Shown here: one piece after another, positions 1-64,000 of the stretch | Position numbering within the stretch: the stretch's first letter is position 1 | Layout: the number at the start of each line of letters is the position of its first letter | Assembly (NCBI GenBank): GCA_031459875.1 | Contig: JAVKHQ010000005.1 | Location: 39,584 to 103,583 of the forward strand | DNA from: Candidatus Fervidifonticultor sextus | GTDB taxonomy: Bacteria > Sysuimicrobiota > Sysuimicrobiia > Sysuimicrobiales > Humicultoraceae | Direction of reading: 5' to 3' | DNA: 64,000 nucleotides | The notes under the pieces: generated by a model | What the model saw: only the letters and a program-made list of their open reading frames with translations | Database searches by the model: none | What the model was told of the DNA's origin: nothing | Made by a program: the position numbers and the translations under genes

Positions 1-831
1 GGGTGGGATCCCGGCAAACACGTGGCTGAGTCCCGGCGCCGACCGCACCGCGGCGCTGCGCACCACGTCCACCCGTGAGATGGCATTCTCCCGTGAGAAC
101 ACCACACGGGCATCGGGGAGACGGCGGAGCTGGCTGAGGCTCTTGTACGGCGACAGGGGGAGTTCGACGGGCAGGGTCGCCCCGAGCGCGGTGACCACGG
201 CCAGGGCGGCAGCCCCCAGCGTCTTGGGGGCCCACGCGCGCCGGTGCGAGGCCGCCCACAGGATGGCGCTCCCGGCCGCCGCGGCCGCCCCCGAGGCGAT
301 CATGCAGCCCGGTCCCCCCAGCGTTTCCAGCAGCGGCACCGCAGCCAGCGCGCCGCCCGCCGCGCCAAGGAATGAGGCGGCATAGAGGCTGCTGGCGCGA
401 TGGGGAAACCCGGCCAGTAGCACGCCGGTCACCAGGCCGCCGAAGAAGAAGGGTAGGACGAGTGCCGCCACCACGACCGCCAGGAACAGCCACTGGGTTG
501 GATCCAGGGCGACCAGGTAGGCGTCGGCGGGGACCGTGACGACCGCCAGCAGCGCCAGACCGACCGACGGCGCCACCGCCAAGGCTGCCCACGCCGCGGT
601 CGGCAGCGGCGCGCCGCGCAGCACCGGGACGACGGCCAGCGCGGTCCCGCTGGCCCCGAAGCCCAGCAGCCCCAGGCCCACGGCCATGAAGGCGAAGTGG
701 TGCCACTGCACGAAGGAGAAGATCCGCGTGAGGGCGACCTGCTCGATCAGCGTGGCGGCGGCGACCAGCGCGACGCCCGCGTGGACACCCGCGCCGGCGG
801 CCCCGCCCCCCTGGCGGCGTGGCTCGGTCAC
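1..831 (-). CDS. Polyamine aminopropyltransferase (spermidine synthase)-like membrane protein. N-terminal part only; the gene continues beyond the window start.
   Basis: My own reverse-complement translation gives ...VALVAAATLIEQVALTRIFSFVQWHHFAFMAVGLGLLGFGASG..., the aAL-YQV-W-R / fM-GLALG membrane motif of spermidine-synthase-family membrane proteins. Likely GTG start at 831. The ORF track omits it because its stop lies outside the window. Confidence 0.45.
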   Translation of the reverse strand, partial: MTEPRRQGGGAAGAGVHAGVALVAAATLIEQVALTRIFSFVQWHHFAFMAVGLGLLGFGASGTALAVVPVLRGAPLPTAAWAALAVAPSVGLALLAVVTVPADAYLVALDPTQWLFLAVVVAALVLPFFFGGLVTGVLLAGFPHRASSLYAASFLGAAGGALAAVPLLETLGGPGCMIASGAAAAAGSAILWAASHRRAWAPKTLGAAALAVVTALGATLPVELPLSPYKSLSQLRRLPDARVVFSRENAISRVDVVRSAAVRSAPGLSHVFAGIPP

Positions 832-879
832 GGCATGGCCTTCGCGGCCGCCGCGGGGCGGTCCTACCGCGCCGGGCGC

Positions 880-925
880 GAAGGATCTTTTCGGATGCCC
901 AGGAGAATTTCAGAAGGATTTTTTC
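880..925. promoter_or_regulatory. Two 13-nt direct repeats, GAAGGATCTTTTC at 880-892 and GAAGGATTTTTTC at 913-925, spaced 33 bp centre to centre, in an AT-richer divergent promoter region. Candidate operator.
   Basis: Seen directly in the sequence. It lies between the divergent starts at 831 (minus) and 949 (plus). Confidence 0.35.
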
Positions 926-948
926 ATCCCCTCCCGAAGGGAACCCCG

Positions 949-1812
949 ATGCCCCCCGAGCCGTCCGCAGGGATCGGGAGCCTGACGCGCCTGCGCGAGA
1001 TGCGCCCGCGGCTGGCTCACGCCGAACGCAGGCTGGCCACCTACATCCTCAAGCACCCCCGCCAGGTCCTGGATTCCTCCATTACCCTGGTGGCTGGCCG
1101 CGCTGGGGTCAGCGAGGCCACCGTTGTCCGGCTGTGTCGGCGCATCGGATGCCGCGGCTACCAGGACCTGCGGATCCGTCTGGCCGCCGACTTGGTCCTG
1201 CCGCCCCGCCAGCTCTACCAGGAGATCGAGCCCGCAGACGACGCGACGGCGGTGAAGCGCAAGGTCTTCGGGCTGTCGGTGCGCGCCCTGGAGGAGACGC
1301 TGGATGTCCTGGACGATCGGGCCCTGGAGAGCGCCGTCGAGGCGATCACCGGCGCGCGCCGTGTGGACTTCTACGGCGTGGGCGCCTCGGGGCTCGTGGC
1401 GCTGGATGCCCACCAGAAGTTCCTGCGCATCGGCGTCGAGGCCCAGGCCTTCACCGACCCCCACGTCCAGGCGGCCTCGGCGGCGCTGTTGCGCAAGGGC
1501 GACGTCGCCGTGGGGATCTCCGAGTCGGGGTCGACCCGCGACACGGTGCACGCCCTGGGCGTGGCGCGGGCGGCGGGGGCCACCACCATCGCCATCACCC
1601 GCTACGGGCCGTCACCCATCGCCAAGGTGGCGCAGATCCGGCTGCACACCCTCTCGCCCGAGAGCGGCATTCGGGGCGGGGCGCTGGCCAGCCGCATCGC
1701 GCAGCTCGCCGTCGTCGACGCCCTGATGGTCGCTGTGGCCCTGCGCCGCTACGACGCGACGCTGGCGGCCCTGCGGGCCACGCGCGACGCGGTGGCGGAG
1801 AAGAAGTTCTGA
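949..1812 (+). CDS. MurR/RpiR-family transcriptional regulator (HTH plus SIS domain).
   Basis: HPRQVLDSSITLVAGRAGVSEATVVRLCRRIGCRGYQDLRI is an HTH_6 motif, followed by an SIS-like VDFYGVGASG segment. I chose the ATG at 949 with a GAAGGGAA RBS over the longer track ORF. Confidence 0.8.
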   Translation: MPPEPSAGIGSLTRLREMRPRLAHAERRLATYILKHPRQVLDSSITLVAGRAGVSEATVVRLCRRIGCRGYQDLRIRLAADLVLPPRQLYQEIEPADDATAVKRKVFGLSVRALEETLDVLDDRALESAVEAITGARRVDFYGVGASGLVALDAHQKFLRIGVEAQAFTDPHVQAASAALLRKGDVAVGISESGSTRDTVHALGVARAAGATTIAITRYGPSPIAKVAQIRLHTLSPESGIRGGALASRIAQLAVVDALMVAVALRRYDATLAALRATRDAVAEKKF

Positions 1813-2360
1813 TGGCCTCCTCCCTGGTCATCCGCCGGCTGCGGGCAGAGGACGTGGAGCCCTGCGCCCGGATCATCGCGGGCGATCCCCTCTGGCAGCG
1901 CTATGAGGTGAGGCTCCCGCAGGCACGGCGGATGGTGCGCGCCGCACTGGCCGCATCCCGGCGCGGCGGACCGGCAGCCCGGGCGGCGGGAGAGTTCGCC
2001 GTGGCGCGCACGAGGGGGCAGGTGGTCGGCTTCGTCTGGTTCCGGCTGGACGGCACCTTCCACCACAGCGGCTACGTCCGACTGCTGGGCGTCGCGCCCC
2101 ACGCGCGCGGGCGCGGGGTCGGCAGGCGCCTGATGGCGCATGCCGAGCGACGCCTGTTTGCGGCGGGCCCGAACGTGTTCCTCCTGTGCTCGGACTTCAA
2201 CAGCGGGGCCCAGGCCTTCTACGAGAAACTGGGCTACACCACGGTCGGGGCGATTCCCGACTACATCGTGCGGGGGGTGACCGAGCGGCTGTACCGGAAG
2301 ACCCGGGGTCCCATCGTGACCCGGGAGACGAGAGACCACCGAAGGAGGCGAAGCCAGTGA
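1812..2360 (+). CDS. GNAT-family N-acetyltransferase.
   Basis: RGVGRRLMAHAE...AQAFYEKLGY is a GNAT acetyl-CoA-binding motif. Its ATG overlaps the upstream stop as TGATG. Confidence 0.8.
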   Translation: MASSLVIRRLRAEDVEPCARIIAGDPLWQRYEVRLPQARRMVRAALAASRRGGPAARAAGEFAVARTRGQVVGFVWFRLDGTFHHSGYVRLLGVAPHARGRGVGRRLMAHAERRLFAAGPNVFLLCSDFNSGAQAFYEKLGYTTVGAIPDYIVRGVTERLYRKTRGPIVTRETRDHRRRRSQ

Positions 2361-3871
2361 GAGTCCGCTGGGCGTTGTGGGTGCTCGTGGTCGGGCTCGT
2401 GCTGCCGGCCCTGCCGGCCGGCGCCGGCCCGGCCGGGACGACGTTCACCATCGGGGTGGACCAGGAGGTCGTGGGACTGGACCCCAACCTGGTCACCGCG
2501 TTCTCCTCGTTCCGCCGCATCGACTTCCTCTACAACAAGCTGGTCCGCTACAACGACCGGCTGGAGATCGAGCCCGACCTGGCCGAGTCCTGGGAGTTCC
2601 CCGACCCCCGCACCGCGATCTTCCGGCTGCGGCGCGGGGTCAGGTTCCACAGCGGCGCCGAGATGACCGCCGACGACGTGAAGTTCACCCTGGAGCGGGT
2701 GCTGGATCCCGCAACCCGCTCGCCGGGCCGGTCGTTCATCGACGTGATCACCGCGGTCGATGCCGTCGACCGCTACACGGTCCGGGTGCGGATGCGCTTC
2801 CCGCTGGCCTCGCTGCTGTCCGGCCTGGCCTCGGCCAACCTCTCCATCGTCGAGCGGGCGGCGGTCCAGCAGCACGGCAACCTGCAGCGCACCGTGGCCG
2901 GCACAGGCCCCTACATGATGGCCGAGTGGGTGCCGGACAACTTCATGCGACTGGTCCGCCACCCCAACTACTTCCGCCGCGGGCTCCCCAGGATCGACAC
3001 GATCATCATCCGCGTCATCCCCGACCAGGCCTCCCTGCTGGCCGGCGTGCGGACCCGCGCCCTGGACATGGCCACGATCAACCAGGGCCCGGTGATCACC
3101 CAGGCGAAGCGTGAGACGGGCATCGTCGTGTTGCAGAAGGCCGGGATCAACCTCAGGATCTTCTCCTTCAACACCACCCGCCGGCCCTTCGATGACGCGC
3201 GGGTGCGCTACGCCTTCTCCTGGGCCATCGACCGCCAGGCAATCGTGAACACCGCGGAGTTCGGCTACGCCACGGTCTCCGGGCCCATTCCGGCCTCGAC
3301 GCCGTGGGCCACGCCCGCCTCCAGGTTTCCCTCCTACACCCAGAACCTCGCCCGCGCCAGGCAACTGCTGGCCGAGGCCGGATACCCGCAGGGCTTCGCG
3401 ACGCGCATCGTCACCTCGCCCACCTATGAGGGCGGCATCGCGGTGGCCCAGGTCATCCAGGAGCAGTTGCGGGCGATCGGCGTCACCGCCACGCTGGACA
3501 CCATCGAGTGGGGCACCTACATCAACCGCTGGGTGGCCCGCGACTTCGACACCATGGTCGAGCTGCGCGGCGGCGACCCGGACCCCGACCGGTTCCTGTA
3601 CCGGACCTTCCACAGTACCGGCGCGGTCAACAACTTTCTGTTCAAGGACGCGGGCATCGATCGGCTGCTGGAGCGCGGCCGGGTCAACCTGGATGCCGAC
3701 GCCCGCAAGCCGATCTACGCGGAGCTGGAGCGCGCGCTGATCGAGGCCGCGCCGGCCCTGTTCCTCTACGTGCCGATGGAGACGCAGGTCCTCCAGGGCT
3801 ACGTGCGGGGGTTCAGGCTCATCGGCAACGGCGCGCTGTACTATCTGGAGGAGGCGACGGTCGAGCGGTAG
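2357..3871 (+). CDS. ABC transporter substrate-binding protein, family 5 (peptide/nickel, Dpp/Opp-like).
   Basis: Signal peptide VRVRWALWVLVVGLVLPALPAGAG. SBP_bac_5-like regions. The GTG start overlaps the previous stop as GTGA, with a GAAGGAGG RBS 8 nt upstream. Confidence 0.8.
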   Translation: MRVRWALWVLVVGLVLPALPAGAGPAGTTFTIGVDQEVVGLDPNLVTAFSSFRRIDFLYNKLVRYNDRLEIEPDLAESWEFPDPRTAIFRLRRGVRFHSGAEMTADDVKFTLERVLDPATRSPGRSFIDVITAVDAVDRYTVRVRMRFPLASLLSGLASANLSIVERAAVQQHGNLQRTVAGTGPYMMAEWVPDNFMRLVRHPNYFRRGLPRIDTIIIRVIPDQASLLAGVRTRALDMATINQGPVITQAKRETGIVVLQKAGINLRIFSFNTTRRPFDDARVRYAFSWAIDRQAIVNTAEFGYATVSGPIPASTPWATPASRFPSYTQNLARARQLLAEAGYPQGFATRIVTSPTYEGGIAVAQVIQEQLRAIGVTATLDTIEWGTYINRWVARDFDTMVELRGGDPDPDRFLYRTFHSTGAVNNFLFKDAGIDRLLERGRVNLDADARKPIYAELERALIEAAPALFLYVPMETQVLQGYVRGFRLIGNGALYYLEEATVER

Positions 3872-3940
3872 CGCCCTGCCCCCCCTACACCGTGCGGCCG
3901 GGGCCCAGGGAGCGCGGGACCCGGCTGCCGGACTTCGCCG

Positions 3941-4888
3941 ATGCAACGCTATCTGGCCGCGCGTCTGCTGGCACTGATCCCGGTGCTGCTGGGCATCCTC
4001 GTGGTCGTGTTCCTGCTGATCCGGCTGATCCCGGGGGACGCCATCCAGTTGTTCCTGGGCACGCAGGTGGAGATGACGCCCGAGCAGATGGCGGAACTCC
4101 GGCGCTTCTTCGGGGTGGATCGGCCCATCTGGGTCCAGTTCGCCGACTACCTGGGCCGGGTGCTGCGCGGCGATCTCGGCGTGTCGCTGAGGACCGCTCG
4201 ACCGGTGCTGTCCGATATCCTGCAGCGACTGCCCCTGTCCTTCCAGCTCGCCACGCTGAGCCTGGTGGTGGCCGTGGTGATCGCGATGCCGCTGGGTGTC
4301 CTCTCGGCCGTCACCCGCAATTCGGCGTTCGACGTCGTCGCGCGGATCGCCGGCCTGCTGGGGCTCTCTATCCCCAACTTCTGGTTGGGCGCCATGCTGA
4401 TCCTCGTCTTCTCGCGCTACCTCCACGTTGCGTTGGGGCAGTATGTGCCGATCACGCAGGACCCCCTGGGCACGCTGCAGAGCCTCTACCTGCCCGCGCT
4501 GGCGCTGGGCACGGCGATCGCGGCGATCCTGATGCGCTACGTCCGGTCGTCGCTGCTAGAGGTGCTGGGGCAGGAGTACATCCGCACCGCCCGCGGCAAG
4601 GGGCTGAGGGGCACGGCGGTGATGCTCCGCCACGCCCTGCCCAACGCCATGATCCCGGTGGTCACCGTCATCGGCTTCCAGATGGGCTACCTGCTGGGCG
4701 GCACGGTGGTGATCGAGGAGATCTTCGCCCTGCCCGGGATGGGCCGGCTGGCGCTGCAGGCCATCTTCCAGCGCGACTACCCGGTGGTGCAGGGCGTGGT
4801 GCTGGTCGTCGCCCTGCTGTTTGTGCTCACCAACCTCGTCGTGGACCTCCTCTATGCCTGGATCGACCCCCGCATCCGCTACGCCTGA
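3941..4888 (+). CDS. ABC transporter permease (DppB/OppB-like).
   Basis: N-terminus MQRYLAARLLALIPVLLGILVVVFLLIRLIPGD, and the BPD permease EAA-like region. Confidence 0.85.
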   Translation: MQRYLAARLLALIPVLLGILVVVFLLIRLIPGDAIQLFLGTQVEMTPEQMAELRRFFGVDRPIWVQFADYLGRVLRGDLGVSLRTARPVLSDILQRLPLSFQLATLSLVVAVVIAMPLGVLSAVTRNSAFDVVARIAGLLGLSIPNFWLGAMLILVFSRYLHVALGQYVPITQDPLGTLQSLYLPALALGTAIAAILMRYVRSSLLEVLGQEYIRTARGKGLRGTAVMLRHALPNAMIPVVTVIGFQMGYLLGGTVVIEEIFALPGMGRLALQAIFQRDYPVVQGVVLVVALLFVLTNLVVDLLYAWIDPRIRYA

Positions 4889-5759
4889 GATGGCGGCCAC
4901 GCCGCCGGCCGAGGCGCCCCGCCTGCGCACGTGGCGGTGGTGGGCTCGCCGGTTCGTGCGCAACCGCGTGGCGCCCATCGGCCTGGTCATCGTCGCCGCG
5001 AGCATCGCGGTGGCGCTGCTGGCGCCGGCCATCGCGCCCCGGGACGTCCGCGCCATGTCGCCGCCCGATGCCCTCTCGCCGCCGGGGCGGCTCTTCTGGT
5101 TCGGCACCGACGAGTTCGGCCGCGACGTATTCAGCCGCGTCCTGGTCGGCTCCCGGATCTCCCTGGTGGTCGCGTGCCTCTCGGTGCTCACGGCCCTGGC
5201 CATGGGCACGACGGTCGGCCTGACCGCGGGGTTCTACGGCGGGTGGTGGGATGCGGTGTCGATGCGGGCGATGGACGTCATCTTCGCCTTCCCGGCGATC
5301 CTGCTGGCCATTGCCATCATGGCGGTCCTGGGCACGAGCCTCTTTAACCTGGTCATCGCCATCGGGATCGTCTACACGCCGCAGTTCGCCCGGGTCGCGC
5401 GGGCTGCGGCGCTGACGGTGCGGGCCCTGGAGTTCGTGGACGCCGCCCGCGCGCTGGGTCTGAGCAACGTGCGCATCATCGCCCGTCACGTCATTCCCAA
5501 CGTCCTCGCGCCGATCACCGTGCAGATCTCCCTCAGCCTCTCGCTGGCGATCCTTTCGGAGTCGGCGCTGTCCTTCCTGGGCTTGGGCACGCAGCCGCCG
5601 ACCCCCTCGTGGGGGAACATGCTGAGCGAGGGCCGGCAGTTCCTCGAACTCGCCCCCTGGAACGCGGTGTTCCCCGGGCTGGCCATCATGGTGGTCGTGC
5701 TGGGGTTCAACCTGCTGGGCGACGGCCTGCGCGATCTGCTCGACCCGAGGCTCCGGTGA
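4889..5759 (+). CDS. ABC transporter permease (DppC/OppC-like).
   Basis: Typical DppC N-terminus and transmembrane pattern. ATG at 4889, directly after the stop of the upstream permease. Confidence 0.8.
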
Positions 5760-6967
5760 CAGCCTCCGACCGTCCGGGTCCTGCGTCGCGGGCCGGGGGG
5801 GCGGCCCGCCGCGTGCGGGAAGCGGTGCGGGCGCATCTGCGCGAGGGGGTGGCGCAGGGCGTCTTCCCGGGCGCGGTCGCCGCCGTGATCTGGAGAGGGG
5901 CCACGCTGGCGCTGGAGGCGCATGGCTTCGCCCAGGTGGTGCCGTACTGCCGGGCGATGACCCCGCAGACGATCTTCGACCTCGCCAGCGTCACCAAGCC
6001 GGTCGTCACCACCACGGCCGTCCTCCAGTTGTGGGAGCGCGGGATCCTCGACGTGGACGCGCCGGTCTGCCGCTACCTGCCAGGGTTCGCCGACGGCGGG
6101 AAGGAGCGGGTCACCGTGCGGCACCTGCTGGCCCACACCTCGGGCCTGCCGGCGTGGGAGATGCTCTATCTTCCGGCCCCCTCCGCGCTTTGCGGCGGGA
6201 GCGGCGCGCGAGCCCGGGCATGCCGTTCCATCGACGAGGCGGTGGCGCGCATCTGTGCGACGCCGGCCGCCGCATCCCCGGGTGTGTCGGTGAACTACAG
6301 CGATCTCGGCTTCATCGTGCTGGGCCATCTCGTCCAGCGCGCCAGCGGCGAGGACCTGGAGGCCTACGCCCGGCGCCACATCTTCGGTCCCCTGGGTATG
6401 CGTTGGACCCGCTTCGTCCCGCCGGCCGGGTGGCGGTCGCGGTGCGCCGCCACCGAGATGGGCAACGCTTATGAACGGGAGAAGGCCGCGGCGCTGGGGC
6501 TGGGCCGGCGATTCCCCTGGCGCACCTACCTCCTCCGCGGGGAGGTCCACGACGGCAACGCCTGGTACCTGGGACGCGGCGTGGCCGGGCACGCCGGGCT
6601 GTTCGGCACGGCCGCCGACCTGGGGCGCTTCGGAATGGCGATGCTCCGGGGGGGATCACTGGACGGCGTGCGGATCCTGGGGCGCAGGACGGTCCGGGAG
6701 GCCACGTGCACCCAGACGCCGCACACCGCCGGGCCCCCCCGCGGGCTCGGGTGGGCGCTGGCGGGCGCGCCGTTTGCGGGATCCCGCGCGTCCCCCTCGG
6801 CGTTCGGGCACACGGGGTTTGTCGGCACGTCGGTGCTGGTCGACCCCGATCGCGACCTGGTCGTCGTGCTGCTCACCAACCGGGTCCACCCCTCGGCGTC
6901 GAATGAGGCCATCCAGGGCTTCAGAGCGACCTTCCACGACGCGGTGATCGGGGCGCTCGATGCCTGA
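5756..6967 (+). CDS. Serine hydrolase of the beta-lactamase fold (class C/AmpH-like; esterase or D-aminopeptidase type).
   Basis: SVTK (SxxK) active-site motif and HTGFVGTSVLVDP; GTG start overlapping stop. Confidence 0.75.
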   Translation: MTASDRPGPASRAGGAARRVREAVRAHLREGVAQGVFPGAVAAVIWRGATLALEAHGFAQVVPYCRAMTPQTIFDLASVTKPVVTTTAVLQLWERGILDVDAPVCRYLPGFADGGKERVTVRHLLAHTSGLPAWEMLYLPAPSALCGGSGARARACRSIDEAVARICATPAAASPGVSVNYSDLGFIVLGHLVQRASGEDLEAYARRHIFGPLGMRWTRFVPPAGWRSRCAATEMGNAYEREKAAALGLGRRFPWRTYLLRGEVHDGNAWYLGRGVAGHAGLFGTAADLGRFGMAMLRGGSLDGVRILGRRTVREATCTQTPHTAGPPRGLGWALAGAPFAGSRASPSAFGHTGFVGTSVLVDPDRDLVVVLLTNRVHPSASNEAIQGFRATFHDAVIGALDA

Positions 6968-7934
6968 AGCCCTCATCGCCGGGGTGGACGGCGGCGCGTC
7001 CAAGACCCGCGCGGCGGTCCTCAGCGCCGGCGGGAAGGTGCTGGCCACCTCCACGGTGCCCTCGGCCAGCGCCTACCACCGCGAGGCCGAAGAGGCGGCC
7101 GAAATCGTCGTCGCATCCGTCCGGGAGGCGATGGCGGCGGCCGGGATCGGCGGGCCGCTGGCGGCGCTGGGCGCGGGGCTGGCGGGGGCCGACGACCCCG
7201 CGATCCGCGCGCGGCTGGAACGCACGCTCGCCGGCGCCGGGCTGGCGGCCAGCGTGCTGGTCGATCACGACGCCGCCGCAGCACTGGCCGGCGGCACGGC
7301 GCTGGAACCGGGGATCGTTGTGGTCGCGGGGACCGGATCCATCGCCTTCGGCGTGGATGCGGAAGGTCGGCGGGCCCGCGCCGGCGGGTGGGGACCGCTG
7401 CTGGACGACGAGGGGAGCGGCTACGCGATCGGCCGGGCGGTGTTGCGCGCGGCGATGCGGGCGTTCGACGGCCGCAGCGAGACCACCGCGCTGGCCGAGT
7501 CCGTGCGCCAGCATTTCGGGCTCGGGTCCCTGGCCGGGCTGAAGATGGCAGTGCGTGGCCTGGGGATCGACGAGGTGGCCGCGATCGCACCGCTGGCTGT
7601 GGATGCGGCCCAAAGCGGCGACGCCGTGGCGAATCGGATCCTGCAGCGTGCCGGCCGGCACCTCGCCGCGATGGTGGCGGCGGTGGCGGCGCAACTCGGC
7701 TGGCGGGAAGTGCCGTTTCCGCTGGTGGCAGCCGGCGGGGCCTTCGAAGCCGGCGCCCTGATTCTCCACCCGCTGGCCCAGGCCCTGGAGGCGGCGGGTT
7801 ACCGGGCGGGCCTGCAGCCCGCCCGCTTTCCCCCTGAGGTCGGGGCCGCACTCCTGGCGGCACGGGCGGCAGGGCTCGATGCGGCCGGATTGATCCGCGC
7901 GCTGGCGCGCGAGGGGGGCGGACGGGGCCCATGA
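6960..7934 (+). CDS. BadF/BadG/BcrA/BcrD-type ATPase, a GlcNAc/MurNAc-kinase-like sugar kinase (MurK-like).
   Basis: N-terminus MPEALIAGVDGGASKTR resembles the ROK/BadF phosphate-1 motif. It sits immediately upstream of murQ. Confidence 0.75.
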   Translation: MPEALIAGVDGGASKTRAAVLSAGGKVLATSTVPSASAYHREAEEAAEIVVASVREAMAAAGIGGPLAALGAGLAGADDPAIRARLERTLAGAGLAASVLVDHDAAAALAGGTALEPGIVVVAGTGSIAFGVDAEGRRARAGGWGPLLDDEGSGYAIGRAVLRAAMRAFDGRSETTALAESVRQHFGLGSLAGLKMAVRGLGIDEVAAIAPLAVDAAQSGDAVANRILQRAGRHLAAMVAAVAAQLGWREVPFPLVAAGGAFEAGALILHPLAQALEAAGYRAGLQPARFPPEVGAALLAARAAGLDAAGLIRALAREGGGRGP

Positions 7935-7959
7935 GGCGGCCCAATCGCAAGGGGCGGGA

Positions 7960-8913
7960 GTGGTGAGTGTGGTGCATTCCGAAGGAGACTCCTCTCCGGT
8001 CGACTACGCCGTGCTGGGGACGGAGCAGCGCAATCCACGGTCGCGGGAACTCGACCGGCTCTCTACGGAAGAGATCCTGCGATTGATCAACGAGGAAGAC
8101 CGCCGCGTGCCCGAGGCTGTGGCCGCCGAGATCCCCAACATCGCGCGGGCGGTGGACCAGGTGGTCCGGGCGCTAAGGGCCGGCGGCCGCGTCATCTATG
8201 TCGGCGCCGGGACCAGCGGGCGGGTCGGCCTCCTCGACGCCCTGGAGTGGCCCCCCACCTTCGGGGTGGATCCGGAGGTGATCCGGGCTGTCGTCGCCGG
8301 CGGTGCGTCGGCAGCCATCGAGGCCGCCTCGCCGTTCGAAGACGACCCCGCGGCAGGCGCCGCGGAGATCGCCGGGCTGGGGGCGGGCCCGAGGGACGTG
8401 GTCGTGGGGATCGCCGCCAGCGGCGTGACCCCCTTCGTGATGGGTGCCGTCCAGGAAGCCCGGCGCCGCGGGTGCGCCATCGTCGGCCTCAGCAACGTCC
8501 CGGGCTCTCCGCTGGCAGCGGCGGCCGATGTGGCCATCACCCCCGTCGTGGGCCCGGAGGTCCTCACAGGCTCCACGCGGATGAAGGCCGGGACCTCCCA
8601 GAAACTCGTCCTCAACATGCTGAGCACCGCGGCCATGGTGCGGCTGGGCAAGGTCTACAGCAACCTCATGGTGGACCTCTCGCCCAGCAACCGGAAACTG
8701 GCGGCCCGGGCGCAGCGCATCGTCGCCGAGGCCACCGGCCTGGACCTGGAGACCAGCAGCCGGCTGCTGGAGCAGTCCGGGGGACGGGCGAAGGTGGCCA
8801 TTGTCATGGGACTGGCCGGCGTCGGCCGGGAGGAGGCCGAGCGGCTGCTGGCTCGCTGTGGCGGGCTCGTGCGCGAGGCGGTGCAGCAGGGGCGCGATGC
8901 GGGCCGTCGCTGA
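7960..8913 (+). CDS. murQ: N-acetylmuramic acid 6-phosphate etherase.
   Basis: SIS-domain sequence VIYVGAGTSGRVGLLDALEWPPTFG with the MurQ C-terminal region. GTG start. Confidence 0.9.
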   Translation: MVSVVHSEGDSSPVDYAVLGTEQRNPRSRELDRLSTEEILRLINEEDRRVPEAVAAEIPNIARAVDQVVRALRAGGRVIYVGAGTSGRVGLLDALEWPPTFGVDPEVIRAVVAGGASAAIEAASPFEDDPAAGAAEIAGLGAGPRDVVVGIAASGVTPFVMGAVQEARRRGCAIVGLSNVPGSPLAAAADVAITPVVGPEVLTGSTRMKAGTSQKLVLNMLSTAAMVRLGKVYSNLMVDLSPSNRKLAARAQRIVAEATGLDLETSSRLLEQSGGRAKVAIVMGLAGVGREEAERLLARCGGLVREAVQQGRDAGRR

Positions 8914-10090
8914 TCTCGCCCGGCGCGATCCCAAGCGCGTCATCGGCCTGATCGCGGGAACCTCGGGCGACGGCGTAGACGCGGCCCTGGTCGAGGTGGC
9001 CGGCGCCGGGCTGCAGGCGCGCGTGCGGCTGGTCGCCGGGCTCACGCTGCCGTTCCCCCCTGACGACCGCGATGAACTCTTCCGGCTGTTCGATCCCGCC
9101 GCGGCCACCGTGGACCGGCTGTGCCGGTTCGACTTCAGGCTGGGCGAGCTCTTTGCCCAGGCGGCGCTGGCCGTGATGGCCCAATCCGGCCTGACCCCTC
9201 CGGAGGTGGACCTCATCGGATCGGCCGGACAGACGGTCTGGCACATCCCGGCCCCGCAGGGCGCGACGCTGCAGATCGGCGAGCCCGCGGTCATCGCCGA
9301 GCGGACCGGCCTGCCCGTCGTGGCGGATTTCCGGGTCGCCGACGTCGCCGCCGGCGGCCACGGCGCGCCGCTGGTCCCGTACTTCGACCTCGTCGTCTTC
9401 CGCCATCCCGCGCGGTCGCGCGCCGTCCAGAACATCGGCGGCATCGGCAACGTGACCTACCTGCCGGCCCGTCCGCCCGACGGGTGCGCCATCGACGACG
9501 TGCTCGCCTTCGACACCGGGCCCGGCACCATGGTCATCGACGCGGTCATCTCGGCGCTCACCGATGGGCGGGAGCGCTTCGACCGGGACGGCGCATTGGC
9601 CGGGGCCGGCCGCGTGGACGAGGCCTGGCTGGCCGACCTGCTGGATGACCCGTTCTTCCGCCAGGCGCCGCCCAAAACGACGGGCCGGGAGGTCTACGGG
9701 CAGGCCTTTGCGGCCCGCCTGCTGGAGGAGGGGATCCGGCGCCGCCTGATGCCGGAAGACATCGTCGCGACCGTCTCGGCGCTGACGGCCGACTCCATCG
9801 TGCGCGCCTACCGCGACTTCCTGTGGCCGCGGGGCGCGCCGGACGAGGTCGTGCTGTCCGGCGGCGGCGCCTACAACCGCTTCCTGCGCGAGCGGATCGC
9901 CCGGGGCGTGGGCGCGCCGGTGCGGCTCGCCGAGGAGTTCGGCGTGGACGGGAAACTCAAGGAGGCCATGGCGTTCGCCCTATTGGCCTCGGACGCGGTC
10001 GCGGGCCTGGCGACCAACGTGCCCCAAGCTACGGGGGCGTCGGGGCCGCGGGTGTTGGGCAAGTTCGTGCCGGGACCGCGCATGGTATAG
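8897..10090 (+). CDS. anmK: Anhydro-N-acetylmuramic acid kinase.
   Basis: N-terminus MRAVADLARRDPKRVIGLIAGTSGDGVDAALVEV is a typical AnmK N-terminus. ATG at 8897 overlaps the murQ 3' end. Confidence 0.85.
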   Translation: MRAVADLARRDPKRVIGLIAGTSGDGVDAALVEVAGAGLQARVRLVAGLTLPFPPDDRDELFRLFDPAAATVDRLCRFDFRLGELFAQAALAVMAQSGLTPPEVDLIGSAGQTVWHIPAPQGATLQIGEPAVIAERTGLPVVADFRVADVAAGGHGAPLVPYFDLVVFRHPARSRAVQNIGGIGNVTYLPARPPDGCAIDDVLAFDTGPGTMVIDAVISALTDGRERFDRDGALAGAGRVDEAWLADLLDDPFFRQAPPKTTGREVYGQAFAARLLEEGIRRRLMPEDIVATVSALTADSIVRAYRDFLWPRGAPDEVVLSGGGAYNRFLRERIARGVGAPVRLAEEFGVDGKLKEAMAFALLASDAVAGLATNVPQATGASGPRVLGKFVPGPRMV

Positions 10091-10097
10091 TAAGCCG

Positions 10098-11759
10098 ATG
10101 TTCCGAGAGGTGCTCCGCCGCCAGATCCGGGACGCCATCGTCCGCGCCATGGCGTCGGGGACGCTCGTCCCCGGGGACGTGCCGGAGGTGGACGTCGAGG
10201 TCCCCCGGGACCGGCGCTTCGGCGACTACGCCACCAACGCCGCCATGGTGCTGGCCAGGGGCACCGGACGGTCCCCCCGCGAGGTCGCCCGGGCGCTGAT
10301 CGAGGCCTGGGCGCCGTCCTCTGACCGCATCGGCCGCCTGGAGGTGGCCGGACCGGGCTTCATCAACATCACCCTGGCGTGGCCCTGGCGCCAAGACCTG
10401 GTCGCGTCGATCCGCCGGCTCGGCGATGCCTACGGCCTCCAGACCGTAGGCGCCGGCCGGCGCGTCAACGTCGAGTTCGTCAGCGCCAACCCCACGGGCC
10501 CGCTCCACGTCGGCGCCGGCCGCAACGCCGTCATCGGCGACGTGGTGGCCAACCTGCTTGCGGCGCTGGGCTACGCCACCTCGCGCGAGTACTACATCAA
10601 CGACGCCGGACAGCAGGTGTTGAACCTGGCGCGCTCCGTGGAGGCCCACTACTTCGCGCTCTTCAACCAGCCCAGGCCCTTCCCCGACGACGGCTACCGC
10701 GGCCAGTACGTGGCGGACCTGGCCCGGACGATCGCCGCGGCCGATGGGGACCGGTGGCTTCGGGCCTCCGAGGAAGACCGGCTCGAGCACTTCCGCGACG
10801 TCAGCGTCGCGACCATCCTGGCCGACATCCGGGAGGTGCTCGAGCGCTTTGGGGTTCGGTTCGACGTCTGGTTCAGCGAGCGGAGCCTGATTCGCTCAGG
10901 CGCCGTGGACCGGGTCCTGGCCGACCTGCAGGCGCGCGGCTATGTCTACGAGGCCGACGGCAAGCTCTGGTTTCGCTCCACGGCGTTCGGCGATGACAAG
11001 GACCGGGTCATCGTCAAGCCCTCCGGCGAGTGGACGTATTTCGGGAGCGACATCGCCTACCACCTGGACAAGCGGGCCCGCGGCGCCGACCTGATGATCA
11101 ATGTCTGGGCCATCGACCACATCGGGGATGTCGCCCGCGTGAAGGGCGGGCTCGCAGCCCTCGGGGTCCCGGAAGACGCGCTGGAGATCATCATCTACCA
11201 GCACGTCCGGCTGAAGAACGAGGGCGAGGCGCTGCGGATGTCCAAGCGCGCGGGAGAGTTCGTGACCCTGCGCGACCTCATCGACGCGGTGGGGGTGGAC
11301 GCCGCGCGGTACTTCTTCGCCATGGTCTCCCCGTCGGTGCCCATGGACTTCGACGTCGCGCTGGCCCTGCGGCCCTCGCCGGACAACCCGGTCTACTACG
11401 TGCAGTACGCCCACGCCCGCATCGCCGGCATCCTGCGCGAGGCGGCCGCCGCCGGCCGTCAGGCCGGGGAGGCGCCGCCGCTCCATCGCCTGGAGCACGA
11501 CCGCGAAGCGGCCCTGATCCACACGCTGGCGGAGCTGCCCGAGGTGATCCGGACCGCCGGCCTGCGCCGCGAGCCCCACCGGCTGTGCGCGTTCGCCCGG
11601 GAGGTCGCCGAGGCCTTCCACCTGTTCTACACCCACTGCCGGGTCCTCACCGACGATGCGGAGCTGTCGGCCGCCCGCCTGGCCCTGGTCGAGGCGACCC
11701 GGGTCGTGCTCCGGCGCCTCCTGGGCCTGCTGGGGGTCTCGGCGCCGGAACGGATGTAG
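10098..11759 (+). CDS. argS: Arginine--tRNA ligase.
   Basis: SANPTGPLHVGAGRNAVIGD (HIGH-like region); protein of 553 aa. Confidence 0.9.
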   Translation: MFREVLRRQIRDAIVRAMASGTLVPGDVPEVDVEVPRDRRFGDYATNAAMVLARGTGRSPREVARALIEAWAPSSDRIGRLEVAGPGFINITLAWPWRQDLVASIRRLGDAYGLQTVGAGRRVNVEFVSANPTGPLHVGAGRNAVIGDVVANLLAALGYATSREYYINDAGQQVLNLARSVEAHYFALFNQPRPFPDDGYRGQYVADLARTIAAADGDRWLRASEEDRLEHFRDVSVATILADIREVLERFGVRFDVWFSERSLIRSGAVDRVLADLQARGYVYEADGKLWFRSTAFGDDKDRVIVKPSGEWTYFGSDIAYHLDKRARGADLMINVWAIDHIGDVARVKGGLAALGVPEDALEIIIYQHVRLKNEGEALRMSKRAGEFVTLRDLIDAVGVDAARYFFAMVSPSVPMDFDVALALRPSPDNPVYYVQYAHARIAGILREAAAAGRQAGEAPPLHRLEHDREAALIHTLAELPEVIRTAGLRREPHRLCAFAREVAEAFHLFYTHCRVLTDDAELSAARLALVEATRVVLRRLLGLLGVSAPERM

Positions 11760-11790
11760 GCCTGCCCGCGCCGCCCCGCGGCCGAGGCTA

Positions 11791-11816
11791 CTTGCACGGT
11801 CCGGCGTGGTATGCTA
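11791..11816 (+). promoter_or_regulatory. Promoter with an extended -10 element, TGgTATGCT at 11807-11815, for the SLH gene. It gives an approximately 187-nt 5' leader.
   Basis: The same TGnTATGCT motif recurs at 38328-38336 and 48091-48099. An upstream TTGCAC at 11792-11797 is too close to serve as its -35. Confidence 0.4.
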
Positions 11817-12008
11817 GGAATATCTGGGGGCAGTGTCGCCGGCGACTGGTGTGTGGTCGCCACCCGTCGTCACCATTCTCCGACCAGGTTTCAATCCAGG
11901 ACTTCCGGGGTCGAATCCCAGACAGTCCATGCTCCACAGCGACAGGTCAGACGAGACGGGTAGACGGCCAGGAACCGCCGCGGCCCCGGCGGGGGAGGCA
12001 GGGCATTC

Positions 12009-13505
12009 ATGAACAGGTGCGTGCGCGCGGCGGCAGCCATCGCGCTGCTGGCGGTGGCTGCGGCTCCGGCCGCCGCCCAGATCTTCACGGACATGGCCAA
12101 CCACCCCGCACGCCGGGCGGCGGAGCGCCTGGCGGCCAAGGGCGTCGTGACGCGGCTGCCGGACGGCCGGCTGGCGCCCGATGACCCGCTGACCCGGCTG
12201 GATGTGGCGGTCTTCCTGGCCCGGGTCCTGGGAATTCCCACCGGCGGCATTCCCTACCTCGACTTCCGGGACACCGATCAGATCCCGCCTGGGGATCGGG
12301 CCGCCGTGGCGGCCGCGTCGATCATGGGCACGGTCTCGGCGACGCGGGTGGAGATCCGGAAGGGGACCGTCGTCTACACGCTCACCACGAACAAGACCGT
12401 CTACGCGCCCGATGAGCCGGTGCAATTGAATTTCTCCATCGCCAACGAGGGGCCCGGCGTGCCCACGGAGATCCTGTCTGCCGACCGCGGCCGCCCCCGC
12501 GTGAGGCTCTCGGAGCGCGACGGGGCGAAGGTCGGCTACCAGGGCGAAGTCTACGTCGAGACCAGGACCCCCCAGGGCACCCGGCGCGATCGGGTGGCCC
12601 GCATCCAGATCAAGGAGTTCCGGCCGGACGGCGCGATCGTGGACATCGTGGACCAGGGCTCGGTCGAGTGGAAGCCGGGGCTGAAGGCCCTCTACCTCCA
12701 GGACGTCTGGTTCGAGTACTCGTCCACCCAGTTCTACGATTTCGTGATCCGCGACGCGGACGGCAACGAGATGGCCCGCTGGTCCCTCAACCGGCCGTTC
12801 CAGCCCGTCGCCCAGCCCATCCCCCTGGCCGCCGGAACGGCCATCCAGGACGCCACGCGCTGGAGGCAGCTGGATCAGAACGACCGGCCCGTCCGGCCCG
12901 GGCGGTACGAGCTGGTCGCCGTCCACACCACCAAGGAGAACCCCACCGAGCTGTCCATCACGTTCCAGCGGGGGATCATCGCGCCCTTCCCCGACAACAC
13001 CTTCCGACCCAGGCAGCCGGTGACGCGGGCCGATCTCGCGGTGTTTATCGTGCGGGCCATGGGGCTGGAGACCGAGGCGCGCCGCCGGACCAACGACCCC
13101 CTCCAGGTGGCTGACGCCCGTGACATCCCGGCCGAGGCGCGCGGCAGCGTGGTGGTCGCCCTGGAGAAGAAGGCGCTCCTGCCATTGCCCGACAACACCT
13201 TCCGGCCAGCCCGCACAGCCACCCGGGGTGACGCCGTGCTCGGGCTCAACGGGCTCATGGAAGCGCTGGGCCGCTACGACTACACCACGGCCACGCTGCG
13301 CGAGGTCCGCGGCGGCCCCCCGCCGGTCGTGGTCGTGGAGGACGCCAACAAGCAGATCCGCTCCCACCGGGTCGCCGTGGTGAGCGCCATCTACCGCAAC
13401 GACCAGGTCGTCCTGCTCCTCCAGCTGCGGCCGGGGGACCAGCTCAAGATGCTCAAGCCCACCGACGCAGGCGAGGTCATGTACATCGAGGCGACCGGGA
13501 GGTAG
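12009..13505 (+). CDS. Cell-surface protein with three SLH domains and a central BsuPI-like (intracellular proteinase inhibitor-like) domain.
   Basis: Signal peptide. SLH motifs FTDMANHP...RLDVAVFLARVLG, FPDNTFRPRQPVTRADLAVFIVRAMG and LPDNTFRPARTATRGDAV. Confidence 0.8.
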   Translation: MNRCVRAAAAIALLAVAAAPAAAQIFTDMANHPARRAAERLAAKGVVTRLPDGRLAPDDPLTRLDVAVFLARVLGIPTGGIPYLDFRDTDQIPPGDRAAVAAASIMGTVSATRVEIRKGTVVYTLTTNKTVYAPDEPVQLNFSIANEGPGVPTEILSADRGRPRVRLSERDGAKVGYQGEVYVETRTPQGTRRDRVARIQIKEFRPDGAIVDIVDQGSVEWKPGLKALYLQDVWFEYSSTQFYDFVIRDADGNEMARWSLNRPFQPVAQPIPLAAGTAIQDATRWRQLDQNDRPVRPGRYELVAVHTTKENPTELSITFQRGIIAPFPDNTFRPRQPVTRADLAVFIVRAMGLETEARRRTNDPLQVADARDIPAEARGSVVVALEKKALLPLPDNTFRPARTATRGDAVLGLNGLMEALGRYDYTTATLREVRGGPPPVVVVEDANKQIRSHRVAVVSAIYRNDQVVLLLQLRPGDQLKMLKPTDAGEVMYIEATGR

Positions 13506-13510
13506 CGGCC

Positions 13511-14185
13511 ATGGAGTTCTTCCTCGACACGGCCAACCTGGAGGAGATCCGGACGGCGCAGTCCTGGGGCATTCTGGACGGCGTCACGACCAACCCCACC
13601 CTCGTCGCCAGGGAAGGCCGGGACCACAAGGCGCTGATCCAGGAGATCTGCGCCCTCGTGCCGGGTCCGGTCAGCGTCGAGACCACCACCGCCGACGCCG
13701 AGGGGATGGTCCGTGAGGGCGAGGTCTTCGCCACCTGGGCGCCCAACGTGGTGGTGAAGGTGCCGGTGACCCCAGAGGGGATCAGGGCCGCGAGGGCGCT
13801 GGGGGCCAAGGGCATCCCCGTGAACGTGACGTTGGTCTTCTCGCTGCCCCAGGCGCTGATCGCGGCCAAGGCGGGCGCCCGGTTCGTCAGCCCCTTTGTG
13901 GGCCGGCTCGACGACGCCGGTAGCGACGGCATGCAGGTCGTTCGGGACATCTGCACCGCCTTCGCCCACTACAAGTTTGGGACCAGGGTGCTCGCCGCCA
14001 GCCTGCGCCACCCGGTGCACGTCGTCCAGGCGGCCCTGGCCGGGGCGCAGGTGGCCACGATGCCCTTCAAGGTGATGGAGCAACTCTTCAAGCATCCGAT
14101 GACCGACGTCGGGCTCGAGCGGTTCCTGGCGGACGCCCGCCGGCTGGCCGCCGAACTCGAAGCGCGCAAGACGGCGCGGGTCTAG
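13511..14185 (+). CDS. tal: Transaldolase / fructose-6-phosphate aldolase family (short Tal/Fsa type).
   Basis: MEFFLDTANLEEIRTAQSWGILDGVTTNPTL...VKVPVT. Confidence 0.85.
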   Translation: MEFFLDTANLEEIRTAQSWGILDGVTTNPTLVAREGRDHKALIQEICALVPGPVSVETTTADAEGMVREGEVFATWAPNVVVKVPVTPEGIRAARALGAKGIPVNVTLVFSLPQALIAAKAGARFVSPFVGRLDDAGSDGMQVVRDICTAFAHYKFGTRVLAASLRHPVHVVQAALAGAQVATMPFKVMEQLFKHPMTDVGLERFLADARRLAAELEARKTARV

Positions 14186-14215
14186 ACGCGGCCGTCGCGG
14201 GAATAGATCGGAGAG

Positions 14216-15490
14216 GTGAGCGTTGACGTGCCGATCGCAGAACTGGAGGCCAAGACCCTGACAGAGCTCCAGGACATGGCCAAGGAGCTCAACATCCCCA
14301 ACTACCGGCGGTACCGGAAGCAGGAGCTGATCATGCGCGTGCTCCAGGTGCAGACCGAGGCCGCGGGGCTGCTGATCCGCTCGGGCATCCTGGAGATCAT
14401 GCCCGAAGGGTACGGGTTCCTGCGGACCAACGGCTACCTGCCGGGCAACGAGGACATCTACGTGTCGCCCTCGCAGATCAAGCGGTTCGGCCTGCGGGTG
14501 GGCGACGAGGTGCTGGGGCAGGTCCGGCCGCCCAAGGACAACGAGAAGTACTTCGCGCTGCTGCGCGTGGAGGCGGTCAACGGGCTGGACCCCGAGCAGG
14601 CGCGCACGCGTCCCGGTTTCGAGCAGTTGACGCCGGTCTTCCCCCACGAGCGCATCAAGCTGGAACTGCCCGAATCCGACCTCACCGTGCGGGTGGTCGA
14701 TCTGTTCTCGCCCATCGGCAAGGGCCAGCGCGGCATGATCGTCTCGCCGCCCAAGGCCGGCAAGACCACGCTGCTCAAGAAGATCGGGCAGTCCATCGTC
14801 CAGAACCACAGCGAGATCTATCTGATGGTCCTGCTCCTCGACGAGCGGCCGGAAGAGGTTACCGACATGCGCCGCTCGGTCGAGGCGGAGGTCATCGCCA
14901 GCACCTTCGACCGCGCCCCCGAGGAGCACATCCAGGTGGCCGACCTGGTCCTGGAGCGCGCCAAGCGTCTGGTCGAGGGCGGCCGGGACGTCGTCATCCT
15001 GCTGGACTCCCTGACGCGCTTCTCCCGCGCCAACAACCTGGTCATCCCGCCGTCGGGCCGCACGCTGTCCGGCGGCCTGGATCCCGCGGCCCTGCACCGG
15101 CCGAAGCGGTTCTTCGGCGCGGCCCGCAAGATCGAGGAGGGCGGGAGCCTGACCATCATCGCCACGGCCCTGATCGACACCGGCAGCCGGATGGACGACG
15201 TCATCTACGAAGAGTTCAAGGGCACTGGCAACATGGAACTGCACCTCAACCGCAAACTGCAGGAGCGCCGGACCTTCCCGGCCATCGACATCAAGATGTC
15301 GGGCACGCGGCGCGAGGAGCTGTTGCTCACCGACGAAGAACTGCGCAAGGTCTGGGTGCTGCGCAAGAGTCTGGAGCAGCTCGACACCGTGGCCATGACC
15401 GAGCTCATCCTGGACCGCCTGCGCAAGACCCCCAACAACGCGGCGTTCCTGCGGTCGATCGTCAAGAGCTCGGAGGAGAACGGCGCCTAA
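14216..15490 (+). CDS. rho: Transcription termination factor Rho.
   Basis: N-terminal Rho_N region ([14 protein letters not shown]), RNA-binding domain and ATPase Walker A motif [11 protein letters not shown]. Confidence 0.92.
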
Positions 15491-15520
15491 ACTCCCAGGC
15501 CTCCCCCATGGGGCGCACCT

Positions 15521-15553
15521 CGACGCCCGGCAGGAGGACGCGGCCGGGCGTCG
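15521..15553 (+). terminator. Perfect 11-bp GC-rich hairpin (CGACGCCCGGC / GCCGGGCGTCG, 11-nt loop) 30 nt after the rho stop. Candidate terminator or attenuator-like structure.
   Basis: Seen directly in the sequence; it has no U-tract. Confidence 0.35.
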
Positions 15554-15696
15554 AATACTAGTGGCACTCCGCAGCAGGCTGGTTCGTCTGGGTTTCCTCG
15601 CACGACCGCACGCCGCCCGCGCGTGCGCAACATGCCGGTCGAATATCCAGCCCGGCGCAGGCCGGTGCGTCTGGCTGGGACAGGTAGGAGGCAGCA

Positions 15697-16770
15697 TTGC
15701 GCACAGCGGCACGGCTGGCGTGCGTGGCGGTGGTCCTGGCGCTGGCGACGGCGCTGGGGGTGCCGGAGCCGGTGGCCTCCCAGCCTCCGGTGCGATCCAG
15801 GGCCGATCGGACAGTCGTCCAGCCGCTGCACGACCTCTCGGCGCTCCACCCGCCGGTGGCCCGCGACGGCCGGCTGGTGTCGGCTGGGGCGCGGCCCCGG
15901 GGCCCGGTCGCCGGCGCTCCCGGAATCGGGGTCCCGCGGGCCAGCGCCCTCCCGGCGCGTGTCACGCCGCCGCGGGTCCACACCGTGCGCAGCGGCGACA
16001 CCCTGTGGGGCATCGCCAGGCGGTACGGGGTCACAGTGGAACGCCTGGCCGAAGCAAACCGAATCCAGGCGACCTCGACGCTGGCGACGGGGCGGTCCCT
16101 GGTGATTCCGCCCCAGGGAGGCGGGCAGGCCCCCGCAGCCCGGGCGACCTCGCGGCCTGCGCCGCCGCGTCCCGCACCCGTCACCCATATCGTCCAGCCG
16201 GGCGACACGTTGTGGGACATCGCCAGCCGGTACGGGACGCGCGTGGAAGACCTGATGGCCTACAACGACCTGGGCGACTCCGAGTGGATCAGGCCCGGCC
16301 AGCGGTTGATCATCTCGGGCCGCGCGCTCCCCAGGCACCGCCAGGTGGCCGCGCAGTCTCGCAGCGCCCGCCGGGCGCCGGCGGGGGAGATCGAGGCGCT
16401 GGCCGGGGGCCTGGCCTGGCCCGCGCGCGGGACCCTCACCTCGCGGTTCGGCTGGCGGTACCGGCGCCACCACGACGGGATTGACATCGCCAGTCCCCGC
16501 GGGACGCCGATCTTTGCCGCGCGCGACGGCGTGGTGGAGTTCGCGGGGTGGAAGGCCGGGTACGGCCGCGTCGTCATCGTCAGCCACGGGGGCGGTCTGG
16601 TGACGGTCTACGGACACGCGTCGAGCCTGCTCGTTAAAGCCGGCGAGTCGGTCAGGAAGGGCCAGGTGATCGCGCGCGTCGGCTGCACCGGTTCCTGCAC
16701 CGGGTCGCACCTCCACTTCGAAGTCCGCCACAACGGCCGACCGATCAACCCGCTGCCCTACCTGCAGTAG
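15697..16770 (+). CDS. Peptidoglycan hydrolase with two LysM domains and a C-terminal M23 (LytM) peptidase domain.
   Basis: VHTVRSGDTLWGIARRYGV and HIVQPGDTLWDIASRYG are LysM motifs. The M23 region carries HHDGIDI and GSHLHFEV. TTG start 7 nt after an AGGAGG RBS. Confidence 0.85.
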   Translation: MRTAARLACVAVVLALATALGVPEPVASQPPVRSRADRTVVQPLHDLSALHPPVARDGRLVSAGARPRGPVAGAPGIGVPRASALPARVTPPRVHTVRSGDTLWGIARRYGVTVERLAEANRIQATSTLATGRSLVIPPQGGGQAPAARATSRPAPPRPAPVTHIVQPGDTLWDIASRYGTRVEDLMAYNDLGDSEWIRPGQRLIISGRALPRHRQVAAQSRSARRAPAGEIEALAGGLAWPARGTLTSRFGWRYRRHHDGIDIASPRGTPIFAARDGVVEFAGWKAGYGRVVIVSHGGGLVTVYGHASSLLVKAGESVRKGQVIARVGCTGSCTGSHLHFEVRHNGRPINPLPYLQ

Positions 16771-16821
16771 TCCATCGAAGCCCCGCCTGCCGTCGGGTGC
16801 CTCGACGGCCCAGGGGTGGTC

Positions 16822-16830
16822 TGGTATACT
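16822..16830 (+). promoter_or_regulatory. Extended -10 element, TGgTATACT, upstream of rpmE.
   Basis: Seen directly in the sequence. Confidence 0.4.
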
Positions 16831-16869
16831 CCGGGTGTTGCCATTTGCGACTTTCCGAGGAGCGGTTCC

Positions 16870-17073
16870 ATGAAGGCCGGGATCCACCCTGAGTACCACC
16901 AGGCCCGCGTCACCTGCGCGTGCGGCGAGACCTTTGTCACCGGGTCGACCAAGAAGTCAATCCGGGTGGAGATCTGCTCGAAGTGCCATCCTTTCTACAC
17001 GGGCCAGCGCAAGTTCGTTGACGCCGAGGGCCGCGTGCAGAAGTTCGCCCGCAAGTACGGCCTGAAGGTCTAG
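16870..17073 (+). CDS. rpmE: 50S ribosomal protein L31.
   Basis: [22 protein letters not shown]...[12 protein letters not shown] chose the ATG at 16870 (GAGGAG RBS) rather than the longer track ORF. Confidence 0.9.
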
Positions 17074-17084
17074 CCTGGCCCGAA

Positions 17085-17885
17085 CTACTGCCGATCCAGC
17101 CACGCGAAAAAGTCTTTCTCGAACTCTTCCACCGGGCGACCGAAGACGGCCTCAAACTGGGTCGGGAAGACCGTGTCACCCGGCGCATAGAGCGCGATGA
17201 TCTTGGGCCACCCGGCGGTCTCGTGCAGGTAGATGCCCAGGGCTGCCGCGATGCGATAGAAATCCCCCAACGTCCTCGCATCCGGCGTCCCGATTCCGAT
17301 CTGCCGGATGGAGAAGGCAGGCTGGTTCTTCCTGGCCTGCTGGGACCGGGGGAGTTGCGTGGCCTTCACGTACGCCGGAAAGTTAATGACCCTCCGTTCG
17401 TCCATGACCTTCAGCTTGTGTAGCTCGGCCGGCCCTTCCCAGAAAGCAAAGGGAGTTCTGCGGCGATCCATCCGCGACTGGCGCTGGTACAGGTGGAACA
17501 TCTCGTGCGGGACGGTCCACCAAACCTGCAGGTCGGGCCGCGCGGTATAACTGCGAATGTACTCGAGGTTCAACGCGAAGGCCCCCAGGGCCGACTGACC
17601 GCTGTAGAGGTGGGATCGCCGCTCCGCGGTCGGCCGGTCGAACAACCCGAACTCCACGAGGACGTCGGCGAAGTCGGCCTTTGTGGCGCAGAGGTAGGCC
17701 TTTGGGGGCCCATCCAGCACCACGCCGAGCCTCCTCAGAGACGCCAGGCTGTGCAGCGTCGCCTGCTGGACGGCCTGGACCACGGCGGGCTCCACCTGGC
17801 CGCGCTGCACGATCTCGAACGGCAGTTGGGCGAGGGTCGGGTGGAGTGCCAGGGTCGTGGCGATTGCGCACACCACCAGGCTCAA
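17085..17885 (-). CDS. Secreted hypothetical protein with an HEXXH motif (putative zinc metallopeptidase).
   Basis: Signal-peptide-like N-terminus. VPHEMFHLYQ carries the HEXXH motif. TTG start. Confidence 0.55.
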   Translation of the reverse strand: MSLVVCAIATTLALHPTLAQLPFEIVQRGQVEPAVVQAVQQATLHSLASLRRLGVVLDGPPKAYLCATKADFADVLVEFGLFDRPTAERRSHLYSGQSALGAFALNLEYIRSYTARPDLQVWWTVPHEMFHLYQRQSRMDRRRTPFAFWEGPAELHKLKVMDERRVINFPAYVKATQLPRSQQARKNQPAFSIRQIGIGTPDARTLGDFYRIAAALGIYLHETAGWPKIIALYAPGDTVFPTQFEAVFGRPVEEFEKDFFAWLDRQ

Positions 17886-18118
17886 GGAGCGGCGGTGGGT
17901 CAGTCTTCTTGAGTCGTGCGTGATCGTAGGAAGTCCCCCCTCCGGTGTGACGTCGCGTTCTACGTCCTCCGGTCTACGGCGCCTCCAGGCGAGCCGCGAC
18001 GGATTCCGGAACGGGGTTCGTAAGTTGCAGGCTGAAGGCCCGCGACGAGCCAGGGCAGGATCGCCTGGCTGATTCCGTCCGCCATCATCGCCCCATCGGC
18101 CATCGCCGCGTGGCGCCG

Positions 18119-18168
18119 CCGGACCCCGCCAGTCCTGAGGGGGGCCCTGCCAGACGGGCGGGGTCCGG
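18119..18168 (-). terminator. 12-bp perfect GC stem (CCGGACCCCGCC / GGCGGGGTCCGG) with a 26-nt loop, 8 nt downstream of the PCu(A)C stop. Candidate terminator.
   Basis: Seen directly in the sequence; it has no U-tract. Confidence 0.35.
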
Positions 18169-18175
18169 TCGCCGC

Positions 18176-18691
18176 CTACGGCGCCGACATGCGCACGGGT
18201 ACCGAGATGGCCACCGCTCCCGCCCGCTCGAAGTGCAGCGTCACGGCGAGCCGCTCCCCCTCTTTGAGGTCGCGCTTGAGTCCCAGCAGCATGATGTGGA
18301 GCCCACCCGGACGCAGCTGCGCCCGTCCGCGAGCAGGGACCACGATGGCCGGCACCTTGTGCATGCGACTCATGCCGCCCTCCATGCGCGTCTCATGGAG
18401 TTCCACCGCGGCGGCGACCCCGGCGTCGGCGCGCAACAGCCGGTCAGCCTGCGAGCCGGTGTTGTGAATGACCATGTAGATCGCCGAGGCGCCAGGTCCC
18501 ATCTCCGTGCCTTTCCCATGGACACCGGCGGGTGCCGCGACGCCCGGCCGTGCCCAGGCCTTCTCGATCCTGATCGATGACGCAGGCGACGCGGCATCGC
18601 CCGAGATGGTGGCGGCTCCGATAAACACGGCAGCGGCAACGAGGGGCGCACCCGAGAGCCACAGGTGCCTCATCTGACGTGACAGGTACAT
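18176..18691 (-). CDS. Copper chaperone PCu(A)C (DUF461), intact copy.
   Basis: HETRMEGGMSRMHKV is the H(M)X10MX21HXM-type Cu(I) motif. Start chosen at the ATG 10 nt after an AAGGAG RBS. Confidence 0.8.
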   Translation of the reverse strand: MYLSRQMRHLWLSGAPLVAAAVFIGAATISGDAASPASSIRIEKAWARPGVAAPAGVHGKGTEMGPGASAIYMVIHNTGSQADRLLRADAGVAAAVELHETRMEGGMSRMHKVPAIVVPARGRAQLRPGGLHIMLLGLKRDLKEGERLAVTLHFERAGAVAISVPVRMSAP

Positions 18692-18745
18692 CTCTGGATC
18701 ACTCCTTTGCCAATCGGTCGCGACGCGAAGTCGGGCGTGTTGCAT

Positions 18746-19330
18746 CTAGTGCCTGAGCAGCTGACGGACGTCGTGTGCCACGTCGGCCGCGGTGGCCTCG
18801 TGGCTCACATTCAGACGCCAGCGTCCCTCCCGGTCGATGACGGGGACGTTCGTCGAGTGCGCTATGAGGTACCCCGCTGCGCTGTTGCGTACCGGGACCT
18901 TCTGGAACGCGGCGCCGAAGAATCGGTAGGTCGCGGCCAACAGATGCGGGGGGCCTGTCAGACCTACGAACTCGGGGCTGAACAGACGGAGGTACCGGTC
19001 GAGGAACGCCGGGGTGTCAACCTCGGGGTCGAGCGTGATGAACACGAAGCGGACTCGCGCGGCGTCCGTCCCCAGTATCTTGGCGACGTCCCGGAACATC
19101 CCCAGGGTGAGCGGACAGACGTCCGGGCACCTGGTGTAGCCAAAGAAGACCAGGACGACGCGCCCCCGTTGCTCGGCGAGGTTGAACGGCCGCCCGTGCT
19201 GGTCGCTCAGCACGAGCCTCGGGACCGGGCGCGCAGGGTCGAGTTCGCGGGCTCGGAAGCTTGGGCGGTGGCACGCGGAGAGGAGCAGCACGGCCAAGCC
19301 GCTGGCGATCCATCTGATCCATCGGGCCAT
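18746..19330 (-). CDS. SCO1/SenC-family copper chaperone (thioredoxin fold); likely lipoprotein.
   Basis: CPDVCP is the CxxxC motif. LLLSAC is a lipobox-like sequence. GGGAGG RBS 6 nt before the ATG at 19330. Confidence 0.8.
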   Translation of the reverse strand: MARWIRWIASGLAVLLLSACHRPSFRARELDPARPVPRLVLSDQHGRPFNLAEQRGRVVLVFFGYTRCPDVCPLTLGMFRDVAKILGTDAARVRFVFITLDPEVDTPAFLDRYLRLFSPEFVGLTGPPHLLAATYRFFGAAFQKVPVRNSAAGYLIAHSTNVPVIDREGRWRLNVSHEATAADVAHDVRQLLRH

Positions 19331-19425
19331 AACTAGCCTCCCGCGAAAGGTGTCTACCACGACGCCGCACCGCAACACGCCGGGAGTCGACGGCGTGGAG
19401 TGGCGGGCCGCAGTGGTGAGTCGGA

Positions 19426-19941
19426 TTAGGCTGGGCGGTGGGCTCGAGGCGGAGGGTCCGGAACGGGGAGGGGGATGGGCATGAGGCCCGGCGAGACCGG
19501 GCGGGCGACCCGTTCGGTCGGCGGTGGCGCTCCCGGCATCACTGTCGCTGGCGCCGTGGCGACGGCCAGGCCCGAGACGCTGAGGACCTGCGCGCCATGG
19601 GCGGTCCCGGGAAGGACGGACACGACACGCGGCAGTTCAGAAATTCGTCGGCTGCCGTGCGGGGGCCACGCCGCGCTCTTCCCGTTCTCACCATGATGTC
19701 CGGGGGATCCGCGCTGCCGGTCGTGGCCGTGGCGACGGTGGTGGGCGAGCGCGTCGGCGCGCTGCGCAGGCGTACCGCCGATCACCACGTGCAGGTGGTA
19801 CGGGTCGCGCTCCACCGCCTGCGTGTCGGCGACCGGGACGATCAGTCGCAAGACCATCGCCGGCAACGCAACCGCGGCCACAACCAGGAACGGACCCGGA
19901 CGGCTTGAGCGATCTGCCGGCGCCGCGCGACATGGGAACAT
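19426..19941 (-). CDS. Uncharacterized His-rich single-pass membrane protein, paralog 1 of 3.
   Basis: TM helix FLVVAAVALPAMVLRLIV, then DPYHLHVVIGGTPAQRADALAHHRRHGHD and a C-terminal PDPPPR. Conserved with the proteins at 46480-46998 and 48798-49277. Start uncertain. Confidence 0.5.
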   Translation of the reverse strand: MFPCRAAPADRSSRPGPFLVVAAVALPAMVLRLIVPVADTQAVERDPYHLHVVIGGTPAQRADALAHHRRHGHDRQRGSPGHHGENGKSAAWPPHGSRRISELPRVVSVLPGTAHGAQVLSVSGLAVATAPATVMPGAPPPTERVARPVSPGLMPIPLPVPDPPPRAHRPA

Positions 19942-20348
19942 GCCTGGCCGGTGTTCGACAGTGGTAGGATGAAGTCCTCCCCCCTTCCAACCCGATGCAG
20001 ACATGGACATCCGGACGACGGCCCGCGGCAAGCGCGATGGCACCATCGTGCGCCACCTGCAGCTCGCCCACAACGAGCGGGGTCCGCGGACCGGAATGCC
20101 CCGGGCCCGCGTCCTGTCCCGGCAATCCGGGCCAACCTGGGAAGCGCCCGGAACTCCAAGGTGGCGGGCTCACCGGCCCTCACGACGACAGCCCGGGATG
20201 TGGGAACCACCGCCAGGTCGGCGGAGAACGCCACGACGTCCCACGCGCCCGGCACCACCCGCAGGTGGGCCCTCCCCGTCGCGTGTCCCGTGGTCATTGC
20301 ACCGGCCCGCGCGTCATGGCAGTGTCCCAGCTTCGATCATGGTCCGTA

Positions 20349-20978
20349 TCAGGGCTTCTGGCTGATAGCCAGCCGCCCGTACCTCTCTGGAAGGAACACG
20401 CCCACGTTCCGCGGCCACCAGAAGCTGGGGCCACGGTCGTAGTTGTCCCAGTAGTGCAATCCGGTGGCCACCGTCCCGCCGAGTGCAACACCGATCTCCT
20501 CCAATGGGACCGACAGCTCGTACATCATGTGGCGCGCTGCGGGCGGGCCCATCGCCGCGCCCCGTGCGCGGCTGTCGAAGTGAAATGTCCGTCGGCCTCG
20601 CGCATCGATGCGGTCCGTGCGCAGCCGGCCGTCGCCATAGAGCCAGTAGCCGACCTCGCCCTTGAACCAGATGGCCATGTTGTCGAAGCCGGTGTGGGGA
20701 GGGCTGGACGCCGTGGTGTTGGTGATGTCGTGGATGGCGTCGACACCCACGTAAAGCCGCTCCGTATCGTTCATGACGAGGAAGACGCACCGCGCACCCC
20801 CATCGCGGCTGGCCAGGGTCAGGCGGGCCGCTGCCCGCCACTCGTCCTCTCCGACGACCCCGTCGATGTCAGGCGGCGTGACCGCGTAAGGACTCTGGAG
20901 CACCTCCTGCCCACCGGCTCCTCCCGCGAGGAGACCGGCGATCGCCAGAAGTGCGCCAGCGGCCCCGACCCGTCTCAT
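20349..20978 (-). CDS. Secreted hypothetical protein.
   Basis: Signal peptide MRRVGAAGALLAIAGLLAGGAGG; no recognised domain. Confidence 0.5.
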   Translation of the reverse strand: MRRVGAAGALLAIAGLLAGGAGGQEVLQSPYAVTPPDIDGVVGEDEWRAAARLTLASRDGGARCVFLVMNDTERLYVGVDAIHDITNTTASSPPHTGFDNMAIWFKGEVGYWLYGDGRLRTDRIDARGRRTFHFDSRARGAAMGPPAARHMMYELSVPLEEIGVALGGTVATGLHYWDNYDRGPSFWWPRNVGVFLPERYGRLAISQKP

Positions 20979-21037
20979 ATCACCTGCTCCGGGTTTGGGA
21001 CGCGGATGGGGGGCGTCCGTTCACGTTTGGTCCACCG

Positions 21038-21601
21038 CTATGGCATTCGTGGAATCTGCGACGCAGGCCAGAGACCATCGGCGGATCCCGCCGGGAAGAC
21101 TTGCAAGTAGTAGACCGTATTGGCTGGTACGGGCAGCGGCACACCCGTTTGTGTGTAGCCGCCAATGGCTAACCCAATGTGGTCATACACGGCGACGATG
21201 AAACCGGTCCTGTCGCTGAGAAGCCAGCGGAAGCTGGGGGTGCCATATACCTGCCACGCGGTCTGAAGGGGAGTGCCCAAGGCCACACCCTCGGCTGTAC
21301 GGAACCGGATCGCCTCACCAGCCCCCTGGAGCAGCAGGGCTACCACTTGATCGGTGTCGCGACGGACGAGGGCAACGAGCGCCCAGCGCTGTCCCTGCGG
21401 TCCGAACGTCCATCCTATGGCCGCGAGGGTCGGGTTGGCCGCCGCCCCCAGGTTCTGCGGGAGCCCCAGTTGCATGCGCAGTGCCGCGCCCGTCACGCCG
21501 AGCCGGTAGGGGCCGATGCGGTCCCCAGGTACCATCACCGAGTCCTCCGGCGTGGCGGCGGCGCCTGGGAGCCAGGCGAAGGTGGCGCCTGCCAGCGTCA
21601 T
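21038..21601 (-). CDS. Secreted hypothetical protein, paralog A (tandem with 21699-22181). Start uncertain.
   Basis: Shares PGDRIGPYRLG and FRTAEGVALG with paralog B. The long track ORF is truncated here so that it does not overlap paralog B. Confidence 0.45.
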   Translation of the reverse strand: MTLAGATFAWLPGAAATPEDSVMVPGDRIGPYRLGVTGAALRMQLGLPQNLGAAANPTLAAIGWTFGPQGQRWALVALVRRDTDQVVALLLQGAGEAIRFRTAEGVALGTPLQTAWQVYGTPSFRWLLSDRTGFIVAVYDHIGLAIGGYTQTGVPLPVPANTVYYLQVFPAGSADGLWPASQIPRMP

Positions 21602-21698
21602 GAGCAGAAGCGCGAGTCTCGTAGCGGGCGTCGAGCCGCCGCCGATCCGCCTGTGCGCAGGGTCGATGACGGGTGCTGGCGACCCAGGCGGTCTTTGG

Positions 21699-22181
21699 CT
21701 ACTGGGATTTGTGATCAAAGACCCCAATGGCAATGATCCTGCCCTCTTTGGTCTGCACATAGAGCCCAATTCTCCAGTAGGCGCGCGCTTCGACATTTCC
21801 CGGATATTGGTGGCGCCATTCCGGTCGACCGAAGCGGTCGAGCTCTGAACCAGGACTGCCAAGGCCGACGCCATCGGCCGTCCTGAAGACCCGGTTCGCC
21901 TCAGAGTCGAGGAGCGTCGCGGCCGAGACCGTGTGGGTCGCGTTGAAGAACGAGAAGTAGATACGCTTGTCCCGCCAGAGCATGCCGTAGGACTGAGGCA
22001 TGGTGGTCGAACCTCGTTCCCCGACCGACCCCATCAGGCCGATCACGCCGGCCAGCGTCATGCCCAGATTGTAGGGTCCGATGCGTTTGCCAGGGACGAT
22101 CAGGGTGCCGTCTTCAACCTGCGCAGCGGCCAATGTGTGCGCCGCCAGGATGCTGACGAGAACCGCGAGTCCTTTCCGCAT
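21699..22181 (-). CDS. Secreted hypothetical protein, paralog B.
   Basis: Signal peptide MRKGLAVLVSILAAHTLAAA. Contains PGKRIGPYNLG and FRTADGVGLG. Confidence 0.55.
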   Translation of the reverse strand: MRKGLAVLVSILAAHTLAAAQVEDGTLIVPGKRIGPYNLGMTLAGVIGLMGSVGERGSTTMPQSYGMLWRDKRIYFSFFNATHTVSAATLLDSEANRVFRTADGVGLGSPGSELDRFGRPEWRHQYPGNVEARAYWRIGLYVQTKEGRIIAIGVFDHKSQ

Positions 22182-22316
22182 GACGCCACTCCACGAGAAG
22201 GTCGCGCCCGGTCACCCGGTCAGCTGACGGCCTACCTGTCTTGAATTGTTCAGCAGGCCCGGACGGCCCGCAAGGAGAAACATTCGCAAAACTTCGCAGG
22301 TCGTGGGGGACATCCG

Positions 22317-23675
22317 ATGCTCCGCCTCTCGCTCACGGACAGGCGGGTTACCGCAGAAGGGCGGCCGCTGGCCCTCAGCCCGGCGTTTTTCCAACTGTAC
22401 TGCCTGCTGGCCTACGAGCGCGCCTCCGGCCGTGATCGGTTCGTCACCGTCCGCGACGTCCGGCGCCTCTCCCGGTGGGGACGAGCCACCCCCGACAGCA
22501 TCGGGAAGAGCATTCACCGCCACGTCCGCCGGGCGCAGCGCGCCGGATGGGACCTCATCGAGTCTCCGCCCAGGGCAGCGACGAAGTTGTTTCGGCTGAA
22601 GGACGCCCATGTCGTATTCGATACGCCGCTGTCCGCCGTCGAGAGTTTCCTCGGCCTCGATCTCGCCGTCACGACTCCATCGTACCCGTGGCCCGGCGGG
22701 CGATCGCCGGCCGTCGATAGGATGTTCAGGTTCTTGTGGGCGATGGTGCGGGCACGGATGGAGCTGGAGCGCGGCGACTTAGTCAGAGCCCGGTCCATGA
22801 TCGAGGAGGCCGAACGGGTAGAAGGACAGCGCCCCAGAGACCGCATCCTGCTCCTCCTGCTGACCTCCAGCATCCTGGAGCACGAAGGGCGGTTCGACGA
22901 AGCGCTGGCGAAGGCGCAGGATGCCCTGGCAATGTGCCGCGCTCACGGCGGCGATTACCTGACGCTGGCCCGCGCCTGCATCCGGGTGGGGTTCCTGGGC
23001 GCAATGCTGCGGCAGCCGCACCGCTACGGGGAAGCCCGCGACCTGTACCTGGAAGCCCAGAGGCTCATCGAGGGTTCCCAGCACCTGATCGAGCTCTCGC
23101 AGATCGCCACGGGGCTCGGACATCTGGCTCGGAGGGCACACGATCTGGATGATGCGCTGGCCTACTTCATCCGCGCCCTCGAGTACGCCGCGGCGGAGGC
23201 CTGGGGGTGGGGCATTCAGGCAGGTCTGTTCAATCTGGGCCTGGTCCAGGCGGAGCGCGGTGACAGCCTGCAAGACCAGCGCGCCCGCCAGGCCGCCTAC
23301 CTGGAGGCCCGCGCCTGGTTGGAGCGAGCGGTGGAGTTTGTGGACCGGACCGGCATCGGCCGGTATTCCAGCGAAGGGCTGTCGGTGATGGCCCACGTCC
23401 TGCTGCGCCTGGGCCGAGGTAGAGCGGCCGTCGTCTGGGCCAGAGCGGCCCTGGATCGCGCACGGGCGGTGCAGAACAGGAAGAGCCGGGCCGTGGCACT
23501 GGAAACCCTCGGAGAGGCCCTCTGCGCCATTGGTGACCGGGCAGAGGGAATCAGGGCGCTGCGGGAAGCATACTCCGAGTATGGGGCCATGGGCTTCGAG
23601 CCCGATGCCCGGCGCGTCCTGCACCTGATCGCTGAAGCCAGGAGCCGCCGGCGGGGCGGCAAGCCCCGACCGTGA
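22317..23675 (+). CDS. Transcriptional regulator with an N-terminal OmpR/SARP-type winged helix and TPR-like helical repeats.
   Basis: N-terminus [26 protein letters not shown]...VTVRDV is wHTH-like. The remainder is alpha-helical repeats rich in A, L and R. Confidence 0.55.
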
Positions 23676-23700
23676 CGGTTACAGGCGGACAGGGGATGGC

Positions 23701-24285
23701 ATGAGCGGCACCGGCGGGAACATCGAGGTTATCTGCGGGAGTATGTTCAGCGGGAAGACTGAGGAGTTGATCCGTCGGGTGCGGCGCGCCCAGATCGCCC
23801 GGCAGCGGGTTCAGGTGTTCAAGCACGCGCTGGACGACCGCTACGCGGTCGGGGCGATCACCTCCCATGACGGCGGGCGCATCGAGGCGGTGCCGGTCAC
23901 CACCAGCGCGGAGATCCTGGCGCAGGTGCATTCTGAGACCGGCGTGGTGGCCGTCGACGAGGTCCAGTTCCTCGACGACGGCATCCGCCAGGTGGCCCAG
24001 ACCCTCGCCGCCCGCGGCGTCCGCGTGATCCTGGCCGGTCTGGATGTGGACTTTCGCGGCGAACCGTTCGGTCCGATGGGGTATCTGCTGGCGGTCGCCG
24101 AGGAGGTCACCAAACTGCAGGCCATCTGCATGATCTGCGGAGCGCCGGCCACCCGGACACAGCGCCTGGTGGACGGCCGGCCCGCGCACTACACCGACCC
24201 GGTGATCTTCATCGGCGCCGGCGAAGCCTACCAGGCCCGCTGCCGGCGCTGCCACGAGGTGCCGGGCCGGCCGGGCGAACCCTGA
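23701..24285 (+). CDS. tdk: Thymidine kinase.
   Basis: P-loop [14 protein letters not shown]. Zinc ribbon CMICGAPA...CRRCH. Confidence 0.9.
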
Positions 24286-24294
24286 CTGTGCGGG

Positions 24295-24325
24295 TTCGCG
24301 GGCGGCTGGGGTCCCGTACTATAAT
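24295..24325 (+). promoter_or_regulatory. prfA promoter: consensus -10 TATAAT at 24320-24325, with a weak -35.
   Basis: Seen directly in the sequence. Confidence 0.4.
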
Positions 24326-24341
24326 CGGGACGGTGAACTCG

Positions 24342-25421
24342 ATGGATGCCAGACTCAAGGCCCGCCTGGAGGCGCTGGAGGCCCGCTACGAGGCCCTGGC
24401 GGCCCAGATGGCCGACCCGGCGGTGCTGGCGGATCAGGCCCGCTACCAGGAGGCGGCGCGGGAGTACGCCGAACTGGAGGGGACGGTGACGCGTTTCCGC
24501 GCGTACCGCGAAGCCAGCCGCCAGGCCGCCGAGGCCGAGGCGATGGCGCGGGAGGAGGCCGACCCCGACCTCCGCGAAATGGCGAGGGGTGAGGTCGCCC
24601 GGCTGGCGGAACGGCTCGCCGGCCTGGAGGCCGACCTCCAGCGCCGGCTGCTGCCGCCTGACCCCCTCGACGAGCGCCACATCATCGTCGAAATCCGGGC
24701 CGGGACCGGCGGCGACGAGGCCGCGCTCTTTGCCGGGGACCTGCTCCGCATGTACACGCGCTACGCCGAGCGCCACCGCTGGAAGTCCGAGGTGCTCTCG
24801 GCGAGCCCGACCGGCATCGGGGGGTTCAAGGAGGTCGTCGTGGCCATCGCCGGCCGGGGCGCCTACAGCCGGCTGAAGTACGAGAGCGGCGTCCACCGCG
24901 TCCAGCGGGTCCCGGTGACCGAGTCGTCCGGCCGCATCCACACCTCCACGGCGACCGTGGCGGTCCTGCCCGAGGCTGAGGAAGTGGACGTCGTCGTCCG
25001 GCCCGAGGACCTGGAGATCGAGACCTACCGGGCCGGGGGGGCCGGGGGCCAGAACGTCAACAAGGTCGAGACGGCGGTCCGCATCAGGCACCGGCCCACC
25101 GGTCTGGTCGTGACCTGTCAGGACGAGCGCTCGCAGTTCCAGAACCGCGAGAAGGCCATGCGCATCCTGCGGGCGCACCTGCTGGAGCGGGCCGAGCGCG
25201 AGCAGGCCGAGGCGATCGCGAGGCAGCGCCGCCAGCAGGTGGGCACGGCGGAGCGCAGCGAGAAGATCCGGACCTACAACTTTCCCCAGAACCGGGTCAC
25301 CGACCACCGCATCGGTCTCAGTCTCCACCGGCTCGAGACTGTGCTGGACGGCGACCTCGACGAGTTGATCGAGGCCCTCACCGCCGCCGATCGGGCCGCC
25401 CAGCTCGCCGCGGTGGACTGA
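24342..25421 (+). CDS. prfA: Peptide chain release factor 1.
   Basis: GGQ motif ([17 protein letters not shown]) and PxT region. I chose the ATG at 24342 ([10 protein letters not shown]...). Confidence 0.9.
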
Positions 25422-25445
25422 TCCCCCGGGAACCTGACTGCCGCC

Positions 25446-26303
25446 GTGAGGACCGTCGCCGAGGCCTGGATGGCCGGCCGCGAGCACCTGGCCGCATTGG
25501 GCGTGGAGGAGGCCGCGATCACCGCGGAAGTCCTGCTCCGGCACGCCCTGGGCTGGACCCGCACCGAACTCTATCTGGCCTGGCACCGCCCCCTCGACGA
25601 GGCGGCCTGGACGCGCTTCCAGGCCCTCCTGGACGCCCGGGCGGCAGGACGGCCGGTGGCATATATCGTCGGCCGGCGGGAGTTCATGGCACTGGACTTT
25701 CTGGTGGATGAACGGGTCCTCATCCCCAGGCCCGAAACCGAGGTGCTGGTGGAGGCGGCGCTGGAGGCGGTCCGCGACGTCCCGGCACCGGCCATCGCCG
25801 ACATCGGCACCGGCAGCGGCGCTATCGCCGTGAGCCTGGCGGTCCTGCGTCCGGACGCCGCCATCGTCGCCACGGACCTCTCCCAGGATGCCCTGGAGGT
25901 GGCCCGGACCAACGCCGACCGGCACGGCGTGGCCGACCGGATCCGCTTCCTCCAGGGCGACCTGTTAGCCCCGGTCGCCGCCGCCGGCATGCGCCTGGAC
26001 CTGGTGGCCTGCAACCCCCCCTACGTCTCCCCTGAGGCGGCGGGGGGGCTGCCCAGGGAGATCCGGGAGTTCGAGCCGGCCGTCGCGGTGGTGGCTCCCG
26101 GGGACCCCCTGGACCTCCACCGCCGGCTGGTCACCACGGCGCCCGGGGTCCTGCGGCCACGAGGCTGGCTGGTGGTGGAGGTCGGAGCAGGCCAGGCCCC
26201 GCGTGTGGTCGAACTGTTCAATCAGGCGGGCGCCTACGAGGCTCCAGTCACAAGACGGGATGGCCTCGGGTGGGATCGGGTCGTGGCCGCGCGCATCCGG
26301 TGA
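25446..26303 (+). CDS. prmC: Release-factor glutamine N5-methyltransferase.
   Basis: NPPY motif (VACNPPYV) and DIGTGSGAI SAM-binding motif. Confidence 0.88.
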   Translation: MRTVAEAWMAGREHLAALGVEEAAITAEVLLRHALGWTRTELYLAWHRPLDEAAWTRFQALLDARAAGRPVAYIVGRREFMALDFLVDERVLIPRPETEVLVEAALEAVRDVPAPAIADIGTGSGAIAVSLAVLRPDAAIVATDLSQDALEVARTNADRHGVADRIRFLQGDLLAPVAAAGMRLDLVACNPPYVSPEAAGGLPREIREFEPAVAVVAPGDPLDLHRRLVTTAPGVLRPRGWLVVEVGAGQAPRVVELFNQAGAYEAPVTRRDGLGWDRVVAARIR

Positions 26304-26306
26304 GCC

Positions 26307-26804
26307 ATGAATGAGAAAGGCCGACCGGCGAACTACTACGCGCTCACCTTCCAGCCGGCGGTGGATCGATCTCAGGAGCCCATCGTGATCCTCCGAGTGG
26401 ATCCGCGCGATGATGCCGTGCCGCGCAGGGCGGTGGAGGTGCTCCGCGCAGGCGGGCTGATCGTCTTTCCCGCCGACGACGGCTACCTGGTCGGGTGCTC
26501 GGCGCTGGATCCTGAAGCGGTCCAACGGCTGTGCGAGGTCACCGGTGTCAGGCGCGAGGCCCTCACCTATTTCGCCGGCTCGCCGGAGCACGCCGCCCGC
26601 CTGGACGCGCCGACCCGCCCGCTCCACCATCCCGTACCGCTGGCGCTGATGCGCGCCACCGGAGTGCCGCTGGCGGCGACGCCCTGCCGGCCCGATGGGC
26701 CACCGGCGCCGTCGGCCCAGCACGCCGTCTTCATCCTGGGGGACGCCGCGGATCTGGTTTTGGACGCCGGACCGATCCGGCAGCCGGCTCCCGCAGGCAG
26801 GTAA
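26307..26804 (+). CDS. Protein with a YrdC/Sua5 domain only (L-threonylcarbamoyladenylate synthase family, short form).
   Basis: LIVFPADDGYLVGCSALDPEAVQRL; only 165 aa, with no Sua5 C-terminal domain. Confidence 0.65.
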   Translation: MNEKGRPANYYALTFQPAVDRSQEPIVILRVDPRDDAVPRRAVEVLRAGGLIVFPADDGYLVGCSALDPEAVQRLCEVTGVRREALTYFAGSPEHAARLDAPTRPLHHPVPLALMRATGVPLAATPCRPDGPPAPSAQHAVFILGDAADLVLDAGPIRQPAPAGR

Positions 26805-26808
26805 GACC

Positions 26809-27264
26809 GTGCGCATCGTGATCGGAGGTGACCACGCGGGGGTGCTCCTCAAGGCGGAGATCGCGCGCCTGCTGCTGGAACTGGGTCACGAGGTGCGAGA
26901 TCTGGGTACCAACACCGTGCAGCCGGTGGACTACCCCGACTACTGCATCCCGGTGGCCGAGGCGGTCGCGCGCGGGGAGGCCGATCGGGGCATCATCTTC
27001 GGCGGGACGGGCAACGGCGAGGCCATGGCGGCCAACAAGGTGATGGGGATTCGATGCGCCGTCTGCCACGATGTCACCACGGCGCGCCTGGCGCGATCCC
27101 ACAACGACGCCAACATGCTCGCGCTGGGCGCCCGGATCGTGGGGACCGAGGTCGCCAAGGAGATCGTCCGGACGTTCCTGGCAACCCCGTTTGAAGGGGG
27201 ACGGCACATCCCGAGGATCGAGAAGATTCACAGGTACGAGCGGGAGCGCAGGCTCCCGCCGTAG
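26809..27264 (+). CDS. rpiB: Ribose-5-phosphate isomerase B.
   Basis: (M)RIVIGGDHAG...GGTGNGEAMAANK...CHD. GTG start at 26809. Confidence 0.88.
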   Translation: MRIVIGGDHAGVLLKAEIARLLLELGHEVRDLGTNTVQPVDYPDYCIPVAEAVARGEADRGIIFGGTGNGEAMAANKVMGIRCAVCHDVTTARLARSHNDANMLALGARIVGTEVAKEIVRTFLATPFEGGRHIPRIEKIHRYERERRLPP

Positions 27265-27303
27265 CACGACGAGGCCGGCATACTTCAGGGGAGGTGACAG
27301 GGG

Positions 27304-27717
27304 ATGCCTGATACGGTCCGTCTGGTGGACTACTACTATGTCACAGTGCCCGACAAGCCGGGCGAGGGAGCGCGCGCCCTCAGTTATCTCAAGGAGGCCG
27401 GCGTGAACCTCATGACCCTGCATGCCTTTCCCAGCGGCCGCCGGGCGCAGGTGGACTTCGTGCCTTCGGACGCGGCCGCGTTTCGCACCGCGGCGCGGAA
27501 GGCGGGGTGGAAGCTCGTGGGCCCGAAGAAGGCGTTCCTGATCGAGGGCGAAGACCGGGTCGGTGCCCTGGTGGACTACTTCACGAAGCTGGGCGAGGCG
27601 AAGATCAACGTCACCGCCTCCACTGCCATCGCCGCCGGCATGGGCCGGTTCGGCGCCATCCTCTGGGTGAAGGCGCGCGACGTCAAGCGGGCGGCCAAGG
27701 CCCTGGGCGTCGGGTAG
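27304..27717 (+). CDS. Small protein with an ACT-like domain.
   Basis: YYYVTVPDKPGEGARALSYLKEAGVNL is an ACT-like beta-alpha-beta-beta-alpha-beta pattern. Confidence 0.5.
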   Translation: MPDTVRLVDYYYVTVPDKPGEGARALSYLKEAGVNLMTLHAFPSGRRAQVDFVPSDAAAFRTAARKAGWKLVGPKKAFLIEGEDRVGALVDYFTKLGEAKINVTASTAIAAGMGRFGAILWVKARDVKRAAKALGVG

Positions 27718-27738
27718 GCTCCACCGGCAACAGGAGTG

Positions 27739-27775
27739 CAGACCGGGCCGGGATTCCCGGCCCGGTCTGTTGGAC
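27739..27775. terminator. Bidirectional intrinsic terminator between convergent genes: 14-bp perfect stem (CAGACCGGGCCGGG / CCCGGCCCGGTCTG) with an ATTC loop, followed by TTGGACTGG.
   Basis: Seen directly in the sequence between the ACT-domain gene (plus strand) and glyA (minus strand). Confidence 0.6.
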
Positions 27776-27783
27776 TGGTATCC

Positions 27784-29112
27784 TCACGCGATCCCCGGGA
27801 CCGGGAACCGGCGACACCACGCCCGGACCTCCTCCCGGACCGCCGCCAGACGGGCGTTGGCCCGGAGGGCGGTGCGGAACGTCCTCAGCACCTGACTCCG
27901 CGCCTCGCGGTCCTCCGGCAACTGGTATTCGCGGATCTCGTCGTGCACCAGGGCCATCCACTGCGCCAGTTGGATCATCTCGGGTTCGCGCATGCCGCGG
28001 GTGGTGGCTGCCGGCGTCCCCAGGCGGATGCCTGAGGGGTAGAAGGCCGAGGATGGTTCGCCCGGGACGGTGTTCTTGTTGACCGTGATCCCCACGGCGT
28101 CGAGGGCCTCCTGCATGAAGACGCCCCGGCCGATCCCGCCGGGTCGGAGGTCGACGAGCAGCATGTGGTTGTCGGTGCCGCCTGTCACCAGTGTAAACCC
28201 TCGTTCCGCAAGCGCCGCCGCCAGCGCCCTGGCGTTGGCCACGATCTGCGCCGCGTAGGCTGCGAACTCCGGCTTCATCGCTTCTCCCAGACACACGGCG
28301 ATCGCCGCTGTGGTGTGGTCGTGGGGCCCCCCCTGCAGGCCGGGGAAGACGGCGCGGTCGATCTTCTCGGCCAGGTCGGGATCCTTGGCCAGGCCGCGGT
28401 CGGTGACCAGGATCATGGCGCCCCTGGGCCCCCGCAGCGTCTTGTGGGTCGTGGTGGTGATGATGTGGGCGTGCGGGGTCGGGCTGGGGTGGACGCCGCC
28501 GGCGACCAGGCCGGCGATATGGGCGATGTCCGCGGCGAAGTAGGCGCCCACCTCATCGGCCACGGCGGCGAACTCGGCAAACGGAAATTCGCGCACATAG
28601 GCGGTGGCCCCGCACCAGATCAGCCGGGGCCGGTGCTCCCGCGCCAGACGCCGGACCTCGTCCAGATCGATGTACCCGTCGGCCCGGACGTGGTAGGGGA
28701 CGCTCCGGTAGTAGGTGCCAGTGGCGCTGACCTTCCAACCGTGGGTCAGGTGTCCGCCGTCGGGCAGGTTCTGGCCCATGACGACGTCCCCGGGCTGGCA
28801 GGTGGCCAGGTAGACGGCCAGGTTGGCCGGGCTGCCGGAGTAGGGCTGGACGTTGGCGTGCGGCACGCCGAACAGCGCCCGGGCGCGCTGCTGCGCCAGG
28901 CGCTCGACCTCGTCGACGACCTCGTTGCCCCCGTAGTAGCGCCGCCCGGGATACCCCTCAGAATACTTGTTGGTGAGCACGCTGCCCATCGCCTCGAGCA
29001 CCGCGGCCGAGACGTAGTTCTCGGAGGGGATCAGTTCAACCCCGTCCCGCTGCCGGGCCCGCTCGCGCTCGAGCATGGCATACAGCTCTGGATCGTGGGT
29101 CTGAAGCACCAT
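27784..29112 (-). CDS. glyA: Serine hydroxymethyltransferase.
   Basis: [37 protein letters not shown], and the PLP-lysine region [13 protein letters not shown]. Confidence 0.93.
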
Positions 29113-29256
29113 CAGGACGCCTCCCGAACGCCGGGATCACCGGACCAGGCCTTCTTTCGGTGCGCAAAGACCGTCTGCCTCCAAAGGCTCATGGTGCCGC
29201 AACAGAAGGGCGGAGGCGACCGCGGGGGAGGAGGGGTGCGTTGCGGCCGCAGCGAA

Positions 29257-29292
29257 GCCGGTACCATCCCCTCCCGCGCAGGAGGTACCGGC
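29257..29292 (+). promoter_or_regulatory. 9-bp perfect hairpin (GCCGGTACC / GGTACCGGC, 18-nt loop) overlapping the upp SD and ending at the ATG. Possible translational control element.
   Basis: Seen directly in the sequence; the GGAGG RBS lies inside the structure. Confidence 0.3.
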
Positions 29293-29922
29293 ATGCCCAC
29301 CGTGCACATCTTCGACCACCCGCTGATCCGGCACAAGCTCACGATCCTCCGGGACAAGCGCACCGGCCACAAGGAGTTCCGCGAACTGACCGAGGAACTG
29401 GCGATGCTCATGGCCTTTGAGGTGACCCGCGCCCACCCGGTGCGGGAGGTGGAGGTGGAGACGCCGCTGGCGAAGACCACGGGCTGGACCATCGCCGGCC
29501 AGGAGATCGCCGCCATCCCGATCCTGCGGGCCGGGCTCGTCATGGAGTCCGCCATCACCCGGCTGATTCCCACCGCGCGGGTCGGCCACATCGGCATCTA
29601 CCGGGAGCACGACACCCTCCAACCGGTCCAGTACTACGCCAAGCTCCCGCCCGACATCGCCGAGCGGGAGGCCATGATCCTGGACCCGATGCTGGCCACC
29701 GGCGGCTCCATCGTGGCCGCCATCGACATCCTCAAGCATAGCGGCTGCCGGACGATCAAGGTCATGGCCATCATCTCCGCCCCGGAGGGGATCAAGAAAG
29801 TCCACGACGCGCATCCTGATGTGGACATCTACACGGCGGCGGTGGACAGCCACCTGAACGAGAAGGGCTACATCGTCCCGGGGCTGGGTGACGCCGGCGA
29901 CCGGCTCTTCGGGACGAAGTAG
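29293..29922 (+). CDS. upp: Uracil phosphoribosyltransferase.
   Basis: [21 protein letters not shown]...[11 protein letters not shown], 209 aa. ATG 7 nt after GGAGG. Confidence 0.92.
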
Positions 29923-29955
29923 CCTCAGTCCACCGTCAGCCGAGGTCGTCGCGGG

Positions 29956-30759
29956 ATGTCGGTCTGGGTCGGGACCTCCGGATACGCCTACGCGCACTGG
30001 CGGGGAGTCCTCTATCCTGCAGACCTTCCGCCACGGCGCTGGCTGGCGCACTACGCGGCCGCGTTCGAGGCGGTCGAGTTGAACGTCACGTTCTACCGCC
30101 TGCCCCGGGCGTCCGCCTTCGAGGCCTGGCGCCAGGGGACGCCGGCCGGATTCCGGTTCGCGGTGAAGGGGAGCCGGTTCATCACCCACCTGAAGCGGCT
30201 GGGAGACGCAGGAGAGGCACTCGCGACGTTCTTCGAGCCGGTCCGACGGCTGGGGCCGAAGCTGGCAGCCGTACTCTGGCAGCTGCCCCCGCGGTTCCGG
30301 GCGGACCCCGACCGGCTCGACCGGTTCCTGAGCCAGGCCGCCCGGGCCGCCGGACGCGTCCGCCGCGCCGGGCCGGTCCGGCACGCGCTGGAGTTCCGCG
30401 ACCGGTCGTGGTTCAATGAGGCTGTCTATGAGGTGCTCCGGCGCCACGATGCCGCGCTCGTGCTGGCCGACGCTCCATTCGAGGTGGTCACCGCGCCGCT
30501 GCGGGCGGCCCCCGGGGGGCGGCTCGACACTGTCAGGGTCCCGGTGGTGAGTTCGTGGATGTACCTGCGCCGCCACGGGTCGCGGGGGGACGGCCGCCTT
30601 TCCTACACGGAGGCAGAACTGCGCCGCGATGCCGAGGCCATCGCCGCCTGGGCGCGTCGAGGTGACGTCTTCGTCTTCTTCAACAACGACTATGCCGGGC
30701 ACGCGGTCCGCAATGCCGCCACGCTCCAGCGGCTCGTCGGTGCCCTGATGGCGGGATGA
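29956..30759 (+). CDS. DUF72 (UPF0759/YecE-like) family protein.
   Basis: VGTSGYAYAHWRGVLYP...FYRLP. Confidence 0.75.
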   Translation: MSVWVGTSGYAYAHWRGVLYPADLPPRRWLAHYAAAFEAVELNVTFYRLPRASAFEAWRQGTPAGFRFAVKGSRFITHLKRLGDAGEALATFFEPVRRLGPKLAAVLWQLPPRFRADPDRLDRFLSQAARAAGRVRRAGPVRHALEFRDRSWFNEAVYEVLRRHDAALVLADAPFEVVTAPLRAAPGGRLDTVRVPVVSSWMYLRRHGSRGDGRLSYTEAELRRDAEAIAAWARRGDVFVFFNNDYAGHAVRNAATLQRLVGALMAG

Positions 30760-32525
30760 ATGTTCCGCAGGCCGCCGTGGCCCTGATCTGCGTGGCGCTG
30801 GCGGTCGCCCTGGGGAGCCTTCCCACCGGCGCCGTCGTCGGCCGGCGCCTGCGCGGGGTGGACCTGCGGCGCCTCTCGCCCCACAACCTCGGACTGGGCA
30901 CCGTGGCCGCCCTGGTCGGCGTCCCGGTCCTCGGGCTGGTGGTGGTCCTGGACCTCCTCAAGGGGATGCTGGCCGTCACGGTCGCCTGGGCGCTGGCGCC
31001 GTCGGCATGGACCCTGGCCGCCGCCTCCGCCGGCGCCATGGCGGGCCACGCGTGGGGGCCGTTTCGGTTCCTGGCGCCACCGGTGGCGGCGCGGCTCAAG
31101 GGCGTCGCCGTGGCCTCCGGCACCGTAGTGATGCTGGCCTGGCTGGGGCAGGTCCCGTGGACCTCGGTGGCGATCCCGGCGGCCGTCGGCGGCGGCACGC
31201 TGGCGGCCCCCCGGGCGTTTGGCCCGCGGTGGGGCTACCTGTCGCTGGCGGCCGTGCTGGCTGCCGCCAGCCTGCCGGTGGCGCTCTGGGCGCTGCGCGC
31301 GCCGGTGCCCTACCTCGTCCTCGCGCTGGCCTACGCGGTCCTGACCCTCTGGAACCACAAAGAGCACCTGCTGCGCATCGCCGACGGCGTCGAGCCCCGC
31401 CTGGGCGAGCGCCTGCCGCTGCCGGGCCTGGACAGCGAGGCGGTCTGCGCGTTCCTCATCCACCCCATGACCGTGCGGGACTTCTGGGAAGCCCGACGGT
31501 TCCGGTGGCTCGGGCCGCTGTACCGGCGCGGCCTGATCCCCGACCGGGTCGTGCGCCAGCTGGCGCGCCTTGCCCGCCCGATGAAGGTCGACGACTGGCA
31601 CCCCATCATCACCGCCGACGGCCGTCGCGCCCGCGTCTACCTGATCGGCGCGCCGCTGCTGCCCGACATGATCCGCTCGGACCCGGCGCTGGCGGTCCGC
31701 CGGGCGGTCCAGGCCGCGCACCTGGCATCGAACCTGGGCGCGACCGTGCTGGGCCTGGGCGCCTTCTGGTCGGTCGTCGGCCACAAGGGCACCGATGTGC
31801 AGGCTCAGGCTCCGATCGCCATCACCAACGGCGGCGCCTATACCGCCGGGACTGTCAGGATGGCCATCCCGCTGGTCCTGGACCGGCTGCGCGGGCGGGG
31901 CGTCGAGGTCTCTCGCGCGGTCGCCGCGGTCGTGGGGGCCAACGGGGTCGTCGGCTTCGGCATCTGCCGGGCCGTGGCAGACCGCGTGGGCCGCCTCATC
32001 ATGATCGGGACGGATCAGGAGCGGCTGGAGCGGTCGAGGGAACTGTTGCTGCGCCGGTATCCCAAAACCACGATCGAGGCCACGACGGATCTCGTGCGGC
32101 TGCGCCAGGCCGACGTCATTTTCACGGCCACCTCCGATCCGCGGCCAGTCATCTTTGCCGACCACGTCCGGCCCGGGTGCCTGCTCTTCGACCTGGGCCG
32201 GCCTCCTGATGTGGACGAGTCGGTGCGGACCGTCCCCGGTGTCGAGGTCATCCCCGGAGGGGTCGTCCGGCTGCCCGGGGATCCTCGGGGACGCATCGAG
32301 GATCTGGGCTACGGCCCCGGGCTGGTGCCCGCCTGCCTGGCCGAGACCATCATCATCGCCCTGGACGGCTGCTTCGACCGCAGGAGCCTGGGCGACCGCA
32401 CGCGCAGCGAGGACGTGGACTTCTTTGTCAGTCGCGCCAGCGACCTGGGGTTTCAGGTGCTGACCGCGCTTCCTCCGGCGGTCCGTCCAGGAGTCCCGTC
32501 CCCAGGAGTGGAACCCCATCCCTGA
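30756..32525 (+). CDS. Fusion protein: N-terminal PlsY-family (acyl-phosphate:G3P acyltransferase-like) membrane domain joined to a C-terminal acyl-ACP-reductase (AAR)-like NAD(P)-binding domain.
   Basis: N-terminal region carries HNLGLGT, LDLLKG and GHAWGPF...KGVAVASG, cf. PlsY GSGNLGATN / LDILKG / H..F..KGGKAVAT. C-terminal region carries LGLGAFWSVV, TNGGAYTAG, AVVGANGVVGFGICRAV and LIMIGTDQERLERSRELL, cf. cyanobacterial AAR. Single uninterrupted 589-aa ORF. Confidence 0.6.
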   Translation: MNVPQAAVALICVALAVALGSLPTGAVVGRRLRGVDLRRLSPHNLGLGTVAALVGVPVLGLVVVLDLLKGMLAVTVAWALAPSAWTLAAASAGAMAGHAWGPFRFLAPPVAARLKGVAVASGTVVMLAWLGQVPWTSVAIPAAVGGGTLAAPRAFGPRWGYLSLAAVLAAASLPVALWALRAPVPYLVLALAYAVLTLWNHKEHLLRIADGVEPRLGERLPLPGLDSEAVCAFLIHPMTVRDFWEARRFRWLGPLYRRGLIPDRVVRQLARLARPMKVDDWHPIITADGRRARVYLIGAPLLPDMIRSDPALAVRRAVQAAHLASNLGATVLGLGAFWSVVGHKGTDVQAQAPIAITNGGAYTAGTVRMAIPLVLDRLRGRGVEVSRAVAAVVGANGVVGFGICRAVADRVGRLIMIGTDQERLERSRELLLRRYPKTTIEATTDLVRLRQADVIFTATSDPRPVIFADHVRPGCLLFDLGRPPDVDESVRTVPGVEVIPGGVVRLPGDPRGRIEDLGYGPGLVPACLAETIIIALDGCFDRRSLGDRTRSEDVDFFVSRASDLGFQVLTALPPAVRPGVPSPGVEPHP

Positions 32526-32547
32526 GGCACTACCCCAGGAGAGGCCC

Positions 32548-33384
32548 ATGCGCGTGGGACTGGCGCAGTACGGATCGTCGGCCGACAAGGCCGCCAACCT
32601 GATCCAGGCAGCAGAAGTGGCCCGGGAGGCCGGCCGCCGGGGCGTGGACCTGCTCGTCTTCCACGAGGTCTACATGTACCGCCGGCCCCCGGAGGCGACG
32701 GTGCCGCCTGCGGAGGTCGCCGAGCCCCTGGACGGGCCGTTCATGCAGGGCGTGCGGCGCGCGGCGGCGGAGCACCGGCTCCACCTAGTCATGGGCCTGT
32801 TGGAACGGGCGCCGGGCGAATCCTACCGGGCGTACAACACCGCCGTCCTGGTCGCGCCTTCAGGCCAGGTGCTGGCCGTCTACCGCAAGGTGCACCTCTA
32901 CGACGCCTTCGACGGCAGGGAGTCCGAATCGTTCGTGCCCGGCGACGCACCGCCGCCGGTCGCCGACACCCCGCTGGGCCGCATCGGATTGCAGATCTGT
33001 TACGATATCCGGTTCCCCGAGTGGTCGCGGCTGCTCGCGCTGCAGGGCGCCGAGTACCTGGTGGTGCCGACGCGGTGGGTACCCGGCCCGCTGAAGGAGG
33101 AGCACTGGCTCACGCTGGTGCGGGCCCGCGCCATCGAGAACACCTGCTGGGTGATCGCCGCTGCCGACGTCCCGCCGTATCGCCTGGGCCGGTCGGTGGT
33201 CGTGGATCCCATGGGGGTGGTGGTCGCCGACGGCGGGGAGGAGGCGGGGCTGGTGACGGTGGATGTGGATCCCGATCGGGTGCGGCGCGTCCGCGCGAAG
33301 AACCCGTCGCTGCTCTTCCGCCGCCCCGACCTCTATGGGGCGCTGGCGGAGAAGGGCGTGGCGGCGGCGAACCGTAGGGAGTAG
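32548..33384 (+). CDS. Carbon-nitrogen hydrolase family protein (nitrilase/amidase superfamily).
   Basis: MRVGLAQY...E (catalytic Glu region), ...K, and ICYDIRFPE (catalytic Cys). Confidence 0.8.
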   Translation: MRVGLAQYGSSADKAANLIQAAEVAREAGRRGVDLLVFHEVYMYRRPPEATVPPAEVAEPLDGPFMQGVRRAAAEHRLHLVMGLLERAPGESYRAYNTAVLVAPSGQVLAVYRKVHLYDAFDGRESESFVPGDAPPPVADTPLGRIGLQICYDIRFPEWSRLLALQGAEYLVVPTRWVPGPLKEEHWLTLVRARAIENTCWVIAAADVPPYRLGRSVVVDPMGVVVADGGEEAGLVTVDVDPDRVRRVRAKNPSLLFRRPDLYGALAEKGVAAANRRE

Positions 33385-33433
33385 GTTCGTCACGTTCCGG
33401 GGGGTGCGGAGCCGCAGAGAGTGGGGAGGCTGC

Positions 33434-34756
33434 ATGACCAAAGAGGAAGTCCTCCGTCAGGCCGATGCCCGCGGCGTCCGGTTCGTCCGCCTCCAGTTCA
33501 CCGACATCCTGGGAACCCTCAAGAACGTCGAGATCCCGGTAGAACAACTGGAGAAGGCCTTGGATCGCGAGATCATGTTCGACGGCTCCTCCATCGAGGG
33601 GTTCGTGCGCATCGAAGAGTCGGACATGCTCCTGGTCCCCGACCCTGCGACGTTTGCCGTCTTTCCGTGGAAAGACCAGGAGGGCGTCACCGCGCGACTG
33701 ATCTGCGACGTCTACACGTCAGACGGTGAGCCGTTCCCCGGCGACCCGCGACACGTGTTGCGCCGGGCCATCGAGGCGGCGTCCGGACAGGGATTCGCGA
33801 TGATGGCCGGGCCGGAGTGCGAGTTCTTTCTCTTCCCGACCGATGCGGCCGGGCAGCCGGTGCTGGCCACCCACGACCGGGCGGGGTACTTCGATCTGGC
33901 GCCCCTGGACAAGGGCGAGGAGGCCCGCGCCGACATGGTGACGGCGCTGACCGCCATGGGCTTCGAGGTGGAGGCGGGGCACCACGAGGTCGCCCACGGA
34001 CAGCACGAAATCGACTTCAAGTACACCGACGTGCTGCGGACTGCCGACAACGTGGCCACCTTCCGGTTCGTCGTACGGACGATCGCCGGGCGCCACGGGC
34101 TGCACGCGACGTTCATGCCCAAGCCGATCGCCGGCATCAACGGATCGGGGATGCACACCCACCAGTCGCTGTACCGCGGCGGGCGCAATGCCTTCTACGA
34201 TCCGGACGGCGCCTACCAGCTCAGTGCGACCTGCCTGCACTACGTCGGGGGCCTGCTGGAACACGCCCGCGGGATGGCGGCGGTCACCAACCCCCTGGTG
34301 AACTCCTACAAGCGGCTGGTGCCGGGCTACGAGGCTCCGATCTACATCGCCTGGGCGGAGCGCAACCGCTCGCCGCTGGTGCGGATCCCGGCGGCGCGGG
34401 GCGAGGCCACGCGGGTCGAACTGCGGATGCCGGACCCTTCCTGCAACCCCTATCTGGCGTTGGCGGTCATGCTGATGGCGGGGTTGGACGGGATCGCCCG
34501 GAGGCTGGATCCTGGTCCACCGCTCAACCGCAACATCTACGCGATGACCGAGGACGAACTTGAGCGGTTGCAGATCCGCGTTCTCCCCCGGAACCTGGAC
34601 GAGGCCGTGCGCGAGATGCTCGCCGACCCGCTGGTCTCTAGCGCGCTGGGGGACCACATCGTCGAGCACCTGACCCGCGCGAAACGGCTGGAGTGGCGGG
34701 AGTACCTCGCCCAGGTCCACGCATGGGAGGTGAACCGGTATCTGGCCACCTTCTAG
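33434..34756 (+). CDS. glnA: Glutamine synthetase (type I-like, GlnA).
   Basis: MTKEEVLRQADARGVRFVRLQFTDILGTLKNVEIP...; GS catalytic regions; 440 aa. GGGGAGG RBS. Confidence 0.9.
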   Translation: MTKEEVLRQADARGVRFVRLQFTDILGTLKNVEIPVEQLEKALDREIMFDGSSIEGFVRIEESDMLLVPDPATFAVFPWKDQEGVTARLICDVYTSDGEPFPGDPRHVLRRAIEAASGQGFAMMAGPECEFFLFPTDAAGQPVLATHDRAGYFDLAPLDKGEEARADMVTALTAMGFEVEAGHHEVAHGQHEIDFKYTDVLRTADNVATFRFVVRTIAGRHGLHATFMPKPIAGINGSGMHTHQSLYRGGRNAFYDPDGAYQLSATCLHYVGGLLEHARGMAAVTNPLVNSYKRLVPGYEAPIYIAWAERNRSPLVRIPAARGEATRVELRMPDPSCNPYLALAVMLMAGLDGIARRLDPGPPLNRNIYAMTEDELERLQIRVLPRNLDEAVREMLADPLVSSALGDHIVEHLTRAKRLEWREYLAQVHAWEVNRYLATF

Positions 34757-34785
34757 GCCAGACTCCCCGAGCGAGAGGTGACGGG

Positions 34786-35226
34786 ATGAGGCCGTCCTGG
34801 GACGAGTATTTCCTGCGGATCGCCCAACTGGCGTCCACGCGCTCGACCTGTCTGCGCCGGCACGTCGGCGCGGTGGTCGTCAAGGATCGCATGGTGTTGT
34901 CCACGGGGTACAACGACACGCCGCGCGGACTGCCCAACTGCGGCGACGGCGGCTGCGCGCGGTGCGCCAGCGACGCGCCCACCGGCGTCGGCCTGGACAC
35001 CTGCCTGTGTCTCCATGCCGAACAGAATGCGATCATCCAGGCCGCCTATCACGGTGTCAGCATCAACGGCGCGAGCATCTACGTTACCCACCAGCCCTGT
35101 CTGACCTGCGCCAAGATGATCCTCAACGCCGGAATCCGCCGGGTAGTCTTCGCCGGCGACTACCCCGACCCCACCGCGCGGGAGATGCTGGAGGCCGCGG
35201 GGGTTGAATTGGTGCGCATGATGTGA
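34786..35226 (+). CDS. dCMP deaminase (ComEB-like cytidine/deoxycytidylate deaminase).
   Basis: CLHAEQNAI...HQPCLTCAKMI is the HAE/PCxxC zinc motif. Confidence 0.85.
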   Translation: MRPSWDEYFLRIAQLASTRSTCLRRHVGAVVVKDRMVLSTGYNDTPRGLPNCGDGGCARCASDAPTGVGLDTCLCLHAEQNAIIQAAYHGVSINGASIYVTHQPCLTCAKMILNAGIRRVVFAGDYPDPTAREMLEAAGVELVRMM

Positions 35227-35261
35227 TAGGGTAGGCGTAGTCGACATAGTTGCGTGTTCGG

Positions 35262-35298
35262 ACGGGCGGTGTTGACTGCAGCACCGCCCGTTTCATGT
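35262..35298 (+). terminator. Intrinsic terminator: 10-bp stem (ACGGGCGGTG / CACCGCCCGT) with a 10-nt loop, followed by TTCATGTGT.
   Basis: Seen directly in the sequence, 36 nt after the deaminase stop. Confidence 0.5.
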
Positions 35299-35405
35299 GT
35301 CCGCAGCGTTCGTCCCTCATCCAGGGCCGGGTGAACCGGTGGGCACGCGCAGGATGCCGGCTCAATCCGGCCCGGTTTTCCCGGGTCCAGTAGGAGGAAG
35401 CGACA

Positions 35406-36539
35406 ATTTCCACCATCACGCGCGAGACCGCGTTCGGCGGCCTCGCCCTGCGCCCGGAAACCGTCCGGGCCCTCTTTCGTCTGGGGTGGACCGAACCCAC
35501 TCCGATTCAGGGGAAGGTCATCCCCAGGCTCCTGGCCGGAGCCGACGTGGCCGGCCAGGCCCAGACCGGGTCCGGCAAGACTGGAGCGTTTGCGATTCCC
35601 CTGGTCGAGCGCCTCGACCGGGCGGCCCGGAGGATCCAGGCCCTGGTCCTGGCGCCGACCCGCGAACTGGCCCTGCAGATCGCCGGCGTCGTGCGCGACC
35701 TGGGCGGCCCCGCCGCGCGCGTGGCGACCCTCTACGGCGGCCAGCCCATCGAGCGCCAGTGCAGCGCCCTGCGCGGCGGCACACAGGTGGCGGTGGCCAC
35801 GCCCGGCCGGCTGCTCGACCACCTCAACCGGCGCACGATCCGACTCGACGCCGTCGCGTTCCTGGTCCTGGACGAGGCCGACCGGATGCTGGAGGCGGGC
35901 TTCCTGCCCGACGTCGAGGCGATCCTCCGTCACGTGCCGCGCGAGCGGCAGACGGCGCTGTTCTCAGCCACGCTGCCTCCGGCGGTCAGCGAGATCGCGA
36001 CCCGGCACATGCGGAATCCGGTCTGGATCCGGATTGCCGCGCCGACGCCGACCGTCCAGACCGTCACCCAGTATTACCTGGAGGTCGCCGAGCAGGACAA
36101 GGTCCGGGCGCTGCGGCTGCTGCTGACCAGCGGCGAGGTCCCCTCCGCCCTGGTGTTCCGGCGCACGCGGCGGGGCACCGACCGGCTGGCCAAGGTCCTC
36201 CGCGACCGCGGGATCCCCGTCGAGGTGCTCCACGGCGACATGACGCAGGGCGCACGGCTGCGGGCGCTGGAGGCGTTCGCCCGGGGGAAGGTCCGGGTGC
36301 TCATCGCCACCAACGTGGCCGCCCGGGGGCTCGACCTGCCCGATATCTCCCACGTCATCAACTTCGACATGCCTGAGGATGTTGAGACCTACATCCACCG
36401 GGTCGGCCGGACGGCCCGCATGGGTCGGGACGGGGAGGCGATCACCTTCGTGGGACAGTACGATGTGGAGACCTTCGACCTGATCCAGCGCCGGCTCGGG
36501 GGGGCGCTCCGACCGCACCCGCTGCCGCTGTACCGGTAG
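35406..36539 (+). CDS. DEAD-box ATP-dependent RNA helicase. No canonical start codon; the putative ATT start at 35406 lies 8 nt after an AGGAGG RBS.
   Basis: Q-motif (FGGLALRPETVRALFRLGWTEPTPIQ), motif I (AQTGSGKT), DEAD-box (VLDEADRM), SAT and HRVGRTAR. Between the in-frame TAG at 35391 and the first GTG at 35547 there is no ATG, GTG or TTG, yet the Q-motif is encoded in that stretch. Confidence 0.6.
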   Translation: MSTITRETAFGGLALRPETVRALFRLGWTEPTPIQGKVIPRLLAGADVAGQAQTGSGKTGAFAIPLVERLDRAARRIQALVLAPTRELALQIAGVVRDLGGPAARVATLYGGQPIERQCSALRGGTQVAVATPGRLLDHLNRRTIRLDAVAFLVLDEADRMLEAGFLPDVEAILRHVPRERQTALFSATLPPAVSEIATRHMRNPVWIRIAAPTPTVQTVTQYYLEVAEQDKVRALRLLLTSGEVPSALVFRRTRRGTDRLAKVLRDRGIPVEVLHGDMTQGARLRALEAFARGKVRVLIATNVAARGLDLPDISHVINFDMPEDVETYIHRVGRTARMGRDGEAITFVGQYDVETFDLIQRRLGGALRPHPLPLYR

Positions 36540-36555
36540 GCTCTGGGGGTCGATC

Positions 36556-36599
36556 GGGAAGGGGCGGTGCACCGTCCCTTCTCTTCTGTGCTTCTTTGG
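36556..36599. terminator. Bidirectional intrinsic terminator: 28-nt imperfect hairpin (GGGAAGGGGCGG-TGCA-CCGTCCCTTCTC) followed by a T-rich tract, TTCTGTGCTTCTTTGG.
   Basis: Seen directly in the sequence between the convergent helicase and pit genes. Confidence 0.6.
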
Positions 36600-36610
36600 C
36601 CTTTGACCCG

Positions 36611-37609
36611 TTAGAAGATCCGGCGCAGGAGAAACGCCACCAGCCCGCCGATCAGCGCGCAGGCCGGGAACGTGAGGATCCAGGCCGCCACGATCTCGAG
36701 CCCGACGCCCCACCGCACCGCTGAGAACCGGCGTGTGGCGCCGACCCCCATGATCGCCGTATTGATGGTGTGAGTGGTGCTCACCGGGATGCCCAACCGG
36801 GTGGCCGTCTCGATGGCTGAAGCCGCGGCGGTCTCGGCGGCGAAGCCCTGGTAGGGCTCCAGTTTCGTCACCCGCATGCCCATGGTGTGGACGATCCGCC
36901 ACCCGCCCAGCGCGGTGCCGACCCCCATGGTGGCCGCGCAGGTCAGGATGACCCACAGGGGGACCCGGAACTCCGGCAGGACCCCGCCCAGCACGAGGGT
37001 CAGGGTGAAGACGCCGATGAACTTCTGGCCGTCGTTGCTCCCGTGGCTGAAGGCCATGAACGCGGCCGAGCAGATCTGCAGGCGGCCGAAGAGCCGGCGG
37101 GCCGCACCCAGTGATGTGCGCCTGAATGTCCACGAGATGGCCAGGAGCAGCAGGAACCCCCCTGCAAACCCCAGCACGCTGGAGAACCCCAGCCCGACCA
37201 GGACCTTCTGCCAGCCCTCCCACAGCAGCACGTCGGGACCGGCGGTGGCCAGCCCGGCCCCCGACAGGGCGGCGACGAGGGCGTGGCTCTCGCTGGTAGG
37301 CAGCCCGTGGAGCCACGCCAGGGTGCTCCACACCACGATGGCCAGCATCGCCGCCGCGATCGTGACCGGGTCGACGACCTCGGCCCGCACGATGCCCTTG
37401 CCGATGGTCGCCGCGACCGCGGTCCCCGACATCGCCCCGAGCGCGTTCAACACCGTCGCCATCCCCACCGCCACCGACGGCGTGAGCACCCGCGTCGAGA
37501 CCACGGTCGCGATCGCGTTGGGCGCATCCGTCCAGCCGTTGACGAACTCGGCCGCCAGGACCAGCAGGAGCACGGGGACCAGGCCGGCGGGGAAGACGGT
37601 CTCGCTCAC
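36611..37609 (-). CDS. pit: Inorganic phosphate transporter, PiT family.
   Basis: GWTDAPNAIATVVSTRVL and the C-terminal repeat GIPVSTTHTINTAIMGVG. GTG start overlaps the DUF47 stop as GTGA. Confidence 0.85.
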   Translation of the reverse strand: MSETVFPAGLVPVLLLVLAAEFVNGWTDAPNAIATVVSTRVLTPSVAVGMATVLNALGAMSGTAVAATIGKGIVRAEVVDPVTIAAAMLAIVVWSTLAWLHGLPTSESHALVAALSGAGLATAGPDVLLWEGWQKVLVGLGFSSVLGFAGGFLLLLAISWTFRRTSLGAARRLFGRLQICSAAFMAFSHGSNDGQKFIGVFTLTLVLGGVLPEFRVPLWVILTCAATMGVGTALGGWRIVHTMGMRVTKLEPYQGFAAETAAASAIETATRLGIPVSTTHTINTAIMGVGATRRFSAVRWGVGLEIVAAWILTFPACALIGGLVAFLLRRIF

Positions 37610-38223
37610 AGGTTCTTGGCCCGGATGCCCTGGAGCAGGTGTGCCACATGCTCGCACTGGTCGGTGGCCTCTTCCAGGGTCTCGTAGACTTCTTTCCACT
37701 TGATGACGTCGATGGGGTTCCCGACGTCGGTGAACAGGGTGGCGATGGCCTCGCGCTGCATGCGGTCGGCGAGGTTCTCCAGGCGATTGATCTCGCGGAC
37801 TGTTCCTTCGATGCGTTCCAGGTGTCGGAGGTTCCCGATGGCCTCCGCCACGGCCTCGCACTGGCTGACGATGATGTGCGCCAGTTCCCTCGCCTCGGCC
37901 GTGGAATGGGGAATCCGGTAGACGGCCATGCGGGCCGACGAGGCTTCGATCCAGTCCACGACGTCGTCCAGTTGCTTGGCCAGCCCAAAAAGGTCCTCCC
38001 GATCCAGCGGAACGACGAAGGTTCGGTTGAGGCGGTCGATGATCGCGTGGGTGATCTCGTCCCCCCGGTCCTCCAGCCCTTTGATCGCCTGGGCCTGACG
38101 CTCGACGTCCCGGTAGTCGTCCAGCAGGCCCTTGAGCAGCCGCGCCGACTCCAGGACGTTGGCGGCGGACTGGTTGAACAGGTCGAAGAAGACTTCCTCG
38201 CGGGGCAGGAGCCGCAGCGCCAT
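37606..38223 (-). CDS. DUF47 (PhoU-like, YkaA-type) accessory protein to the phosphate transporter.
   Basis: PhoU-like helical repeats; classic ykaA-pit gene pairing. Confidence 0.8.
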   Translation of the reverse strand: MALRLLPREEVFFDLFNQSAANVLESARLLKGLLDDYRDVERQAQAIKGLEDRGDEITHAIIDRLNRTFVVPLDREDLFGLAKQLDDVVDWIEASSARMAVYRIPHSTAEARELAHIIVSQCEAVAEAIGNLRHLERIEGTVREINRLENLADRMQREAIATLFTDVGNPIDVIKWKEVYETLEEATDQCEHVAHLLQGIRAKNL

Positions 38224-38327
38224 CGGAATCCCTCCAATCGTGAACTCGTGCCATACTTCGGCGGCGTTCCGTCACGGCCTCCATCACGCCCTCTGGCGTC
38301 GCTGGAGGCCCCTGCGGGCAGCAGACG

Positions 38328-38336
38328 TGCTATGCT
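38328..38336 (+). promoter_or_regulatory. Extended -10 element, TGcTATGCT, upstream of the ECF S-component gene.
   Basis: Seen directly in the sequence. Confidence 0.35.
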
Positions 38337-38360
38337 CAGAGGCGGCATTGTGGAGGCACC

Positions 38361-39005
38361 GTGAAGACCCGCGAGGTCGCATTGACCGGCTTGATGGCGG
38401 CGCTGGTGCTGGTGATCACCCGTGCCTTCGTCCTGCCCATCCCGCAGACCAAGGGGTTCTTCAACCTGGGCGAGGCCGGGGTGTACCTGGCGGCGGTGCT
38501 GTTCGGCCCCCGCGTCGGCGCCCTGGCCGGCGGCATCGGGTCGGCCCTGGCCGACCTCACGCTGGGCTACGCCCAGTACGCGCCCTTCACGCTGGTCATC
38601 AAGGGCATCGAAGGCGCGTTGGTGGGCACCATCGCCCGCGGCGCCCGGGCGGCCTGGGTCCCCGGGCTCGCCGTCGGCGCGGCTGCGGCGGTGTGGCTGT
38701 TCTCGATGGAGGCCTTTGCCATCCGGATCGCTGCCGCATGTCTGTTGGTCGCGGCTCTGGTCGGGCTGGCGCTGCTGGCCCGCAGGCCGGAGGGCCGGGC
38801 GCCCGCCCGCCTGGCCGGCATGATCAGCGGAGGGTTGGTCATGGTGGCGGGCTACTTCACCACGCAGGCCTATGTGCTGGGGCTGGGGGCGCCGGTCGCC
38901 CTGGTGGAGGTTCCCTACAACCTGGTGCAGGTGGTGGTGGGGGTGGTGGCCGGCCTGGCAGCCGTGGCGACGGTTGAACGTGCCCTCCTTGCGCCGCCTC
39001 CGTAA
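38361..39005 (+). CDS. ECF transporter S (substrate-specific) component; substrate unknown.
   Basis: FFNLGEAGVYLAAVLFGPRVGALAGGIGSALADL; about six transmembrane segments. GTG start after a GGAGG RBS. Confidence 0.65.
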   Translation: MKTREVALTGLMAALVLVITRAFVLPIPQTKGFFNLGEAGVYLAAVLFGPRVGALAGGIGSALADLTLGYAQYAPFTLVIKGIEGALVGTIARGARAAWVPGLAVGAAAAVWLFSMEAFAIRIAAACLLVAALVGLALLARRPEGRAPARLAGMISGGLVMVAGYFTTQAYVLGLGAPVALVEVPYNLVQVVVGVVAGLAAVATVERALLAPPP

Positions 39006-39029
39006 ACATCCGACCCTCGAGGAGTGGGT

Positions 39030-39431
39030 ATGCCCAGGGTTCTGTTCGTCTGAGCGCACAACACCGCCCGCTCGCAGATGGCGGAGGGGCTGTTCAACGC
39101 CCTGGCGCCGGCGGGCTGGGAGGCGCGGTCCGCGGGGACGGACCCACAAGGCGCCGTGCGACCCGAGGCCATCGAGGTCATGCGCGAGGTCGGCATCGAC
39201 ATCAGCCACCACCATCCGAAGGCCATCGCCGACGCCATGGCGCCCGACGTGCGGCTCGTCGTGGGGCTGTGCGCCGAGGAGGCCTGCCCGGTCGTTCCCG
39301 GCACGCGCAGCCTCCACTGGCCGCTGCCGAACCCCTCGGGCCGGCCGATCGGTGTCTTTCGGGAAGTCCGCGACGACCTGGCGCACCGCATCCGTGCACT
39401 CATCCGGGAACTGACGGAGGAGGCCCCATGA
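39030..39431 (+). CDS. arsC: Thioredoxin-coupled arsenate reductase / LMW-PTP family (ArsC). It has an in-frame TGA at 39051-39053 at the catalytic CX5R cysteine position. Candidate selenoprotein (Sec); otherwise a nonsense pseudogene.
   Basis: MPRVLFV[TGA]AHNTARSQMAEGLF aligns to B. subtilis ArsC [20 protein letters not shown]. The downstream Cys pair CAEEACP is retained. A hairpin CCGCC(11-nt loop)GGCGG at 39064-39084 starts 10 nt after the TGA, which is a SECIS-like position. ATG at 39030 with a GGAGTGGG RBS. Confidence 0.55.
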
Positions 39432-39937
39432 CCGACCGTCTCGAGTCTGTGCTCGCCCGCGTGGAAGTGCCCCGCGGCAGCCGCAACAAGTACGAGGTTG
39501 ACCCGGAGCGCGGCGCGATCCGCCTCAACCGCGTCCTGTACTCGCCGCTGCACTACCCGGCCGACTACGGCTTTTTGGAGGACACGCTGGCCGAAGACGG
39601 CGACCACCTGGACGTCCTGATCTTCACCTACGAGCCGACCTTTCCGGGCTGTCTGGTGGACGTCCGCCCCATCGGCGTGCTGGACATGCGCGACGAGAAG
39701 GGCCACGACCAGAAGATCCTCGCGGTGCCGGCGGGGGATCCGCGTTTTGATGGGGTGACCGACCTGGAGCACGTCCCTTCCCACTTCCTCAAGGAGGTCA
39801 CGCACTTCTTCACGGTCTACAAGGAACTGGAACAGAAGCCCGTCGAGATTTACGGCTGGGCTGGCGCGCAGGAGGCGCGGCGGCTGGTGGGCGAGGCTGC
39901 TCGGCGATTCGCCGAGGCGGTGGAGGCCAGCCGATAA
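39428..39937 (+). CDS. ppa: Inorganic pyrophosphatase (family I).
   Basis: RNKYEVD...DYGF...DGDHLDVL; 169 aa. ATG overlaps the arsC stop as ATGA. Confidence 0.9.
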   Translation: MTDRLESVLARVEVPRGSRNKYEVDPERGAIRLNRVLYSPLHYPADYGFLEDTLAEDGDHLDVLIFTYEPTFPGCLVDVRPIGVLDMRDEKGHDQKILAVPAGDPRFDGVTDLEHVPSHFLKEVTHFFTVYKELEQKPVEIYGWAGAQEARRLVGEAARRFAEAVEASR

Positions 39938-39967
39938 GGGCGGCGGGCTGCGGCCTGCGGCGGCCCG

Positions 39968-40969
39968 CTAGAGCACCAGGCCCCGCGACGCGGCGAACGC
40001 CTCCACCTCGTCGCGCCGGGGCATCGCCGGCTGCGCCCCCATCCGGGTGACCGAGAGCGCCGCCGCGGCGTTGGCGAAGCGGACAGCCTCAGCCAGCGCC
40101 TTCCCCCCGGCCAGCGCCACAGCCAGCGCCCCGGCGAACGCGTCGCCGGCGGCCGTGGAATCCACGGCCTCGACCGGGATCCCGCCGACCCGTCCGCGCG
40201 TCTGGGGCGTGGCGAGGTAGGCGCCCCTGGCCCCGAGTTTGATGACGGCGGCTTTGGCCCCCCGCGCGAGCAGCCGGTCTGCGGCCTCGGCGGCCGACCG
40301 GTCATCGTCTGGCGTGACGCCGGTCAGGAACTGTGCCTCCACCTCGTTAGGATTGATCACGGAGAGCAGCGGGTAGAGGTCGGCAGGGAGCGGTTGTGGT
40401 GGGGCCGGGTCGAGGATCACCTGGCAGCCCGCGGCGTTGGCGAGTCGGACAGCCTGGCGGATCGCGTCCAGCGGGACTTCCAGTTGCACCAGCAGGACGC
40501 TCCCCGTCGCCACGACCCTCCGGGCGGCCAGGACATCGTCGGCGGACAGCCGCAGGTTGGCGCCCGGCGCGACGACGATGGTGTTGCGGCCCTGCGCGTC
40601 CACCGTGATGAAGGCCACGCCGGTGGCCGCCTCCGGGTCCACCCTGACGTGGGCTACGTCGATTCCCTCCGAGGCCAGACCCTCGCGGAGCCTCGTCCCG
40701 AAGGCATCGCCGCCGACGCATCCCACCATGGCGACCCGGGCGCCGAGCCGGGCGGCGGCCAGCGCCTGGTTGGCGCCCTTGCCGCCTTGGAACATGGCGA
40801 ACTCGCCGCCGGAGATCGTCTCGCCGACCTCCGGCAGCCTGGGGGACCGGACGACCATGTCGATGTTGAGACTGCCGACGACCGCGATCGCGGGTTTGGG
40901 CGCAGGTGCGCCGTCGCGCCTGTGGGCGGATCCGGCGGCCCGCGGCGACGGCCGTCTACGCGCGCGCAT
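39968..40969 (-). CDS. Ribokinase / PfkB-family sugar kinase.
   Basis: IAVVGSLNIDMV, GGKGANQA, and the C-terminal DTTAAGDAF. Confidence 0.8.
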   Translation of the reverse strand: MRARRRPSPRAAGSAHRRDGAPAPKPAIAVVGSLNIDMVVRSPRLPEVGETISGGEFAMFQGGKGANQALAAARLGARVAMVGCVGGDAFGTRLREGLASEGIDVAHVRVDPEAATGVAFITVDAQGRNTIVVAPGANLRLSADDVLAARRVVATGSVLLVQLEVPLDAIRQAVRLANAAGCQVILDPAPPQPLPADLYPLLSVINPNEVEAQFLTGVTPDDDRSAAEAADRLLARGAKAAVIKLGARGAYLATPQTRGRVGGIPVEAVDSTAAGDAFAGALAVALAGGKALAEAVRFANAAAALSVTRMGAQPAMPRRDEVEAFAASRGLVL

Positions 40970-41101
40970 GTCCGGGCAGTCTGCATAGGGTCATGGGGAG
41001 CAGTCTCCTCTCTGTCGGTGTGCTACGCCGCCGCGGGGAGGTCTCCTGGGCGTCCGGCGTCCCCCAGGGACCGTCGGGGGTGACCGCGAACTGACAGGCC
41101 C

Positions 41102-41740
41102 ATGGGCCGGTGGCGCGCGCTCGCCGCGTTCGATGTCGTCTTCCTGGCCCTGAGCCTGCTGGCGCCCGGGGCCGTGGGCACGCGGTGGTGGCGCCGGCAG
41201 GCCTCGTGGCGCTACCGGAGGCTCGCGCCCCACTACGACGCGAAGATCATCGCGCGGACCCCGGGATACCGCGCTCCCCTGGAGGCGGCCCTGGGGCGGT
41301 TGTCGCCTCCGTATGGGCGCATCCTCGACGTCGGCACGGGCACCGGCACCGTGGCCCTCGAAGTCGCGCGTCGTTTCCCCGGCTCGTGCGTGTGCGCGTG
41401 CGACGTCTCAGGGGAGATGCTGCGCGTGGCCCGCCAGCGGGCGCAGGGGCTGGGCCTGCGGATCGCCTGGCAGCAGGCGAACGGGACGAGGCTGCCCTAC
41501 CGGAATGCCAGCTTCGACCTCGTCCTCCTGCAGAACGCGCCGCCGGCCTTCGCGGAGCTGGCCCGGGTACTGAAGCCCGGGGGGACCCTGGTCTTGTGTT
41601 TCACCAAGGGCGGCGGGCTCCCCGGGTTCCTCGAGCGCCGCCTGGTCCGACGGCTGGGAGCGCTGGGGATTCCGGTGGTGGAACTCCGCCGGGTCGCAAG
41701 CGGGCTCTACGTCCTCGCGCGCCGGTCGGCCGGTTCGTAA
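41102..41740 (+). CDS. Class I SAM-dependent methyltransferase.
   Basis: ILDVGTGTGTVALEVARR (motif I). Confidence 0.75.
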   Translation: MGRWRALAAFDVVFLALSLLAPGAVGTRWWRRQASWRYRRLAPHYDAKIIARTPGYRAPLEAALGRLSPPYGRILDVGTGTGTVALEVARRFPGSCVCACDVSGEMLRVARQRAQGLGLRIAWQQANGTRLPYRNASFDLVLLQNAPPAFAELARVLKPGGTLVLCFTKGGGLPGFLERRLVRRLGALGIPVVELRRVASGLYVLARRSAGS

Positions 41741-42331
41741 CTATCGGCCCTCCAGGAGCGCTCGCGCGTCCGCCGCGAGGTCTGCGGCCAGAACGCCCCA
41801 TGGATACGAGAACCGGATCGTCCCGTGCCGGTCGATGAGGTAGATCGCCGTGGCATGGCCGATGCGGGCGTCCTCACCCGACCCGGCCGCCGCGTAGGGA
41901 GCGGGATAGACATTGAACGCCCGGTAGAGACGCGCCAGGACCTCTCGCGCGCCGGTGAGGCCGACGAAGTCCGGGTGGAAGATCGAAACGTACCAGCGCA
42001 ATCGCTCGGGCGTGTCGCGATCCGGATCAGTGGTGACGAAGAGCACGCGCACGTGCGCCGCGTCCACCCCGAGCAACGCCCGTGCCTGTCTGAGGGTGAC
42101 CAGCGTGGTCGGGCATACGTCGGGACAGAGCGTGTAGCCGAACGCGAGGAACACCACCATGCCTCGCAGCGCATCGAGCGAGAACGGGCGACGGTGACCA
42201 TCGAGCAGGGTGACCGCTGCCGGGAGCGGTTCGCGGACCGGCAGCCCGCGGAAGGCCGGTGGGGCCGCCCGCAGGCAGGCCCCACCCAGCAACGTCAGGC
42301 CCACGAGCGCGCAGGCCCACACCCCGCGCAT
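41741..42331 (-). CDS. SCO1/SenC-family copper chaperone (third, divergent copy).
   Basis: CPDVCP is the CxxxC motif; thioredoxin fold. Confidence 0.8.
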   Translation of the reverse strand: MRGVWACALVGLTLLGGACLRAAPPAFRGLPVREPLPAAVTLLDGHRRPFSLDALRGMVVFLAFGYTLCPDVCPTTLVTLRQARALLGVDAAHVRVLFVTTDPDRDTPERLRWYVSIFHPDFVGLTGAREVLARLYRAFNVYPAPYAAAGSGEDARIGHATAIYLIDRHGTIRFSYPWGVLAADLAADARALLEGR

Positions 42332-42332
42332 C

Positions 42333-42716
42333 TCAGGGGACCACCCGGAGCGTCGCCTGCATCCCGGCTTCCCGGTGCCCGGGGATGCTGCAGTACACCA
42401 CGTAGGCTCCCGGCGCCAACCGGGCTTTCACCTGCACGGTCTTGCCGGCAGGGAAGGGTTTGGCCTCCGCGACAATCTTCTTCGCCGCATTCTCGACGAC
42501 AAAGTCGTGCTCGACGGCTCCGGCGTTCCGCACAGTGAATGTGACCTCGCCGGCCTTCGCCAGCAGGTCCCTGGGTTCGTAGACGAACTCCCGGGCGACC
42601 ACGGTCACCGACAGGGAGGGCGAGGCGGGCGGCGGTGCCGGAGCCGCCGATGGCGTGTGTGCCGCGGTCATCCCCAGGATCGTCAGCGCCATGCCAACCC
42701 GGCGTACGATACGCAT
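42333..42716 (-). CDS. Small type-1 (blue) copper cupredoxin.
   Basis: Signal peptide; CSIPGHREAGM carries the C-x-P-G-H...M ligand motif. Confidence 0.7.
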   Translation of the reverse strand: MRIVRRVGMALTILGMTAAHTPSAAPAPPPASPSLSVTVVAREFVYEPRDLLAKAGEVTFTVRNAGAVEHDFVVENAAKKIVAEAKPFPAGKTVQVKARLAPGAYVVYCSIPGHREAGMQATLRVVP

Positions 42717-42745
42717 GCTGAACCCCTCCGATCTGGACCGCGCCG

Positions 42746-44266
42746 TCAGTGCGCCGGCCGCGGCTTGATGACGAGGACCCCGTTGCCACCCCAGGCGTCC
42801 GGCCCCAGGTGGACGTCCCCCGCCTTCCGCGGGGGAGAGACGGATAGGTCGACCACCGTGAGTACCGGCGCGTACTTGTTGGTCACGTAGGCCAAAAACC
42901 CGCCGCCCTGCTTGAAGCCGTAGGCCACGCCGTGGGCGCCCTTGTACGCCGGCACTTCGCTGACGACCCGAATCTTCGATGGATCGTCGTAGTCGACCGC
43001 GATCACGCTGGCGTTGGCGGTCCCGGTGTTGGCCACGACGACGTAGCGGCCGTCCGGGCTGAACGGCGACTGAATGGGCACGGCGCCGACCCGCACGATC
43101 TTGACCACCTTGGGGTTCTTCGGATCGCGCAGGTCCTGGAAGATCAGGCGGCCCTGGAGGAGCTTGTCGTGGGTCAACAACACGGTGGTGGTGACCGCGT
43201 AGCGCTTGTTGGGCGAGATCGCCGCGTACAGAGGCAGGTTGGCGCCGAATGCCTTCCCGTCGAGATCGGTCACCTTCGACAGGTCCACCGTGGTCAGCAC
43301 CTTCTCCGCGTCCAGGTCGATGATCGACATCTGCCCCGAGAGCGCGTTCGCGACGACCATGAGCTTGCCGTCGGGCGAGATCCAGCCGCCGTGCGGTCCG
43401 AGGGGCACCTCGATGTAGCGCACCGGGACCTGGGCCGCCGGTACGGCGGGATCCACCGCCTTGACGAGATCGAGCACGGCAATCCGGTTCGCCGCGTTGA
43501 TGGTCACCACGACCTTGCCCTGGGGCGTGGTGTGGGTGTGCGCGGGGGACTCGCCGACCGGGATGCGGTTCTTGACGATGCGCCGGGTCCGGGCGTCGAT
43601 GATGGTCAGGTAGTTCTGATGCCAGTTGGTCTGGACGACGTAGCGCTCGTCCCAGGAGACCATGGCGTTGTGCGGGTTGTTGAAGTCGCCGTCGATGACC
43701 GCCTTCACCTTCATCGTGGCGGCATCCACCACCGTGACGGTGCCCGGCGCCTCGCGGTTGGGTCGGGTCTGGAACTGCGTGTCCACCCACACCTCGCCTC
43801 GGCCTCGCACGCGCGGTGGCACCAGGCCGGTGGGGCTGGCCGGCGGCCACGGCTTGATGAACTGCGGCAGGGGGTTCGCGCCGACCGCGATCTGCCCGTC
43901 CATGTAGGGATGGATGGCGCAGACGTAGACGTAGACCCCCGGCTTGGTGAACTGCTGGCGCGCCGTGCCCTTGCGGCCCACGATGGTGATGGTCTTCGCC
44001 GGTTCGTCGAAGCCGGTGAGGAAGGTGATGGTGTGGAGCGTCCGGGCATCAGAGAACGACCAGACGACCTCGTCGCCCGGCTCCACGCGCAGCGTCTGTG
44101 GGAAGAACCACGGCGCGAACTCGCTGACGACGACGGCGTTCTTTGGCAGGGCGGGCGGTGGCGCGCCGCCCGGGGCCTCGGGCGCGGAGCGCGCGATCCC
44201 GGCCGGCCCGGCGATCACCGCGGCCGCGATGGCGAACACCAGCAGGCTCCTGCTCAGCGTCGGCAT
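42746..44266 (-). CDS. Secreted cupredoxin domain fused to a YVTN-family beta-propeller.
   Basis: N-terminal region YVYVCAIHPYMDGQ has the C-x2-H-x2-M cupredoxin site. This is followed by repeated YVVVAN / AVTTT propeller blades. Signal peptide after the ATG at 44266. Confidence 0.7.
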   Translation of the reverse strand: MPTLSRSLLVFAIAAAVIAGPAGIARSAPEAPGGAPPPALPKNAVVVSEFAPWFFPQTLRVEPGDEVVWSFSDARTLHTITFLTGFDEPAKTITIVGRKGTARQQFTKPGVYVYVCAIHPYMDGQIAVGANPLPQFIKPWPPASPTGLVPPRVRGRGEVWVDTQFQTRPNREAPGTVTVVDAATMKVKAVIDGDFNNPHNAMVSWDERYVVQTNWHQNYLTIIDARTRRIVKNRIPVGESPAHTHTTPQGKVVVTINAANRIAVLDLVKAVDPAVPAAQVPVRYIEVPLGPHGGWISPDGKLMVVANALSGQMSIIDLDAEKVLTTVDLSKVTDLDGKAFGANLPLYAAISPNKRYAVTTTVLLTHDKLLQGRLIFQDLRDPKNPKVVKIVRVGAVPIQSPFSPDGRYVVVANTGTANASVIAVDYDDPSKIRVVSEVPAYKGAHGVAYGFKQGGGFLAYVTNKYAPVLTVVDLSVSPPRKAGDVHLGPDAWGGNGVLVIKPRPAH

Positions 44267-44332
44267 GACGACACCCCCGTTCGTCAGGTGATCGTGCGGT
44301 CTGACAGCGTGCACTCGGACCTCTTGCATGGC

Positions 44333-45004
44333 TCATCTCGCCGCCTGGACGAACGTCCTCCATGTGCGCGCCGCGCCTGCGGCGGAGGCCGGCGCGTGGT
44401 CGGGACAGTCGATCCGCAGGGCGCGGTCGCCGAAGGCGGCGTCCACGAACGCACAGTGATGCGGGCGGGCGGGATCGGCGTGCACGTGCGGCCGAAAGTA
44501 CCGGCAGGTGACGCACATCCGGCTCGGGGCGATCTGCCCAGACTCCTGGAGGGCGCGGATCACCTTCACCAGGGCGCGCAGCAGGGCGGCCTGCTCGGTT
44601 ACCCCGAGCGTGTCGACCGCAGCGTGCACGGCTTCGCCCCAGCTCAACGCCCGACCCGCTTCGCGACGACCCGCGGGTGTGAGGACAATGAGCCGGCCAC
44701 GGCCGTCGCCACCGACGGCGTGCTTGGCGACAAGCCCTTTCCGCGCCAGGGTGGTGACCGCCTGGCTCGCGCTCGCCCTGGTGACGCCCAGCGCGGCCGC
44801 GACGGCGGAGAGGCGCTGGCCACCGGGATGGCGGCGCAACATGGTGAGGATCAGCCCCTGCGTCGGCGTGAGGCCGCGTGGCCCGGCGCCACGCCACGAC
44901 GCCTGCCGCAGCGCCAGAGCGATCCTGCTCAGGCCGGCGGTGACGCGTTGCCGCAGGGGCTCGCCGTCGACCTCAACCCGGGTGAACGCCGACCTGGAGA
45001 CCAT
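44333..45004 (-). CDS. MarR-family winged-helix regulator with a Cys/His-rich C-terminal tail; possible metal (copper) sensor.
   Basis: LTPTQGLILTMLRRH...LSAVAAALGVTRASASQAVTTLARKGLV is a MarR wHTH. The tail reads MCVTCRYFRPHVH...HHCAF...RIDCPDH. Confidence 0.65.
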   Translation of the reverse strand: MVSRSAFTRVEVDGEPLRQRVTAGLSRIALALRQASWRGAGPRGLTPTQGLILTMLRRHPGGQRLSAVAAALGVTRASASQAVTTLARKGLVAKHAVGGDGRGRLIVLTPAGRREAGRALSWGEAVHAAVDTLGVTEQAALLRALVKVIRALQESGQIAPSRMCVTCRYFRPHVHADPARPHHCAFVDAAFGDRALRIDCPDHAPASAAGAARTWRTFVQAAR

Positions 45005-45254
45005 GTTGGTTAAGTCTCCTAACGACTCGTTGCCTCCCGGGTTCGACACAGAGGTCGAGGTTCCTGCACGCCTCCGACGGACCGCGGAGGCACGCCAACC
45101 TTCGGGCCAGTGGACGCCCGCCAAGAGGGGGCCGCCACGGGCGCCGGCACCGGGGAGCATGATGTCGCTCTCCGGGACAGGGCCGTGGGTGATCCCGCGG
45201 GCGCGATTCCTCGGTTGGTCGGCGGGTGCGGGCCCGGCGCCGTCCGGCCGAAGG

Positions 45255-45764
45255 TCAGGGCGCCGCCATTCGCACCGGCACCCGGACCGCCACCGCCCCG
45301 GCCTGCTCGAAGTGCAGCGTCGCTGTGAACCGATCCCCCTCCCGAAGGTCGCGCTTGAGGCCAAGCAGCATGATGTGGAGGCCGCTTGGCCGCAGCGTCA
45401 CCCGGCCGCCCGCGGGCACCACAATAGCCGGCAGCTTGTGCATGCGACTCATGCCGCCCTCCATGCGCGTCTCGTGGAGCTCCACGGCGGCGGCAACGTC
45501 GGTCTCGGCACGCACCAGACGATCACCCCTCGGTCCGGTGTTGTGGATGGTCATGTAGATCGCCGACGTGCCGGGGCCCATGGCCATGGTGGTCCCGTGG
45601 GCACCGGCGGGAGCCGCGATGCCTGGCCGCGCCTAGGCGTCCTCGATGCGGATAGGCGAGGCCGGCGGCGCCGCTTCGCTGGCAGCGATGGCGGCCATGA
45701 ACACCACTGCGGTGAAGAGGGCCGTGCCTCGCAGCCACGAGATTCTCAAGCACATCAAGTCCAT
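45255..45764 (-). pseudogene. PCu(A)C copper chaperone paralog interrupted by an in-frame TAG at 45633-45635, where the intact copy has TGG.
   Basis: The single reading frame 45764-45255 encodes MDLMCLRISWLRGTALFTAVVFMAAIAASEAAPPASPIRIEDA*ARPGIAAPAGAHGTTMAMGPGTSAIYM...HETRMEGGMSRMHKL. It aligns residue-for-residue with the intact copy (...IRIEKAWARPG...). Confidence 0.6.
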
Positions 45765-45813
45765 ACTCATCACTCCTTTCCAGCCCGCACCAATGCCAAG
45801 TCGGGCGTCGAGC

Positions 45814-46389
45814 CTAGTGCCGCAACAGCTGCCGGATGTCGTGTACCAGGTCGTCCGCGGTGGCCTCGTGGCTCAGATTCAGACGCCAGCGGCCCTGCCG
45901 GTCGATGACGGCGATGTTCGCCGAGTGCGCCACGAGGTACCCCGCCGCGCTCTTGGGCACCGGGACCTTCTCGAACGCCGCGCCGAAGAATCGGTACGTG
46001 GTGGTCAGTGCGTCCGGGGGGCCCGCCAGGCCCACGAACTCCGGATGGAACAGCCGCAGGTACCGGTCGAGGAACGCCGGCGTGTCGATTTCCTGGTCCA
46101 CCGTGACGAATACGAAGCGAACCCGTGCGGCATCCGCCCCGAGCCTCTCGGCGACCTGGCGGAAGACCCCGAGTACGAGGGGGCAGACATCCGGGCACCG
46201 GGTGTACCCGAAGAAGATCAGGACGACCCGACCCCGCTGCCCGGCCAGGTTGAACGGGTGCCCATGTTGGTCGGTGAGCGTGAGCGCCGGCACCGGACGG
46301 GGAGGATCGAGCACGCGGCCCCGGAAGGTCGGGCGCTGGCAGGCTGAGACCAGCAGCACCAACAGGCCGACGGCGATCCATCTGGACAT
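45814..46389 (-). CDS. SCO1/SenC-family copper chaperone, second copy (about 80% identical to 18746-19330); lipoprotein-like.
   Basis: CPDVCP; lipobox-like VSAC. GGGAGG RBS 6 nt before the ATG at 46389. Confidence 0.8.
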   Translation of the reverse strand: MSRWIAVGLLVLLVSACQRPTFRGRVLDPPRPVPALTLTDQHGHPFNLAGQRGRVVLIFFGYTRCPDVCPLVLGVFRQVAERLGADAARVRFVFVTVDQEIDTPAFLDRYLRLFHPEFVGLAGPPDALTTTYRFFGAAFEKVPVPKSAAGYLVAHSANIAVIDRQGRWRLNLSHEATADDLVHDIRQLLRH

Positions 46390-46479
46390 GGGTGACCTCC
46401 CTCGAAAAGCGTTCAGCGCGGCACACGTCACGGCGTCCCCGCCGATGGGGCGGAGCGCGGGCCGCAGTGACCTCGGTGA

Positions 46480-46998
46480 CTAGGCGAGAGGGTCTGGTCG
46501 GGGCGGGGGATCCGGGACGGGAATGGCGACCCGGGCGACGCGCGGCGGGGCCAGACCTGCGATCTGTCCGGTGGCCCGGGGGGCGGGGGGCCCCGCAGGC
46601 GCCGCCACCGTTGCGACCGACAGGCCGGTCGTGCTCAGGACCATCGCGCCCGAGGCAGTCCCGGGAAGGACCGACACGACGCGCGGGACTTGGGGGTCGC
46701 CCTGGGCCATTCGTTGGGTCTGCCCCCCGCCCGTCCAGTGTCGTCCCGGATGTCCGGCGGAGCCGTGCGGTCTGTCGTGGTCGTGGTGACGGTGGTGGGC
46801 GAGTGCTTCAGCGCGCTGCGCGGGGGTGCCGCCGATGACGAGATGCAGGTGGTAGGGATCGCGCTCCACCGCCTGCGTGTTGGCGATGGGCAGGATCAGC
46901 CGCGCGATGGTCACCAGCAACAGGCCCGTGCCCGCAGCCTGGCGTGGCGACGAGCGATCCCAGCGGGCGACCAATGTCGCGCGAGGCACGAGCATCAT
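46480..46998 (-). CDS. Uncharacterized His-rich single-pass membrane protein, paralog 2 of 3.
   Basis: TM helix LLLVTIARLILPIA, then DPYHLHLVIGGTPAQRAEALAHHRHHDHDRPHG and a C-terminal PDPPPRP. Confidence 0.5.
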   Translation of the reverse strand: MMLVPRATLVARWDRSSPRQAAGTGLLLVTIARLILPIANTQAVERDPYHLHLVIGGTPAQRAEALAHHRHHDHDRPHGSAGHPGRHWTGGGQTQRMAQGDPQVPRVVSVLPGTASGAMVLSTTGLSVATVAAPAGPPAPRATGQIAGLAPPRVARVAIPVPDPPPRPDPLA

Positions 46999-47011
46999 GC
47001 TGTACCCGCTC

Positions 47012-47041
47012 ATTATAGTCGGTCGCCGCACCAGCGTGCAA
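47012..47041 (-). promoter_or_regulatory. Near-consensus sigma-A-type promoter: TTGCAC, 18-nt spacer, TATAAT (on the minus strand), driving the His-rich/SCO/PCuAC array. The first ATG of that gene lies about 8 nt past the predicted TSS.
   Basis: Seen directly in the sequence: reverse complement of GTGCAA at 47036-47041 and ATTATA at 47012-47017. Confidence 0.45.
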
Positions 47042-47127
47042 CGCACAGAGGGGAGGAGAGGGGCGGACGCACCCGGGGAAGTCACGTCCCGTCGCCGGGA
47101 GAGATCGCGGCAGGTCGCGTGAACTCG

Positions 47128-48042
47128 TTAGCGCGTCTTCAGGTAGCGGAGAAGCCCCAGCGCGCTCAGCCGCGTGGACATGATCGTCTCGAACCGGGCC
47201 ACGCGGTCTGGCCCGTCGAGCCGGGCGGCTTCGACCGCCATCACGTGGCGCATCCGGCGCGCGATCGCGTCTTCATCAGCGCCGTCCTCCAGGGCCACGC
47301 GGACCAGTTCCACCGCCGCGTGCAGGCGCTGCTGCAACTGCGCCAGCAGCTCCTCGACCCAGGTGTGCGCGCCGAAGTGCGTCAGCAGGAGCCGCCGCGC
47401 TCCAAGCCCCTGCAGGCGCCCGATGGTGGCATCCCACGCCGGGACGTCGAGTTCGGGGGGTGGGGTCGGGGGGCGGACGTAGCGGGATCCCGGCAGCGCC
47501 ACGCCGGCCGCGTCCCCGGTGAAGAGGTCCCCGGAGGCGCGATCGAAGTAGACGACGTGATGACGGGCGTGGCCGGGGGTATCGAAGACGGCCAGCCGAC
47601 GCGACCCCAGCAACACCTCCGCCCCCTCGCCGATGACGCGGATCCGCTCGTGGGGCACCGGGGCCACCTCGCCGAAGAGCCGCTCCAGGTCCGCGCCGTA
47701 CAGCCGCCGGGCGCTGGCCATCAGCCGCGAGGGATCCGCCAGGTGGGGCGCGCCCACCGGGTGCACGTAGACCTCCAGATGCGGGAACCGACGCACGAGG
47801 ACGCCGGTGGCGCCCGCATGGTCCAGGTGAATGTGGGTCACGGCCAGGGCCTGGAGGTCTTCGGGCTCCACCCCCGCGGCCCGCACGCTCTCCAGGAGGG
47901 TCTCCACGGTAGACGCCGGCCCGGTCTCGATCAGGGCCGGCCGGTCGCCCGTCAGCAGGTAGGCGCCGATGGCCTGCGGGGTCCCTTCGTAGTCGGTGTC
48001 AATCAGAACGAGATCGTCGGCCAGGCGTTCGATGCGCGGCAT
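47128..48042 (-). CDS. MBL-fold metallo-hydrolase.
   Basis: THIHLDHAG carries the HxHxDH motif. Confidence 0.8.
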   Translation of the reverse strand: MPRIERLADDLVLIDTDYEGTPQAIGAYLLTGDRPALIETGPASTVETLLESVRAAGVEPEDLQALAVTHIHLDHAGATGVLVRRFPHLEVYVHPVGAPHLADPSRLMASARRLYGADLERLFGEVAPVPHERIRVIGEGAEVLLGSRRLAVFDTPGHARHHVVYFDRASGDLFTGDAAGVALPGSRYVRPPTPPPELDVPAWDATIGRLQGLGARRLLLTHFGAHTWVEELLAQLQQRLHAAVELVRVALEDGADEDAIARRMRHVMAVEAARLDGPDRVARFETIMSTRLSALGLLRYLKTR

Positions 48043-48090
48043 GGGTCGTCCCCCGGTGAGCGTCCGGCATCACAATAACACAGCCGGATG

Positions 48091-48099
48091 TGGTATGCT
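48091..48099 (+). promoter_or_regulatory. Extended -10 element, TGgTATGCT, in the divergent region, driving the DUF3105 / CopC / CopD plus-strand array.
   Basis: Seen directly in the sequence. Confidence 0.4.
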
Positions 48100-48143
48100 C
48101 ACCTGCGAGATTGCCACGCGAGCCTCAGGTGAGGGGTTGCGGC

Positions 48144-48794
48144 ATGTCACCAGGCGGCAAGGCTACCCGGGAGGCGAAGCGACAGCGCCGTGAGGCGGCG
48201 CTCGCGGCCCGGCGCGAAGAGCAGCGTCGGCTCCAGGCCCGGCGGCGACGGCGGGCGCTGGCCGTCTACGGGGGCATCGCCTTGATCGTGGTGGCCGGCG
48301 TGGGGTTGCTGACGCTCTCGGCGCTCCGCCCTCAGTCCAGCATCTTGGGTGCCATCGGCGGCTTCGGGAAGCCGTCTGGCCTGGAGGGGGTCCAGGTGTT
48401 TGCGGACCAGGGCGCGGCCCACATCACCCTGGGCCAGGCGCACCCTCCGTACAACTCCAATCCGCCCACCTCGGGATGGCACACTCCCTTCACCGCCCCC
48501 TGGGGAGTGCACCGCACGTCGATCGCGGACGAGATCATCGTCCACAACCTGGAGCACGGCGGCATCTGGATTTCATACAGGGACGCATCCGACACGGCGC
48601 TGGTGGAGAGGCTGGAAGCCCTGGTGTCCCGCTACCGCTCCAAGGTGATCCTGACGCCGCGGTCCAATAACGACAGCCGGATCGCCGTGGCCGCCTGGAC
48701 GCGCCTGCTGAAACTCGACGAGTACGACGAGCGGAAGATCGTGGCCTTCATCAACGCCTTCAAGAACAAGGGACCGGAGATGGTCCCTGACTGA
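48144..48794 (+). CDS. DUF3105 domain protein with an N-terminal Arg-rich segment and a TM helix.
   Basis: TM helix LAVYGGIALIVVAGVGLLTL, then GWHTPF...HNLEHGGIWISY. Confidence 0.65.
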   Translation: MSPGGKATREAKRQRREAALAARREEQRRLQARRRRRALAVYGGIALIVVAGVGLLTLSALRPQSSILGAIGGFGKPSGLEGVQVFADQGAAHITLGQAHPPYNSNPPTSGWHTPFTAPWGVHRTSIADEIIVHNLEHGGIWISYRDASDTALVERLEALVSRYRSKVILTPRSNNDSRIAVAAWTRLLKLDEYDERKIVAFINAFKNKGPEMVPD

Positions 48795-48797
48795 GCG

Positions 48798-49277
48798 GTG
48801 GAGGACCGGCGGCTGATGGAGGCTGCACGTTGCGCCAGGGCGGCGGCCGTGGTCACGCGCCCGGTCCGAACGTCTCTGCTCCCCGTGTTCCTGGTCATCG
48901 TCCTTCTTGGTGCTTTCGATCCGGGTGCGGGGGAGCGGGGTCCTTCGCACGCACACATCGTAATCGGTGGCACCCCGGACGAGCAGGCGCGAGCCCTCGC
49001 TGCCCATTTGCGGGGCGCGCACTCGTCGGCCACCTCCCACGCCTGGCATGTGCTCTTCCGGGCCTCCGACGAGGCGACAGACCACCCCCACGTGATCTCC
49101 ATCAGCACGGGTGCGGTCGGTGCCTCCGTCCTCGGAGTCGGCGACGGGACCATGGTGGCCGCGCCCGCCAGCCGGGTGCCCCGCGCACCGCTGTCCGGCC
49201 GGGTTGTGCCCCTGCAGTCCGCGGCGCCGGCCGAAGCCGATCGGACCGTCCCTGATCCGCCTCCTCGCCTCACCTGA
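48798..49277 (+). CDS. Uncharacterized His-rich single-pass membrane protein, paralog 3 of 3 (divergent).
   Basis: TM helix LLPVFLVIVLLGAF, then PSHAHIVIGGTPDEQARALAAHLRGAH and a C-terminal PDPPPRLT. Confidence 0.45.
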   Translation: MEDRRLMEAARCARAAAVVTRPVRTSLLPVFLVIVLLGAFDPGAGERGPSHAHIVIGGTPDEQARALAAHLRGAHSSATSHAWHVLFRASDEATDHPHVISISTGAVGASVLGVGDGTMVAAPASRVPRAPLSGRVVPLQSAAPAEADRTVPDPPPRLT

Positions 49278-49378
49278 ACCGTCCGGCTACACACATGGCA
49301 CGCTGGCGGACGGGCATCGCCCCCGGAGGTCGTGGTCCCGCCTGCGGGTCGATGCCCAGATCATGGGAGGTGGGCACT

Positions 49379-49813
49379 GTGAGAAGGCAGCTCCTTGTGC
49401 TGGCCCTGTGCGTCCCCCTGACCCTGGGCGTCATCGCGCCAGCCGTTCTCGGTCACCAGACGAAGGTGGTGGGCGGCAAGTACCGGGTAATCGTGGGGTT
49501 TGTCCGGGAGCCCGCCTTCACCGATGAGCGCAACGGCCTGGACCTGATCGTGCGCCGGGTTGAAGACAATGCCCCCGTGGAGCACCTCGAACGCAGCCTC
49601 TCGGCCGAACTGATCGCCCCAGGAGGCCAGGGCAGGCGGGCGCTGCGGCTTCGGCCGCAGTTCGGCCGGCCCGGCTACTACACCGACGACTTCATCCTGA
49701 CCCGTCCGGGTGTCTACCAGATCCGCGTGTGGGGCGTCATCGCTGACGTGCGCTTCGACGAGACGTTTGAGTCCCATGAGGTCAGGCCGCTCAGTGAGTT
49801 GCGGTTTCCGTAG
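49379..49813 (+). CDS. Putative periplasmic copper-binding protein (CopC-like / YcnI-like beta-sandwich). Assignment tentative.
   Basis: Signal peptide, then GHQTKVVGGKYRV. C-terminal GVYQIRVWGVI resembles the CopC G-Y-V-W-V pattern. GTG start with a GGGAGG RBS. Confidence 0.4.
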   Translation: MRRQLLVLALCVPLTLGVIAPAVLGHQTKVVGGKYRVIVGFVREPAFTDERNGLDLIVRRVEDNAPVEHLERSLSAELIAPGGQGRRALRLRPQFGRPGYYTDDFILTRPGVYQIRVWGVIADVRFDETFESHEVRPLSELRFP

Positions 49814-49814
49814 C

Positions 49815-50273
49815 ATGCGGGGATCGTTTCCCGAGACTGTCCTGGTCGGCGCCGCCCTGGCCCTCCTGGGGGCCGGGGCGGCTGCCGCCCACGCCTACCT
49901 CAGGGCCGCGGAGCCGGCCGAGGACAGCACGGTGGCGGTCGCCCCCAGCGAGGTTCGGCTTGTGTTCAGCGAACCCATCGAGGTCCGGTTCAGTACCTTC
50001 AAGGTCTATCGGGTGCCCGCTGATCCGGGGTGGGATCGGCGTCGCCTCAACGCGGCTGCAGGCGCCCTGGTCTCGGAGGTCCTTCGGCGTCGCGGTGACG
50101 AAGCCGACCGGGCGGATGCCGGCCTGGCGACGGCCGCACGTACGACCACCACCGTGACGCTACGCCTGCGTCCCCATCTGGCTCCCGGCGCCTACGCGGT
50201 GATGTGGCGGGTGCTGTCGATCGACACGCATGTCACCCAGGGCTTCTACGTGTTTCGGATCAGACCGAACTGA
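49815..50273 (+). CDS. copC: Copper resistance protein CopC.
   Basis: Mature N-terminal His (AAAAHAYL), EVRLVFSEPIEVRFSTFKVY, and GAYAVMWRVLSIDTHVTQGFYVF. Confidence 0.85.
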   Translation: MRGSFPETVLVGAALALLGAGAAAAHAYLRAAEPAEDSTVAVAPSEVRLVFSEPIEVRFSTFKVYRVPADPGWDRRRLNAAAGALVSEVLRRRGDEADRADAGLATAARTTTTVTLRLRPHLAPGAYAVMWRVLSIDTHVTQGFYVFRIRPN

Positions 50274-50294
50274 AGGGACGCGTCACCCGATCTC

Positions 50295-51998
50295 ATGGAC
50301 GTCCTCGCCAGGACCCTTTCCTACCTCGGCGCGACCCTGTTGATTGGTGCAGGGATCTTCGCCTTCTGGATCGGCCCCGAGATGGCCCGCAGCGCGGCGC
50401 GTGGGCGGATCCGCCTCGGCGCGCTGGCGGGAGTCTGCCTGCTGCTGGTGGGGACCGCACTGGGGGTGATCCGGGGACTCCTCCAGGCGCTGGGCGAACT
50501 GGGTCCGGCCATGGTACCGGCCTACCTTCTCGGGACCCGTCACGGCAACGCGGCCGCCGCCCGGATCGTGCTCGCCGTCCTGCTCGGGGTCATGGCGCCG
50601 GGCCGCGGCGGCCGACTCAGCAGGCCCGTCTTTCTGGGGCTCGCCGCCGGCCTGCTCGCGACTTTCAGCCTGACCAGCCACGCCGCCGGCCTCGGTCGGG
50701 TCTTCCCGATCCTGGCGGACCTGGTCCACCTTTCCGGCGCCGCCGTGTGGGCCGGCGTCGTGCTCTACCTGGCATGGGCTCCAGTCTGGGTGCCCAGCCT
50801 GCCGCAGGGCGCCCCCGGAGATTCTCTGAGCCAGGCCGTGCGGCAGACCTCCGCGATCGGACTGGCCTGCGTCCTCCTGCTCGTTGCGACCGGCGCCTAC
50901 GCGGCCGCCCTGCACCTCTGGGGCCCCGTGGCGCTCTCGGCCACCCCGTACGGCCGGACCCTCGCGGGCAAACTCGCGGCCATCGCCCTGCTGCTGGCAA
51001 TCGCTGCGGTGAACCGTTGGGTGCTCACTCCTGGTCTTGGGCGGCCCGGATTCCTCGGGGCGACTGGCCGCCTGCTGAAGGTCGAGTCGCTGGTTCTGGC
51101 CGCCGTCTTGTCCCTGACTGCCCTGCTCACCACGCGCCCGCTGCCCGAGCCGCCGGCCTCCGTGGAGGGCGTCGTGACCATCAATGAGGTGGCTGGCCCC
51201 TGGCTGGTGCGGGGGAGCCTGGCTCCGGCGATTCCCGACGGGCTCACCCTTGAGTTGACGGTCCGCCGCGCTGGCGGCGCCCTCCCGGTGGGCCCGATGT
51301 CCGTGGAAGCCGTGATGACCATGCAGGGGCATCCGATGCCGCCGGTGGTCATCCGGCCGACGGCCACCGGTCCGGGAAGTTTCCGCGCCGCTGTCTCGCT
51401 GCCGATGGCTGGCGCGTGGGACCTCGCTATCGTCCTGCCGGGCGCCGTCCTCCGTGTTCCCGTCATGGCTCGCAGCGGTCCGGGGGGCGGCTCAGGGTGG
51501 GCTCCAGTGCTGCCAGGTCTCCTGCTGGCGGTCGCCGCCTCGGTCGTTGCGGGTGCCATGCTCGACCGGGCAGGCCTCCACACGCAGACAGGCCGGCTGG
51601 CCGCCCTCACAGGAGGCGCCCTGCTGGCGGTCGGCCTGACCTTCGCCGTCCGCGCCGCAGCCCCCGCCACCTCGCCGGGCGGGATCCCTGACCGGCAGAA
51701 TCCCATCGCCCCGACGGCGGAGTCGCTGGCCGCCGGAGAACGCCTCTACCGGCAGCATTGCCAGGCCTGCCACGGGCTCACCGGAGCCGGCGACGGTCCG
51801 GCCGCCGCAGCGCTCCGCCCGCCGCCGGCGGACCTGCGGGTGCACATGGCGGCGGGGCACACCGACGGCCAGCTCTTCCACTGGATCAGCGAGGGCATGC
51901 CCGGGACCGCCATGCCAGCCTTCAAGAATATCCTCTCCGAGGAGGACCGCTGGCATGTGTTGAACTTCATCAAATCGTTCGCCCTCAGCGATCGGTAA
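50295..51998 (+). CDS. CopD-family membrane protein fused to a C-terminal mono-haem cytochrome c domain.
   Basis: Multi-TM CopD region. C-terminal region LYRQHCQACHG has the CxxCH haem-binding motif; ...GMPGTAMPAF is Met-ligand-like. Confidence 0.75.
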   Translation: MDVLARTLSYLGATLLIGAGIFAFWIGPEMARSAARGRIRLGALAGVCLLLVGTALGVIRGLLQALGELGPAMVPAYLLGTRHGNAAAARIVLAVLLGVMAPGRGGRLSRPVFLGLAAGLLATFSLTSHAAGLGRVFPILADLVHLSGAAVWAGVVLYLAWAPVWVPSLPQGAPGDSLSQAVRQTSAIGLACVLLLVATGAYAAALHLWGPVALSATPYGRTLAGKLAAIALLLAIAAVNRWVLTPGLGRPGFLGATGRLLKVESLVLAAVLSLTALLTTRPLPEPPASVEGVVTINEVAGPWLVRGSLAPAIPDGLTLELTVRRAGGALPVGPMSVEAVMTMQGHPMPPVVIRPTATGPGSFRAAVSLPMAGAWDLAIVLPGAVLRVPVMARSGPGGGSGWAPVLPGLLLAVAASVVAGAMLDRAGLHTQTGRLAALTGGALLAVGLTFAVRAAAPATSPGGIPDRQNPIAPTAESLAAGERLYRQHCQACHGLTGAGDGPAAAALRPPPADLRVHMAAGHTDGQLFHWISEGMPGTAMPAFKNILSEEDRWHVLNFIKSFALSDR

Positions 51999-52003
51999 CC
52001 TGA

Positions 52004-53038
52004 ATGCGTGCTTCCCGCCGTCGCCATCTCCATCGGGCCGCCCTGCTGGCAAGTCTGCTGGCTGCCTTTTCGGGTTGCCAGCAGGCGCCGCCGGCCCACG
52101 GGCCGGCGCTCCCGCTGGTCAGGCCTGTACCGGACGCTCCGGGCAGGCTGCTCTACACGAAACTGCGGCCCGATGCCCGGAGCGCGTTTATGACCTTCGA
52201 GCCGGCCACCGGGGCGCTCGCGGAGCTGGTCGTGTTCCCGCCGGGTGTGATCGCGGGGATGCCCGCCGCCTCACCCGATGGGGCCCAGGTGGCCTACAGC
52301 GCCTACCGACCCGGAAAGGATCCGACGGATCCCGGCGGCACCGATCTCTACGTGATGGATGCCACTGGCGCGCGCCAGCACCTCGTGGCCGCGCATCCGC
52401 AGGCGGGTGCCTCGCTGACCGAGCCGGCGTGGGCGCCAGACGGTCGAACCCTGTATGTCACCCACGTCGCCCGCGACGGCGCCATGCGGATCGAACGGAT
52501 CTCGCTGAGCGATCGGCGCCGACAGACCGTCATCGTCAACGCCTCGTACCCGACCGTCGCCCCTGACGGACGTGTGGGGTTCATCCGCATGGATCCGAGC
52601 CTCCGCATCCAAGAACTCTGGGTGGCACAGGCCGACGGGCGCGGGGCCCGTCGTATCGTGGCCGGCTCGCCGTTTGCCGGGATGGCCTTCCCCAGGTTTG
52701 CACCCTCAGCCGATCTCATCGTGTTTGCGGCCATCGGTGGTCCCGTCGGCTCGCCTTCGCCCCGATCCGAGCGTCCGGTGCCTCTCTGGCAGCGTGGACG
52801 GGCTGCCTTCGCCCACGCCGTCCCCTGGGACCTCTGGATCGTCGCTAGCGACGGGACGGGCCTGAGGCAGGTGACCAACCTGAAGGAGGACTACCCCGTT
52901 CCGGTCTGGTCCGCCGACGGGCACTGGATCGCCTTCACGGGCGAGTTCGGCCTCTACCTCCTCCGCCCCGCGGAGAAGCGGGTTGTGCGGGTCCACGATG
53001 AAGGGGCTGGGAGCGGCCTGGCGTGGCTGTCGCGCTAG
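52004..53038 (+). CDS. TolB-like beta-propeller (PD40 repeats) lipoprotein.
   Basis: Lipobox LAAFSGC. Repeats ASPDGAQVAY / WAPDGRTLYV / VAPDGRVGF. Confidence 0.65.
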   Translation: MRASRRRHLHRAALLASLLAAFSGCQQAPPAHGPALPLVRPVPDAPGRLLYTKLRPDARSAFMTFEPATGALAELVVFPPGVIAGMPAASPDGAQVAYSAYRPGKDPTDPGGTDLYVMDATGARQHLVAAHPQAGASLTEPAWAPDGRTLYVTHVARDGAMRIERISLSDRRRQTVIVNASYPTVAPDGRVGFIRMDPSLRIQELWVAQADGRGARRIVAGSPFAGMAFPRFAPSADLIVFAAIGGPVGSPSPRSERPVPLWQRGRAAFAHAVPWDLWIVASDGTGLRQVTNLKEDYPVPVWSADGHWIAFTGEFGLYLLRPAEKRVVRVHDEGAGSGLAWLSR

Positions 53039-53074
53039 GCGCCACCAGGCGTCCGCCCCCGGGCCGCGCCGGCC

Positions 53075-53102
53075 TTGCGCCGCCTGGGTTGCATGCTATA
53101 AT
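53075..53102 (+). promoter_or_regulatory. Promoter: TTGCGC, 16-nt spacer, TATAAT, upstream of rplY.
   Basis: Seen directly in the sequence. Confidence 0.5.
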
Positions 53103-53155
53103 GAACGCCGTTCGGGCCCCGATCCTCGGGGCTCGACTGTTGGAGGGAACCGCAC

Positions 53156-53893
53156 ATGGAACGGGTGACACTGAAGGCTCGGCCGCGTGAGGCACTCGGT
53201 AAAGGCGCCGCGCGCAGTCTTCGGCGGCAGGGGCTCGTCCCGGCGGTCGTCTACGGCCGCGGCCGGGACCCTCAGGCGGTCGCCGTCGATGCGAAGGCGC
53301 TGTCGGAGGCCCTGCACACCCACGCCGGTATGAACGTCCTGATCGATCTGGAGGTCCCAGACGGCGACGGCGCGGAGCCGACCACGGTCGTCGTCAAGGA
53401 GACCCAGCGGGACATCTTTCGGCATCACCTGATCCATGTGGACTTCCACGCCATCTCCCTGACCGAGACCATCGAGATGCATGTGCCGGTGGTGCTGAAG
53501 GGGACCGCCAGGGGGGTGGCCGAGGGCGGGGTGCTGGAGCACCACCTGCGCGAGGTCCTGGTCAAGTGTCTGCCGACGCAGATCCCGGACCAGCTCGAAC
53601 TGGATGTCACCGAGTTGCTGGTCGGCCGGTCCCTGCACGCCAGCGATCTGGTGGTCCCGGAAGGCGTCACGCTGCTTACGCCGCCCGATGAGGTGATCGT
53701 CACCGTCGTCGCGCCGCGGGTGCACGAGGAGGCGGCGCCCGCTGCGGCGGCCCCGGCGGAGGCCGCGGCGGCGGTCGAAAGCGCGCCGGCGCCCGAAGGG
53801 GCCGGGACCACGACGGCAGCCGGGAAGCCCCGGGCCGCCGACGCGGCGGCCGCGGCCGGCAAGCCGCGGGCAGCCGAAAGCGACAGGTCCTGA
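53156..53893 (+). CDS. rplY: 50S ribosomal protein L25 / general stress protein Ctc, with an Ala/Pro/Glu-rich C-terminal tail.
   Basis: MERVTLKARPREALGKGAARSLRRQGLVPAVVYG. Confidence 0.88.
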   Translation: MERVTLKARPREALGKGAARSLRRQGLVPAVVYGRGRDPQAVAVDAKALSEALHTHAGMNVLIDLEVPDGDGAEPTTVVVKETQRDIFRHHLIHVDFHAISLTETIEMHVPVVLKGTARGVAEGGVLEHHLREVLVKCLPTQIPDQLELDVTELLVGRSLHASDLVVPEGVTLLTPPDEVIVTVVAPRVHEEAAPAAAAPAEAAAAVESAPAPEGAGTTTAAGKPRAADAAAAAGKPRAAESDRS

Positions 53894-53968
53894 TCGCGCG
53901 CCGGGGCCACCGCCCCCCTGCGCCGCGCACCGGGTGCTCGCCCGAACGCGGATGGATGTCTTTTCGCC

Positions 53969-54568
53969 ATGCGGCTTATCGTGGGGCTGGGCAACCCCGG
54001 ACGGCGCTACCGCGGCACCCGGCACAACATCGGGTGGGAGGTCCTGGACCGCCTTGCCCGCACGCACGGCATTGCGATTGACGCCGAGGACGGCTGGGCC
54101 GAGGTCGGCCGGGGCACCATCGGCGGCCGCCGGGTGCTGCTGGCCCGGCCGCAGACCTACGTGAACGTCAGCGGCACGGCCGTGGCCGACCTCACCCGGC
54201 GCCATCGGGTCGCGCCATCGGACCTGCTTGTGATCGTCGACGACCTGGATCTCCCGGTGGGGTCGGTGCGCGTGCGGGAGAAGGGCGGCCACGGCGGCCA
54301 CAACGGCCTCCGCTCCATCATCGAGGCGCTCGGCACCACGGCGTTCCCCCGCATCCGGATCGGCATCGGCAGGCCGCCGGAAGGCGTCGACCCCGCCGAC
54401 TACGTGCTCGAACGACCGTCGGCCGACGAGCGGGCGCTCCTGGACGATGCCGTGGCCCGCGCCGCAGAGGGCGCGACGCTGTGGGTCACGGACGGCGTGC
54501 AGGCCGCCATGCGTCGCTGTCACATCCGGCGGCCTCAGGACGCTGTAGGGTCACAGGCACCGCTATAA
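53969..54568 (+). CDS. pth: Peptidyl-tRNA hydrolase.
   Basis: MRLIVGLGNPGRRYRGTRHNIGW...HNG. Confidence 0.9.
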   Translation: MRLIVGLGNPGRRYRGTRHNIGWEVLDRLARTHGIAIDAEDGWAEVGRGTIGGRRVLLARPQTYVNVSGTAVADLTRRHRVAPSDLLVIVDDLDLPVGSVRVREKGGHGGHNGLRSIIEALGTTAFPRIRIGIGRPPEGVDPADYVLERPSADERALLDDAVARAAEGATLWVTDGVQAAMRRCHIRRPQDAVGSQAPL

Positions 54569-54570
54569 TG
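54565..54570 (+). promoter_or_regulatory. -10 TATAAT overlapping the pth stop, 20 nt upstream of the msrP-like ATG (GGAGG RBS between).
   Basis: Seen directly in the sequence. Confidence 0.3.
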
Positions 54571-54589
54571 GCGGGATGGAGGCATCGTC

Positions 54590-55168
<579 letters not shown>

Positions 55169-55201
55169 TCCTGGAGGCCCCCGCGTCAGGGCGCCGCGGC
55201 G

Positions 55202-56428
55202 TTGGCTGACGTCGGCCGCCGCGGCCTCTGGTCGGCGTTTGCCACCCTGCGCCACCGCAACTTCCGGCTGCTGTGGACCGGCCTGCTGGTCTCGCAGACC
55301 GGGTCGTGGATGCAGTTCATCGCGCTCGGTTACCTGGTCGACCAGCTCACGAAGGCACCGATCTATCTCGGTCTGTTGGGGATCAGCCAGGCCGTCCCGC
55401 GCCTGCTGTTTGCGCTGATCGGCGGGGCGGCCGCCGACCGCTTCGACCGGCGCCGGGTGCTGCTGGCGACCAACCTGCTCCTCATGGGCTCGGCCATCCT
55501 GCTCTGGCTGCTGGCGTACACCGATCGCATTCAGGTCTGGCACGTCCTGCTCATCGGGGCGGTCAACTCGACGACCCAATCCTTCGACAATCCGTCGCGG
55601 CAGTCGATGGTCCCCCTCCTGGTCGGCGACCGCGAGCTGATGCCGGCCCTCAGCCTGAACACCATGGCTATGAACGGCTCGGGGATCTTCGGCCCGTCCA
55701 TCGGCGGCGTGGTGATCGCCCTGGTGGGGGTCGAGGGGTGCTTCTTTGTCAACGCCCTCTCATACGTCGCGGTGGTGGCGGCCCTGCTGCGGATGGAGAT
55801 CCCGCAGCAGGCCGCCGGGGGACGCCAGTCCATCGGCGCCGACATCCGTGAGGGCCTACGGCTCCTCGGCCAGAACCGCCACCTGCTGGCGATGCTGGGC
55901 GTCGTGGGCGTGCTGAGCTTCTTCGGCCGTCCCTACATCCGACTGATGCCCGCCGTGGCGCGGGAGGTGCTCGGAGTCGGCCCCACCGGCCTGGGCGTCC
56001 TGCAGGCCGCGCCGTCGGTCGGCACGATCCTGGCCGTCTTCGTCGTCGGCATCTTCGGGGAGACGGCCGGCAGGGGCCGGCTGCTGCTGGGTGCGGCGAT
56101 GACCACGGGGCTCGTGGTGGCGCTCTTCGGCGCGTCCACCTGGTTTGGTGTCTCGGTCGGTCTGTTGGTCCTCGCGGGCATCTCGCAGGCGCTGGCCATG
56201 GCCGCAGGCAACACGATCCTGCAGACCAGCGTCCGCCCGGATCAGCGCGGACGGATGATGGGCGTCTGGAGCATGGTGAACTTCGGGATGTTCGCGCTGG
56301 GCACGCTGCCGCTGGGCGCCCTGGCCGGCGCGGTCGGGGTGGGCCCGGCGCTGACGCTGGGCGGCGTCGTGGTGGTCGTGGTGGTCGGAATCCTGGCGCT
56401 GGCCGTGCCGCGGATCGCCCGCCTGTAG
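55202..56428 (+). CDS. MFS transporter.
   Basis: Twelve-TM pattern with the GAAADRFDRRRV loop motif. Confidence 0.8.
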   Translation: MADVGRRGLWSAFATLRHRNFRLLWTGLLVSQTGSWMQFIALGYLVDQLTKAPIYLGLLGISQAVPRLLFALIGGAAADRFDRRRVLLATNLLLMGSAILLWLLAYTDRIQVWHVLLIGAVNSTTQSFDNPSRQSMVPLLVGDRELMPALSLNTMAMNGSGIFGPSIGGVVIALVGVEGCFFVNALSYVAVVAALLRMEIPQQAAGGRQSIGADIREGLRLLGQNRHLLAMLGVVGVLSFFGRPYIRLMPAVAREVLGVGPTGLGVLQAAPSVGTILAVFVVGIFGETAGRGRLLLGAAMTTGLVVALFGASTWFGVSVGLLVLAGISQALAMAAGNTILQTSVRPDQRGRMMGVWSMVNFGMFALGTLPLGALAGAVGVGPALTLGGVVVVVVVGILALAVPRIARL

Positions 56429-56474
56429 CCGACGCGGCCGCAGGACTCAGCCCGCGGATCGCCCGGCGGCCCCC

Positions 56475-57716
56475 TCAGTCCGACACGCGGCCGAACACCA
56501 GCGCCGCGTTGATCCCGCCGAAGCCGAAGGAGTTGCTGAGCACGTAGTGGACCCGCTGGTGGCGTCCCCGGTGGGGCACGTAGTCCAGGTCGCACTCGGG
56601 GTCGGGCTCGTCGAGGTTGATGGTCGGTGGCAGGTAGTCGAAGCGCAGGGCCAGCATGCAGATGGCGGCCTCCACGGCGCCGGTGGCGCCCAGTGCGTGG
56701 CCGTGCATGGACTTGGTGCCGCTGGTGGGAATCCGGCGGGCGTGCTCGTGGAAGACCGCTTTGATCGCGCGGGTCTCCGTCGTGTCGTTGAGCGGCGTCG
56801 AGGAGCCGTGGGCGTTGATGTAGTCGATCCGCTCGGGCTCCAGCCGGGCGTCGGCCAGGGCCAGGCGCATGGCCCGCGCGGCCTGGTCCCCCGAGGGCAG
56901 CGGGGCGGTCATGTGGTGGGCATCGTTGGTGGACCCGTACCCCAGGACTTCCCCGTAGACCTCCGCCCCGCGCGCCCTGGCGTGCTCCAGGGATTCCAGC
57001 ACCAACACCGCCGCGGCCTCGCCCATCACGAAGCCGTCGCGGTCCTTGTCGAAGGGCCGGCAGGCCGCCGCGGGGTTCCCGTTGCGCGTGGACATGGACC
57101 GGATGAGGTCGAAGGCGCCGAAGATCATCGGGGTCAGCGGGCACTCGACCCCTCCGGCCAGCATGACGTCGGCGTCGCCGTGGCGGATCAGCCGCGCGGC
57201 CTCCCCGATGGCGATGGCGCCGGACGCGCACGAGTCGGAGTTGGCGCTGGTGGGACCGCAGACCCCGAGGTCGATGGCGATGTTGCACGACGCCGAGCCC
57301 CCGAAGACCGCCAGGGCCAGCGTGGGCTTCACCCGGCGGATGCCCTGGGCGAGGAAGACGTTGTACTGCTCTTCGGCGAACGCCGCGCCGCCCAGCGCCG
57401 TGCCGATGAACACCCCGGTGCGATCCCGGTCCACATGCACCAGGTCCAGGCCGGCGTCGGCCACGGCCTGGCGGGCACAGACCACGGCGAACTGCGCGAA
57501 GCGATCCAGGCGCCGGACCTGCTTCGCGTCCAGGTGGCGTGAGGGGTCGAAATCGGTGACCTCCGCCGCCACGTGACAGGAGAACGGCGAGGGATCGAAC
57601 CGTTCGACCCGCCGAATCCCGGGCCGGGCGGCCCGGATCCCCTCCAGCAGCCCCGCCGCTCCGCTGCCGATGGGCGTGATCGCGCCAAGACCGGTGACGA
57701 CAACCCGGTGGGTCAC
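56475..57716 (-). CDS. Beta-ketoacyl-[ACP] synthase II (FabF-type KAS).
   Basis: Active-site Cys (SANSDSCASG) and His/His regions. GTG start overlapping the upstream stop. Confidence 0.85.
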   Translation of the reverse strand: MTHRVVVTGLGAITPIGSGAAGLLEGIRAARPGIRRVERFDPSPFSCHVAAEVTDFDPSRHLDAKQVRRLDRFAQFAVVCARQAVADAGLDLVHVDRDRTGVFIGTALGGAAFAEEQYNVFLAQGIRRVKPTLALAVFGGSASCNIAIDLGVCGPTSANSDSCASGAIAIGEAARLIRHGDADVMLAGGVECPLTPMIFGAFDLIRSMSTRNGNPAAACRPFDKDRDGFVMGEAAAVLVLESLEHARARGAEVYGEVLGYGSTNDAHHMTAPLPSGDQAARAMRLALADARLEPERIDYINAHGSSTPLNDTTETRAIKAVFHEHARRIPTSGTKSMHGHALGATGAVEAAICMLALRFDYLPPTINLDEPDPECDLDYVPHRGRHQRVHYVLSNSFGFGGINAALVFGRVSD

Positions 57717-58201
57717 GGCGTCTCCCCTTCTGCCGGTCGGCCCGCCGTCGGGCCGCCCGCCAGGGCGGCCTCCGCGCGCGCCTTCACGGCCTCGAGCGTC
57801 CTGCGCGCGATGAACTGGATGAAGATCGGTCCCACGATCAGGTCGCTGACCAGACGGCCGATGACCGGCCATCGCATCGTCAGGTCGTGGACGAGTTCCA
57901 CGTCAACCGTGTTCCCGTCAGGTGCAAACCGCCACTCGACCTCCATGCCGCGGGTGATGCCCGAAAGATGGCGGAAGGTGATCCGTCGGTCCTCGGGCCG
58001 GGCCTCCTGGACCGCGGTCCAGCGGGCCGGCCAGAGGCGGATGCGACCGCCCATGGCGAAGACCAGACGGCGGGGGGTGCGCTCCAGGACCCGGCACCAG
58101 CGGTACTCGCGCAGCAACTGCGGCCAGGCCTCTACGTCGCGGGCCAGCGCGAAGACTTCCTCCAGCGGGGCGGCGATCCTGGTGCGGTGGACGGTGTGCA
58201 C
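57713..58201 (-). CDS. SRPBCC (polyketide cyclase/dehydrase, START-like) domain protein.
   Basis: VHRTRIAAPLEEVFALARDVEAWPQ. GTG start directly after the upstream stop. Confidence 0.6.
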   Translation of the reverse strand: MHTVHRTRIAAPLEEVFALARDVEAWPQLLREYRWCRVLERTPRRLVFAMGGRIRLWPARWTAVQEARPEDRRITFRHLSGITRGMEVEWRFAPDGNTVDVELVHDLTMRWPVIGRLVSDLIVGPIFIQFIARRTLEAVKARAEAALAGGPTAGRPAEGETP

Positions 58202-58203
58202 GG

Positions 58204-59400
58204 CTAGCCCCTGCGCCGCGGCCCCGCCACCAGGCGCGCCAGGGCAGCGGCCAAGAGGATGTCCCGCGCCGGCAGCACGCCGCTCACCACGCCCAGCAGG
58301 GCCCGGATCAGCGTCGGGTCGTCCGCCAGGCGGCGGAAGAGCGCCGCGGCCAGGCGCGGCCGTCTGACGATCCACTGGAGGAGGCGGCTCGTCTGCCAGG
58401 TGTCGCGGAAGGCGGCGCGGCGCGCGCGCTCGTAGGGCGCCAGCGCCGCCTGTGAGGCCGGACCTCCCCGCAGGGCGCCGTCTGCGGCGTCTGAGGCCAG
58501 TTCGGCCCCGCGCAGCGCCAGCGCGATCCCCTCTCCGGTCATGGGGTCGATCGGGCCGGCGGCGTCGCCGACGAGCAGCAGGCCGTCGCCGACCGCGGGT
58601 CGGCGGACGTGGCCGAGCGGGCCCACCGCGACGAACGGCGACAGCCGCCGGGCTCCGCGCACGATGCCGCGCAGGACCGGCAGACCGTCGCACAGGGCGT
58701 GGAAGAGGGCTGCGGGATCCCGACCCGCGCGCCGGAAAAGCGTCCGCGGCGCGGCCACCACGACGTTGCCGAATCCGCCGCCGTAGAGGGCTGCGCCGGC
58801 ATACCATCCCCCTCCCAGGTGCAGGTCGCCCCTGGGGACCGGGGCCTGAAGCCCCTCGAAGTGGGCGCCGACGGTGTAGCGGACGTCGGCCGGTGAGGCC
58901 AGCGGGCCGCAGTGCCGCGCCACCACGGAACGGATGCCGTCGGCGCCGACGACGAGGCGGGCGGCGAGACGTAGGGTGCGCCCGCGGTGCCTTCCGGTCA
59001 CCGCCGGCATCACCCCCGGTGTGACCCGGTCCACCCGGAATTCTTCGAGCACCAGGGCACCGGCTGAGGCCGCCGCGGACAGCACCGCATGGTCGAGGCG
59101 CTCGCGGGGGATCAACAGGCCGCGGCCCGACGGGAACGGCACCCAGGCCGCGGTCCCGTCGGGGCCGGCGAGGAACATGCCCGACAGCGACGTCCCGCCC
59201 GAGGCGACCGACCGGGCGATCCCCATCCGATCCAGCGCCGCGACCGCGGCGGGGTTCAGGTACTCGCCGCACGGCTTGGGCCGGGGGAACCTGGCCCGGT
59301 CCACAACGACGACGCGGTAGCCGCGGCGCGCCAGCAGCAGCGCCGTGGCGCTGCCTGCCGGCCCGGCGCCGACCACCAGCACGTCAGCGTCCGGGCCCAT
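58204..59400 (-). CDS. FAD-dependent oxidoreductase of the geranylgeranyl-reductase / aromatic-ring-hydroxylase family.
   Basis: DVLVVGAGPAGSATALLLARRGYRVVVVDR (dinucleotide fold) and a GDAAG motif. Confidence 0.75.
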   Translation of the reverse strand: MGPDADVLVVGAGPAGSATALLLARRGYRVVVVDRARFPRPKPCGEYLNPAAVAALDRMGIARSVASGGTSLSGMFLAGPDGTAAWVPFPSGRGLLIPRERLDHAVLSAAASAGALVLEEFRVDRVTPGVMPAVTGRHRGRTLRLAARLVVGADGIRSVVARHCGPLASPADVRYTVGAHFEGLQAPVPRGDLHLGGGWYAGAALYGGGFGNVVVAAPRTLFRRAGRDPAALFHALCDGLPVLRGIVRGARRLSPFVAVGPLGHVRRPAVGDGLLLVGDAAGPIDPMTGEGIALALRGAELASDAADGALRGGPASQAALAPYERARRAAFRDTWQTSRLLQWIVRRPRLAAALFRRLADDPTLIRALLGVVSGVLPARDILLAAALARLVAGPRRRG

Positions 59401-60130
59401 GGCCGGGCGGCCATCGGACGATGGCGGCCCGCTGGAGGCGGTGCCGCCGGATCTCTGCGCCCTCCAGCCCCGCGGCGCGCGCGAGGCCGTGGATCTCAGG
59501 CCAGGTGAAGGCACGCCGCACCGACAGCGGGCCGTCGTGGCGGGCGAGGCGCCCGCCGCCCACCAGCCACGTGTCCGCGACGGCGCCGAGGTAGGCCGGC
59601 CAGGAGCGCAGCACATCGTTCACCACGAATGCGCCGCGGGCCACCCGATCGATCTCCCGCAGGACCTGCACGGCACCGTCGAACGAGAAGTGGTGCAGGG
59701 CCAGCGCGCTGATGACGACATCCACGCTGCGGTCGGCGAAGGGCAGCGCGCACGCATCGCCGCGCAGCAGGGCCACGTCGGGCAGACCGCAGATGCCCTC
59801 CCGGGCAGCCTGCAGGATGTCCGGGTTGATGTCGAGGGCCCAGATCCGAACCGGCAGCCCTCTGGTGCGGGCCCAGGACGACACAGCCGCCGGGATGTCC
59901 GCGGACGCGGTCGCCACGTCCAGGATCGCCAGCGGCCGCCGGGAGAGGAGGACCGCGAACTGCTCCAGGTAGCCGAGGATCAGGCGGCACCCGCCGTACC
60001 AGCGGTTCGTGCGACGGATGGCCTCCAGCAGCGCGGCGAATTCCTTTGGGTCCTGCCCCGGCGTATCGAGGAACTCGGGCGCCTGGCTCTTGGGTGGATA
60101 GCGCAAGACGTCACCCCGCTGTGTAGACAA
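59384..60130 (-). CDS. Class I SAM-dependent methyltransferase.
   Basis: ILDVATASADIP...DVVISALALHHF. Confidence 0.65.
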   Translation of the reverse strand: MSTQRGDVLRYPPKSQAPEFLDTPGQDPKEFAALLEAIRRTNRWYGGCRLILGYLEQFAVLLSRRPLAILDVATASADIPAAVSSWARTRGLPVRIWALDINPDILQAAREGICGLPDVALLRGDACALPFADRSVDVVISALALHHFSFDGAVQVLREIDRVARGAFVVNDVLRSWPAYLGAVADTWLVGGGRLARHDGPLSVRRAFTWPEIHGLARAAGLEGAEIRRHRLQRAAIVRWPPGHGPGR

Positions 60131-60183
60131 ACGCCCTGTGGGAACAGTCTAGGGGAGGGACTGTAACGGGTCTATGACGACGC

Positions 60184-61590
60184 CTACGGCGAACGATCCG
60201 GAGGACGGCGCAGCGCGACCAGCATCGAGGACACGGTCCGCTCGCCGCCCCGGGGCAGGGCGCTGACCACGCGGCCGCCCACGACCAGGGTGGCCGAGCC
60301 ACCGCCGTCCAGGTTCATCGCCTGGATCGCGCCGAGGTCCCGCATCAGGGAGGCGAGTTCGGGCAGGTTCATGCCACGGCTCTGCCGGCCGTGCGCATCG
60401 ACCGTCACGAAGAGGACCTTGCCGGCCTGCGTGATGCCGATCGCCGACCGCGCCGTCCTGATGGCATAGAAGCCGGCGCCAAACCCTTCCCAGGCGTACG
60501 GGATGAACACCTGGCCGTCCCGCACTAACTGCGGCCCGCCCTGGACCGCGTGGTAGATCCCCGACGGCGCCAGCCTGAGGTCGACCTGCACGGATTCGCC
60601 GCGGACGAGACCCAGCAGCAGGTGCTGTTGCGATTCTGCCGTCGCCAGGGCATAGCCGTCGGCGGGGATCACCGGTCGGCCGCTGGTGAAACCCACGATG
60701 CGGTCCTTGCGGACGAGGCTCACCAGCGAGTGCGGCATCGTCAACGGCCCGAACTCCGGCGTGTAGACTGCCACGCCGCCTGACCGGGGCGGCCGATTGA
60801 CGGCGGTGATGGGGATCCTGACCCCGCGCTCGGTCAGCAGGTGCCCGCTGAACTCCACCGGCCCGATCCACGGCCGTCCGGCGGCGTCCACCGCGAAGAC
60901 GACCCGCCTGGGGTGTGGGGTCGACAGGACCCGGCCATCGATGACGATCAGGCCGATCGGCAGGCCCGCCCGTGTGAAGAAGTTGCCGTTGATGGCGGCG
61001 ATGGCCTCCAGGCGCGTGGCGGCCGTGCTGGTGGTCTCGGTGGCGGCGATGACGGCCCCGCCCAGGGCCGGCCGGATGACCACGGCCTGCGCCCGGGGAT
61101 CGAGGGTGGCCACGTGGACCCGGGCGCGGCCCGCCCGGGTCGGGACCCGCATGGCCCGGTAGGCCACGCTGGCCGGTAGCGGCACGACGCCCAGTGACTC
61201 GGGGAAGACCGCGACGGTCAGCAGCCGGGGGCCGGTGAACACCTTGAAGCGGGCGGCGGCACGCACGTCGATCTCGAGGCGCACCACCTCGGGAGCGAGG
61301 CGACGGAGCGAGACCCTTGAGACGATGCCGCCGGCCTCCAGGAAGCGGTCGACGTCGCCCTCGACGGACCAGAGATCGACGACGATGCCGCCCGGACCCG
61401 CCGTCGTCCGGTAGCGGACCGGCGCCGTGAGGGACGCCGTGATCATCGTGGCCCCACCATCGAGACGCCAGCGGAGGTCGGTGAGGCGGGCAGAGTGGTC
61501 GGTGGCGCCCGCACCGGGAGGGTCAGCCAGCAGGCCGATCCCGGCGGCAGCGACGAGGACGAGCGCGCGGTAGCGCAGAGTGCGAGGCAT
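60184..61590 (-). CDS. Secreted phosphodiester glycosidase family protein (DUF2233).
   Basis: Signal peptide MPRTLRYRALVLVAAAGIG, then NGNFF...NLDGGGSATLVV. Confidence 0.7.
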   Translation of the reverse strand: MPRTLRYRALVLVAAAGIGLLADPPGAGATDHSARLTDLRWRLDGGATMITASLTAPVRYRTTAGPGGIVVDLWSVEGDVDRFLEAGGIVSRVSLRRLAPEVVRLEIDVRAAARFKVFTGPRLLTVAVFPESLGVVPLPASVAYRAMRVPTRAGRARVHVATLDPRAQAVVIRPALGGAVIAATETTSTAATRLEAIAAINGNFFTRAGLPIGLIVIDGRVLSTPHPRRVVFAVDAAGRPWIGPVEFSGHLLTERGVRIPITAVNRPPRSGGVAVYTPEFGPLTMPHSLVSLVRKDRIVGFTSGRPVIPADGYALATAESQQHLLLGLVRGESVQVDLRLAPSGIYHAVQGGPQLVRDGQVFIPYAWEGFGAGFYAIRTARSAIGITQAGKVLFVTVDAHGRQSRGMNLPELASLMRDLGAIQAMNLDGGGSATLVVGGRVVSALPRGGERTVSSMLVALRRPPDRSP

Positions 61591-61834
61591 CGGCACATCC
61601 CGGGTCCGACGTGAAGGTGCAGGTGCGTACCGCTTGCCGTCATGTACGCCCTGCCGACGGGCGACTCCTGCCGAGCGCCCGGGTCCCGGCATCGCAGCAC
61701 CCATCCGGTATTCCTGATGCCCACCTCCGCGTCTTCGACCGCAGGGCCGCAGGGACCGATGCGCCTCCTTTCCAAAAAGAAAAGCGCCCGGCCCACGAGC
61801 CAGGACGCCTCGACCGCGCGACCTGGCAAGCCGC

Positions 61835-62248
61835 CTACTGGGTGGCGCGCCCGTGCCGCAACAGGATGCTGACATCCCGGGACGGCTGGCGCTCCTCCAC
61901 CCTGATCACGTAGAACTGCCGTCGCCGGCCGTCGGCGAGCAGCCGGAGGTAGACCCGCCCGGTGCGCTTCGGCGACTCGCTCTCGAAGGTCGAGGTCCAT
62001 CCCCGGATGGTGAGCGTCGCGTAGAAGTCCCGGACCTGTTCGAAGGAGGCCTGAGAGCGGAGTTCGACCTGCTGCCAGGCCGCCTGGGGAAACCCGAAGG
62101 ACTCGCCGGCAAACGTCGTGCTTCCGACCCGGGTCGCCCTCGGGAAGTAGGGCAGGTCGCCCAGCCGATCCGTACGCGTGCGGACGGCGATCACCGCGGC
62201 CGCCGCGAGCACCGTGACGACCGCGATCGCCACGATCGTGCGCCGCAC
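61835..62248 (-). CDS. Hypothetical membrane-anchored protein.
   Basis: N-terminal TM helix TIVAIAVVTVLAAAAVIAV. Confidence 0.45.
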   Translation of the reverse strand: MRRTIVAIAVVTVLAAAAVIAVRTRTDRLGDLPYFPRATRVGSTTFAGESFGFPQAAWQQVELRSQASFEQVRDFYATLTIRGWTSTFESESPKRTGRVYLRLLADGRRRQFYVIRVEERQPSRDVSILLRHGRATQ

Positions 62249-62249
62249 C

Positions 62250-62636
62250 CTAGCGCTCCCGCGCGATCCCAGAGGCGGGGCTCACCAGTCCGCTGACGAG
62301 GTCGGGGAGGTTGTGGACGACCGCGGAGTTGCTGACCACCCGATCACAGCCCGCAGCCAGGGCGGCTTCACGCCGACGGGTCTCGCGGTGGCCGCAGAAA
62401 CCCAGCACCGGGATGGGCGCGAGATCCGGCTCGGCCTTCAGGGCCTGGATGAAGAAGGCGGCCTCGCGCGAGGAGCCCGCCAGGTTCACGACGATGGCAT
62501 CGGGCCGGCGCTGACGGGCCAGGGTCAGGGCCTCGGGACCGACGCCGACCGCCCTCGCCTGCCACCCCGCCGCACGCGCCTGAGCCAGGAGGCGCGTGCA
62601 GGAGAGCAGGTTGTCGTCCACGATCAGGACGAACAC
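62250..62636 (-). CDS. Stand-alone response-regulator receiver (CheY-like) domain protein.
   Basis: (M)FVLIVDDNLLSCTRLLAQ...PDAIVVNL. GTG start overlaps the upstream stop. Confidence 0.65.
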   Translation of the reverse strand: MFVLIVDDNLLSCTRLLAQARAAGWQARAVGVGPEALTLARQRRPDAIVVNLAGSSREAAFFIQALKAEPDLAPIPVLGFCGHRETRRREAALAAGCDRVVSNSAVVHNLPDLVSGLVSPASGIARER

Positions 62637-62638
62637 CG

Positions 62639-62956
62639 CTACACCGGAATGCCCATCATCTGGAGCTGCAGCTTCCCCTCCGGCGTCACCCTGTCGGTCG
62701 TCCAGGGGGGGATCCACACGAAGGCGACGGACACCTTCTCGGCGCCGATGGCCTGGAGCTTGTTCTCGATCTCCGCGGCGATCATGGGCCCGACCGGGCA
62801 GCCGGGGGCCGTCAGCGTCATGGTGATCGCCACGTCCTCGCCGGACACCTGGAGGTCGTAGATGAGCCCCAGGTCCCAGACGTTGACGGGGATCTCAGGG
62901 TCGAACACCGTGCGGAGGACGTCGATCACCTGTTCGCGGGTGATGCCATCGTCCAT
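62639..62956 (-). CDS. DUF59 / MIP18-family Fe-S cluster assembly protein (SufT-like).
   Basis: VIDVLRTVFDPEIPVNVWDLGLIYDL...CP. Confidence 0.8.
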   Translation of the reverse strand: MDDGITREQVIDVLRTVFDPEIPVNVWDLGLIYDLQVSGEDVAITMTLTAPGCPVGPMIAAEIENKLQAIGAEKVSVAFVWIPPWTTDRVTPEGKLQLQMMGIPV

Positions 62957-63070
62957 CGAGAACTCCCCCCTCGGACCAGGAGGTGTCCGTGACCTGTCGG
63001 GCGCGGCCCGACTATTCTAGCCGTCGGGTCGGGCCGCCGTCAAACCAGGGGGATGAGGAGACCGGCACCG

Positions 63071-64000
63071 ATGAGACGCCTGCGACTCCTGCTGTGGGGA
63101 GCCATTGCGCTCCTGTTCGTTGTGGGGCCGACCGCCGCCCGCTGGTACACCGACTGGCTCTGGTTCGGTGAGGTCGGCTACCTGCGGGTGTTCTGGGTGC
63201 CGTTCCTCTCCCGGGTGGCGGTCACCGCGGTGGTCGCGGCCGGGCTGTGGCTGCTGTTCTTCCTGAACCTCCGGCCCGTGCTGCGAGCCGCCAGCGCGGA
63301 AACCGTCGAGATGACCTGGCGGGGGGGCACTTTCCGTCCCGTGCGCCCCCGGTGGGTCGGGATGACGGTCGGCGGGTGGGCCTGGGCGCTGGCGGCGGTG
63401 GCCTTCGTCGTCGGCCTGGGAGCCTCGCGTCACTGGGTGGCCGTCATGCAGTTCCTGCACGCCGCCCCCTTTGGCGAGGCGGACCCGCTGTTCGGCCGTG
63501 ATATCGGGTTCTATGTCTTCCGCGTGCCGGTCTACCGCTTCGTCGCCGACGGCCTGTTTGCCTGGCTGGTCCTCCTCACCGCGGCCGTGGCGCTGGGGTA
63601 CGGGGCCATCTACGGGCGCCTGATGATGCGGGGGGTGTGGCTGGGGCCGTCGGGCGTCCGGGCCCACCTCTCGATCCTGCTGGGGGCGGCGGTGCTCGTC
63701 CGGGGCGCGGGGTTCTGGCTGGATGCGCTGGAGTTGCTCTACTCGGAGCGTGGACCGGCGTTTGGCGCCTCGTTTACCGACGTCCATGCCGTGCTCCCCG
63801 CCCTGCGGGTGCTGACGGTCCTGTTCGTGCTCTGCGGGCTCCTGCTGGTGGCCAACGCCTGGCTGCGGACCGTGCGGCCGGCGCTGGTCACCATCGGGTT
63901 GATCCTCGTGGCGTGGATCGGCGGACTGGTCGTCTACCCCGGACTGGTCCAGGCGCTGCGGGTGCGCCCCAACGAACTCACCGCCGAGACGCCGTTCATC
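63071..64000 (+). CDS. UPF0182-family multi-pass membrane protein. N-terminal part only; the gene continues beyond the window end.
   Basis: My own translation gives MRRLRLLLWGAIALLFVVGPTAARWYTDWLWFGEVGYLRVFWVPFLSR.... The ORF track omits it because it is 3'-truncated. Confidence 0.6.
   Translation, partial: MRRLRLLLWGAIALLFVVGPTAARWYTDWLWFGEVGYLRVFWVPFLSRVAVTAVVAAGLWLLFFLNLRPVLRAASAETVEMTWRGGTFRPVRPRWVGMTVGGWAWALAAVAFVVGLGASRHWVAVMQFLHAAPFGEADPLFGRDIGFYVFRVPVYRFVADGLFAWLVLLTAAVALGYGAIYGRLMMRGVWLGPSGVRAHLSILLGAAVLVRGAGFWLDALELLYSERGPAFGASFTDVHAVLPALRVLTVLFVLCGLLLVANAWLRTVRPALVTIGLILVAWIGGLVVYPGLVQALRVRPNELTAETPFI

Follow-up and report, generated by a model that had tools for sequence, protein, structure and literature searches.

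Two divergent copies of a His-rich/SCO1/PCuAC module on one contig of Candidatus Fervidifonticultor sextus, one resident and the other probably acquired by recent insertion

The window, by which we mean the whole 64-kb stretch of DNA that we analyzed, carries two copies of an operon of three genes. In order, these genes encode a His-rich small membrane protein, SCO1 and PCuAC. We refer to the two copies as A and B, and list their genes together with the associated features in Table 1. Copy A (18180-19849) and copy B (45259-46903) align in a single blastn HSP of 1,688 columns with 75.06% identity (E=0), and this HSP spans all three genes, whose order and strand are the same in both copies. A and B are paralogous copies of one three-gene module on one contig. 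Such collinear similarity across three genes had been proposed in a preliminary description of this DNA, and the alignment bears the proposal out. The same description put the protein identity at about 80%. The genes are indeed paired as it stated, but this figure is generous: identity is 77% over 191 aa for SCO1 when the proposed ATGs are used (74% in BLASTP with the longer ORFs), 69-70% for PCuAC and 50-51% for the His-rich protein. Both SCO1 genes have a GGGAGG RBS, a 6-nt spacer and an ATG, i.e., the RBS spacing is identical, as had been claimed, while the two lipoboxes, also said to be identical, are only similar (Table 1). The MAG from which the window is taken belongs to Ca. Sysuimicrobiota/CSP1-3 and is labelled Armatimonadota at NCBI.

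Table 1. Features of the two module copies and of the sequences around them (positions within the window)
Feature	Position	Strand	Basis or remark
3' remnant of the 380-aa gene, last 12 codons and stop	17975..18013	-	Junction alignment with L018 9860-9899
Inserted block of ~2.1 kb with copy A	18014..20078	.	blastn synteny break; GC 69.6% vs 67-69% in the flanks
GC-rich stem-loop, directly after the PCuAC-A stop	18104..18183	-	Perfect 12-bp arms 18119-18130 / 18157-18168 (inverted repeat I1)
PCuAC, copy A, intact, 171 aa from ATG 18691	18176..18691	-	Pfam PF04314, 114 bits
SCO1/SenC lipoprotein, copy A, 194 aa	18746..19330	-	Pfam PF02630, 124.2 bits; CPDVC; lipobox LSAC
His-rich small membrane protein, copy A, 171 aa	19426..19941	-	50% identical to copy B
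5' remnant of the 380-aa gene, aa 59-121	20079..20284	-	tblastn with the L018 380-aa protein: 73% over 67 aa, E 1e-22
Third, distant SCO1 paralogue	41741..42331	-	Pfam PF02630, 115 bits; adjoins two cupredoxin genes
PCuAC, copy B, pseudogene or nonsense allele	45255..45770	-	Frame translation and alignment; TAG 45633-45635
SCO1/SenC lipoprotein, copy B, 191 aa	45814..46389	-	Pfam PF02630, 122.4 bits; CPDVC; lipobox VSAC
His-rich small membrane protein, copy B, 172 aa	46480..46998	-	Identical to P0002
Promoter-like TTGCAC-18 nt-TATAAT	47011..47040	-	Sequence; ~13 nt upstream of the His-rich-B ATG; putative function

The SCO1 protein of copy A is identical to a protein annotated as 'SCO family protein' in the NCBI MAG (P0008), and that of copy B is P0011, which is encoded on the same NCBI contig of 117,180 bp. 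The Pfam scores in Table 1 are to be compared with curated cutoffs of 22.8 bits for PF02630 and 29.4 bits for PF04314. SCO1 proteins are characterized by a CxxxC copper/redox motif and a conserved distal His (PMC7558416). A His in a conserved 'AHS' segment is present in A, in B and in all close homologues, although its equivalence to the structural ligand is at the level of sequence only. The N-terminal hydrophobic segment and the lipobox suggest that both SCO1 proteins are tethered to the membrane, with the globular domain outside the cytoplasm. The third SCO1 paralogue of the window, which also has CPDVC, is 45-47% identical to A and B and lies outside the duplicated module.

In PCuAC proteins, the Cu(I) site has the form H(M)x10Mx21HxM (PMC7558416). 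A regular-expression match places Hx10Mx21HxM at the same position in PCuAC-A and PCuAC-B, and the copper-related motifs of both SCO1 and PCuAC are intact in the two copies. The longest ORF of PCuAC-A starts at 18745, and an AAGGAG RBS lies upstream. The preliminary description considered the PCuAC gene of copy A to be intact and that of copy B to be broken, and we concur. Copy B has an in-frame TAG at a conserved Trp of the motif IRIExxWARPG, where copy A and all relatives have TGG. This codon separates the signal-peptide part from the copper-binding domain, while in PCuAC-A the signal peptide is contiguous with the domain. The residual ORF of 110 aa in copy B still matches PF04314 (120.5 bits) and retains the copper motif. 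Because dN/dS for PCuAC-B is not elevated (0.25-0.37), the nonsense lesion appears to be recent.

The SCO1 and His-rich genes remain intact in both copies and evolve under purifying selection. Values of dN/dS are 0.27-0.56, which indicates such selection rather than runaway divergence. We also considered gene conversion between the copies, and rejected it: the sliding-window identity profile of A against B is shaped like the profiles of A and of B against their orthologues, with no patch of excess identity. The longest exact run shared by A and B is 39 nt, at the copper-binding motif, and pairs of orthologues reach 42-44 nt.

The His-rich ORFs of A and B have no Pfam match, and Pfam and NCBIfam scans of 36 members of their family gave only scattered single-member noise. 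A profile of the family had no match below E = 0.05 among PDB sequences, and similarity of the His-rich protein to YcnI/DUF1775 or to CopC was undetectable. The family consists of 115 clusters, and its pattern is an N-terminal TM helix, DPxHxHxVxGGT…H and a C-terminal (D/E)PPPR 2-5 residues from the end. Within this pattern, HxH…H and the C-terminal PPP are invariant and the R is near-invariant. In the protein of copy A, this pattern takes the form of an N-terminal TM helix, DPYHLH..GGT..H and a C-terminal VPDPPPR, and there is a His-rich linker, which family members often have. In an alignment of 36 sequences, both A and B keep the invariant positions H50, H52, G56, H69 and P164-166 as well as the near-invariant R167. 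The dN/dS of His-rich-A against homologues is 0.44-0.68. The public protein collection yielded no His-rich-A protein, so the gene has apparently never been called. By comparison, the entry identical to His-rich-B is 'hypothetical protein QN168_04125 [Armatimonadota bacterium]', and positions 46315-54324 of the window recur at 100% identity in an independent Logan contig (L001). AlphaFold2 gave a pLDDT of 48 for the His-rich protein with 8 sequences, and of 66 (pTM 0.31) with 36 sequences. The parts predicted with confidence are the TM helix (pLDDT ~90), one short helix and the C-terminal tail only, and the remainder is predicted to be disordered. Family members adjoin copper genes in two different architectures, and distant members immediately precede a YcnJ-like fusion of CopC, CopD and YtkA.

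We regard the module as a lineage-specific operon. In related genomes it occurs once per contig, with the same gene order. This is true of Ca. Fervidifonticultor tertius (L002, L010 and L026), of L007 and L014-16, and of JGI contigs. Copy B adjoins genes for MarR, a beta-propeller and a cupredoxin. These three genes are 85-87% identical at the nucleotide level between the window and L014/L026, in which they lie 7 kb from the module. CopC and a fusion of CopD with cytochrome c are encoded 3 kb away from copy B as well. The dS of SCO1-B against Ca. F. tertius (L026) is 0.37; the flanking beta-propeller gene gives 0.34, and MarR gives 0.53. Upstream of copy B, the TATAAT of the promoter-like sequence is so near to the ATG of the His-rich gene that a near-leaderless mRNA would be implied. 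The same -35/-10 arrangement is present in four relatives (L002, L014, L007 and L016) and absent upstream of copy A. Given that its metal-handling neighborhood of MarR, beta-propeller-cupredoxin, cupredoxin and CopC/CopD genes, its promoter and its level of divergence are shared with the single copy of the relatives, we conclude that copy B is the resident copy. The preliminary description had cast A as the 'remote' copy and B as the 'island' copy. These roles need to be inverted, since B is the positionally orthologous resident and A is the newcomer.

At copy A, blastn synteny with the contigs of three relatives (L017, L018 and L020) stops at 18010 and resumes at 20116. The inserted block replaces approximately 770 bp in the middle of a CarboxypepD_reg-like gene of 380 aa. 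An intact gene of 380/382 aa is found at this site in L017 and L018, which are the closest relatives (their flanks are 93% identical at the nucleotide level), as well as in the more distant L020. Because the gene is intact in three relatives and its remnants flank copy A, copy A must be regarded as a recent insertion. The usual marks of a mobile element, i.e., an integrase or transposase, a tRNA target, terminal repeats or an attC-like site, are absent from the boundaries of copy A. There are no tRNA genes in the 64-kb window and no integrase or transposase domains in the ~60 ORFs scanned, and the only flanking repeats around the two copies are short GC-rich matches at chance level. The sole direct repeat has 14 nt, of which 13 agree (18154-18167 / 20073-20086); it is off the left junction and compatible with chance. 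In GC content, GC3 and codon usage, the insert is host-like. The recipient locus has undergone several further deletions and rearrangements, and is thus recombinationally active.

The block also includes the GC-rich stem-loop behind PCuAC-A. A GC hairpin at this place had been noted in the preliminary description, and its perfect 12-bp arms are accompanied by a strong predicted fold: the MFE of 84 nt is -61.6 kcal/mol (z = -4.55), and none of 200 shuffled sequences folds as well. No U-tract follows the copy A hairpin. Equivalent hairpins are found after PCuAC in L002, L014 and L007 (z -3.5 to -5.8), which implies that the hairpin travels with the module; copy B is without one (z -0.38). It is probably the module's own terminator or an element that stabilizes its mRNA. 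A scan with sigma-70 and terminator consensus sequences around copy A detected no promoter and no U-tailed terminator, and we presume that copy A is expressed by read-through.

The preliminary description interpreted the two modules as an intragenomic duplication. This is accurate in that two paralogous copies are located on one contig. However, the idea that one was recently made from the other conflicts with the dS values, the protein identities and the trees. The dS between A and B is 0.55-0.66, whereas flanking genes compared between the window and L018 give 0.07-0.28. The SCO1 proteins of A and B are respectively 83% and 86% identical to the single copy of Ca. F. tertius, and 77% identical to each other. 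We built neighbor-joining trees from 6-7 modules. Of 300 bootstrap replicates of the concatenated tree, 1 pairs A with B as sisters, and the SCO1 tree places A at the base and B among other species. A is roughly equidistant from every sampled module (dS 0.49-0.84), and the supports of the ingroup branches are 14-24%. Profile scans for the His-rich family in genome contigs and in metagenome contigs yielded 2 loci each, which is why the trees are confined to 6-7 modules. A recent segmental duplication should give copies that are each other's closest relatives and whose dS does not exceed that of their flanks, and A and B depart from both expectations. The dS between A and B and the topology suggest instead two possible origins for A, namely a related lineage or the relocation of an old paralogue. 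We consider it reasonably probable that the two copies differ in origin, with B being a vertically inherited resident and A having been acquired by recent insertion, most likely laterally.

Relocation of an old paralogue would mean that an ancestor had two modules, that the relatives lost one of them or that their MAGs miss it, and that the old paralogue A recently moved into the 380-aa gene. The star-like phylogeny with A at the base of the clade is what such a history might leave behind, and the host-like GC and GC3 of the insert, the lack of mobile-element hallmarks around copy A and the recombinational activity of the recipient locus agree with it. It is important to consider that the relatives compared are incomplete MAGs, in which a second copy of type A could be missed. 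Nevertheless, every related contig has one module only, and a genome scan of Ca. F. tertius gave one locus. Moreover, among 5.8 billion proteins the SCO1 protein nearest to that of A is 83% identical, and A's cluster has a single member. On this evidence we think relocation unlikely. A recent duplication of B to a remote site, after which both copies would have diverged very rapidly, is a very poor prospect by comparison. It could explain why the copies share a contig, their gene order and the sequence and spacing of their RBS, and the module does evolve faster than its neighbors (77% nucleotide identity between B and L014, as opposed to 85% for the MarR-cupredoxin genes). However, the dS between A and B exceeds that of the flanks, measured against the relatives with an empty site, by a factor of 2 to 9. 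In addition, both copies are nearer to those of other species than to each other, 1 of 300 bootstrap replicates makes them sisters, and the genes are under purifying selection.

An artefact of assembly or binning must also be weighed. In this case A (or B) would derive from a co-occurring related population and have been joined to the contig during assembly, so that the two copies would not share any one genome; separately, the TAG could reflect an error in the consensus or a minor allele. The MAG was obtained from hot-spring metagenomes in which several related Sysuimicrobiota species are present (PMC11604079), and both the TAG and the junctions of copy A are seen in one metagenome assembly. 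The independent contig L001 ends within SCO1-B, at 46315, and exact-protein look-ups for independent contigs with PCuAC-A, SCO1-A and the 110-aa ORF of PCuAC-B had no matches, so that none was obtained for the region of copy A or for the TAG. Against this, both ends of the insert lie within what is left of a single host gene, and synteny with L018 and L020 extends over more than 10 kb on either side. The copies, at 75% identity, are too different to mislead an assembler, and the 26 kb between them are ordinary housekeeping DNA, in the order of the relatives up to ~32 kb. We accordingly see only a slim chance of an artefact.

Under the lateral acquisition that we favor, copy A would have arrived as a promoter-poor cassette of 2.1 kb with its own hairpin, replacing the middle of the 380-aa gene and oriented like the operon to which that gene belongs. 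The insertion would have occurred after the split from the closest sampled relatives, while the divergence of A and B would long predate this split. Because that divergence is older than the split, a lateral origin from within the same clade is most likely, and a moved old paralogue less so; the donor was presumably another member of the clade. The resident PCuAC-B, for its part, appears to have recently gained its amber codon. Since copy A holds the only intact PCuAC, the newcomer may be functionally replacing part of the resident operon.

The homology of SCO1 and PCuAC points to copper delivery as the likely role of the module. It may supply or redox-prepare copper for extracytoplasmic centers, e.g., the CuA of haem-copper oxidases or NosZ, and might serve the neighboring cupredoxins as well. 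The window itself encodes no CuA-containing target enzyme, client oxidase or NosZ. SCO1/PCuAC operons and their paralogues are well known, and the duplicated module is therefore ordinary in itself; overall, we see ordinary biology with a modest evolutionary twist. The His-rich gene is the more interesting lead, as it represents an unmodelled family with an invariant signature of three histidines. If it is a copper-binding partner, it would add a component to the bacterial pathways that assemble CuA and cuproproteins. A more tentative reading goes further, and we offer it as a possibility that we think rather less likely than not. The His-rich protein, with its single membrane pass, could represent a new family for extracytoplasmic copper handling, capturing copper or giving it to SCO1/PCuAC in Sysuimicrobiota and to YcnJ-like CopC-CopD importers in other lineages. 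The cassette with its terminator hairpin could then be exchanged among related genomes as an autonomous unit that lacks recognizable mobile-element machinery.

Several known systems resemble this module. In Thermus thermophilus (Sco1/PCuAC, for CuA assembly of the ba3 oxidase), Rhodobacter (SenC/PccA) and Bradyrhizobium (ScoI/PcuC), the two genes are adjacent, as they are here. The tethered thioredoxin-fold Sco of these systems, with CxxxC and a distal His, and their secreted PCuAC, with Hx10Mx21HxM, have their motifs in both A and B. Unlike in those pairs, an extra His-rich gene comes first in our module, and SCO1 is a lipoprotein rather than TM-anchored. Genomes may have multiple Sco/PCuAC paralogues, e.g., senC2-pcuC-Pden_4445 of Paracoccus denitrificans for NosZ (PMC7558416). 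Our case is similar in having more than one Sco/PCuAC set and a clustered gene of unknown function, and specialization to different copper centers is plausible. It differs in that one PCuAC is inactivated, and in that the second set is a recent insertion that does not adjoin a client enzyme of its own. Bacillus subtilis ycnKJI and Streptomyces sco-ecuc-copCD combine CopC/CopD copper acquisition with chaperones, and CopC/CopD are likewise near copy B. In contrast to these systems, our His-rich protein has no match to YcnI/DUF1775, CopC, Pfam, NCBIfam or PDB.

The closest evolutionary parallel is xenologous or paralogous gene displacement, in that the newcomer A has an intact PCuAC while the resident PCuAC-B decays. 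With a complete operon inserted and the resident PCuAC decaying, the locus looks like a displacement in progress. The empty site in three relatives documents the case cleanly, and similarity alone would have mislabelled a probable xenologue as a duplication. Compared with full displacement, that seen here is partial, because the SCO1 and His-rich genes of the two copies are all still intact.

In the preliminary description, a three-gene module encoding a His-rich protein, SCO1 and PCuAC was taken to be an intragenomic duplication, with about 80% protein identity between a "remote" copy (copy A) and an "island" copy (copy B). The collinear three-gene similarity is real. blastn aligns A (18180-19849) with B (45259-46903) in one HSP, 1,688 columns long and 75.06% identical, with matching gene order and strand (see Table), so the likeness spans the entire module and goes well past chance; the G+C content of the window is 70.7%. 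Pfam recognizes SCO1-SenC and PCuAC in both copies and makes no assignment for either His-rich ORF. However, the proposed protein identity was too high: it is 77% for SCO1 (74% using long ORFs), 69-70% for PCuAC and 50-51% for the His-rich protein. The matched ribosome-binding-site spacing of the SCO1 pair was borne out (GGGAGG, 6 nt, ATG in both), while the supposedly identical lipobox exists in both but is LSAC for A and VSAC for B. Using the copper-motif definitions of PMC7558416, we found CPDVC in both SCO1 proteins and the Hx10Mx21HxM Cu(I) motif in both PCuAC proteins.

Features of the two modules and their surroundings (window positions)
Feature	Position	Strand	Remarks
His-rich ORF, copy A, 171 aa	19426-19941	-	no Pfam match
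SCO1/SenC lipoprotein gene, copy A	18746-19330	-	PF02630
PCuAC gene, copy A	18176-18691; longest ORF from 18745	-	PF04314
Copy B, corresponding gene trio	45255-46998	-	order and strand as copy A
Near-consensus promoter TTGCAC-18-TATAAT	47011-47040	-	about 13 nt 5' of His-rich-B ATG
CopC	49710-50273		ahead of CopD-cytochrome c fusion
CopD with C-terminal cytochrome c domain	50295-51998		PF05425 + PF00034/PF13442
Third, distant SCO1	41741-42331		45-47% identity to A and B; no lipobox
Small cupredoxin	42333-42750	-	follows third SCO1
527-aa protein after cupredoxin		-	N-terminal cupredoxin-like region + YncE/cytochrome-d1-like beta-propeller
Remnant of 380-aa gene, final 12 codons	17975-18013		
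Remnant of 380-aa gene, residues 59-121	20079-20284		

Copy A is a recently inserted but anciently diverged copy, not a fresh copy of B. The dS between A and B is 0.66 (His-rich), 0.55 (SCO1) and 0.66 (PCuAC), which clearly exceeds the 0.07-0.28 of seven flanking genes compared with L018, a contig from one of the closest relatives at this site. SCO1 of Candidatus Fervidifonticultor tertius shares 83% identity with SCO1-A and 86% with SCO1-B, but the two share just 77%. The SCO1 tree has A branching basally to a clade with 94% support, within which B groups with other species, and A and B are sisters in only 1 of 300 bootstraps of a concatenated three-protein tree whose remaining ingroup order is unresolved. 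The two are indeed paralogues in one genome, but "duplication" misses their long divergence and the recent insertion of A. All three gene pairs are under purifying selection (dN/dS of 0.56, 0.27 and 0.32 between copies). A-B identity is not raised in any block, which gives no indication of gene conversion.

The insertion itself can be seen by comparison with related MAGs. The gene beside A (17085-17885) has orthologues that are 92% identical in L017 and L018 and 77% identical in L020, and all three carry an intact CarboxypepD_reg-like gene of 380/382 aa at the site of A. Relative to L018, the flanks are 93% identical in nucleotides up to 18010 and alignment restarts at 20116; two remnants of the 380-aa gene persist in the window, and its first 58 codons are lost. 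The block that holds copy A, roughly 2.1 kb with host-like G+C and in the orientation of the disrupted operon, stands in place of about 770 bp. This operon is decaying or remodelled in further ways: compared with L018, the 264-aa paralogue of a 266-aa HExxH-motif protein is absent (window 20079-22200 versus L018 6258-9899), and the 242-aa gene is detectable only as residues 24-121.

The best reading is that A was gained from a related, unsampled Sysuimicrobiota lineage, having presumably entered by illegitimate recombination. There are no tRNA genes in the 64-kb window, no integrase or transposase among the ORFs scanned, and only chance-level repeats flanking the insert. The chief rival reading has A as an old paralogue that moved to this site. 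It is opposed by the presence of one module in each relative, although these are incomplete MAGs, and by the database protein closest to A being only 83% identical. An assembly chimera is unlikely because both junctions fall within a gene and the syntenic flanks are long. A 14-nt direct repeat (13/14) links ACGGGCGGGGTCCG at 18154-18167, in the hairpin arm after PCuAC-A, with ACGAGCGGGGTCCG at 20073-20086, at the upstream junction of the insert. The pair may be a trace of recombination, yet is compatible with chance in GC-rich DNA.

The 12-bp GC hairpin reported behind the remote module is present (arms 18119-18130 and 18157-18168), within a longer stem-loop (MFE -61.6 kcal/mol, z = -4.55) that has no U-tract on its 3' side. 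Long GC hairpins also lie immediately 3' of PCuAC in three relatives (L002, L014 and L007; z -3.5 to -5.8), whereas none follows B (z -0.38), where 45000-45254 lacks the relatives' terminator-like structure. The hairpin is therefore part of the module and was carried in by A.

The roles originally assigned to the copies are reversed: the "island" copy B is the resident, in a conserved metal-handling neighbourhood and not a recently acquired island, and the "remote" copy A is the newcomer. His-rich-B is a 100% match to hypothetical protein QN168_04125, from a MAG that NCBI labels Armatimonadota bacterium, and SCO1-A and SCO1-B are recorded on one 117,180-bp contig. Among named relatives, Ca. 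F. tertius, of phylum Ca. Sysuimicrobiota/CSP1-3, is the nearest. The relatives are hot-spring MAGs described in PMC11604079, and every related contig has the His-rich, SCO1, PCuAC order once. In L014 and L026 (the latter from Ca. F. tertius), the lone module is about 7 kb upstream of MarR, beta-propeller-cupredoxin and cupredoxin genes, which come straight after B in the window and are 85-87% identical in nucleotides to the relatives' genes. The opposite flank of B has CopC and a CopD-cytochrome c fusion, and a JGI contig likewise has them near the module. The dS relative to L026 (SCO1-B 0.37, beta-propeller 0.34, MarR 0.53) is consistent with vertical descent. A TTGCnn-17/18-TAnnAT promoter about 10-13 nt 5' of the His-rich ATG is common to B and the relatives and missing upstream of A. 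Given this shared neighbourhood, dS and promoter, B is the vertical, positionally orthologous copy.

Some further differences surround B. It abuts MarR, the PCuAC-to-MarR interval being about 6.7 kb shorter than in L014 and L026; gone are 134-aa and 437-aa unknown genes, a second ZnuA-ABC set and a metallophosphoesterase. The CopC/CopD-cytochrome c block also occurs near the module in relatives, and two small ORFs ahead of the fusion have no Pfam match. The relatives' module is mostly beside a divergent Fur-family gene with ZnuABC. This neighbour is absent at both window copies, so module regulation probably differs in this genome. In L002 (about 900-925) and L014 (about 9235-9260), the interval separating the His-rich gene from the divergent Fur-family gene contains a Fur/Zur-box-like TGATAATCGTTCTC. 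The TTGCAC/TATAAT arrangement is kept in L002, L007, L014 and L016. Its position so close to the ATG, with no Shine-Dalgarno before His-rich-B, suggests that this first gene is leaderless or nearly so.

As the preliminary description had it, PCuAC is intact in A and broken in B. An in-frame TAG at 45633-45635 replaces the TGG of copy A and all homologues (the Trp of IRIExxWARPG), and splits the signal sequence from an otherwise intact domain. Since dN/dS relative to orthologues is not higher for PCuAC-B (0.25-0.37) than for PCuAC-A (0.26-0.29), the TAG is either a recent lesion, or a variant or error.

The third SCO1 is followed by a cupredoxin and a beta-propeller protein, and 41741-44329 may form a dedicated set of chaperone and client.

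Of the leads, the module's uncharacterised first gene is the most interesting. Searching 1.84 billion cluster representatives with its profile found 115 clusters (defined at 50% identity) at E ≤ 1e-3, including 56 at E ≤ 1e-10; the family has no relative in Pfam, NCBIfam or PDB. Members are small (about 74-220 aa), apart from a single protein of 3,281 aa whose match is weak and internal. An alignment of 36 sequences has an N-terminal TM helix, DPxHxHxVxGGT…H, a variable linker that is His-rich in this clade, RVxS and a C-terminal (D/E)PPPR; H50, H52, G56, H69 and P164-166 are invariant and R167 nearly so. Confident AF2 prediction is limited to the TM helix, a short helix and the C-terminal tail. 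Two distant members, in the stretches 5893-9113 of L011 and 1632-4394 of L023, are upstream of a 214-aa gene, whose product has no Pfam match, and a YcnJ-like CopC-CopD-YtkA fusion. This is a second, independent link to copper trafficking, distinct from SCO1/PCuAC, and the family may reasonably be proposed to handle copper outside the membrane. The gene seems to be skipped by annotation in places: the public collection returned no protein for His-rich-A, and no gene is called where the L026 member sits. Otherwise, the modules represent known chaperone biology, in which displacement of one copy by another is neatly seen in part.

Follow-up and report, generated by a model that had tools for sequence, protein, structure and literature searches.

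Exported His-motif proteins encoded upstream of copper genes in Candidatus Fervidifonticultor sextus and their likeness to CutF/CruR leaders

Three X genes and their copper neighbourhoods

The window analysed here, a 64,000-nt stretch of the Candidatus Fervidifonticultor sextus genome (GCA_031459875.1 JAVKHQ010000005.1:39584-103583), contains three related ORFs, X1 (19426..19941, minus strand, 171 aa), X2 (46480..46998, minus strand, 172 aa), and X3 (48798..49277, plus strand, 159 aa), which belong to a rare, unannotated protein family. The initial annotation had proposed these ORFs as paralogs, and BLASTP bore this out (X1 vs X2, 54% identity, E 2e-32; X1 vs X3, 36% identity, E 9e-15). X2 is identical to NCBI protein QN168_04125, annotated as hypothetical, and X3 has an alternative start (ATG at 48816, giving 153 aa) that is used in public gene calls. 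A TM helix, an HxH...H triad, and a C-terminal PDPPPR are common to the three proteins, and the block P-[YS]-H-[LA]-H-x-V-I-G-G-T-P...A-L-A-x-H, which had been described together with this terminus, was likewise found in every copy. In X1, the helix covers approximately residues 17-38, H49-x-H51 is encoded at 19789-19797 and H68 at 19738-19740 (minus strand), and PDPPPR (residues 161-166; 19444-19461) is followed by five residues and the stop codon. The same motif lies at 46498-46515 in X2 and at 49251-49268 in X3, where two residues precede the stop codon. Searches of X1-X3 against Pfam, NCBIfam, and PDB returned no match.

Pfam confirmed that X1 and X2 precede SCO1 and PCuAC genes, as had been proposed. 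X1 is followed on the minus strand by SCO1a (18746..19330; lipoprotein-type SCO1/SenC, 194 aa; PF02630, E 4.7e-36), the start of which was chosen by its SD and an LLSAC lipobox, and by the PCu(A)C copper chaperone gene PCuACa (18176..18745; PF04314, E 4e-33). X2 is followed, also on the minus strand, by SCO1b (45814..46389; 191 aa; PF02630, E 1.6e-35) and PCuACb (45255..45770), which is broken by an in-frame TAG at 45633-45635, a position occupied by Trp (TGG) in paralogs and orthologs. Given the SCO1 starts at 19330 and 46389, the spacers after X1 and X2 are 95 nt (19331..19425) and 90 nt (46390..46479) long. The X1-SCO1a spacer holds a conserved central hairpin (CACUGCGGCCCGC...) and an SD, GGGAGG, 6 nt 5' of the ATG, while the X2-SCO1b spacer is predicted to fold into a single long hairpin, at the base of which the last X2 codons (GACCCUCUCG) are paired with the SCO1b SD region (CGAGGGAGGUC).

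On the plus strand, the gene of a DUF3105 protein (48090..48794; PF11303, E 1.8e-28, gene call) lies directly 5' of X3, only 3-21 nt upstream, and X3 therefore does not head its cluster. A 101-nt spacer (49278..49378), whose SD GGGAGG has a predicted pairing partner in the region of the X3 stop codon (CCUCACCUGA), separates X3 from YA (49379..49813; 144 aa), and YA is followed by CopC (49815..50273; 152 aa; PF04234, E 2.5e-18, gene call) and a fusion of CopD with a cytochrome c domain (50295..51998; 567 aa; PF05425, PF00034, PF13442). YA has a signal peptide, then an invariant N-terminal His, and is an Ig-like beta-sandwich with its nearest likeness to the copper-binding proteins CrdA, P19, and CopC. 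X3 had been placed between DUF3105 and CopC/CopD; both of these neighbours were Pfam-confirmed, but YA, which was also called by an independent gene caller, intervenes between X3 and CopC.

Conserved features and genomic context of the X family

A profile search recovered about 120 X clusters (125-218 aa) from Sysuimicrobiota (Armatimonadota at NCBI), Chloroflexota-type, and other metagenomic lineages. Frame and motifs are retained in these homologs at identities as low as approximately 25%, which supports the frame chosen in the initial annotation as the coding one. Across 112 family sequences, H49, H51, H68, P164, and P165 are invariant, and P163 and R166 are conserved in at least 92%. The PPPR motif ends 1-5 residues before the stop codon (median, two residues after R166), and members from loci L016 and L018 have QPPE in its place. 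No conserved Cys column was found in the family, and its only invariant His are these three. The His-rich stretch, stressed in the initial annotation, proved to be a linker that varies across the family, though many members have one.

The structure prediction proposed as a check (AF2) gave a mean pLDDT of 71. Beyond the TM helix (17-38), it showed two strands (50-54 and 105-109) on either side of a second helix (58-71), the remainder being coil; approximately half of the segment outside the cytoplasm is modelled as coil, and the C-terminal 20 residues reach a pLDDT of about 80. Alignment columns 20-38 are hydrophobic, with an Arg-rich flank before and an acidic flank after them, which indicates an N-in/C-out topology. 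The cytoplasmic tail has approximately 15-20 residues, and the export signal resembles an uncleaved anchor. Neither sequence nor fold matched PCuAC, CopC, CusF, SCO1, or YcnI. V106 and P165 are 58 ± 1.2 residues apart, and no indels occur within the weakly conserved stretch of residues 104-168, whereas the linker upstream varies in length. The His triad stands 90-128 residues from PPP. X also evolves faster than SCO1 (54% identity for X1/X2 vs 77% for SCO1a/SCO1b).

We further examined the genomic context and found X directly upstream of a same-strand neighbour in all 13 lineages. Co-occurrence with copper genes, set beforehand as a check, was observed in 12 of these 13 independent lineages, in which X is followed by SCO1-PCuAC or by the CrdA/P19-like YA with CopC/CopD. 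In the 12 loci with readable DNA, a spacer of 83-219 nt and then a strong SD lie between X and the next gene. A Fur-family regulator and ZnuABC lie divergently beside X-SCO1-PCuAC in four relatives, and no such neighbour was found at X1, X2, or X3. At L024/L025, a related YA-CopC-CopD operon begins with a 125-aa ORF that has a signal peptide, CPWC, and the C-terminus ...RSRAPPSIS*. This ORF gave a full-length PF11162 match (E 0.0022), is DUF2946-like (CXXC/RAPP), and occupies the slot held by X in the window, L015, and L021.

Predicted pairing between the X tail and the downstream SD

The SD of the next gene was predicted to pair with the X 3' end with a probability of 0.65-1.0 in 9 of 12 loci, compared with 0.04-0.29 for dinucleotide shuffles. 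Control gene pairs, which were few (n = 11) and had shorter spacers than X, showed a median SD pairing of 0.04 (Mann-Whitney, p = 0.0017 vs X loci). Within the window, pairing was strongest for X2-SCO1b (P = 1.00; shuffle mean, 0.13), followed by X3-YA (P = 0.80; shuffle mean, 0.15), and was weak for the X1 tail and the SCO1a SD (P = 0.32); it was absent in L021 (0.00). The anti-SD element CCUCCCAC falls within the ORF in L016 and past the stop codon in L018. After synonymous recoding of the X tail, the SD-pairing probability was 0.11 in L001, 0.01 in L021, and 0.35-0.70 in the other 10 loci, and the pairing is therefore inseparable from the Pro-rich coding constraint. No tail-SD helix emerged in the RNAalifold consensus, and the X spacers contained no intrinsic terminators.

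Comparison with known leaders and candidate function

The initial annotation knew of no characterized family that matched, a view that gives way on comparison with the CutF/CruR (DUF2946) class, which has the same architecture. These proteins are small and exported and combine a metal motif with a Pro arrest motif at the C-terminus (PMC8456105, PMC9973294, PMC9426467); they head copper operons including Sco, PCuAC, YcnI, CopC, and CopD genes (PMC9973294, PMC9426467) and keep a constant 45-aa spacing between sensing element and arrest motif (PMC9426467, PMC9973294). Copper prolongs the CutF stall and relieves that of CruR (bioRxiv 10.1101/2025.02.05.636593; PMC9426467). CutF of Rhodobacter capsulatus (cutFOG) ends in P109EPEGPPPRL118, a region needed for regulation; CutF was at first read as a chaperone and its Pro-rich tail as an interaction motif (Ozturk et al. 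2021, PMC8456105; 2023, PMC9973294; 2025, bioRxiv 10.1101/2025.02.05.636593). CutF-like genes occur as several paralogs per genome in differing copper neighbourhoods (Ozturk et al., PMC8456105, PMC9973294), as do those of X. Both encode exported proteins immediately 5' of a copper gene, with a central metal-binding motif (putative in X), little or no predicted structure, and a C-terminal PPPR, which in CutF (...PPPR(L)) stands directly before the stop codon. In CutF, an mRNA stem hides the SD of the next gene until a paused ribosome melts the stem, and the SD pairing predicted for X is the counterpart. However, CutF is a 118-aa protein of Pseudomonadota whose Sec signal peptide is cleavable and whose target is a detoxifying multicopper oxidase, whereas X has a signal-anchor-like helix, and the genes downstream serve copper acquisition and delivery (SCO1/PCuAC, YA/CopC/CopD). 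Unlike CutF, X lacks a conserved Cys and a PF11162 match and has a fixed 58-aa tether counted from a conserved RVxS strand. Because 90-128 residues separate the His triad from PPP, compared with approximately 45 aa for the CutF CxxxC, the CutF geometry, with its ligand site in the SecY vestibule, is not directly transferable.

CruR (Bp2923; Bordetella pertussis, DUF2946, PF11162; Roy et al. 2022, PMC9426467) resembles X in leading copper operons of Sco, PCuAC, YcnI, and CopC types, in its N-in/C-out export signal and long intergenic spacer, in a conserved arrest-type motif near the C-terminus (three residues off in CruR) at constant spacing from the sensing element, and in the copper-acquisition genes downstream. 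It differs in carrying CXXC and RAPP in place of the His triad and PPPR, and in relying on Rho-dependent termination with a dispensable signal peptide (PMC9426467), whereas the RNA feature predicted for X is SD sequestration in terminator-free spacers. Set against the traits used to delimit DUF2946/CutF-like proteins, X has a Pro motif within the last 15 residues, an N-terminal export signal (AF2 helix 17-38 and flank charges), and a same-strand metal-homeostasis gene at most 1000 nt downstream, and it has no central CXXC or CXXXC; its sizes (125-218 aa in the family; 171, 172, and 153-159 aa in the window) compare with filters of <150 aa (2023) and <170 aa (2021). None of the 112 members matched PF11162 at E <= 0.01, ten members gave none even at E <= 10, and hhalign of the X profile with the CruR-like ORF yielded a probability of 0.5%, making homology to DUF2946 undetectable. 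Also comparable are the His-only CutF-like SSN clusters 14 and 17 (Ozturk et al. 2023, PMC9973294). Their members are small proteins that, like X, are exported and have a C-terminal PP and a putative metal site made up of His alone; they adjoin HupE/UreJ (Ni/Co), whereas X adjoins SCO1/PCuAC/CopC/CopD. The scheme proposed for X is also that of SecM, MifM, VemP, and RAPP-type substrates, in which C-terminal arrest of an exported or inserted nascent chain unmasks a downstream SD. These monitor Sec/YidC from upstream of secA, yidC2, and secDF, while X precedes copper genes and has a metal-ligand motif. A monitoring role of this kind (as for SecM, MifM, VemP, and ApdA) was rejected for X, because SCO1/PCuAC or YA/CopC/CopD, and no protein-localization factor, lie downstream.

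These likenesses suggest, with somewhat better than even confidence, that X is a CutF/CruR-like exported, cis-acting nascent-chain metal sensor and leader for the downstream copper genes, and we call it a His-only, copper-associated variant of this regulatory kind. The sequences themselves establish family membership, the motifs, the genomic context, the spacer lengths, and the predicted RNA pairing, from which we infer stalling, metal binding, and regulation as follows. The N-terminal signal-anchor would direct the translating ribosome to the Sec translocon, and the three-His site H49-x-H51...H68, lying outside the cytoplasm in what is predicted to be a small beta-alpha-beta unit, would bind copper, probably Cu(II), while elongation pauses at PPP-R, 1-5 codons short of the stop. 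Metal-dependent folding or tension, passed along the constant approximately 58-residue tether through translocon and ribosome tunnel, might then set the dwell time of the ribosome, which on the last X codons would melt the helix joining the X 3' end to the SD that precedes SCO1 or the CrdA/P19-like YA, turning on translation of the copper-acquisition operon. Our guess is that the switch is CruR-like, i.e., on under copper scarcity, since the genes concerned serve copper acquisition and delivery.

The initial annotation had favoured a Cu-binding, membrane-anchored partner of SCO1/PCuAC, and the N-in/C-out topology, extracytoplasmic His motif, and copper context agree with it. On this view, X would be a stable periplasmic copper-binding chaperone or relay passing Cu(II) or Cu(I) to SCO1, PCuAC, YA, or CopC, with PPPR as a polyproline docking motif, a reading to which we give about one chance in four and which does not exclude a leader function. 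The His triad invariant in 112/112 sequences, the His-rich linkers of many members, the uncleaved-looking anchor, the small predicted fold, the better-scoring C-terminus, and the strict adjacency to copper chaperone genes all suit such a protein, and CutF, too, was first taken for a chaperone. Nevertheless, the linker is unconserved, about half of the exported part is predicted coil, and a chaperone leaves unexplained why PPP is confined to the codons just before the stop, why X always stands directly 5' on the same strand with a long structured spacer, why the next SD pairs with the X tail, and how a CruR-type leader can replace X in L024/L025. A cis-acting leader fits better because X lies directly upstream of the putatively regulated genes with PPP next to its stop codon, the long structured spacer hides the next SD, the 58-residue ruler is fixed, predicted structure is low, and evolution is faster than that of SCO1.

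A leader of the same type for Zn, Ni, or Co, or a plain translational-coupling leader without metal sensing, appears improbable. The HupE/UreJ neighbours of clusters 14 and 17, the Fur-family regulator and ZnuABC in four relatives, and a three-His site equally typical of Zn would fit another metal, yet the downstream genes are copper-specific in 12/13 lineages (SCO1, PCuAC, CopC, CopD, CrdA/P19-like YA), the three window copies have no Fur/Znu neighbour, and simple coupling would not require three invariant His. Far less probable still, and effectively refuted, is that X is an anti-sigma factor (named beforehand as a possible refutation), another transmembrane signalling protein, or a GC-rich shadow ORF. 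X does cross the membrane once and has a short N-terminal tail, but this tail could not accommodate an anti-sigma domain, no such domain or other Pfam/NCBIfam family was matched, and no sigma factor gene adjoins X in any locus examined. Similarly, the high-GC window carries ORFs on both strands, but the X frame and its motifs persist across the homologous clusters.

X genes of the window and their family

All three small His-rich membrane protein ORFs claimed by the initial annotation were found in the window, namely X1 (19426-19941, (-)), X2 (46480-46998, (-)) and X3 (48798-49277, (+)), and their proposed paralogy held, with 54% identity between X1 and X2 (E 2e-32) and 36% between X1 and X3 (E 9e-15). 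Common to all three are a hydrophobic helix near the N-terminus, the block DP-x-H-x-H-V-I-G-G-T-P...A-L-A-x-H, a strand-like (P)RV(V/I)S(V/I) and, at the C-terminus, VPDPPPR. Pfam confirmed the SCO1 and PCuAC genes reported beside X1 and X2, in both cases 3' of X: SCO1a (18746-19330, (-)) and PCuACa (18176-18745, (-)) follow X1, and SCO1b (45814-46389, (-)) with PCuACb next to it follows X2. With the real SCO1 starts, the spacers are 95 nt (X1) and 90 nt (X2), and each is closed by a GGGAGG Shine-Dalgarno (SD) sequence. As a measure of evolutionary rate, the adjacent SCO1 genes are 77% identical, against the 54% of X1 and X2. X3 had been placed between DUF3105 and CopC/CopD; Pfam supported these flanks (DUF3105 before X3, CopC and CopD-cytochrome c after it), but a CrdA/P19-like gene, YA (49379-49813, (+); 144 aa), intervenes before CopC and was also called by an independent gene caller in a public contig of the same region. 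In Ca. Fervidifonticultor octavus, L014:5881-6926 is syntenic with window 48798-50273, with DUF3105, X3 and CopC 92-97% identical at the protein level. Most of YA is absent there (only the first 30 codons are alignable), so that X3 adjoins CopC almost directly.

Other features of the second operon were also recorded. PCuACb (45255-45770, (-)) carries an in-frame TAG at 45633-45635, where PCuACa and the ortholog in L009 have Trp (IRIE-x-W-ARPG), and the remaining ORF is a 110-aa C-terminal part; the second operon may thus hold a nonsense mutation or a pseudogene, or the assembly may be at fault here. Three genes lie 3' of X2-SCO1b-PCuACb on the same strand (42333-45010, (-)), encoding a MarR-family regulator whose ORF runs on into a C-terminal Cys/His-rich extension (44333-45010, (-)), a 527-aa YncE/lactonase-type beta-propeller protein (42746-44329, (-)) and a plastocyanin/azurin-like cupredoxin (42333-42800, (-)), the last a possible client of the SCO1/PCuAC pair.

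Only seven clusters, X2 itself among them, matched in a word-indexed search over 5.8 billion proteins, and narrow-alignment scans gave three loci from genomes and three from metagenomes. An HMMER profile search of 1.84 billion representatives recovered 121 proteins at E <= 1e-3, of which 69 reached E <= 1e-10; almost all of the 121 are 125-218 aa long and align end to end. The closest genomes are Candidatus Fervidifonticultor MAGs, a genus among the MAGs of phylum CSP1-3, now Sysuimicrobiota, and a Chloroflexota MAG contributes one distant member. In the 112-member alignment, H49, H51, H68, P164 and P165 are invariant, and conservation reaches at least 90% at P47, G55, L65, V106, P163 and R166; the His-rich linker stressed by the initial annotation varies across the family in both length and content. 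The stop codon follows xPPPR after a median of two residues. With the family alignment, AF2 (mean pLDDT 71) predicted a TM helix (17-38), a strand (50-54), a helix (58-71) and a second strand (105-109), the rest being coil; an Arg-rich flank before the TM helix and an acidic flank after it indicate an N-in/C-out orientation. The possibility that X is a non-gene (GC shadow ORF) is effectively excluded. We also scanned the window for TM-headed ORFs with PPP/RAPP tails, and found X1, X3 and an unrelated 99-aa membrane ORF (38706-39005), with no Cys-type CutF-like ORF; X2 was missed because of an Arg inside its TM segment.

The distance from V106, in the conserved RVxS strand, to P165 is nearly fixed (58 ± 1.2 residues, range 54-61). 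Although poorly conserved, this stretch (positions 104-168) shows no indels; the length of the upstream linker varies freely. Taking a published estimate of ~30 aa in the ribosome tunnel and ~17 aa through the membrane, a separation of 58 residues would leave the last conserved strand just beyond the translocon when the ribosome stands at the PPP.

Gene neighbourhoods of X in other lineages

The initial annotation had named co-occurrence with copper genes as a check, and this was borne out, since in every lineage inspected (n = 13) X immediately precedes its neighbour gene on the same strand, and recognised copper-handling domains occur among the genes that follow in 12 of them. The order X-SCO1-PCuAC recurs in four further lineages (P0001, P0003, P0004 and P0006), X-YA-CopC/CopCD is found in P0007 (L005/L015/L020) and L021, X-lipoprotein (YB)-CopC-CopCD-cytochrome c in P0114, P0120 and P0127, and X-YB only in P0129. 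Spacers between X and the next gene measure 83-219 nt, with a strong SD after each. An anti-sigma factor is effectively excluded, as no sigma factor or anti-sigma domain was detected in any X locus, and a RiPP precursor was rejected, there being no modifying enzymes nearby.

The operon YA-CopC-CopD is headed in L024/L025 by a different, 125-aa ORF (L024:4491-4868, (+)) with a signal sequence, CPWC and a C-terminal RSRAPPSIS*, followed by a 132-nt spacer. It matched PF11162 (DUF2946) end to end (E 0.0022), at 19.2 bits and thus below the gathering score of 23.7 bits; the public gene call starts too late, giving 100 aa and losing the signal peptide. Because this ORF heads the same operon, a leader of the CruR type occupies the exact slot held by X in the window, L015 and L021.

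YB, directly 3' of X in Chloroflexota-like contigs (L016:6586-7578, L017:6521-6988, L018:6586-7254), is an unannotated lipoprotein type (L-x-A-C) that combines a coiled-coil segment with a helical module, present once or twice and bearing the motifs FHG...WP...H-x-AQHELS; Pfam gave no significant match, and YB is unrelated to YA. In Fervidifonticultor relatives, a divergent Fur-family regulator followed by ZnuA-ZnuC-ZnuB adjoins X-SCO1-PCuAC (L002:4833-7810, L008:2210-5200, L009:2-885 and further contigs), an arrangement seen at none of the three window copies. This adjacency may mean that the two are co-regulated from the intergenic region between them, or it may be coincidental.

Predicted pairing of the next-gene SD with the X tail

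We computed partition-function folds of a segment that opens 60 nt upstream of the X stop codon and closes 14 nt inside the next gene, and found the next-gene SD paired with the terminal 36 nt of X (plus 8 nt) at a probability of 0.65-1.0 in 9 of 12 loci (window copies: X2, 1.00; X3, 0.80; X1, 0.32). Dinucleotide shuffles gave means of 0.04-0.29, and 11 control pairs of ordinary genes, same-strand and taken from these loci, had a median of 0.04, with 2 of the 11 above 0.5. The difference between loci and controls was significant (Mann-Whitney p = 0.0017, Fisher p = 0.0095), though the loci are related and the control spacers shorter. In L016 the anti-SD element CCUCCCAC forms part of the coding sequence (T-S-H), yet in L018 it lies past the stop codon, which suggests a role at the RNA level. 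Against such a role, synonymous recoding of the X tail still left pairing at 0.35-0.70 in 10 of 12 loci (L001, 0.11; L021, 0.01); since recoded tails still pair, SD pairing is inseparable from the Pro-rich coding sequence, and the recoding gave no separation of RNA-level from protein-level selection.

RNAalifold recovered a conserved central hairpin from six SCO1-type spacers; its consensus lacked the tail-SD helix and placed over the SD a hairpin with a 2-nt loop, which is sterically implausible. For these reasons the per-locus partition functions with shuffles and controls were used. No intrinsic terminator was detected in any X-to-next-gene spacer. The central hairpin, CACUGCGGCCCGC ... GCGUCGCGGUG, is common to the X-to-SCO1 spacers of the window (19331-19425 and 46390-46479, (-)), L002 and L008; some of its pairs change on both sides (RNAalifold), and it is more conserved than expected of a neutral spacer.

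A putative copper-sensing leader

It was only in 2021-2025 that exported nascent chains (CutF, CruR) were described as post-transcriptional copper sensors, and nearly all of those described are Cys-based DUF2946 proteins from Pseudomonadota. [quoted passage not shown] R. capsulatus CutF (118 aa) has a Sec signal, CxxxC and a C-terminal P109EPEGPPPRL118, and is exported cotranslationally. CutF-like proteins fall into 29 sequence clusters, whose motifs are of Cys, His or mixed type (Ozturk et al. 2023, PMC9973294); their genes occur on average twice per genome in differing copper neighbourhoods, two His-only clusters (14 and 17) adjoin Ni/Co genes, and Chloroflexota members are scarce.

Like CutF and CruR, X combines an export signal, an invariant putative metal-ligand motif and PPPR by the stop codon; its gene stands immediately before copper genes, with a long spacer in between, and has several paralogs in a genome. 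The 58-residue ruler of X recalls the fixed 45-aa spacing of CruR and CutF, although the value differs. Under rule-based criteria for CutF-like proteins, X departs only in the Cys motif and, for longer members, in the size limit. We keep X outside DUF2946 because PF11162 gave no match even at E <= 10, hhalign against the CruR-like ORF gave a probability of 0.5%, and X has no conserved Cys. X is therefore filed as a putative His-type, copper-associated new variant that would work like CutF/CruR; its neighbours, copper rather than Ni/Co genes, differ from those described for clusters 14 and 17.

On the architecture and predicted pairing, we consider it fairly probable that X is a cis-acting exported nascent-chain copper sensor in which a PPP-R pause controls unmasking of the downstream SD. 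More tentatively, X might be a His-based counterpart of CutF/CruR with an evolutionary origin of its own, acting as a transmembrane nascent-chain sensor for Cu(II) outside the cytoplasm. On this view the three-His beta-alpha-beta module would fold metal-dependently at the periplasmic mouth of SecYEG, a strict 58-residue tether through translocon and ribosome tunnel would couple folding to the PPP-R elongation pause, and the pause would unmask the SD of SCO1/PCuAC or YA/CopCD. The copper chaperone or relay favoured by the initial annotation, which is not exclusive of a sensor role, would suit the invariant His triad and the anchor-like helix, but leaves the stop-proximal PPP, the spacer architecture and the CruR displacement unexplained, and we regard it as rather unlikely. 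A leader for a different metal, or plain coupling, seems quite improbable: the presence of Fur/ZnuABC beside X in relatives, and of Ni/Co genes beside other His-only clusters, speaks for it, yet the genes that would be directly controlled are copper-specific.

If X is indeed a copper-sensing leader, the mechanism would be more general than DUF2946, extending to a His-only family invisible to Pfam, and, for Sysuimicrobiota and Chloroflexota-type organisms, would account for the way in which the SCO1/PCuAC and CopC/CopD uptake genes are controlled. It would also offer a natural Cu(II)/His variant for probing how a signal passes from outer ligand binding to the peptidyl-transferase centre, with the 58-residue ruler as a directly testable prediction. 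Should the origin be independent, a metal-sensing arrest leader would have arisen at least twice, reaching deep-branching, non-proteobacterial phyla.

These genes also bear on annotation practice, being left 'hypothetical' or missed. The X clusters carry almost no taxonomy, and most are metagenomic singletons labelled 'hypothetical protein'; X2 too bears that label in the public record, in a MAG labelled Armatimonadota. X1 had no match above 59% identity among the 5.8 billion proteins, though X2, X3 and YA from the same MAG are present, and was probably left uncalled in the public annotation. The strand opposite X1 carries a 156-aa shadow ORF (19438-19908).

Follow-up and report, generated by a model that had tools for sequence, protein, structure and literature searches.

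What reaction is served by a protein that joins a PlsY-like membrane domain and an acyl-ACP-reductase (AAR)-like domain in one chain? The question is raised by a gene in a 64,000-nucleotide stretch of DNA from Candidatus Fervidifonticultor sextus (the window). A first-pass annotation described the gene as a single-ORF fusion, knew of no characterized example of this architecture, and suggested fatty aldehyde, fatty alcohol or ether-lipid-type chemistry for it. A full-text literature search found no paper that characterizes the PlsY-AAR fusion, however, the architecture is not rare and is already named in databases, where NCBI and JGI label the family 'glycerol-3-phosphate acyltransferase'.

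Gene structure and reality of the fusion

The fusion gene is located at 30756..32525 on the + strand, as are all features described below, and is given in the ORF list as one uninterrupted ORF of 589 aa plus stop with an ATG start. The start codon shares bases with the stop codon (TGA) of the DUF72 gene that lies upstream (ATGA, 30756-30759). Third-position GC (GC3) ranges from 0.84 to 0.98 in a single frame across the entire ORF, junction included. The opposite strand features a 635-aa ORF (30690..32597), which in our reading is the usual by-product of high GC content. The PlsY motifs quoted in the first-pass annotation are all present, SPHNLGLGT at aa 41-49, LDLLKG at 65-70, GHAWGPF at 97-103, and KGVAVASG at 115-122, and the AAR-like motifs are found at aa 332-341 (LGLGAFWSVV), 357-365 (TNGGAYTAG), 391-407 (AVVGANGVVGFGICRAV), and 414-431 (LIMIGTDQERLERSRELL).

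The AlphaFold model of the 589-aa protein has a mean pLDDT of 93.2 and a pTM of 0.91, and predicts that both domains form one rigid unit, making the modelled gene product a rigid two-domain membrane enzyme. The junction, PRLGERLPLPGLDSE (aa 214-228, 31395..31439), is short, is conserved in the family alignments, and is modelled with pLDDT of at least 87. The C-terminal tail (aa 576-589, 32481..32522) is non-conserved in the alignment, and residues 578-589 are predicted to be disordered (pLDDT below 50).

The same fused architecture was found at 260 genome loci and in 761 proteins retrieved with a Thermus query. More than 100 full-length homologues with 48-74% identity are among the matches listed. 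Full-length homologues, which number in the hundreds, occur in Armatimonadota, in some Bacillota (Thermaerobacter and Bacillota MAGs), and in every sampled genus of Deinococcota. The carriers include Deinococcus (many species, all sampled genomes), Thermus, Meiothermus, and Oceanithermus, with T. thermophilus and M. ruber among them, and every Deinococcus or Thermus genome examined carries the fusion.

These data bear on the possibility that an error in sequencing or assembly joined two neighbouring genes into one. Such errors can occur, as a related MAG locus (L036) has the gene split across two frames, however, nothing in support of an error was found for the fusion gene itself. The same single ORF is present in complete isolate genomes, including T. 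thermophilus, T. oshimai JL-2, M. ruber, and Deinococcus altitudinis, the junction is conserved, and GC3 is continuous through it. An artefact of this kind has practically no chance of being correct and is already refuted by the comparative data. The single-ORF claim thus stands on the ORF, the GC3 profile, the full-length homologues, and the fold evidence, and, judged from sequence, the gene very probably encodes a fusion that is real and conserved and whose reductase has a competent active site.

The PlsY-like membrane domain

A Pfam/HMMER domain scan supports both domain assignments. The N-terminal part (aa 1-220, 30756..31415) is assigned as a PlsY-derived seven-helix membrane domain by PF02660, TIGR00023, Foldseek, and the AlphaFold helix pattern. 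PF02660 (G3P_acyltransf) matches aa 18-208 with 73.9 bits against a gathering score of 24.1, and the PDB sequence match to PlsY 5xj5 has an E-value of 1e-11. Foldseek aligns the domain to PlsY structures 5xj5-5xj8 with TM(target) values of 0.78-0.84 at 27-30% identity. The PlsY equivalog model TIGR00023 gives 74.5 bits, which is about half of its cutoff of 137.2. The orthologues from T. thermophilus and Deinococcus score 65.5 and 61.7 with the same model, and the fusions of a rarer sister clade score 143-147.

The active site was compared with that of Aquifex aeolicus PlsY (aaPlsY), for which residue roles have been assigned (PMC5700162). Motif 1, SPHNLGLGTVAA (aa 41-52, 30876..30911), is altered in the alignment to 5xj5 and features P42 in place of S35, H43 in place of G36, G48 in place of T41, and A52 in place of R45, while N44, which corresponds to N37, is kept. 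The GHAWGPF motif and a remodelled Loop 3 follow at 31044..31121. H98 corresponds to the invariant H92 of aaPlsY, and K115-G116-V117-A118 match the 'phosphate hole' segment K104-A107. Loop 3 contains a five-residue insertion common to all PlsY-AAR fusions and has R113 at the position of G102, a residue that is Gly in 97.9% of canonical PlsY proteins (PMC5700162 Table 2) and Arg in all members of the fusion family except the canonical sister clade. The motif 3 variant, WNHKEHLLRIADGVEPRLGE (aa 199-218, 31350..31409), retains H201, R207, and E213 as the equivalents of H177, R183, and E189, and has H204 in place of N180.

The change of GSGN to SPHN pointed out in the first-pass annotation is confirmed, but the site is more altered than this change alone suggests. 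The glycerol-3-phosphate (G3P) phosphate clamp S35/R45/K104/N180 becomes P42/A52/K115/H204, a loss of three of its four residues, and the ligand of the 2-OH group, H177, is kept as H201. The acyl-phosphate site retains H98, N44, and K115-G-V-A118 but has G48 for T41, R113 for G102, and the insertion in Loop 3. In aaPlsY, H92 is a ligand of the acyl-phosphate phosphate, T41 binds the acyl-phosphate carbonyl, and N37 stabilizes the oxyanion (PMC5700162). Mutagenesis of aaPlsY left 4.8% activity for S35A, 4.8% for T41A, 1.1% for R45A, 0.95% for N180H, and 0.03% for H177Y (PMC5700162). The P42, G48, A52, and H204 states are fixed throughout the window clade. The Deinococcota have lost a different subset, with S35 replaced by Ala, T41 by Glu, and H177 by Phe or Tyr. 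Family-wide, N37, H92, and E189 are invariant, R183 is nearly so, and the K104 position is Lys or Arg.

Given these replacements, the window-clade domain is, with good confidence, something other than a canonical G3P acyltransferase, and the database name is probably wrong for this clade. The retained N37, H92, K104 (as Lys or Arg), and E189 may indicate that an acyl-phosphate-dependent reaction persists. In the sister clade the same reductase is joined to a PlsY site that is canonical throughout, and its proteins are probably functional PlsY enzymes; it follows that a working acyltransferase was the original partner in the fusion.

The reductase domain

The C-terminal part was initially described as an NAD(P) domain similar to AAR. 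The AAR assignment is supported by HMM and Foldseek results, however, the region is more than an NAD(P) domain. Homology begins at about aa 229, where CAFLIHPMT matches the AAR N-terminus FGLIGHLTS, so that about 347 aa make up a full AAR-like protein. This domain (aa 229-575, 31440..32480) is assigned to the AAR/PigE-N type of thioester reductase by PDB matches, NCBIfam, and Foldseek, and is predicted to be cytoplasmic. Among NCBIfam models it is matched best by the PigE N-terminal region (NF053554, positions 45-330), with 86 bits over aa 276-563, and the T. thermophilus orthologue reaches 107 bits with this model. The AAR model TIGR04058 gives 56.7 bits against an equivalog cutoff of 449.7, and PF01488 covers aa 388-499. 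PDB sequence searches match AAR 6jzq with E 3e-13 (phmmer) and PigE 4ppm with E 1e-12. Foldseek matches to AAR 6jzu and 6jzy have E-values of 9e-19 and 1e-17, with TM(target) values of 0.79-0.81 over about 356 aligned columns.

The catalytic elements of AAR are recognizable. The dinucleotide-binding loop G394-A-N-G397-V-V-G400 (31935..31955) aligns with G162ATGDIG168 of AAR (PMC7089970); of its glycines, G397 never varies, and conservation of G394 and G400 is 90% or higher. The catalytic-cysteine motif P-A-C527-L-A-E530 (32328..32345) was located by AAR and PigE alignments, and C527, which is invariant in 123 sequences and all complete loci, aligns with C294 of AAR, the residue that carries the acyl-thioester intermediate (PMC7089970). 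The Arg triad that binds the NADPH 2'-phosphate and the CoA 3'-phosphate in AAR (R189/R193/R314; PMC7089970) aligns with T419/R423/D547, of which only R423 is conserved. A fatty aldehyde is favoured as the product, though by no means firmly. Between clades, identity is 51-58% in the reductase domain versus 29-38% in the PlsY-like part.

The domain conservation bears on whether the database annotation is right, with the protein as the cell's PlsY and the C-terminal domain as an NAD(P)-binding module that has a regulatory or accessory function. The NCBI and JGI name, the PF02660 score above the gathering score, and the probably functional PlsY of the sister clade are consistent with this assignment. 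Additionally, the gene lies among housekeeping genes, which differ by clade, and no second PlsY was found in the window or in the retrieved flanks, which cover a small fraction of each genome. However, of the two domains it is the supposed accessory one that is better conserved and contains a catalytic Cys, the TIGR00023 score falls well short of the equivalog cutoff, and the replacements in the window clade (S35/T41/R45/N180) and in Deinococcota (S35/T41/H177) affect residues whose single mutants retain 0.03-5% activity in aaPlsY. The annotation is thus quite improbable.

Proposed role in alkylamine lipid synthesis

The best reading of the sequence is a membrane-docked, fatty-aldehyde-forming reductase whose likeliest role would be alkylamine supply for N-glyceroyl-alkylamine phosphoglycolipids, and we give this reading about an even chance. 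The reductase domain would be a Cys-dependent, NAD(P)H-dependent member of the AAR/PigE-N family. Its substrate would be a long-chain acyl group in activated form, in all likelihood acyl-ACP, which would be loaded on Cys527 as a thioester and then reduced to the fatty aldehyde. The membrane domain, which appears to descend from the acyl-phosphate:G3P acyltransferase PlsY and presumably no longer acts as a G3P acyltransferase, would anchor the reductase and receive or hand over lipid at the membrane, and it may have a new transferase activity. A separate transaminase would turn the aldehyde into the long-chain alkylamine of the phosphoglycolipid.

The link to these lipids is suggested by the phyletic distribution and by the fusion partners of the domain family. 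PigE reduces a thioester to an aldehyde and then transaminates the aldehyde to an amine (PMC8341465), and many relatives of the AAR-like domain are fused to class-III aminotransferases, some also with ACP or adenylation domains. By analogy, the domain family appears to carry out acyl-to-aldehyde-to-amine chemistry. The structure of an N-glyceroyl-alkylamine phosphoglycolipid was solved in four species, and the lipid class is described as an unambiguous marker of the Deinococcus-Thermus lineage (PMC3035268). The same lipids were recently reported in some Bacillota (Bale 2025), and Moorella thermoacetica is an alkylamine lipid maker. Carriers of the fusion include proven producers of the lipid and many Deinococcus species; D. 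radiodurans and M. thermoacetica lie outside this comparison. No conserved neighbour of the gene is an aminotransferase, a glycosyltransferase, or another lipid-pathway gene in the neighbourhoods compared across clades. That the aldehyde feeds alkylamine lipids is, as a separate claim, tentative and has a clearly less than even chance.

The aldehyde could instead be converted into ether/plasmalogen-type lipids, wax esters, free fatty alcohols, or the long-chain 1,2-diol lipids of Thermus and Meiothermus. The active site of the reductase, competent by its residues, would serve these products as well, and a combination of reductase and acyltransferase is known in myxobacterial ether-lipid synthesis (ElbD). 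However, no ether-lipid genes (AGPS, PlsA/PlsR, Ger) were found near any locus examined, and the G3P site needed for a G3P-linked ether is degraded. The ether-lipid idea of the first-pass annotation gained no specific support; the phyletic pattern and fusion partners point tentatively to fatty-amine lipids. In Meiothermus and Thermus, long-chain diols are reported to replace 1-acyl-glycerol (PMC3035268). However, the partners to which the domain family is fused indicate amines rather than alcohols. Diols are, to our knowledge, unreported in Deinococcus, all of whose sampled genomes carry the fusion. Taken together, such fates are unlikely.

The aldehyde-for-amine model does not itself explain why the fusion originated on a working acyltransferase. 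This origin is addressed by a different proposal, in which both domains cooperate around acyl-phosphate rather than a freely released aldehyde. In one version (a) the reductase-like domain is PlsX-like, with transfer of acyl-ACP to the Cys and phosphorolysis to acyl-phosphate, which is fed to the PlsY-like site. In a second (b) it is a phosphorylating fatty-aldehyde dehydrogenase that feeds acyl-phosphate to the same site. In a third (c) the PlsY-like domain takes up acyl-phosphate from the membrane and passes it to the reductase, which would be an acyl-phosphate reductase analogous to aspartate-semialdehyde dehydrogenase (ASADH). GAPDH and ASADH are established examples of chemistry that converts a thioester on an active-site Cys into an acyl-phosphate. 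The canonical PlsY of the sister clade argues that the ancestral fusion coupled a reductase-like domain and a working acyl-phosphate enzyme, the acyl-phosphate-side residues (H92, N37, K104 as Lys or Arg, and the phosphate-hole segment) are kept while the G3P-side residues decay, and the rigid inter-domain packing predicted by the model (pTM 0.91) would fit substrate hand-over. However, the window clade and Deinococcota no longer have a G3P site, so that versions (a) and (b) are left without an acceptor reaction to feed, and the carbonyl ligand T41 is also lost (Gly or Glu). The conserved dinucleotide loop would not be needed by a PlsX-like transacylase. Additionally, aaPlsY holds the head group of acyl-phosphate at a deep position within the membrane (PMC5700162) and AAR has its Cys in the middle of the soluble domain (PMC7089970), which makes direct attack sterically implausible. 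Cooperation around acyl-phosphate is thus a doubtful alternative to the aldehyde-forming reductase.

The enzymes for the third chain of the N-glyceroyl-alkylamine lipids were unidentified as of 2022 (PMC9636437). Since every examined Deinococcus and Thermus genome carries the fusion, it is a testable candidate for the fatty-amine lipids of this group: an uncharacterized, widely conserved enzyme that may help to make unusual lipids.

Comparison with known systems

PlsY (PF02660, TIGR00023; A. aeolicus PDB 5XJ5-5XJ9) and the fusion share a homologous seven-helix membrane fold. The fusion keeps N37, G39, the LDxxKG motif, H92, K104, the phosphate-hole segment, R183, and E189, and differs by P/G/A/H at S35/T41/R45/N180, by His at G36, by Arg at G102, and by the Loop 3 insertion. 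Additionally, it features a 360-aa C-terminal enzyme domain, which all characterized PlsY proteins lack.

Cyanobacterial AAR (TIGR04058; PDB 6JZQ/6JZU/6JZY) has the same three-part fold as the fusion domain over its full length, with the catalytic Cys (C294 = C527), the Glu that follows, and the GxxGxxG loop aligned and conserved, and by analogy the fusion domain probably uses an AAR-like ping-pong mechanism via an acyl-Cys thioester. The two share 20-23% identity, and two of the three 2'-phosphate-binding arginines are not conserved. Unlike AAR, the fusion is found in non-cyanobacterial taxa and has no aldehyde-deformylating oxygenase (ADO) partner in evidence, with no ADO-like gene among the annotated genes of the window. 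The tunnel exit and N-terminal region of AAR contact ADO, whereas in the fusion that region directly follows the membrane domain.

The terminal amidation domain (TAD) of the carmabin and vatiamide NRPS pathways (PDB 9E4S and related) also features an AAR-like fold and an invariant Cys beside bound NAD, but differs in its macrodomain-like N-terminal half, its position as the last part of NRPS modules, and its putative role in amide formation (bioRxiv 10.1101/2024.10.28.620694). Foldseek matches to TAD have E-values of about 1e-13, 16% identity, and TM(target) values of 0.58-0.67.

PigE of the prodigiosin MAP pathway (NF053554; PDB 4PPM) features an AAR-like N-terminal reductase region and shares its Cys motif (C-M-A-E-T) with the fusion. 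The 86 bits of the whole fusion protein compare with a PigE cutoff of 850, and no Aminotran_3 match was found in the protein or among the annotated window genes. PigE combines its reductase region with a class-III aminotransferase domain, whereas the fusion has a membrane PlsY-like partner instead, and PigE acts on a 3-acetyloctanoyl thioester, whereas the presumed substrate of the fusion is a long-chain fatty acyl group.

Structure of the Fusion Gene and Its Product

The fusion gene is located at window positions 30756..32525 on the + strand and consists of a single ORF that encodes 589 amino acids. The first-pass annotation had interpreted this ORF as a PlsY-like membrane domain fused to a domain like cyanobacterial acyl-ACP reductase (AAR). 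This structural interpretation is right: the motif strings that it quoted are all found where it placed them, and HMM, fold, and homologue evidence agree. A Pfam/HMMER domain scan supports both domain assignments, with a PF02660 (PlsY) match at aa 18-208 that scores 73.9 bits against a gathering score of 24.1 and a Shikimate_DH-type Rossmann segment at aa 388-499. The NCBIfam matches are the PigE N-terminal region with 86 bits (aa 276-563), PlsY with 74.5 bits, and AAR with 56.7 bits, and the PDB sequence matches are AAR 6jzq (E 3e-13, aa 275-548), PigE 4ppm (E 1e-12), and Aquifex PlsY 5xj5 (E 1e-11). The AAR-like part starts at about aa 229, where CAFLIHPMT corresponds to the AAR N-terminus FGLIGHLTS, and therefore a complete AAR-like protein is joined to a complete PlsY by a junction of about 15 residues. 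The AlphaFold2 model, built with a 123-sequence alignment, has a mean pLDDT of 93.2 and a pTM of 0.91 over all 589 aa, so the two domains are predicted to adopt one fixed arrangement. Foldseek matched the AAR fold with TM 0.79-0.81 and the PlsY fold with TM 0.78-0.84.

Third-position GC (GC3) is 0.84-0.98 across the junction and a single frame is kept throughout, which speaks for read-through and against a merge of two genes. A sequencing artefact was rejected as the origin of the fusion, because homologues carry both domains and GC3 is continuous; the fusion is real. Its ATG overlaps the stop codon of the upstream DUF72 gene (ATGA), and a CN hydrolase gene preceded by a strong ribosome-binding site lies 22 nt downstream.

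Distribution of the Fusion

A search of 5.8 billion proteins with the fusion returned 348 matches, and more than 100 of the matches listed are full-length with both Pfam domains and 48-74% identity. These homologues come mostly from Armatimonadota MAGs, with some from Bacillota MAGs, and an identical NCBI entry carries the name "glycerol-3-phosphate acyltransferase". The same architecture turned up in 260 relatives when one genome was scanned for each GTDB species. The nearest relative is from Candidatus Fervidifonticultor octavus, a hot-spring member of the Armatimonadota (95% identity). At 46-49% identity the architecture occurs in many cultured Deinococcus species, Thermus scotoductus, Meiothermus, and Oceanithermus, as well as in a Thermaerobacter marianensis MAG and MAGs labelled Actinomycetota, and the fusion was found in every Deinococcota genus sampled. 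The Thermus fusion protein used as the query returned 761 relatives. Cluster look-ups placed 553-aa orthologues in several complete T. thermophilus genomes and also in T. oshimai, T. brockianus, T. filiformis, M. ruber, and M. taiwanensis. A full-text literature search found no paper on the architecture, a search by locus tag for the fusion gene gave nothing relevant, and Omelchenko 2005 does not mention the gene.

In one protein cluster at 90% identity, P0295, 553-aa Thermus fusions stand together with 220-225-aa futalosine hydrolases (MqnB), which the gene next to the Thermus fusion encodes. This mixture may result from read-through or an overlapping gene call, and cluster-level names and counts are to be read with care. 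Additionally, on one MAG contig (L036:6485-8848) the PlsY profile hits within the fusion gene fall in two different frames, probably owing to a frameshift, which would reflect either an assembly error or a pseudogene.

The PlsY-like Domain

Published structure-function data on Aquifex aeolicus PlsY (aaPlsY) (PMC5700162) were mapped onto the alignment of the window fusion. Of the residues that clamp the phosphate of glycerol-3-phosphate (G3P), S35 is replaced by P42, R45 by A52, and N180 by H204, and K104 is kept as K115; the acyl-phosphate carbonyl ligand T41 is replaced by G48. In aaPlsY, the S35A and T41A mutants each have 4.8% activity, R45A has 1.1%, and N180H has 0.95% (PMC5700162). The replacements are fixed across the window clade (P42 in 16/19, G48 in 15/19, A52 in 16/19, and H204 in 21/21) and are a conserved derived state rather than pseudogene decay. 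The Deinococcus, Thermus, and Meiothermus proteins have lost a different subset, with A in place of S35, E in place of T41, and F or Y in place of H177, and H177Y retains 0.03% activity in aaPlsY (PMC5700162). An intermediate group from some Armatimonadota and from MAGs labelled Actinomycetota departs from the canonical site only by G36H and G102R. The sister clade (P0159/P0268 and others), which is rarer and found in metagenome assemblies only, has a fully canonical PlsY site; a search with P0159 and cluster look-ups returned metagenome proteins only and gave no link to Moorella.

The PlsY equivalog scores, with a cutoff of 137.2, fall along the same gradient as the site changes: 143-147 in the sister clade, 136.3 in the intermediate group, 74.5 for the window fusion, 65.5 for T. 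thermophilus, and 61.7 for Deinococcus. N37, G39, the LDxxKG motif, H92, and E189 are kept family-wide, and R183 is nearly so. G102, a position that is 97.9% Gly in canonical PlsY (PMC5700162), is Arg in fusions outside the sister clade. All fusions, the sister clade included, share an insertion of 5 residues in Loop 3, which points to a single origin. Between clades, identity is 29-38% in the PlsY-like part and 51-58% in the reductase part. Our reading is that the fusion arose on a working PlsY and that the G3P pocket then lost constraint, with the acyl-phosphate-side features and the reductase staying under selection. An HMM search of the six-frame ORFs of the window and the loci, which represent a small part of each genome, found no second PlsY.

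The database name "glycerol-3-phosphate acyltransferase" is probably wrong for the window clade and the Deinococcota. Hundreds of entries with this name lack the G3P-binding residues and probably carry the wrong name, with consequences for metabolic reconstructions. The family also shows clearly how the active site of a membrane enzyme decays differently by lineage after fusion.

The Reductase Domain

C527 of the fusion is aligned with AAR C294, which carries the acyl-thioester intermediate (PMC7089970), and GANGVVG (aa 394-400) lines up with GATGDIG, the dinucleotide loop of AAR. Across 123 sequences C527 and G397 never vary, and conservation of G394 and G400 is 90% or higher. AAR uses R189, R193, and R314 to hold the 2'-phosphate of NADPH and also the 3'-phosphate of CoA (PMC7089970); in the alignment R193 is conserved as R423, R189 is replaced by T419, and R314 is replaced by D547. 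Judged by its sequence, the domain looks catalytically competent. The segment at aa ~243-257, directly after the membrane domain, is the equivalent of the AAR tunnel exit and ADO contact and features family-invariant Trp, Arg, and Phe residues. We infer that the acyl tunnel opens at its distal end towards the PlsY-like domain or the membrane. The idea that Cys527 directly attacks an acyl-phosphate bound to the PlsY-like domain was rejected, since the sites are too distant according to published structures. The fusion protein is made from two known kinds of protein and fails some of the defining features that were tested for both PlsY and AAR.

Gene Neighbourhoods and the Rest of the Window

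ORFs were called and clustered in 80 genome loci and Pfam was run on the recurrent clusters; the Pfam-annotated contexts covered Bacillota, sister-clade, and intermediate-clade members. In these loci and contexts no partner is conserved across clades and no aminotransferase was found. The neighbourhoods are housekeeping and differ by clade. Members of the window clade have glyA, upp, and DUF72 upstream and CN_hydrolase, glnA, dCMP deaminase, and a DEAD helicase downstream, the Thermaceae have mqnB and a cyclase downstream, and one Bacillota MAG has fabF nearby. The CN_hydrolase and DUF72 neighbours were rejected as functional partners, as neither is conserved in sister loci. Nor did the surroundings of the nearest non-fused relatives hint at a pathway.

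The only recurrent downstream neighbour is a PLD-like lipoprotein in ~10 Deinococcus loci (L043, L045, L054, L055, L057, L058, and others), where ispH is also downstream. At L055:9761-11305 it is a 515-aa protein (PF13091, two HKD-type motifs) whose gene comes next after the fusion, on the same strand, and precedes ispH; its N-terminus has a lipoprotein-like signal by eye. The protein, which is without conservation outside Deinococcus, could act in the same lipid pathway as a phosphatidyl-transferase. In members of the intermediate clade, the gene immediately behind the fusion, on the same strand, encodes a protein of 711-750 aa without a Pfam match and with a signal-peptide-like N-terminus by eye (L023:9857-11989, and the same place in L028 and L029).

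The window's ~55 genes include no class-III aminotransferase, plsX, or plsC, and one fabF lies 24 kb from the fusion. No tRNA and no Rfam family at the gathering score was found in the whole window. The co-directional genes at 697-10090 look like a peptidoglycan (anhydro-MurNAc) recycling locus; they encode an RpiR/SIS regulator, a family-5 solute-binding protein, two ABC permeases, a beta-lactamase-family protein, a BadF/BcrA-type ATPase (possibly a sugar kinase), an SIS-domain protein (possibly MurQ-like), and the anhydro-N-acetylmuramic acid kinase AnmK. One ORF at 50295-51998 joins CopD, a copper-resistance membrane domain, to a cytochrome c domain at the C-terminus and is followed by a PD40 beta-propeller protein. 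Three ORFs on the - strand (17085-17885, 20349-20978, and 25965-26852) have GC3 of 0.81-0.86, a good coding signature, and no Pfam match at E <= 1e-5. The GC3-based gene call placed no ORF in three stretches of ~1 kb each (15490-16816, 36539-37606, and 44329-45255).

Proposed Role in Alkylamine Lipid Synthesis

The formation of a fatty amine requires that a fatty acyl group is reduced to the aldehyde and then aminated. 2'-O-(diacylglycerophospho)-3'-O-glycosyl-N-glyceroyl alkylamines make up the major phospholipid of Thermus and Meiothermus and the related major lipids of D. radiodurans, and these phosphoglycolipids have been called unambiguous chemical markers of the Deinococcus-Thermus lineage (PMC3035268). 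Within the phylum they are the predominant phospholipids and a chemotaxonomic hallmark. The enzymes that make the third hydrophobic (fatty-amine) chain were described as not identified in PMC9636437, and a literature search found no later assignment of these enzymes and no genes of alkylamine-lipid synthesis. As cited in PMC13274423, Bale et al. 2025 reported the lipid class in several Bacillota, and the citing paper names Moorella thermoacetica as a producer. The fusion is found in 4/4 species with a solved lipid structure and across Deinococcus, and also in Thermaerobacter and other Bacillota MAGs.

In the most likely mechanism, the fusion would be docked at the membrane and form a fatty aldehyde there by way of an acyl thioester on Cys527. 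Physiologically, it most likely supplies the alkylamine chain for N-glyceroyl-alkylamine phosphoglycolipids. This proposal is correlative and is made because of the phyletic match and the aldehyde-to-amine association of the domain family; the gene neighbourhoods lend it no backing. A different reading, in which the two domains cooperate around an acyl-phosphate, is kept alive by the canonical PlsY of the sister clade, which implies an ancestral functional coupling to acyl-phosphate chemistry that the aldehyde-for-amine model does not explain.

It is quite improbable, although the conserved acyl-phosphate-side residues and the unconserved G3P clamp form a basis for the idea, that the PlsY-derived domain goes beyond anchoring and is a re-purposed acyl-phosphate-dependent transferase that makes a lipid amide bond. 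Such an enzyme would move a (phospho)glyceroyl group from an acyl-phosphate donor, e.g., 1,3-bisphosphoglycerate, onto a fatty amine. The product would be N-alkyl-3-phosphoglyceramide, a "retro" version of the PlsY product with the same chain-to-phosphate backbone atom count as lysophosphatidic acid. The family-wide Arg at the G102 position and the His/Tyr at the G36 position would be new substrate ligands, and the leaving phosphate would be handled by N37, H92, and the phosphate hole, all of which are retained. One polypeptide would then carry out the first (acyl to aldehyde) and last (amine to N-glyceroyl amide) steps of third-chain synthesis.

Under the preferred proposal of alkylamine-chain supply, the fusion is a concrete candidate for this step that can be tested genetically in T. 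thermophilus and D. radiodurans. Should the link be borne out, alkylamine lipids are predicted for some Armatimonadota of hot springs, among them the source of the window, and the gene would serve as a metagenome marker for them.

The Wider Reductase Family and Comparison with Known Systems

An exhaustive HMMER search identified 2,254 representative relatives of the reductase domain. The domain occurs as a stand-alone protein of ~350 aa, in PlsY fusions, and in class-III aminotransferase fusions, some of which include ACP or adenylation domains; other fusion partners are a PilZ-START module and a ~300-aa N-terminal domain without a Pfam match. PigE, the best-scoring curated family for the reductase domain of the fusion, reduces a thioester and then transaminates the aldehyde (PMC8341465). 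Taken together with the aminotransferase fusions, this chemistry points to the conversion of an activated acyl group to an aldehyde and then to an amine as a recurring job of the AAR-like domain.

The ~300-aa domain is recurrent before the AAR-like domain in the proteins P0138, P0139, and P0146 (~700-730 aa) and at the locus L088:170-2272, and in one context such a gene adjoins two phasin/PHB-granule genes. The 781-aa protein P0172 features a PilZ domain (c-di-GMP receptor) and a START/polyketide-cyclase lipid-binding domain fused to the reductase, which suggests a c-di-GMP-controlled lipid reductase. A class-III aminotransferase is N-terminal to the AAR-like domain in P0186, P0215, and P0216 (837-897 aa), in P0181 (1396 aa), which adds an adenylation domain, and in P0263 (1080 aa), which adds an ACP domain. 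These proteins look like self-contained acid-to-amine modules, and their domain order is presumably the reverse of that in PigE. A more distant structural relative of the fusion's reductase domain is the "terminal amidation domain" of carmabin, for which the amidation chemistry is putative.
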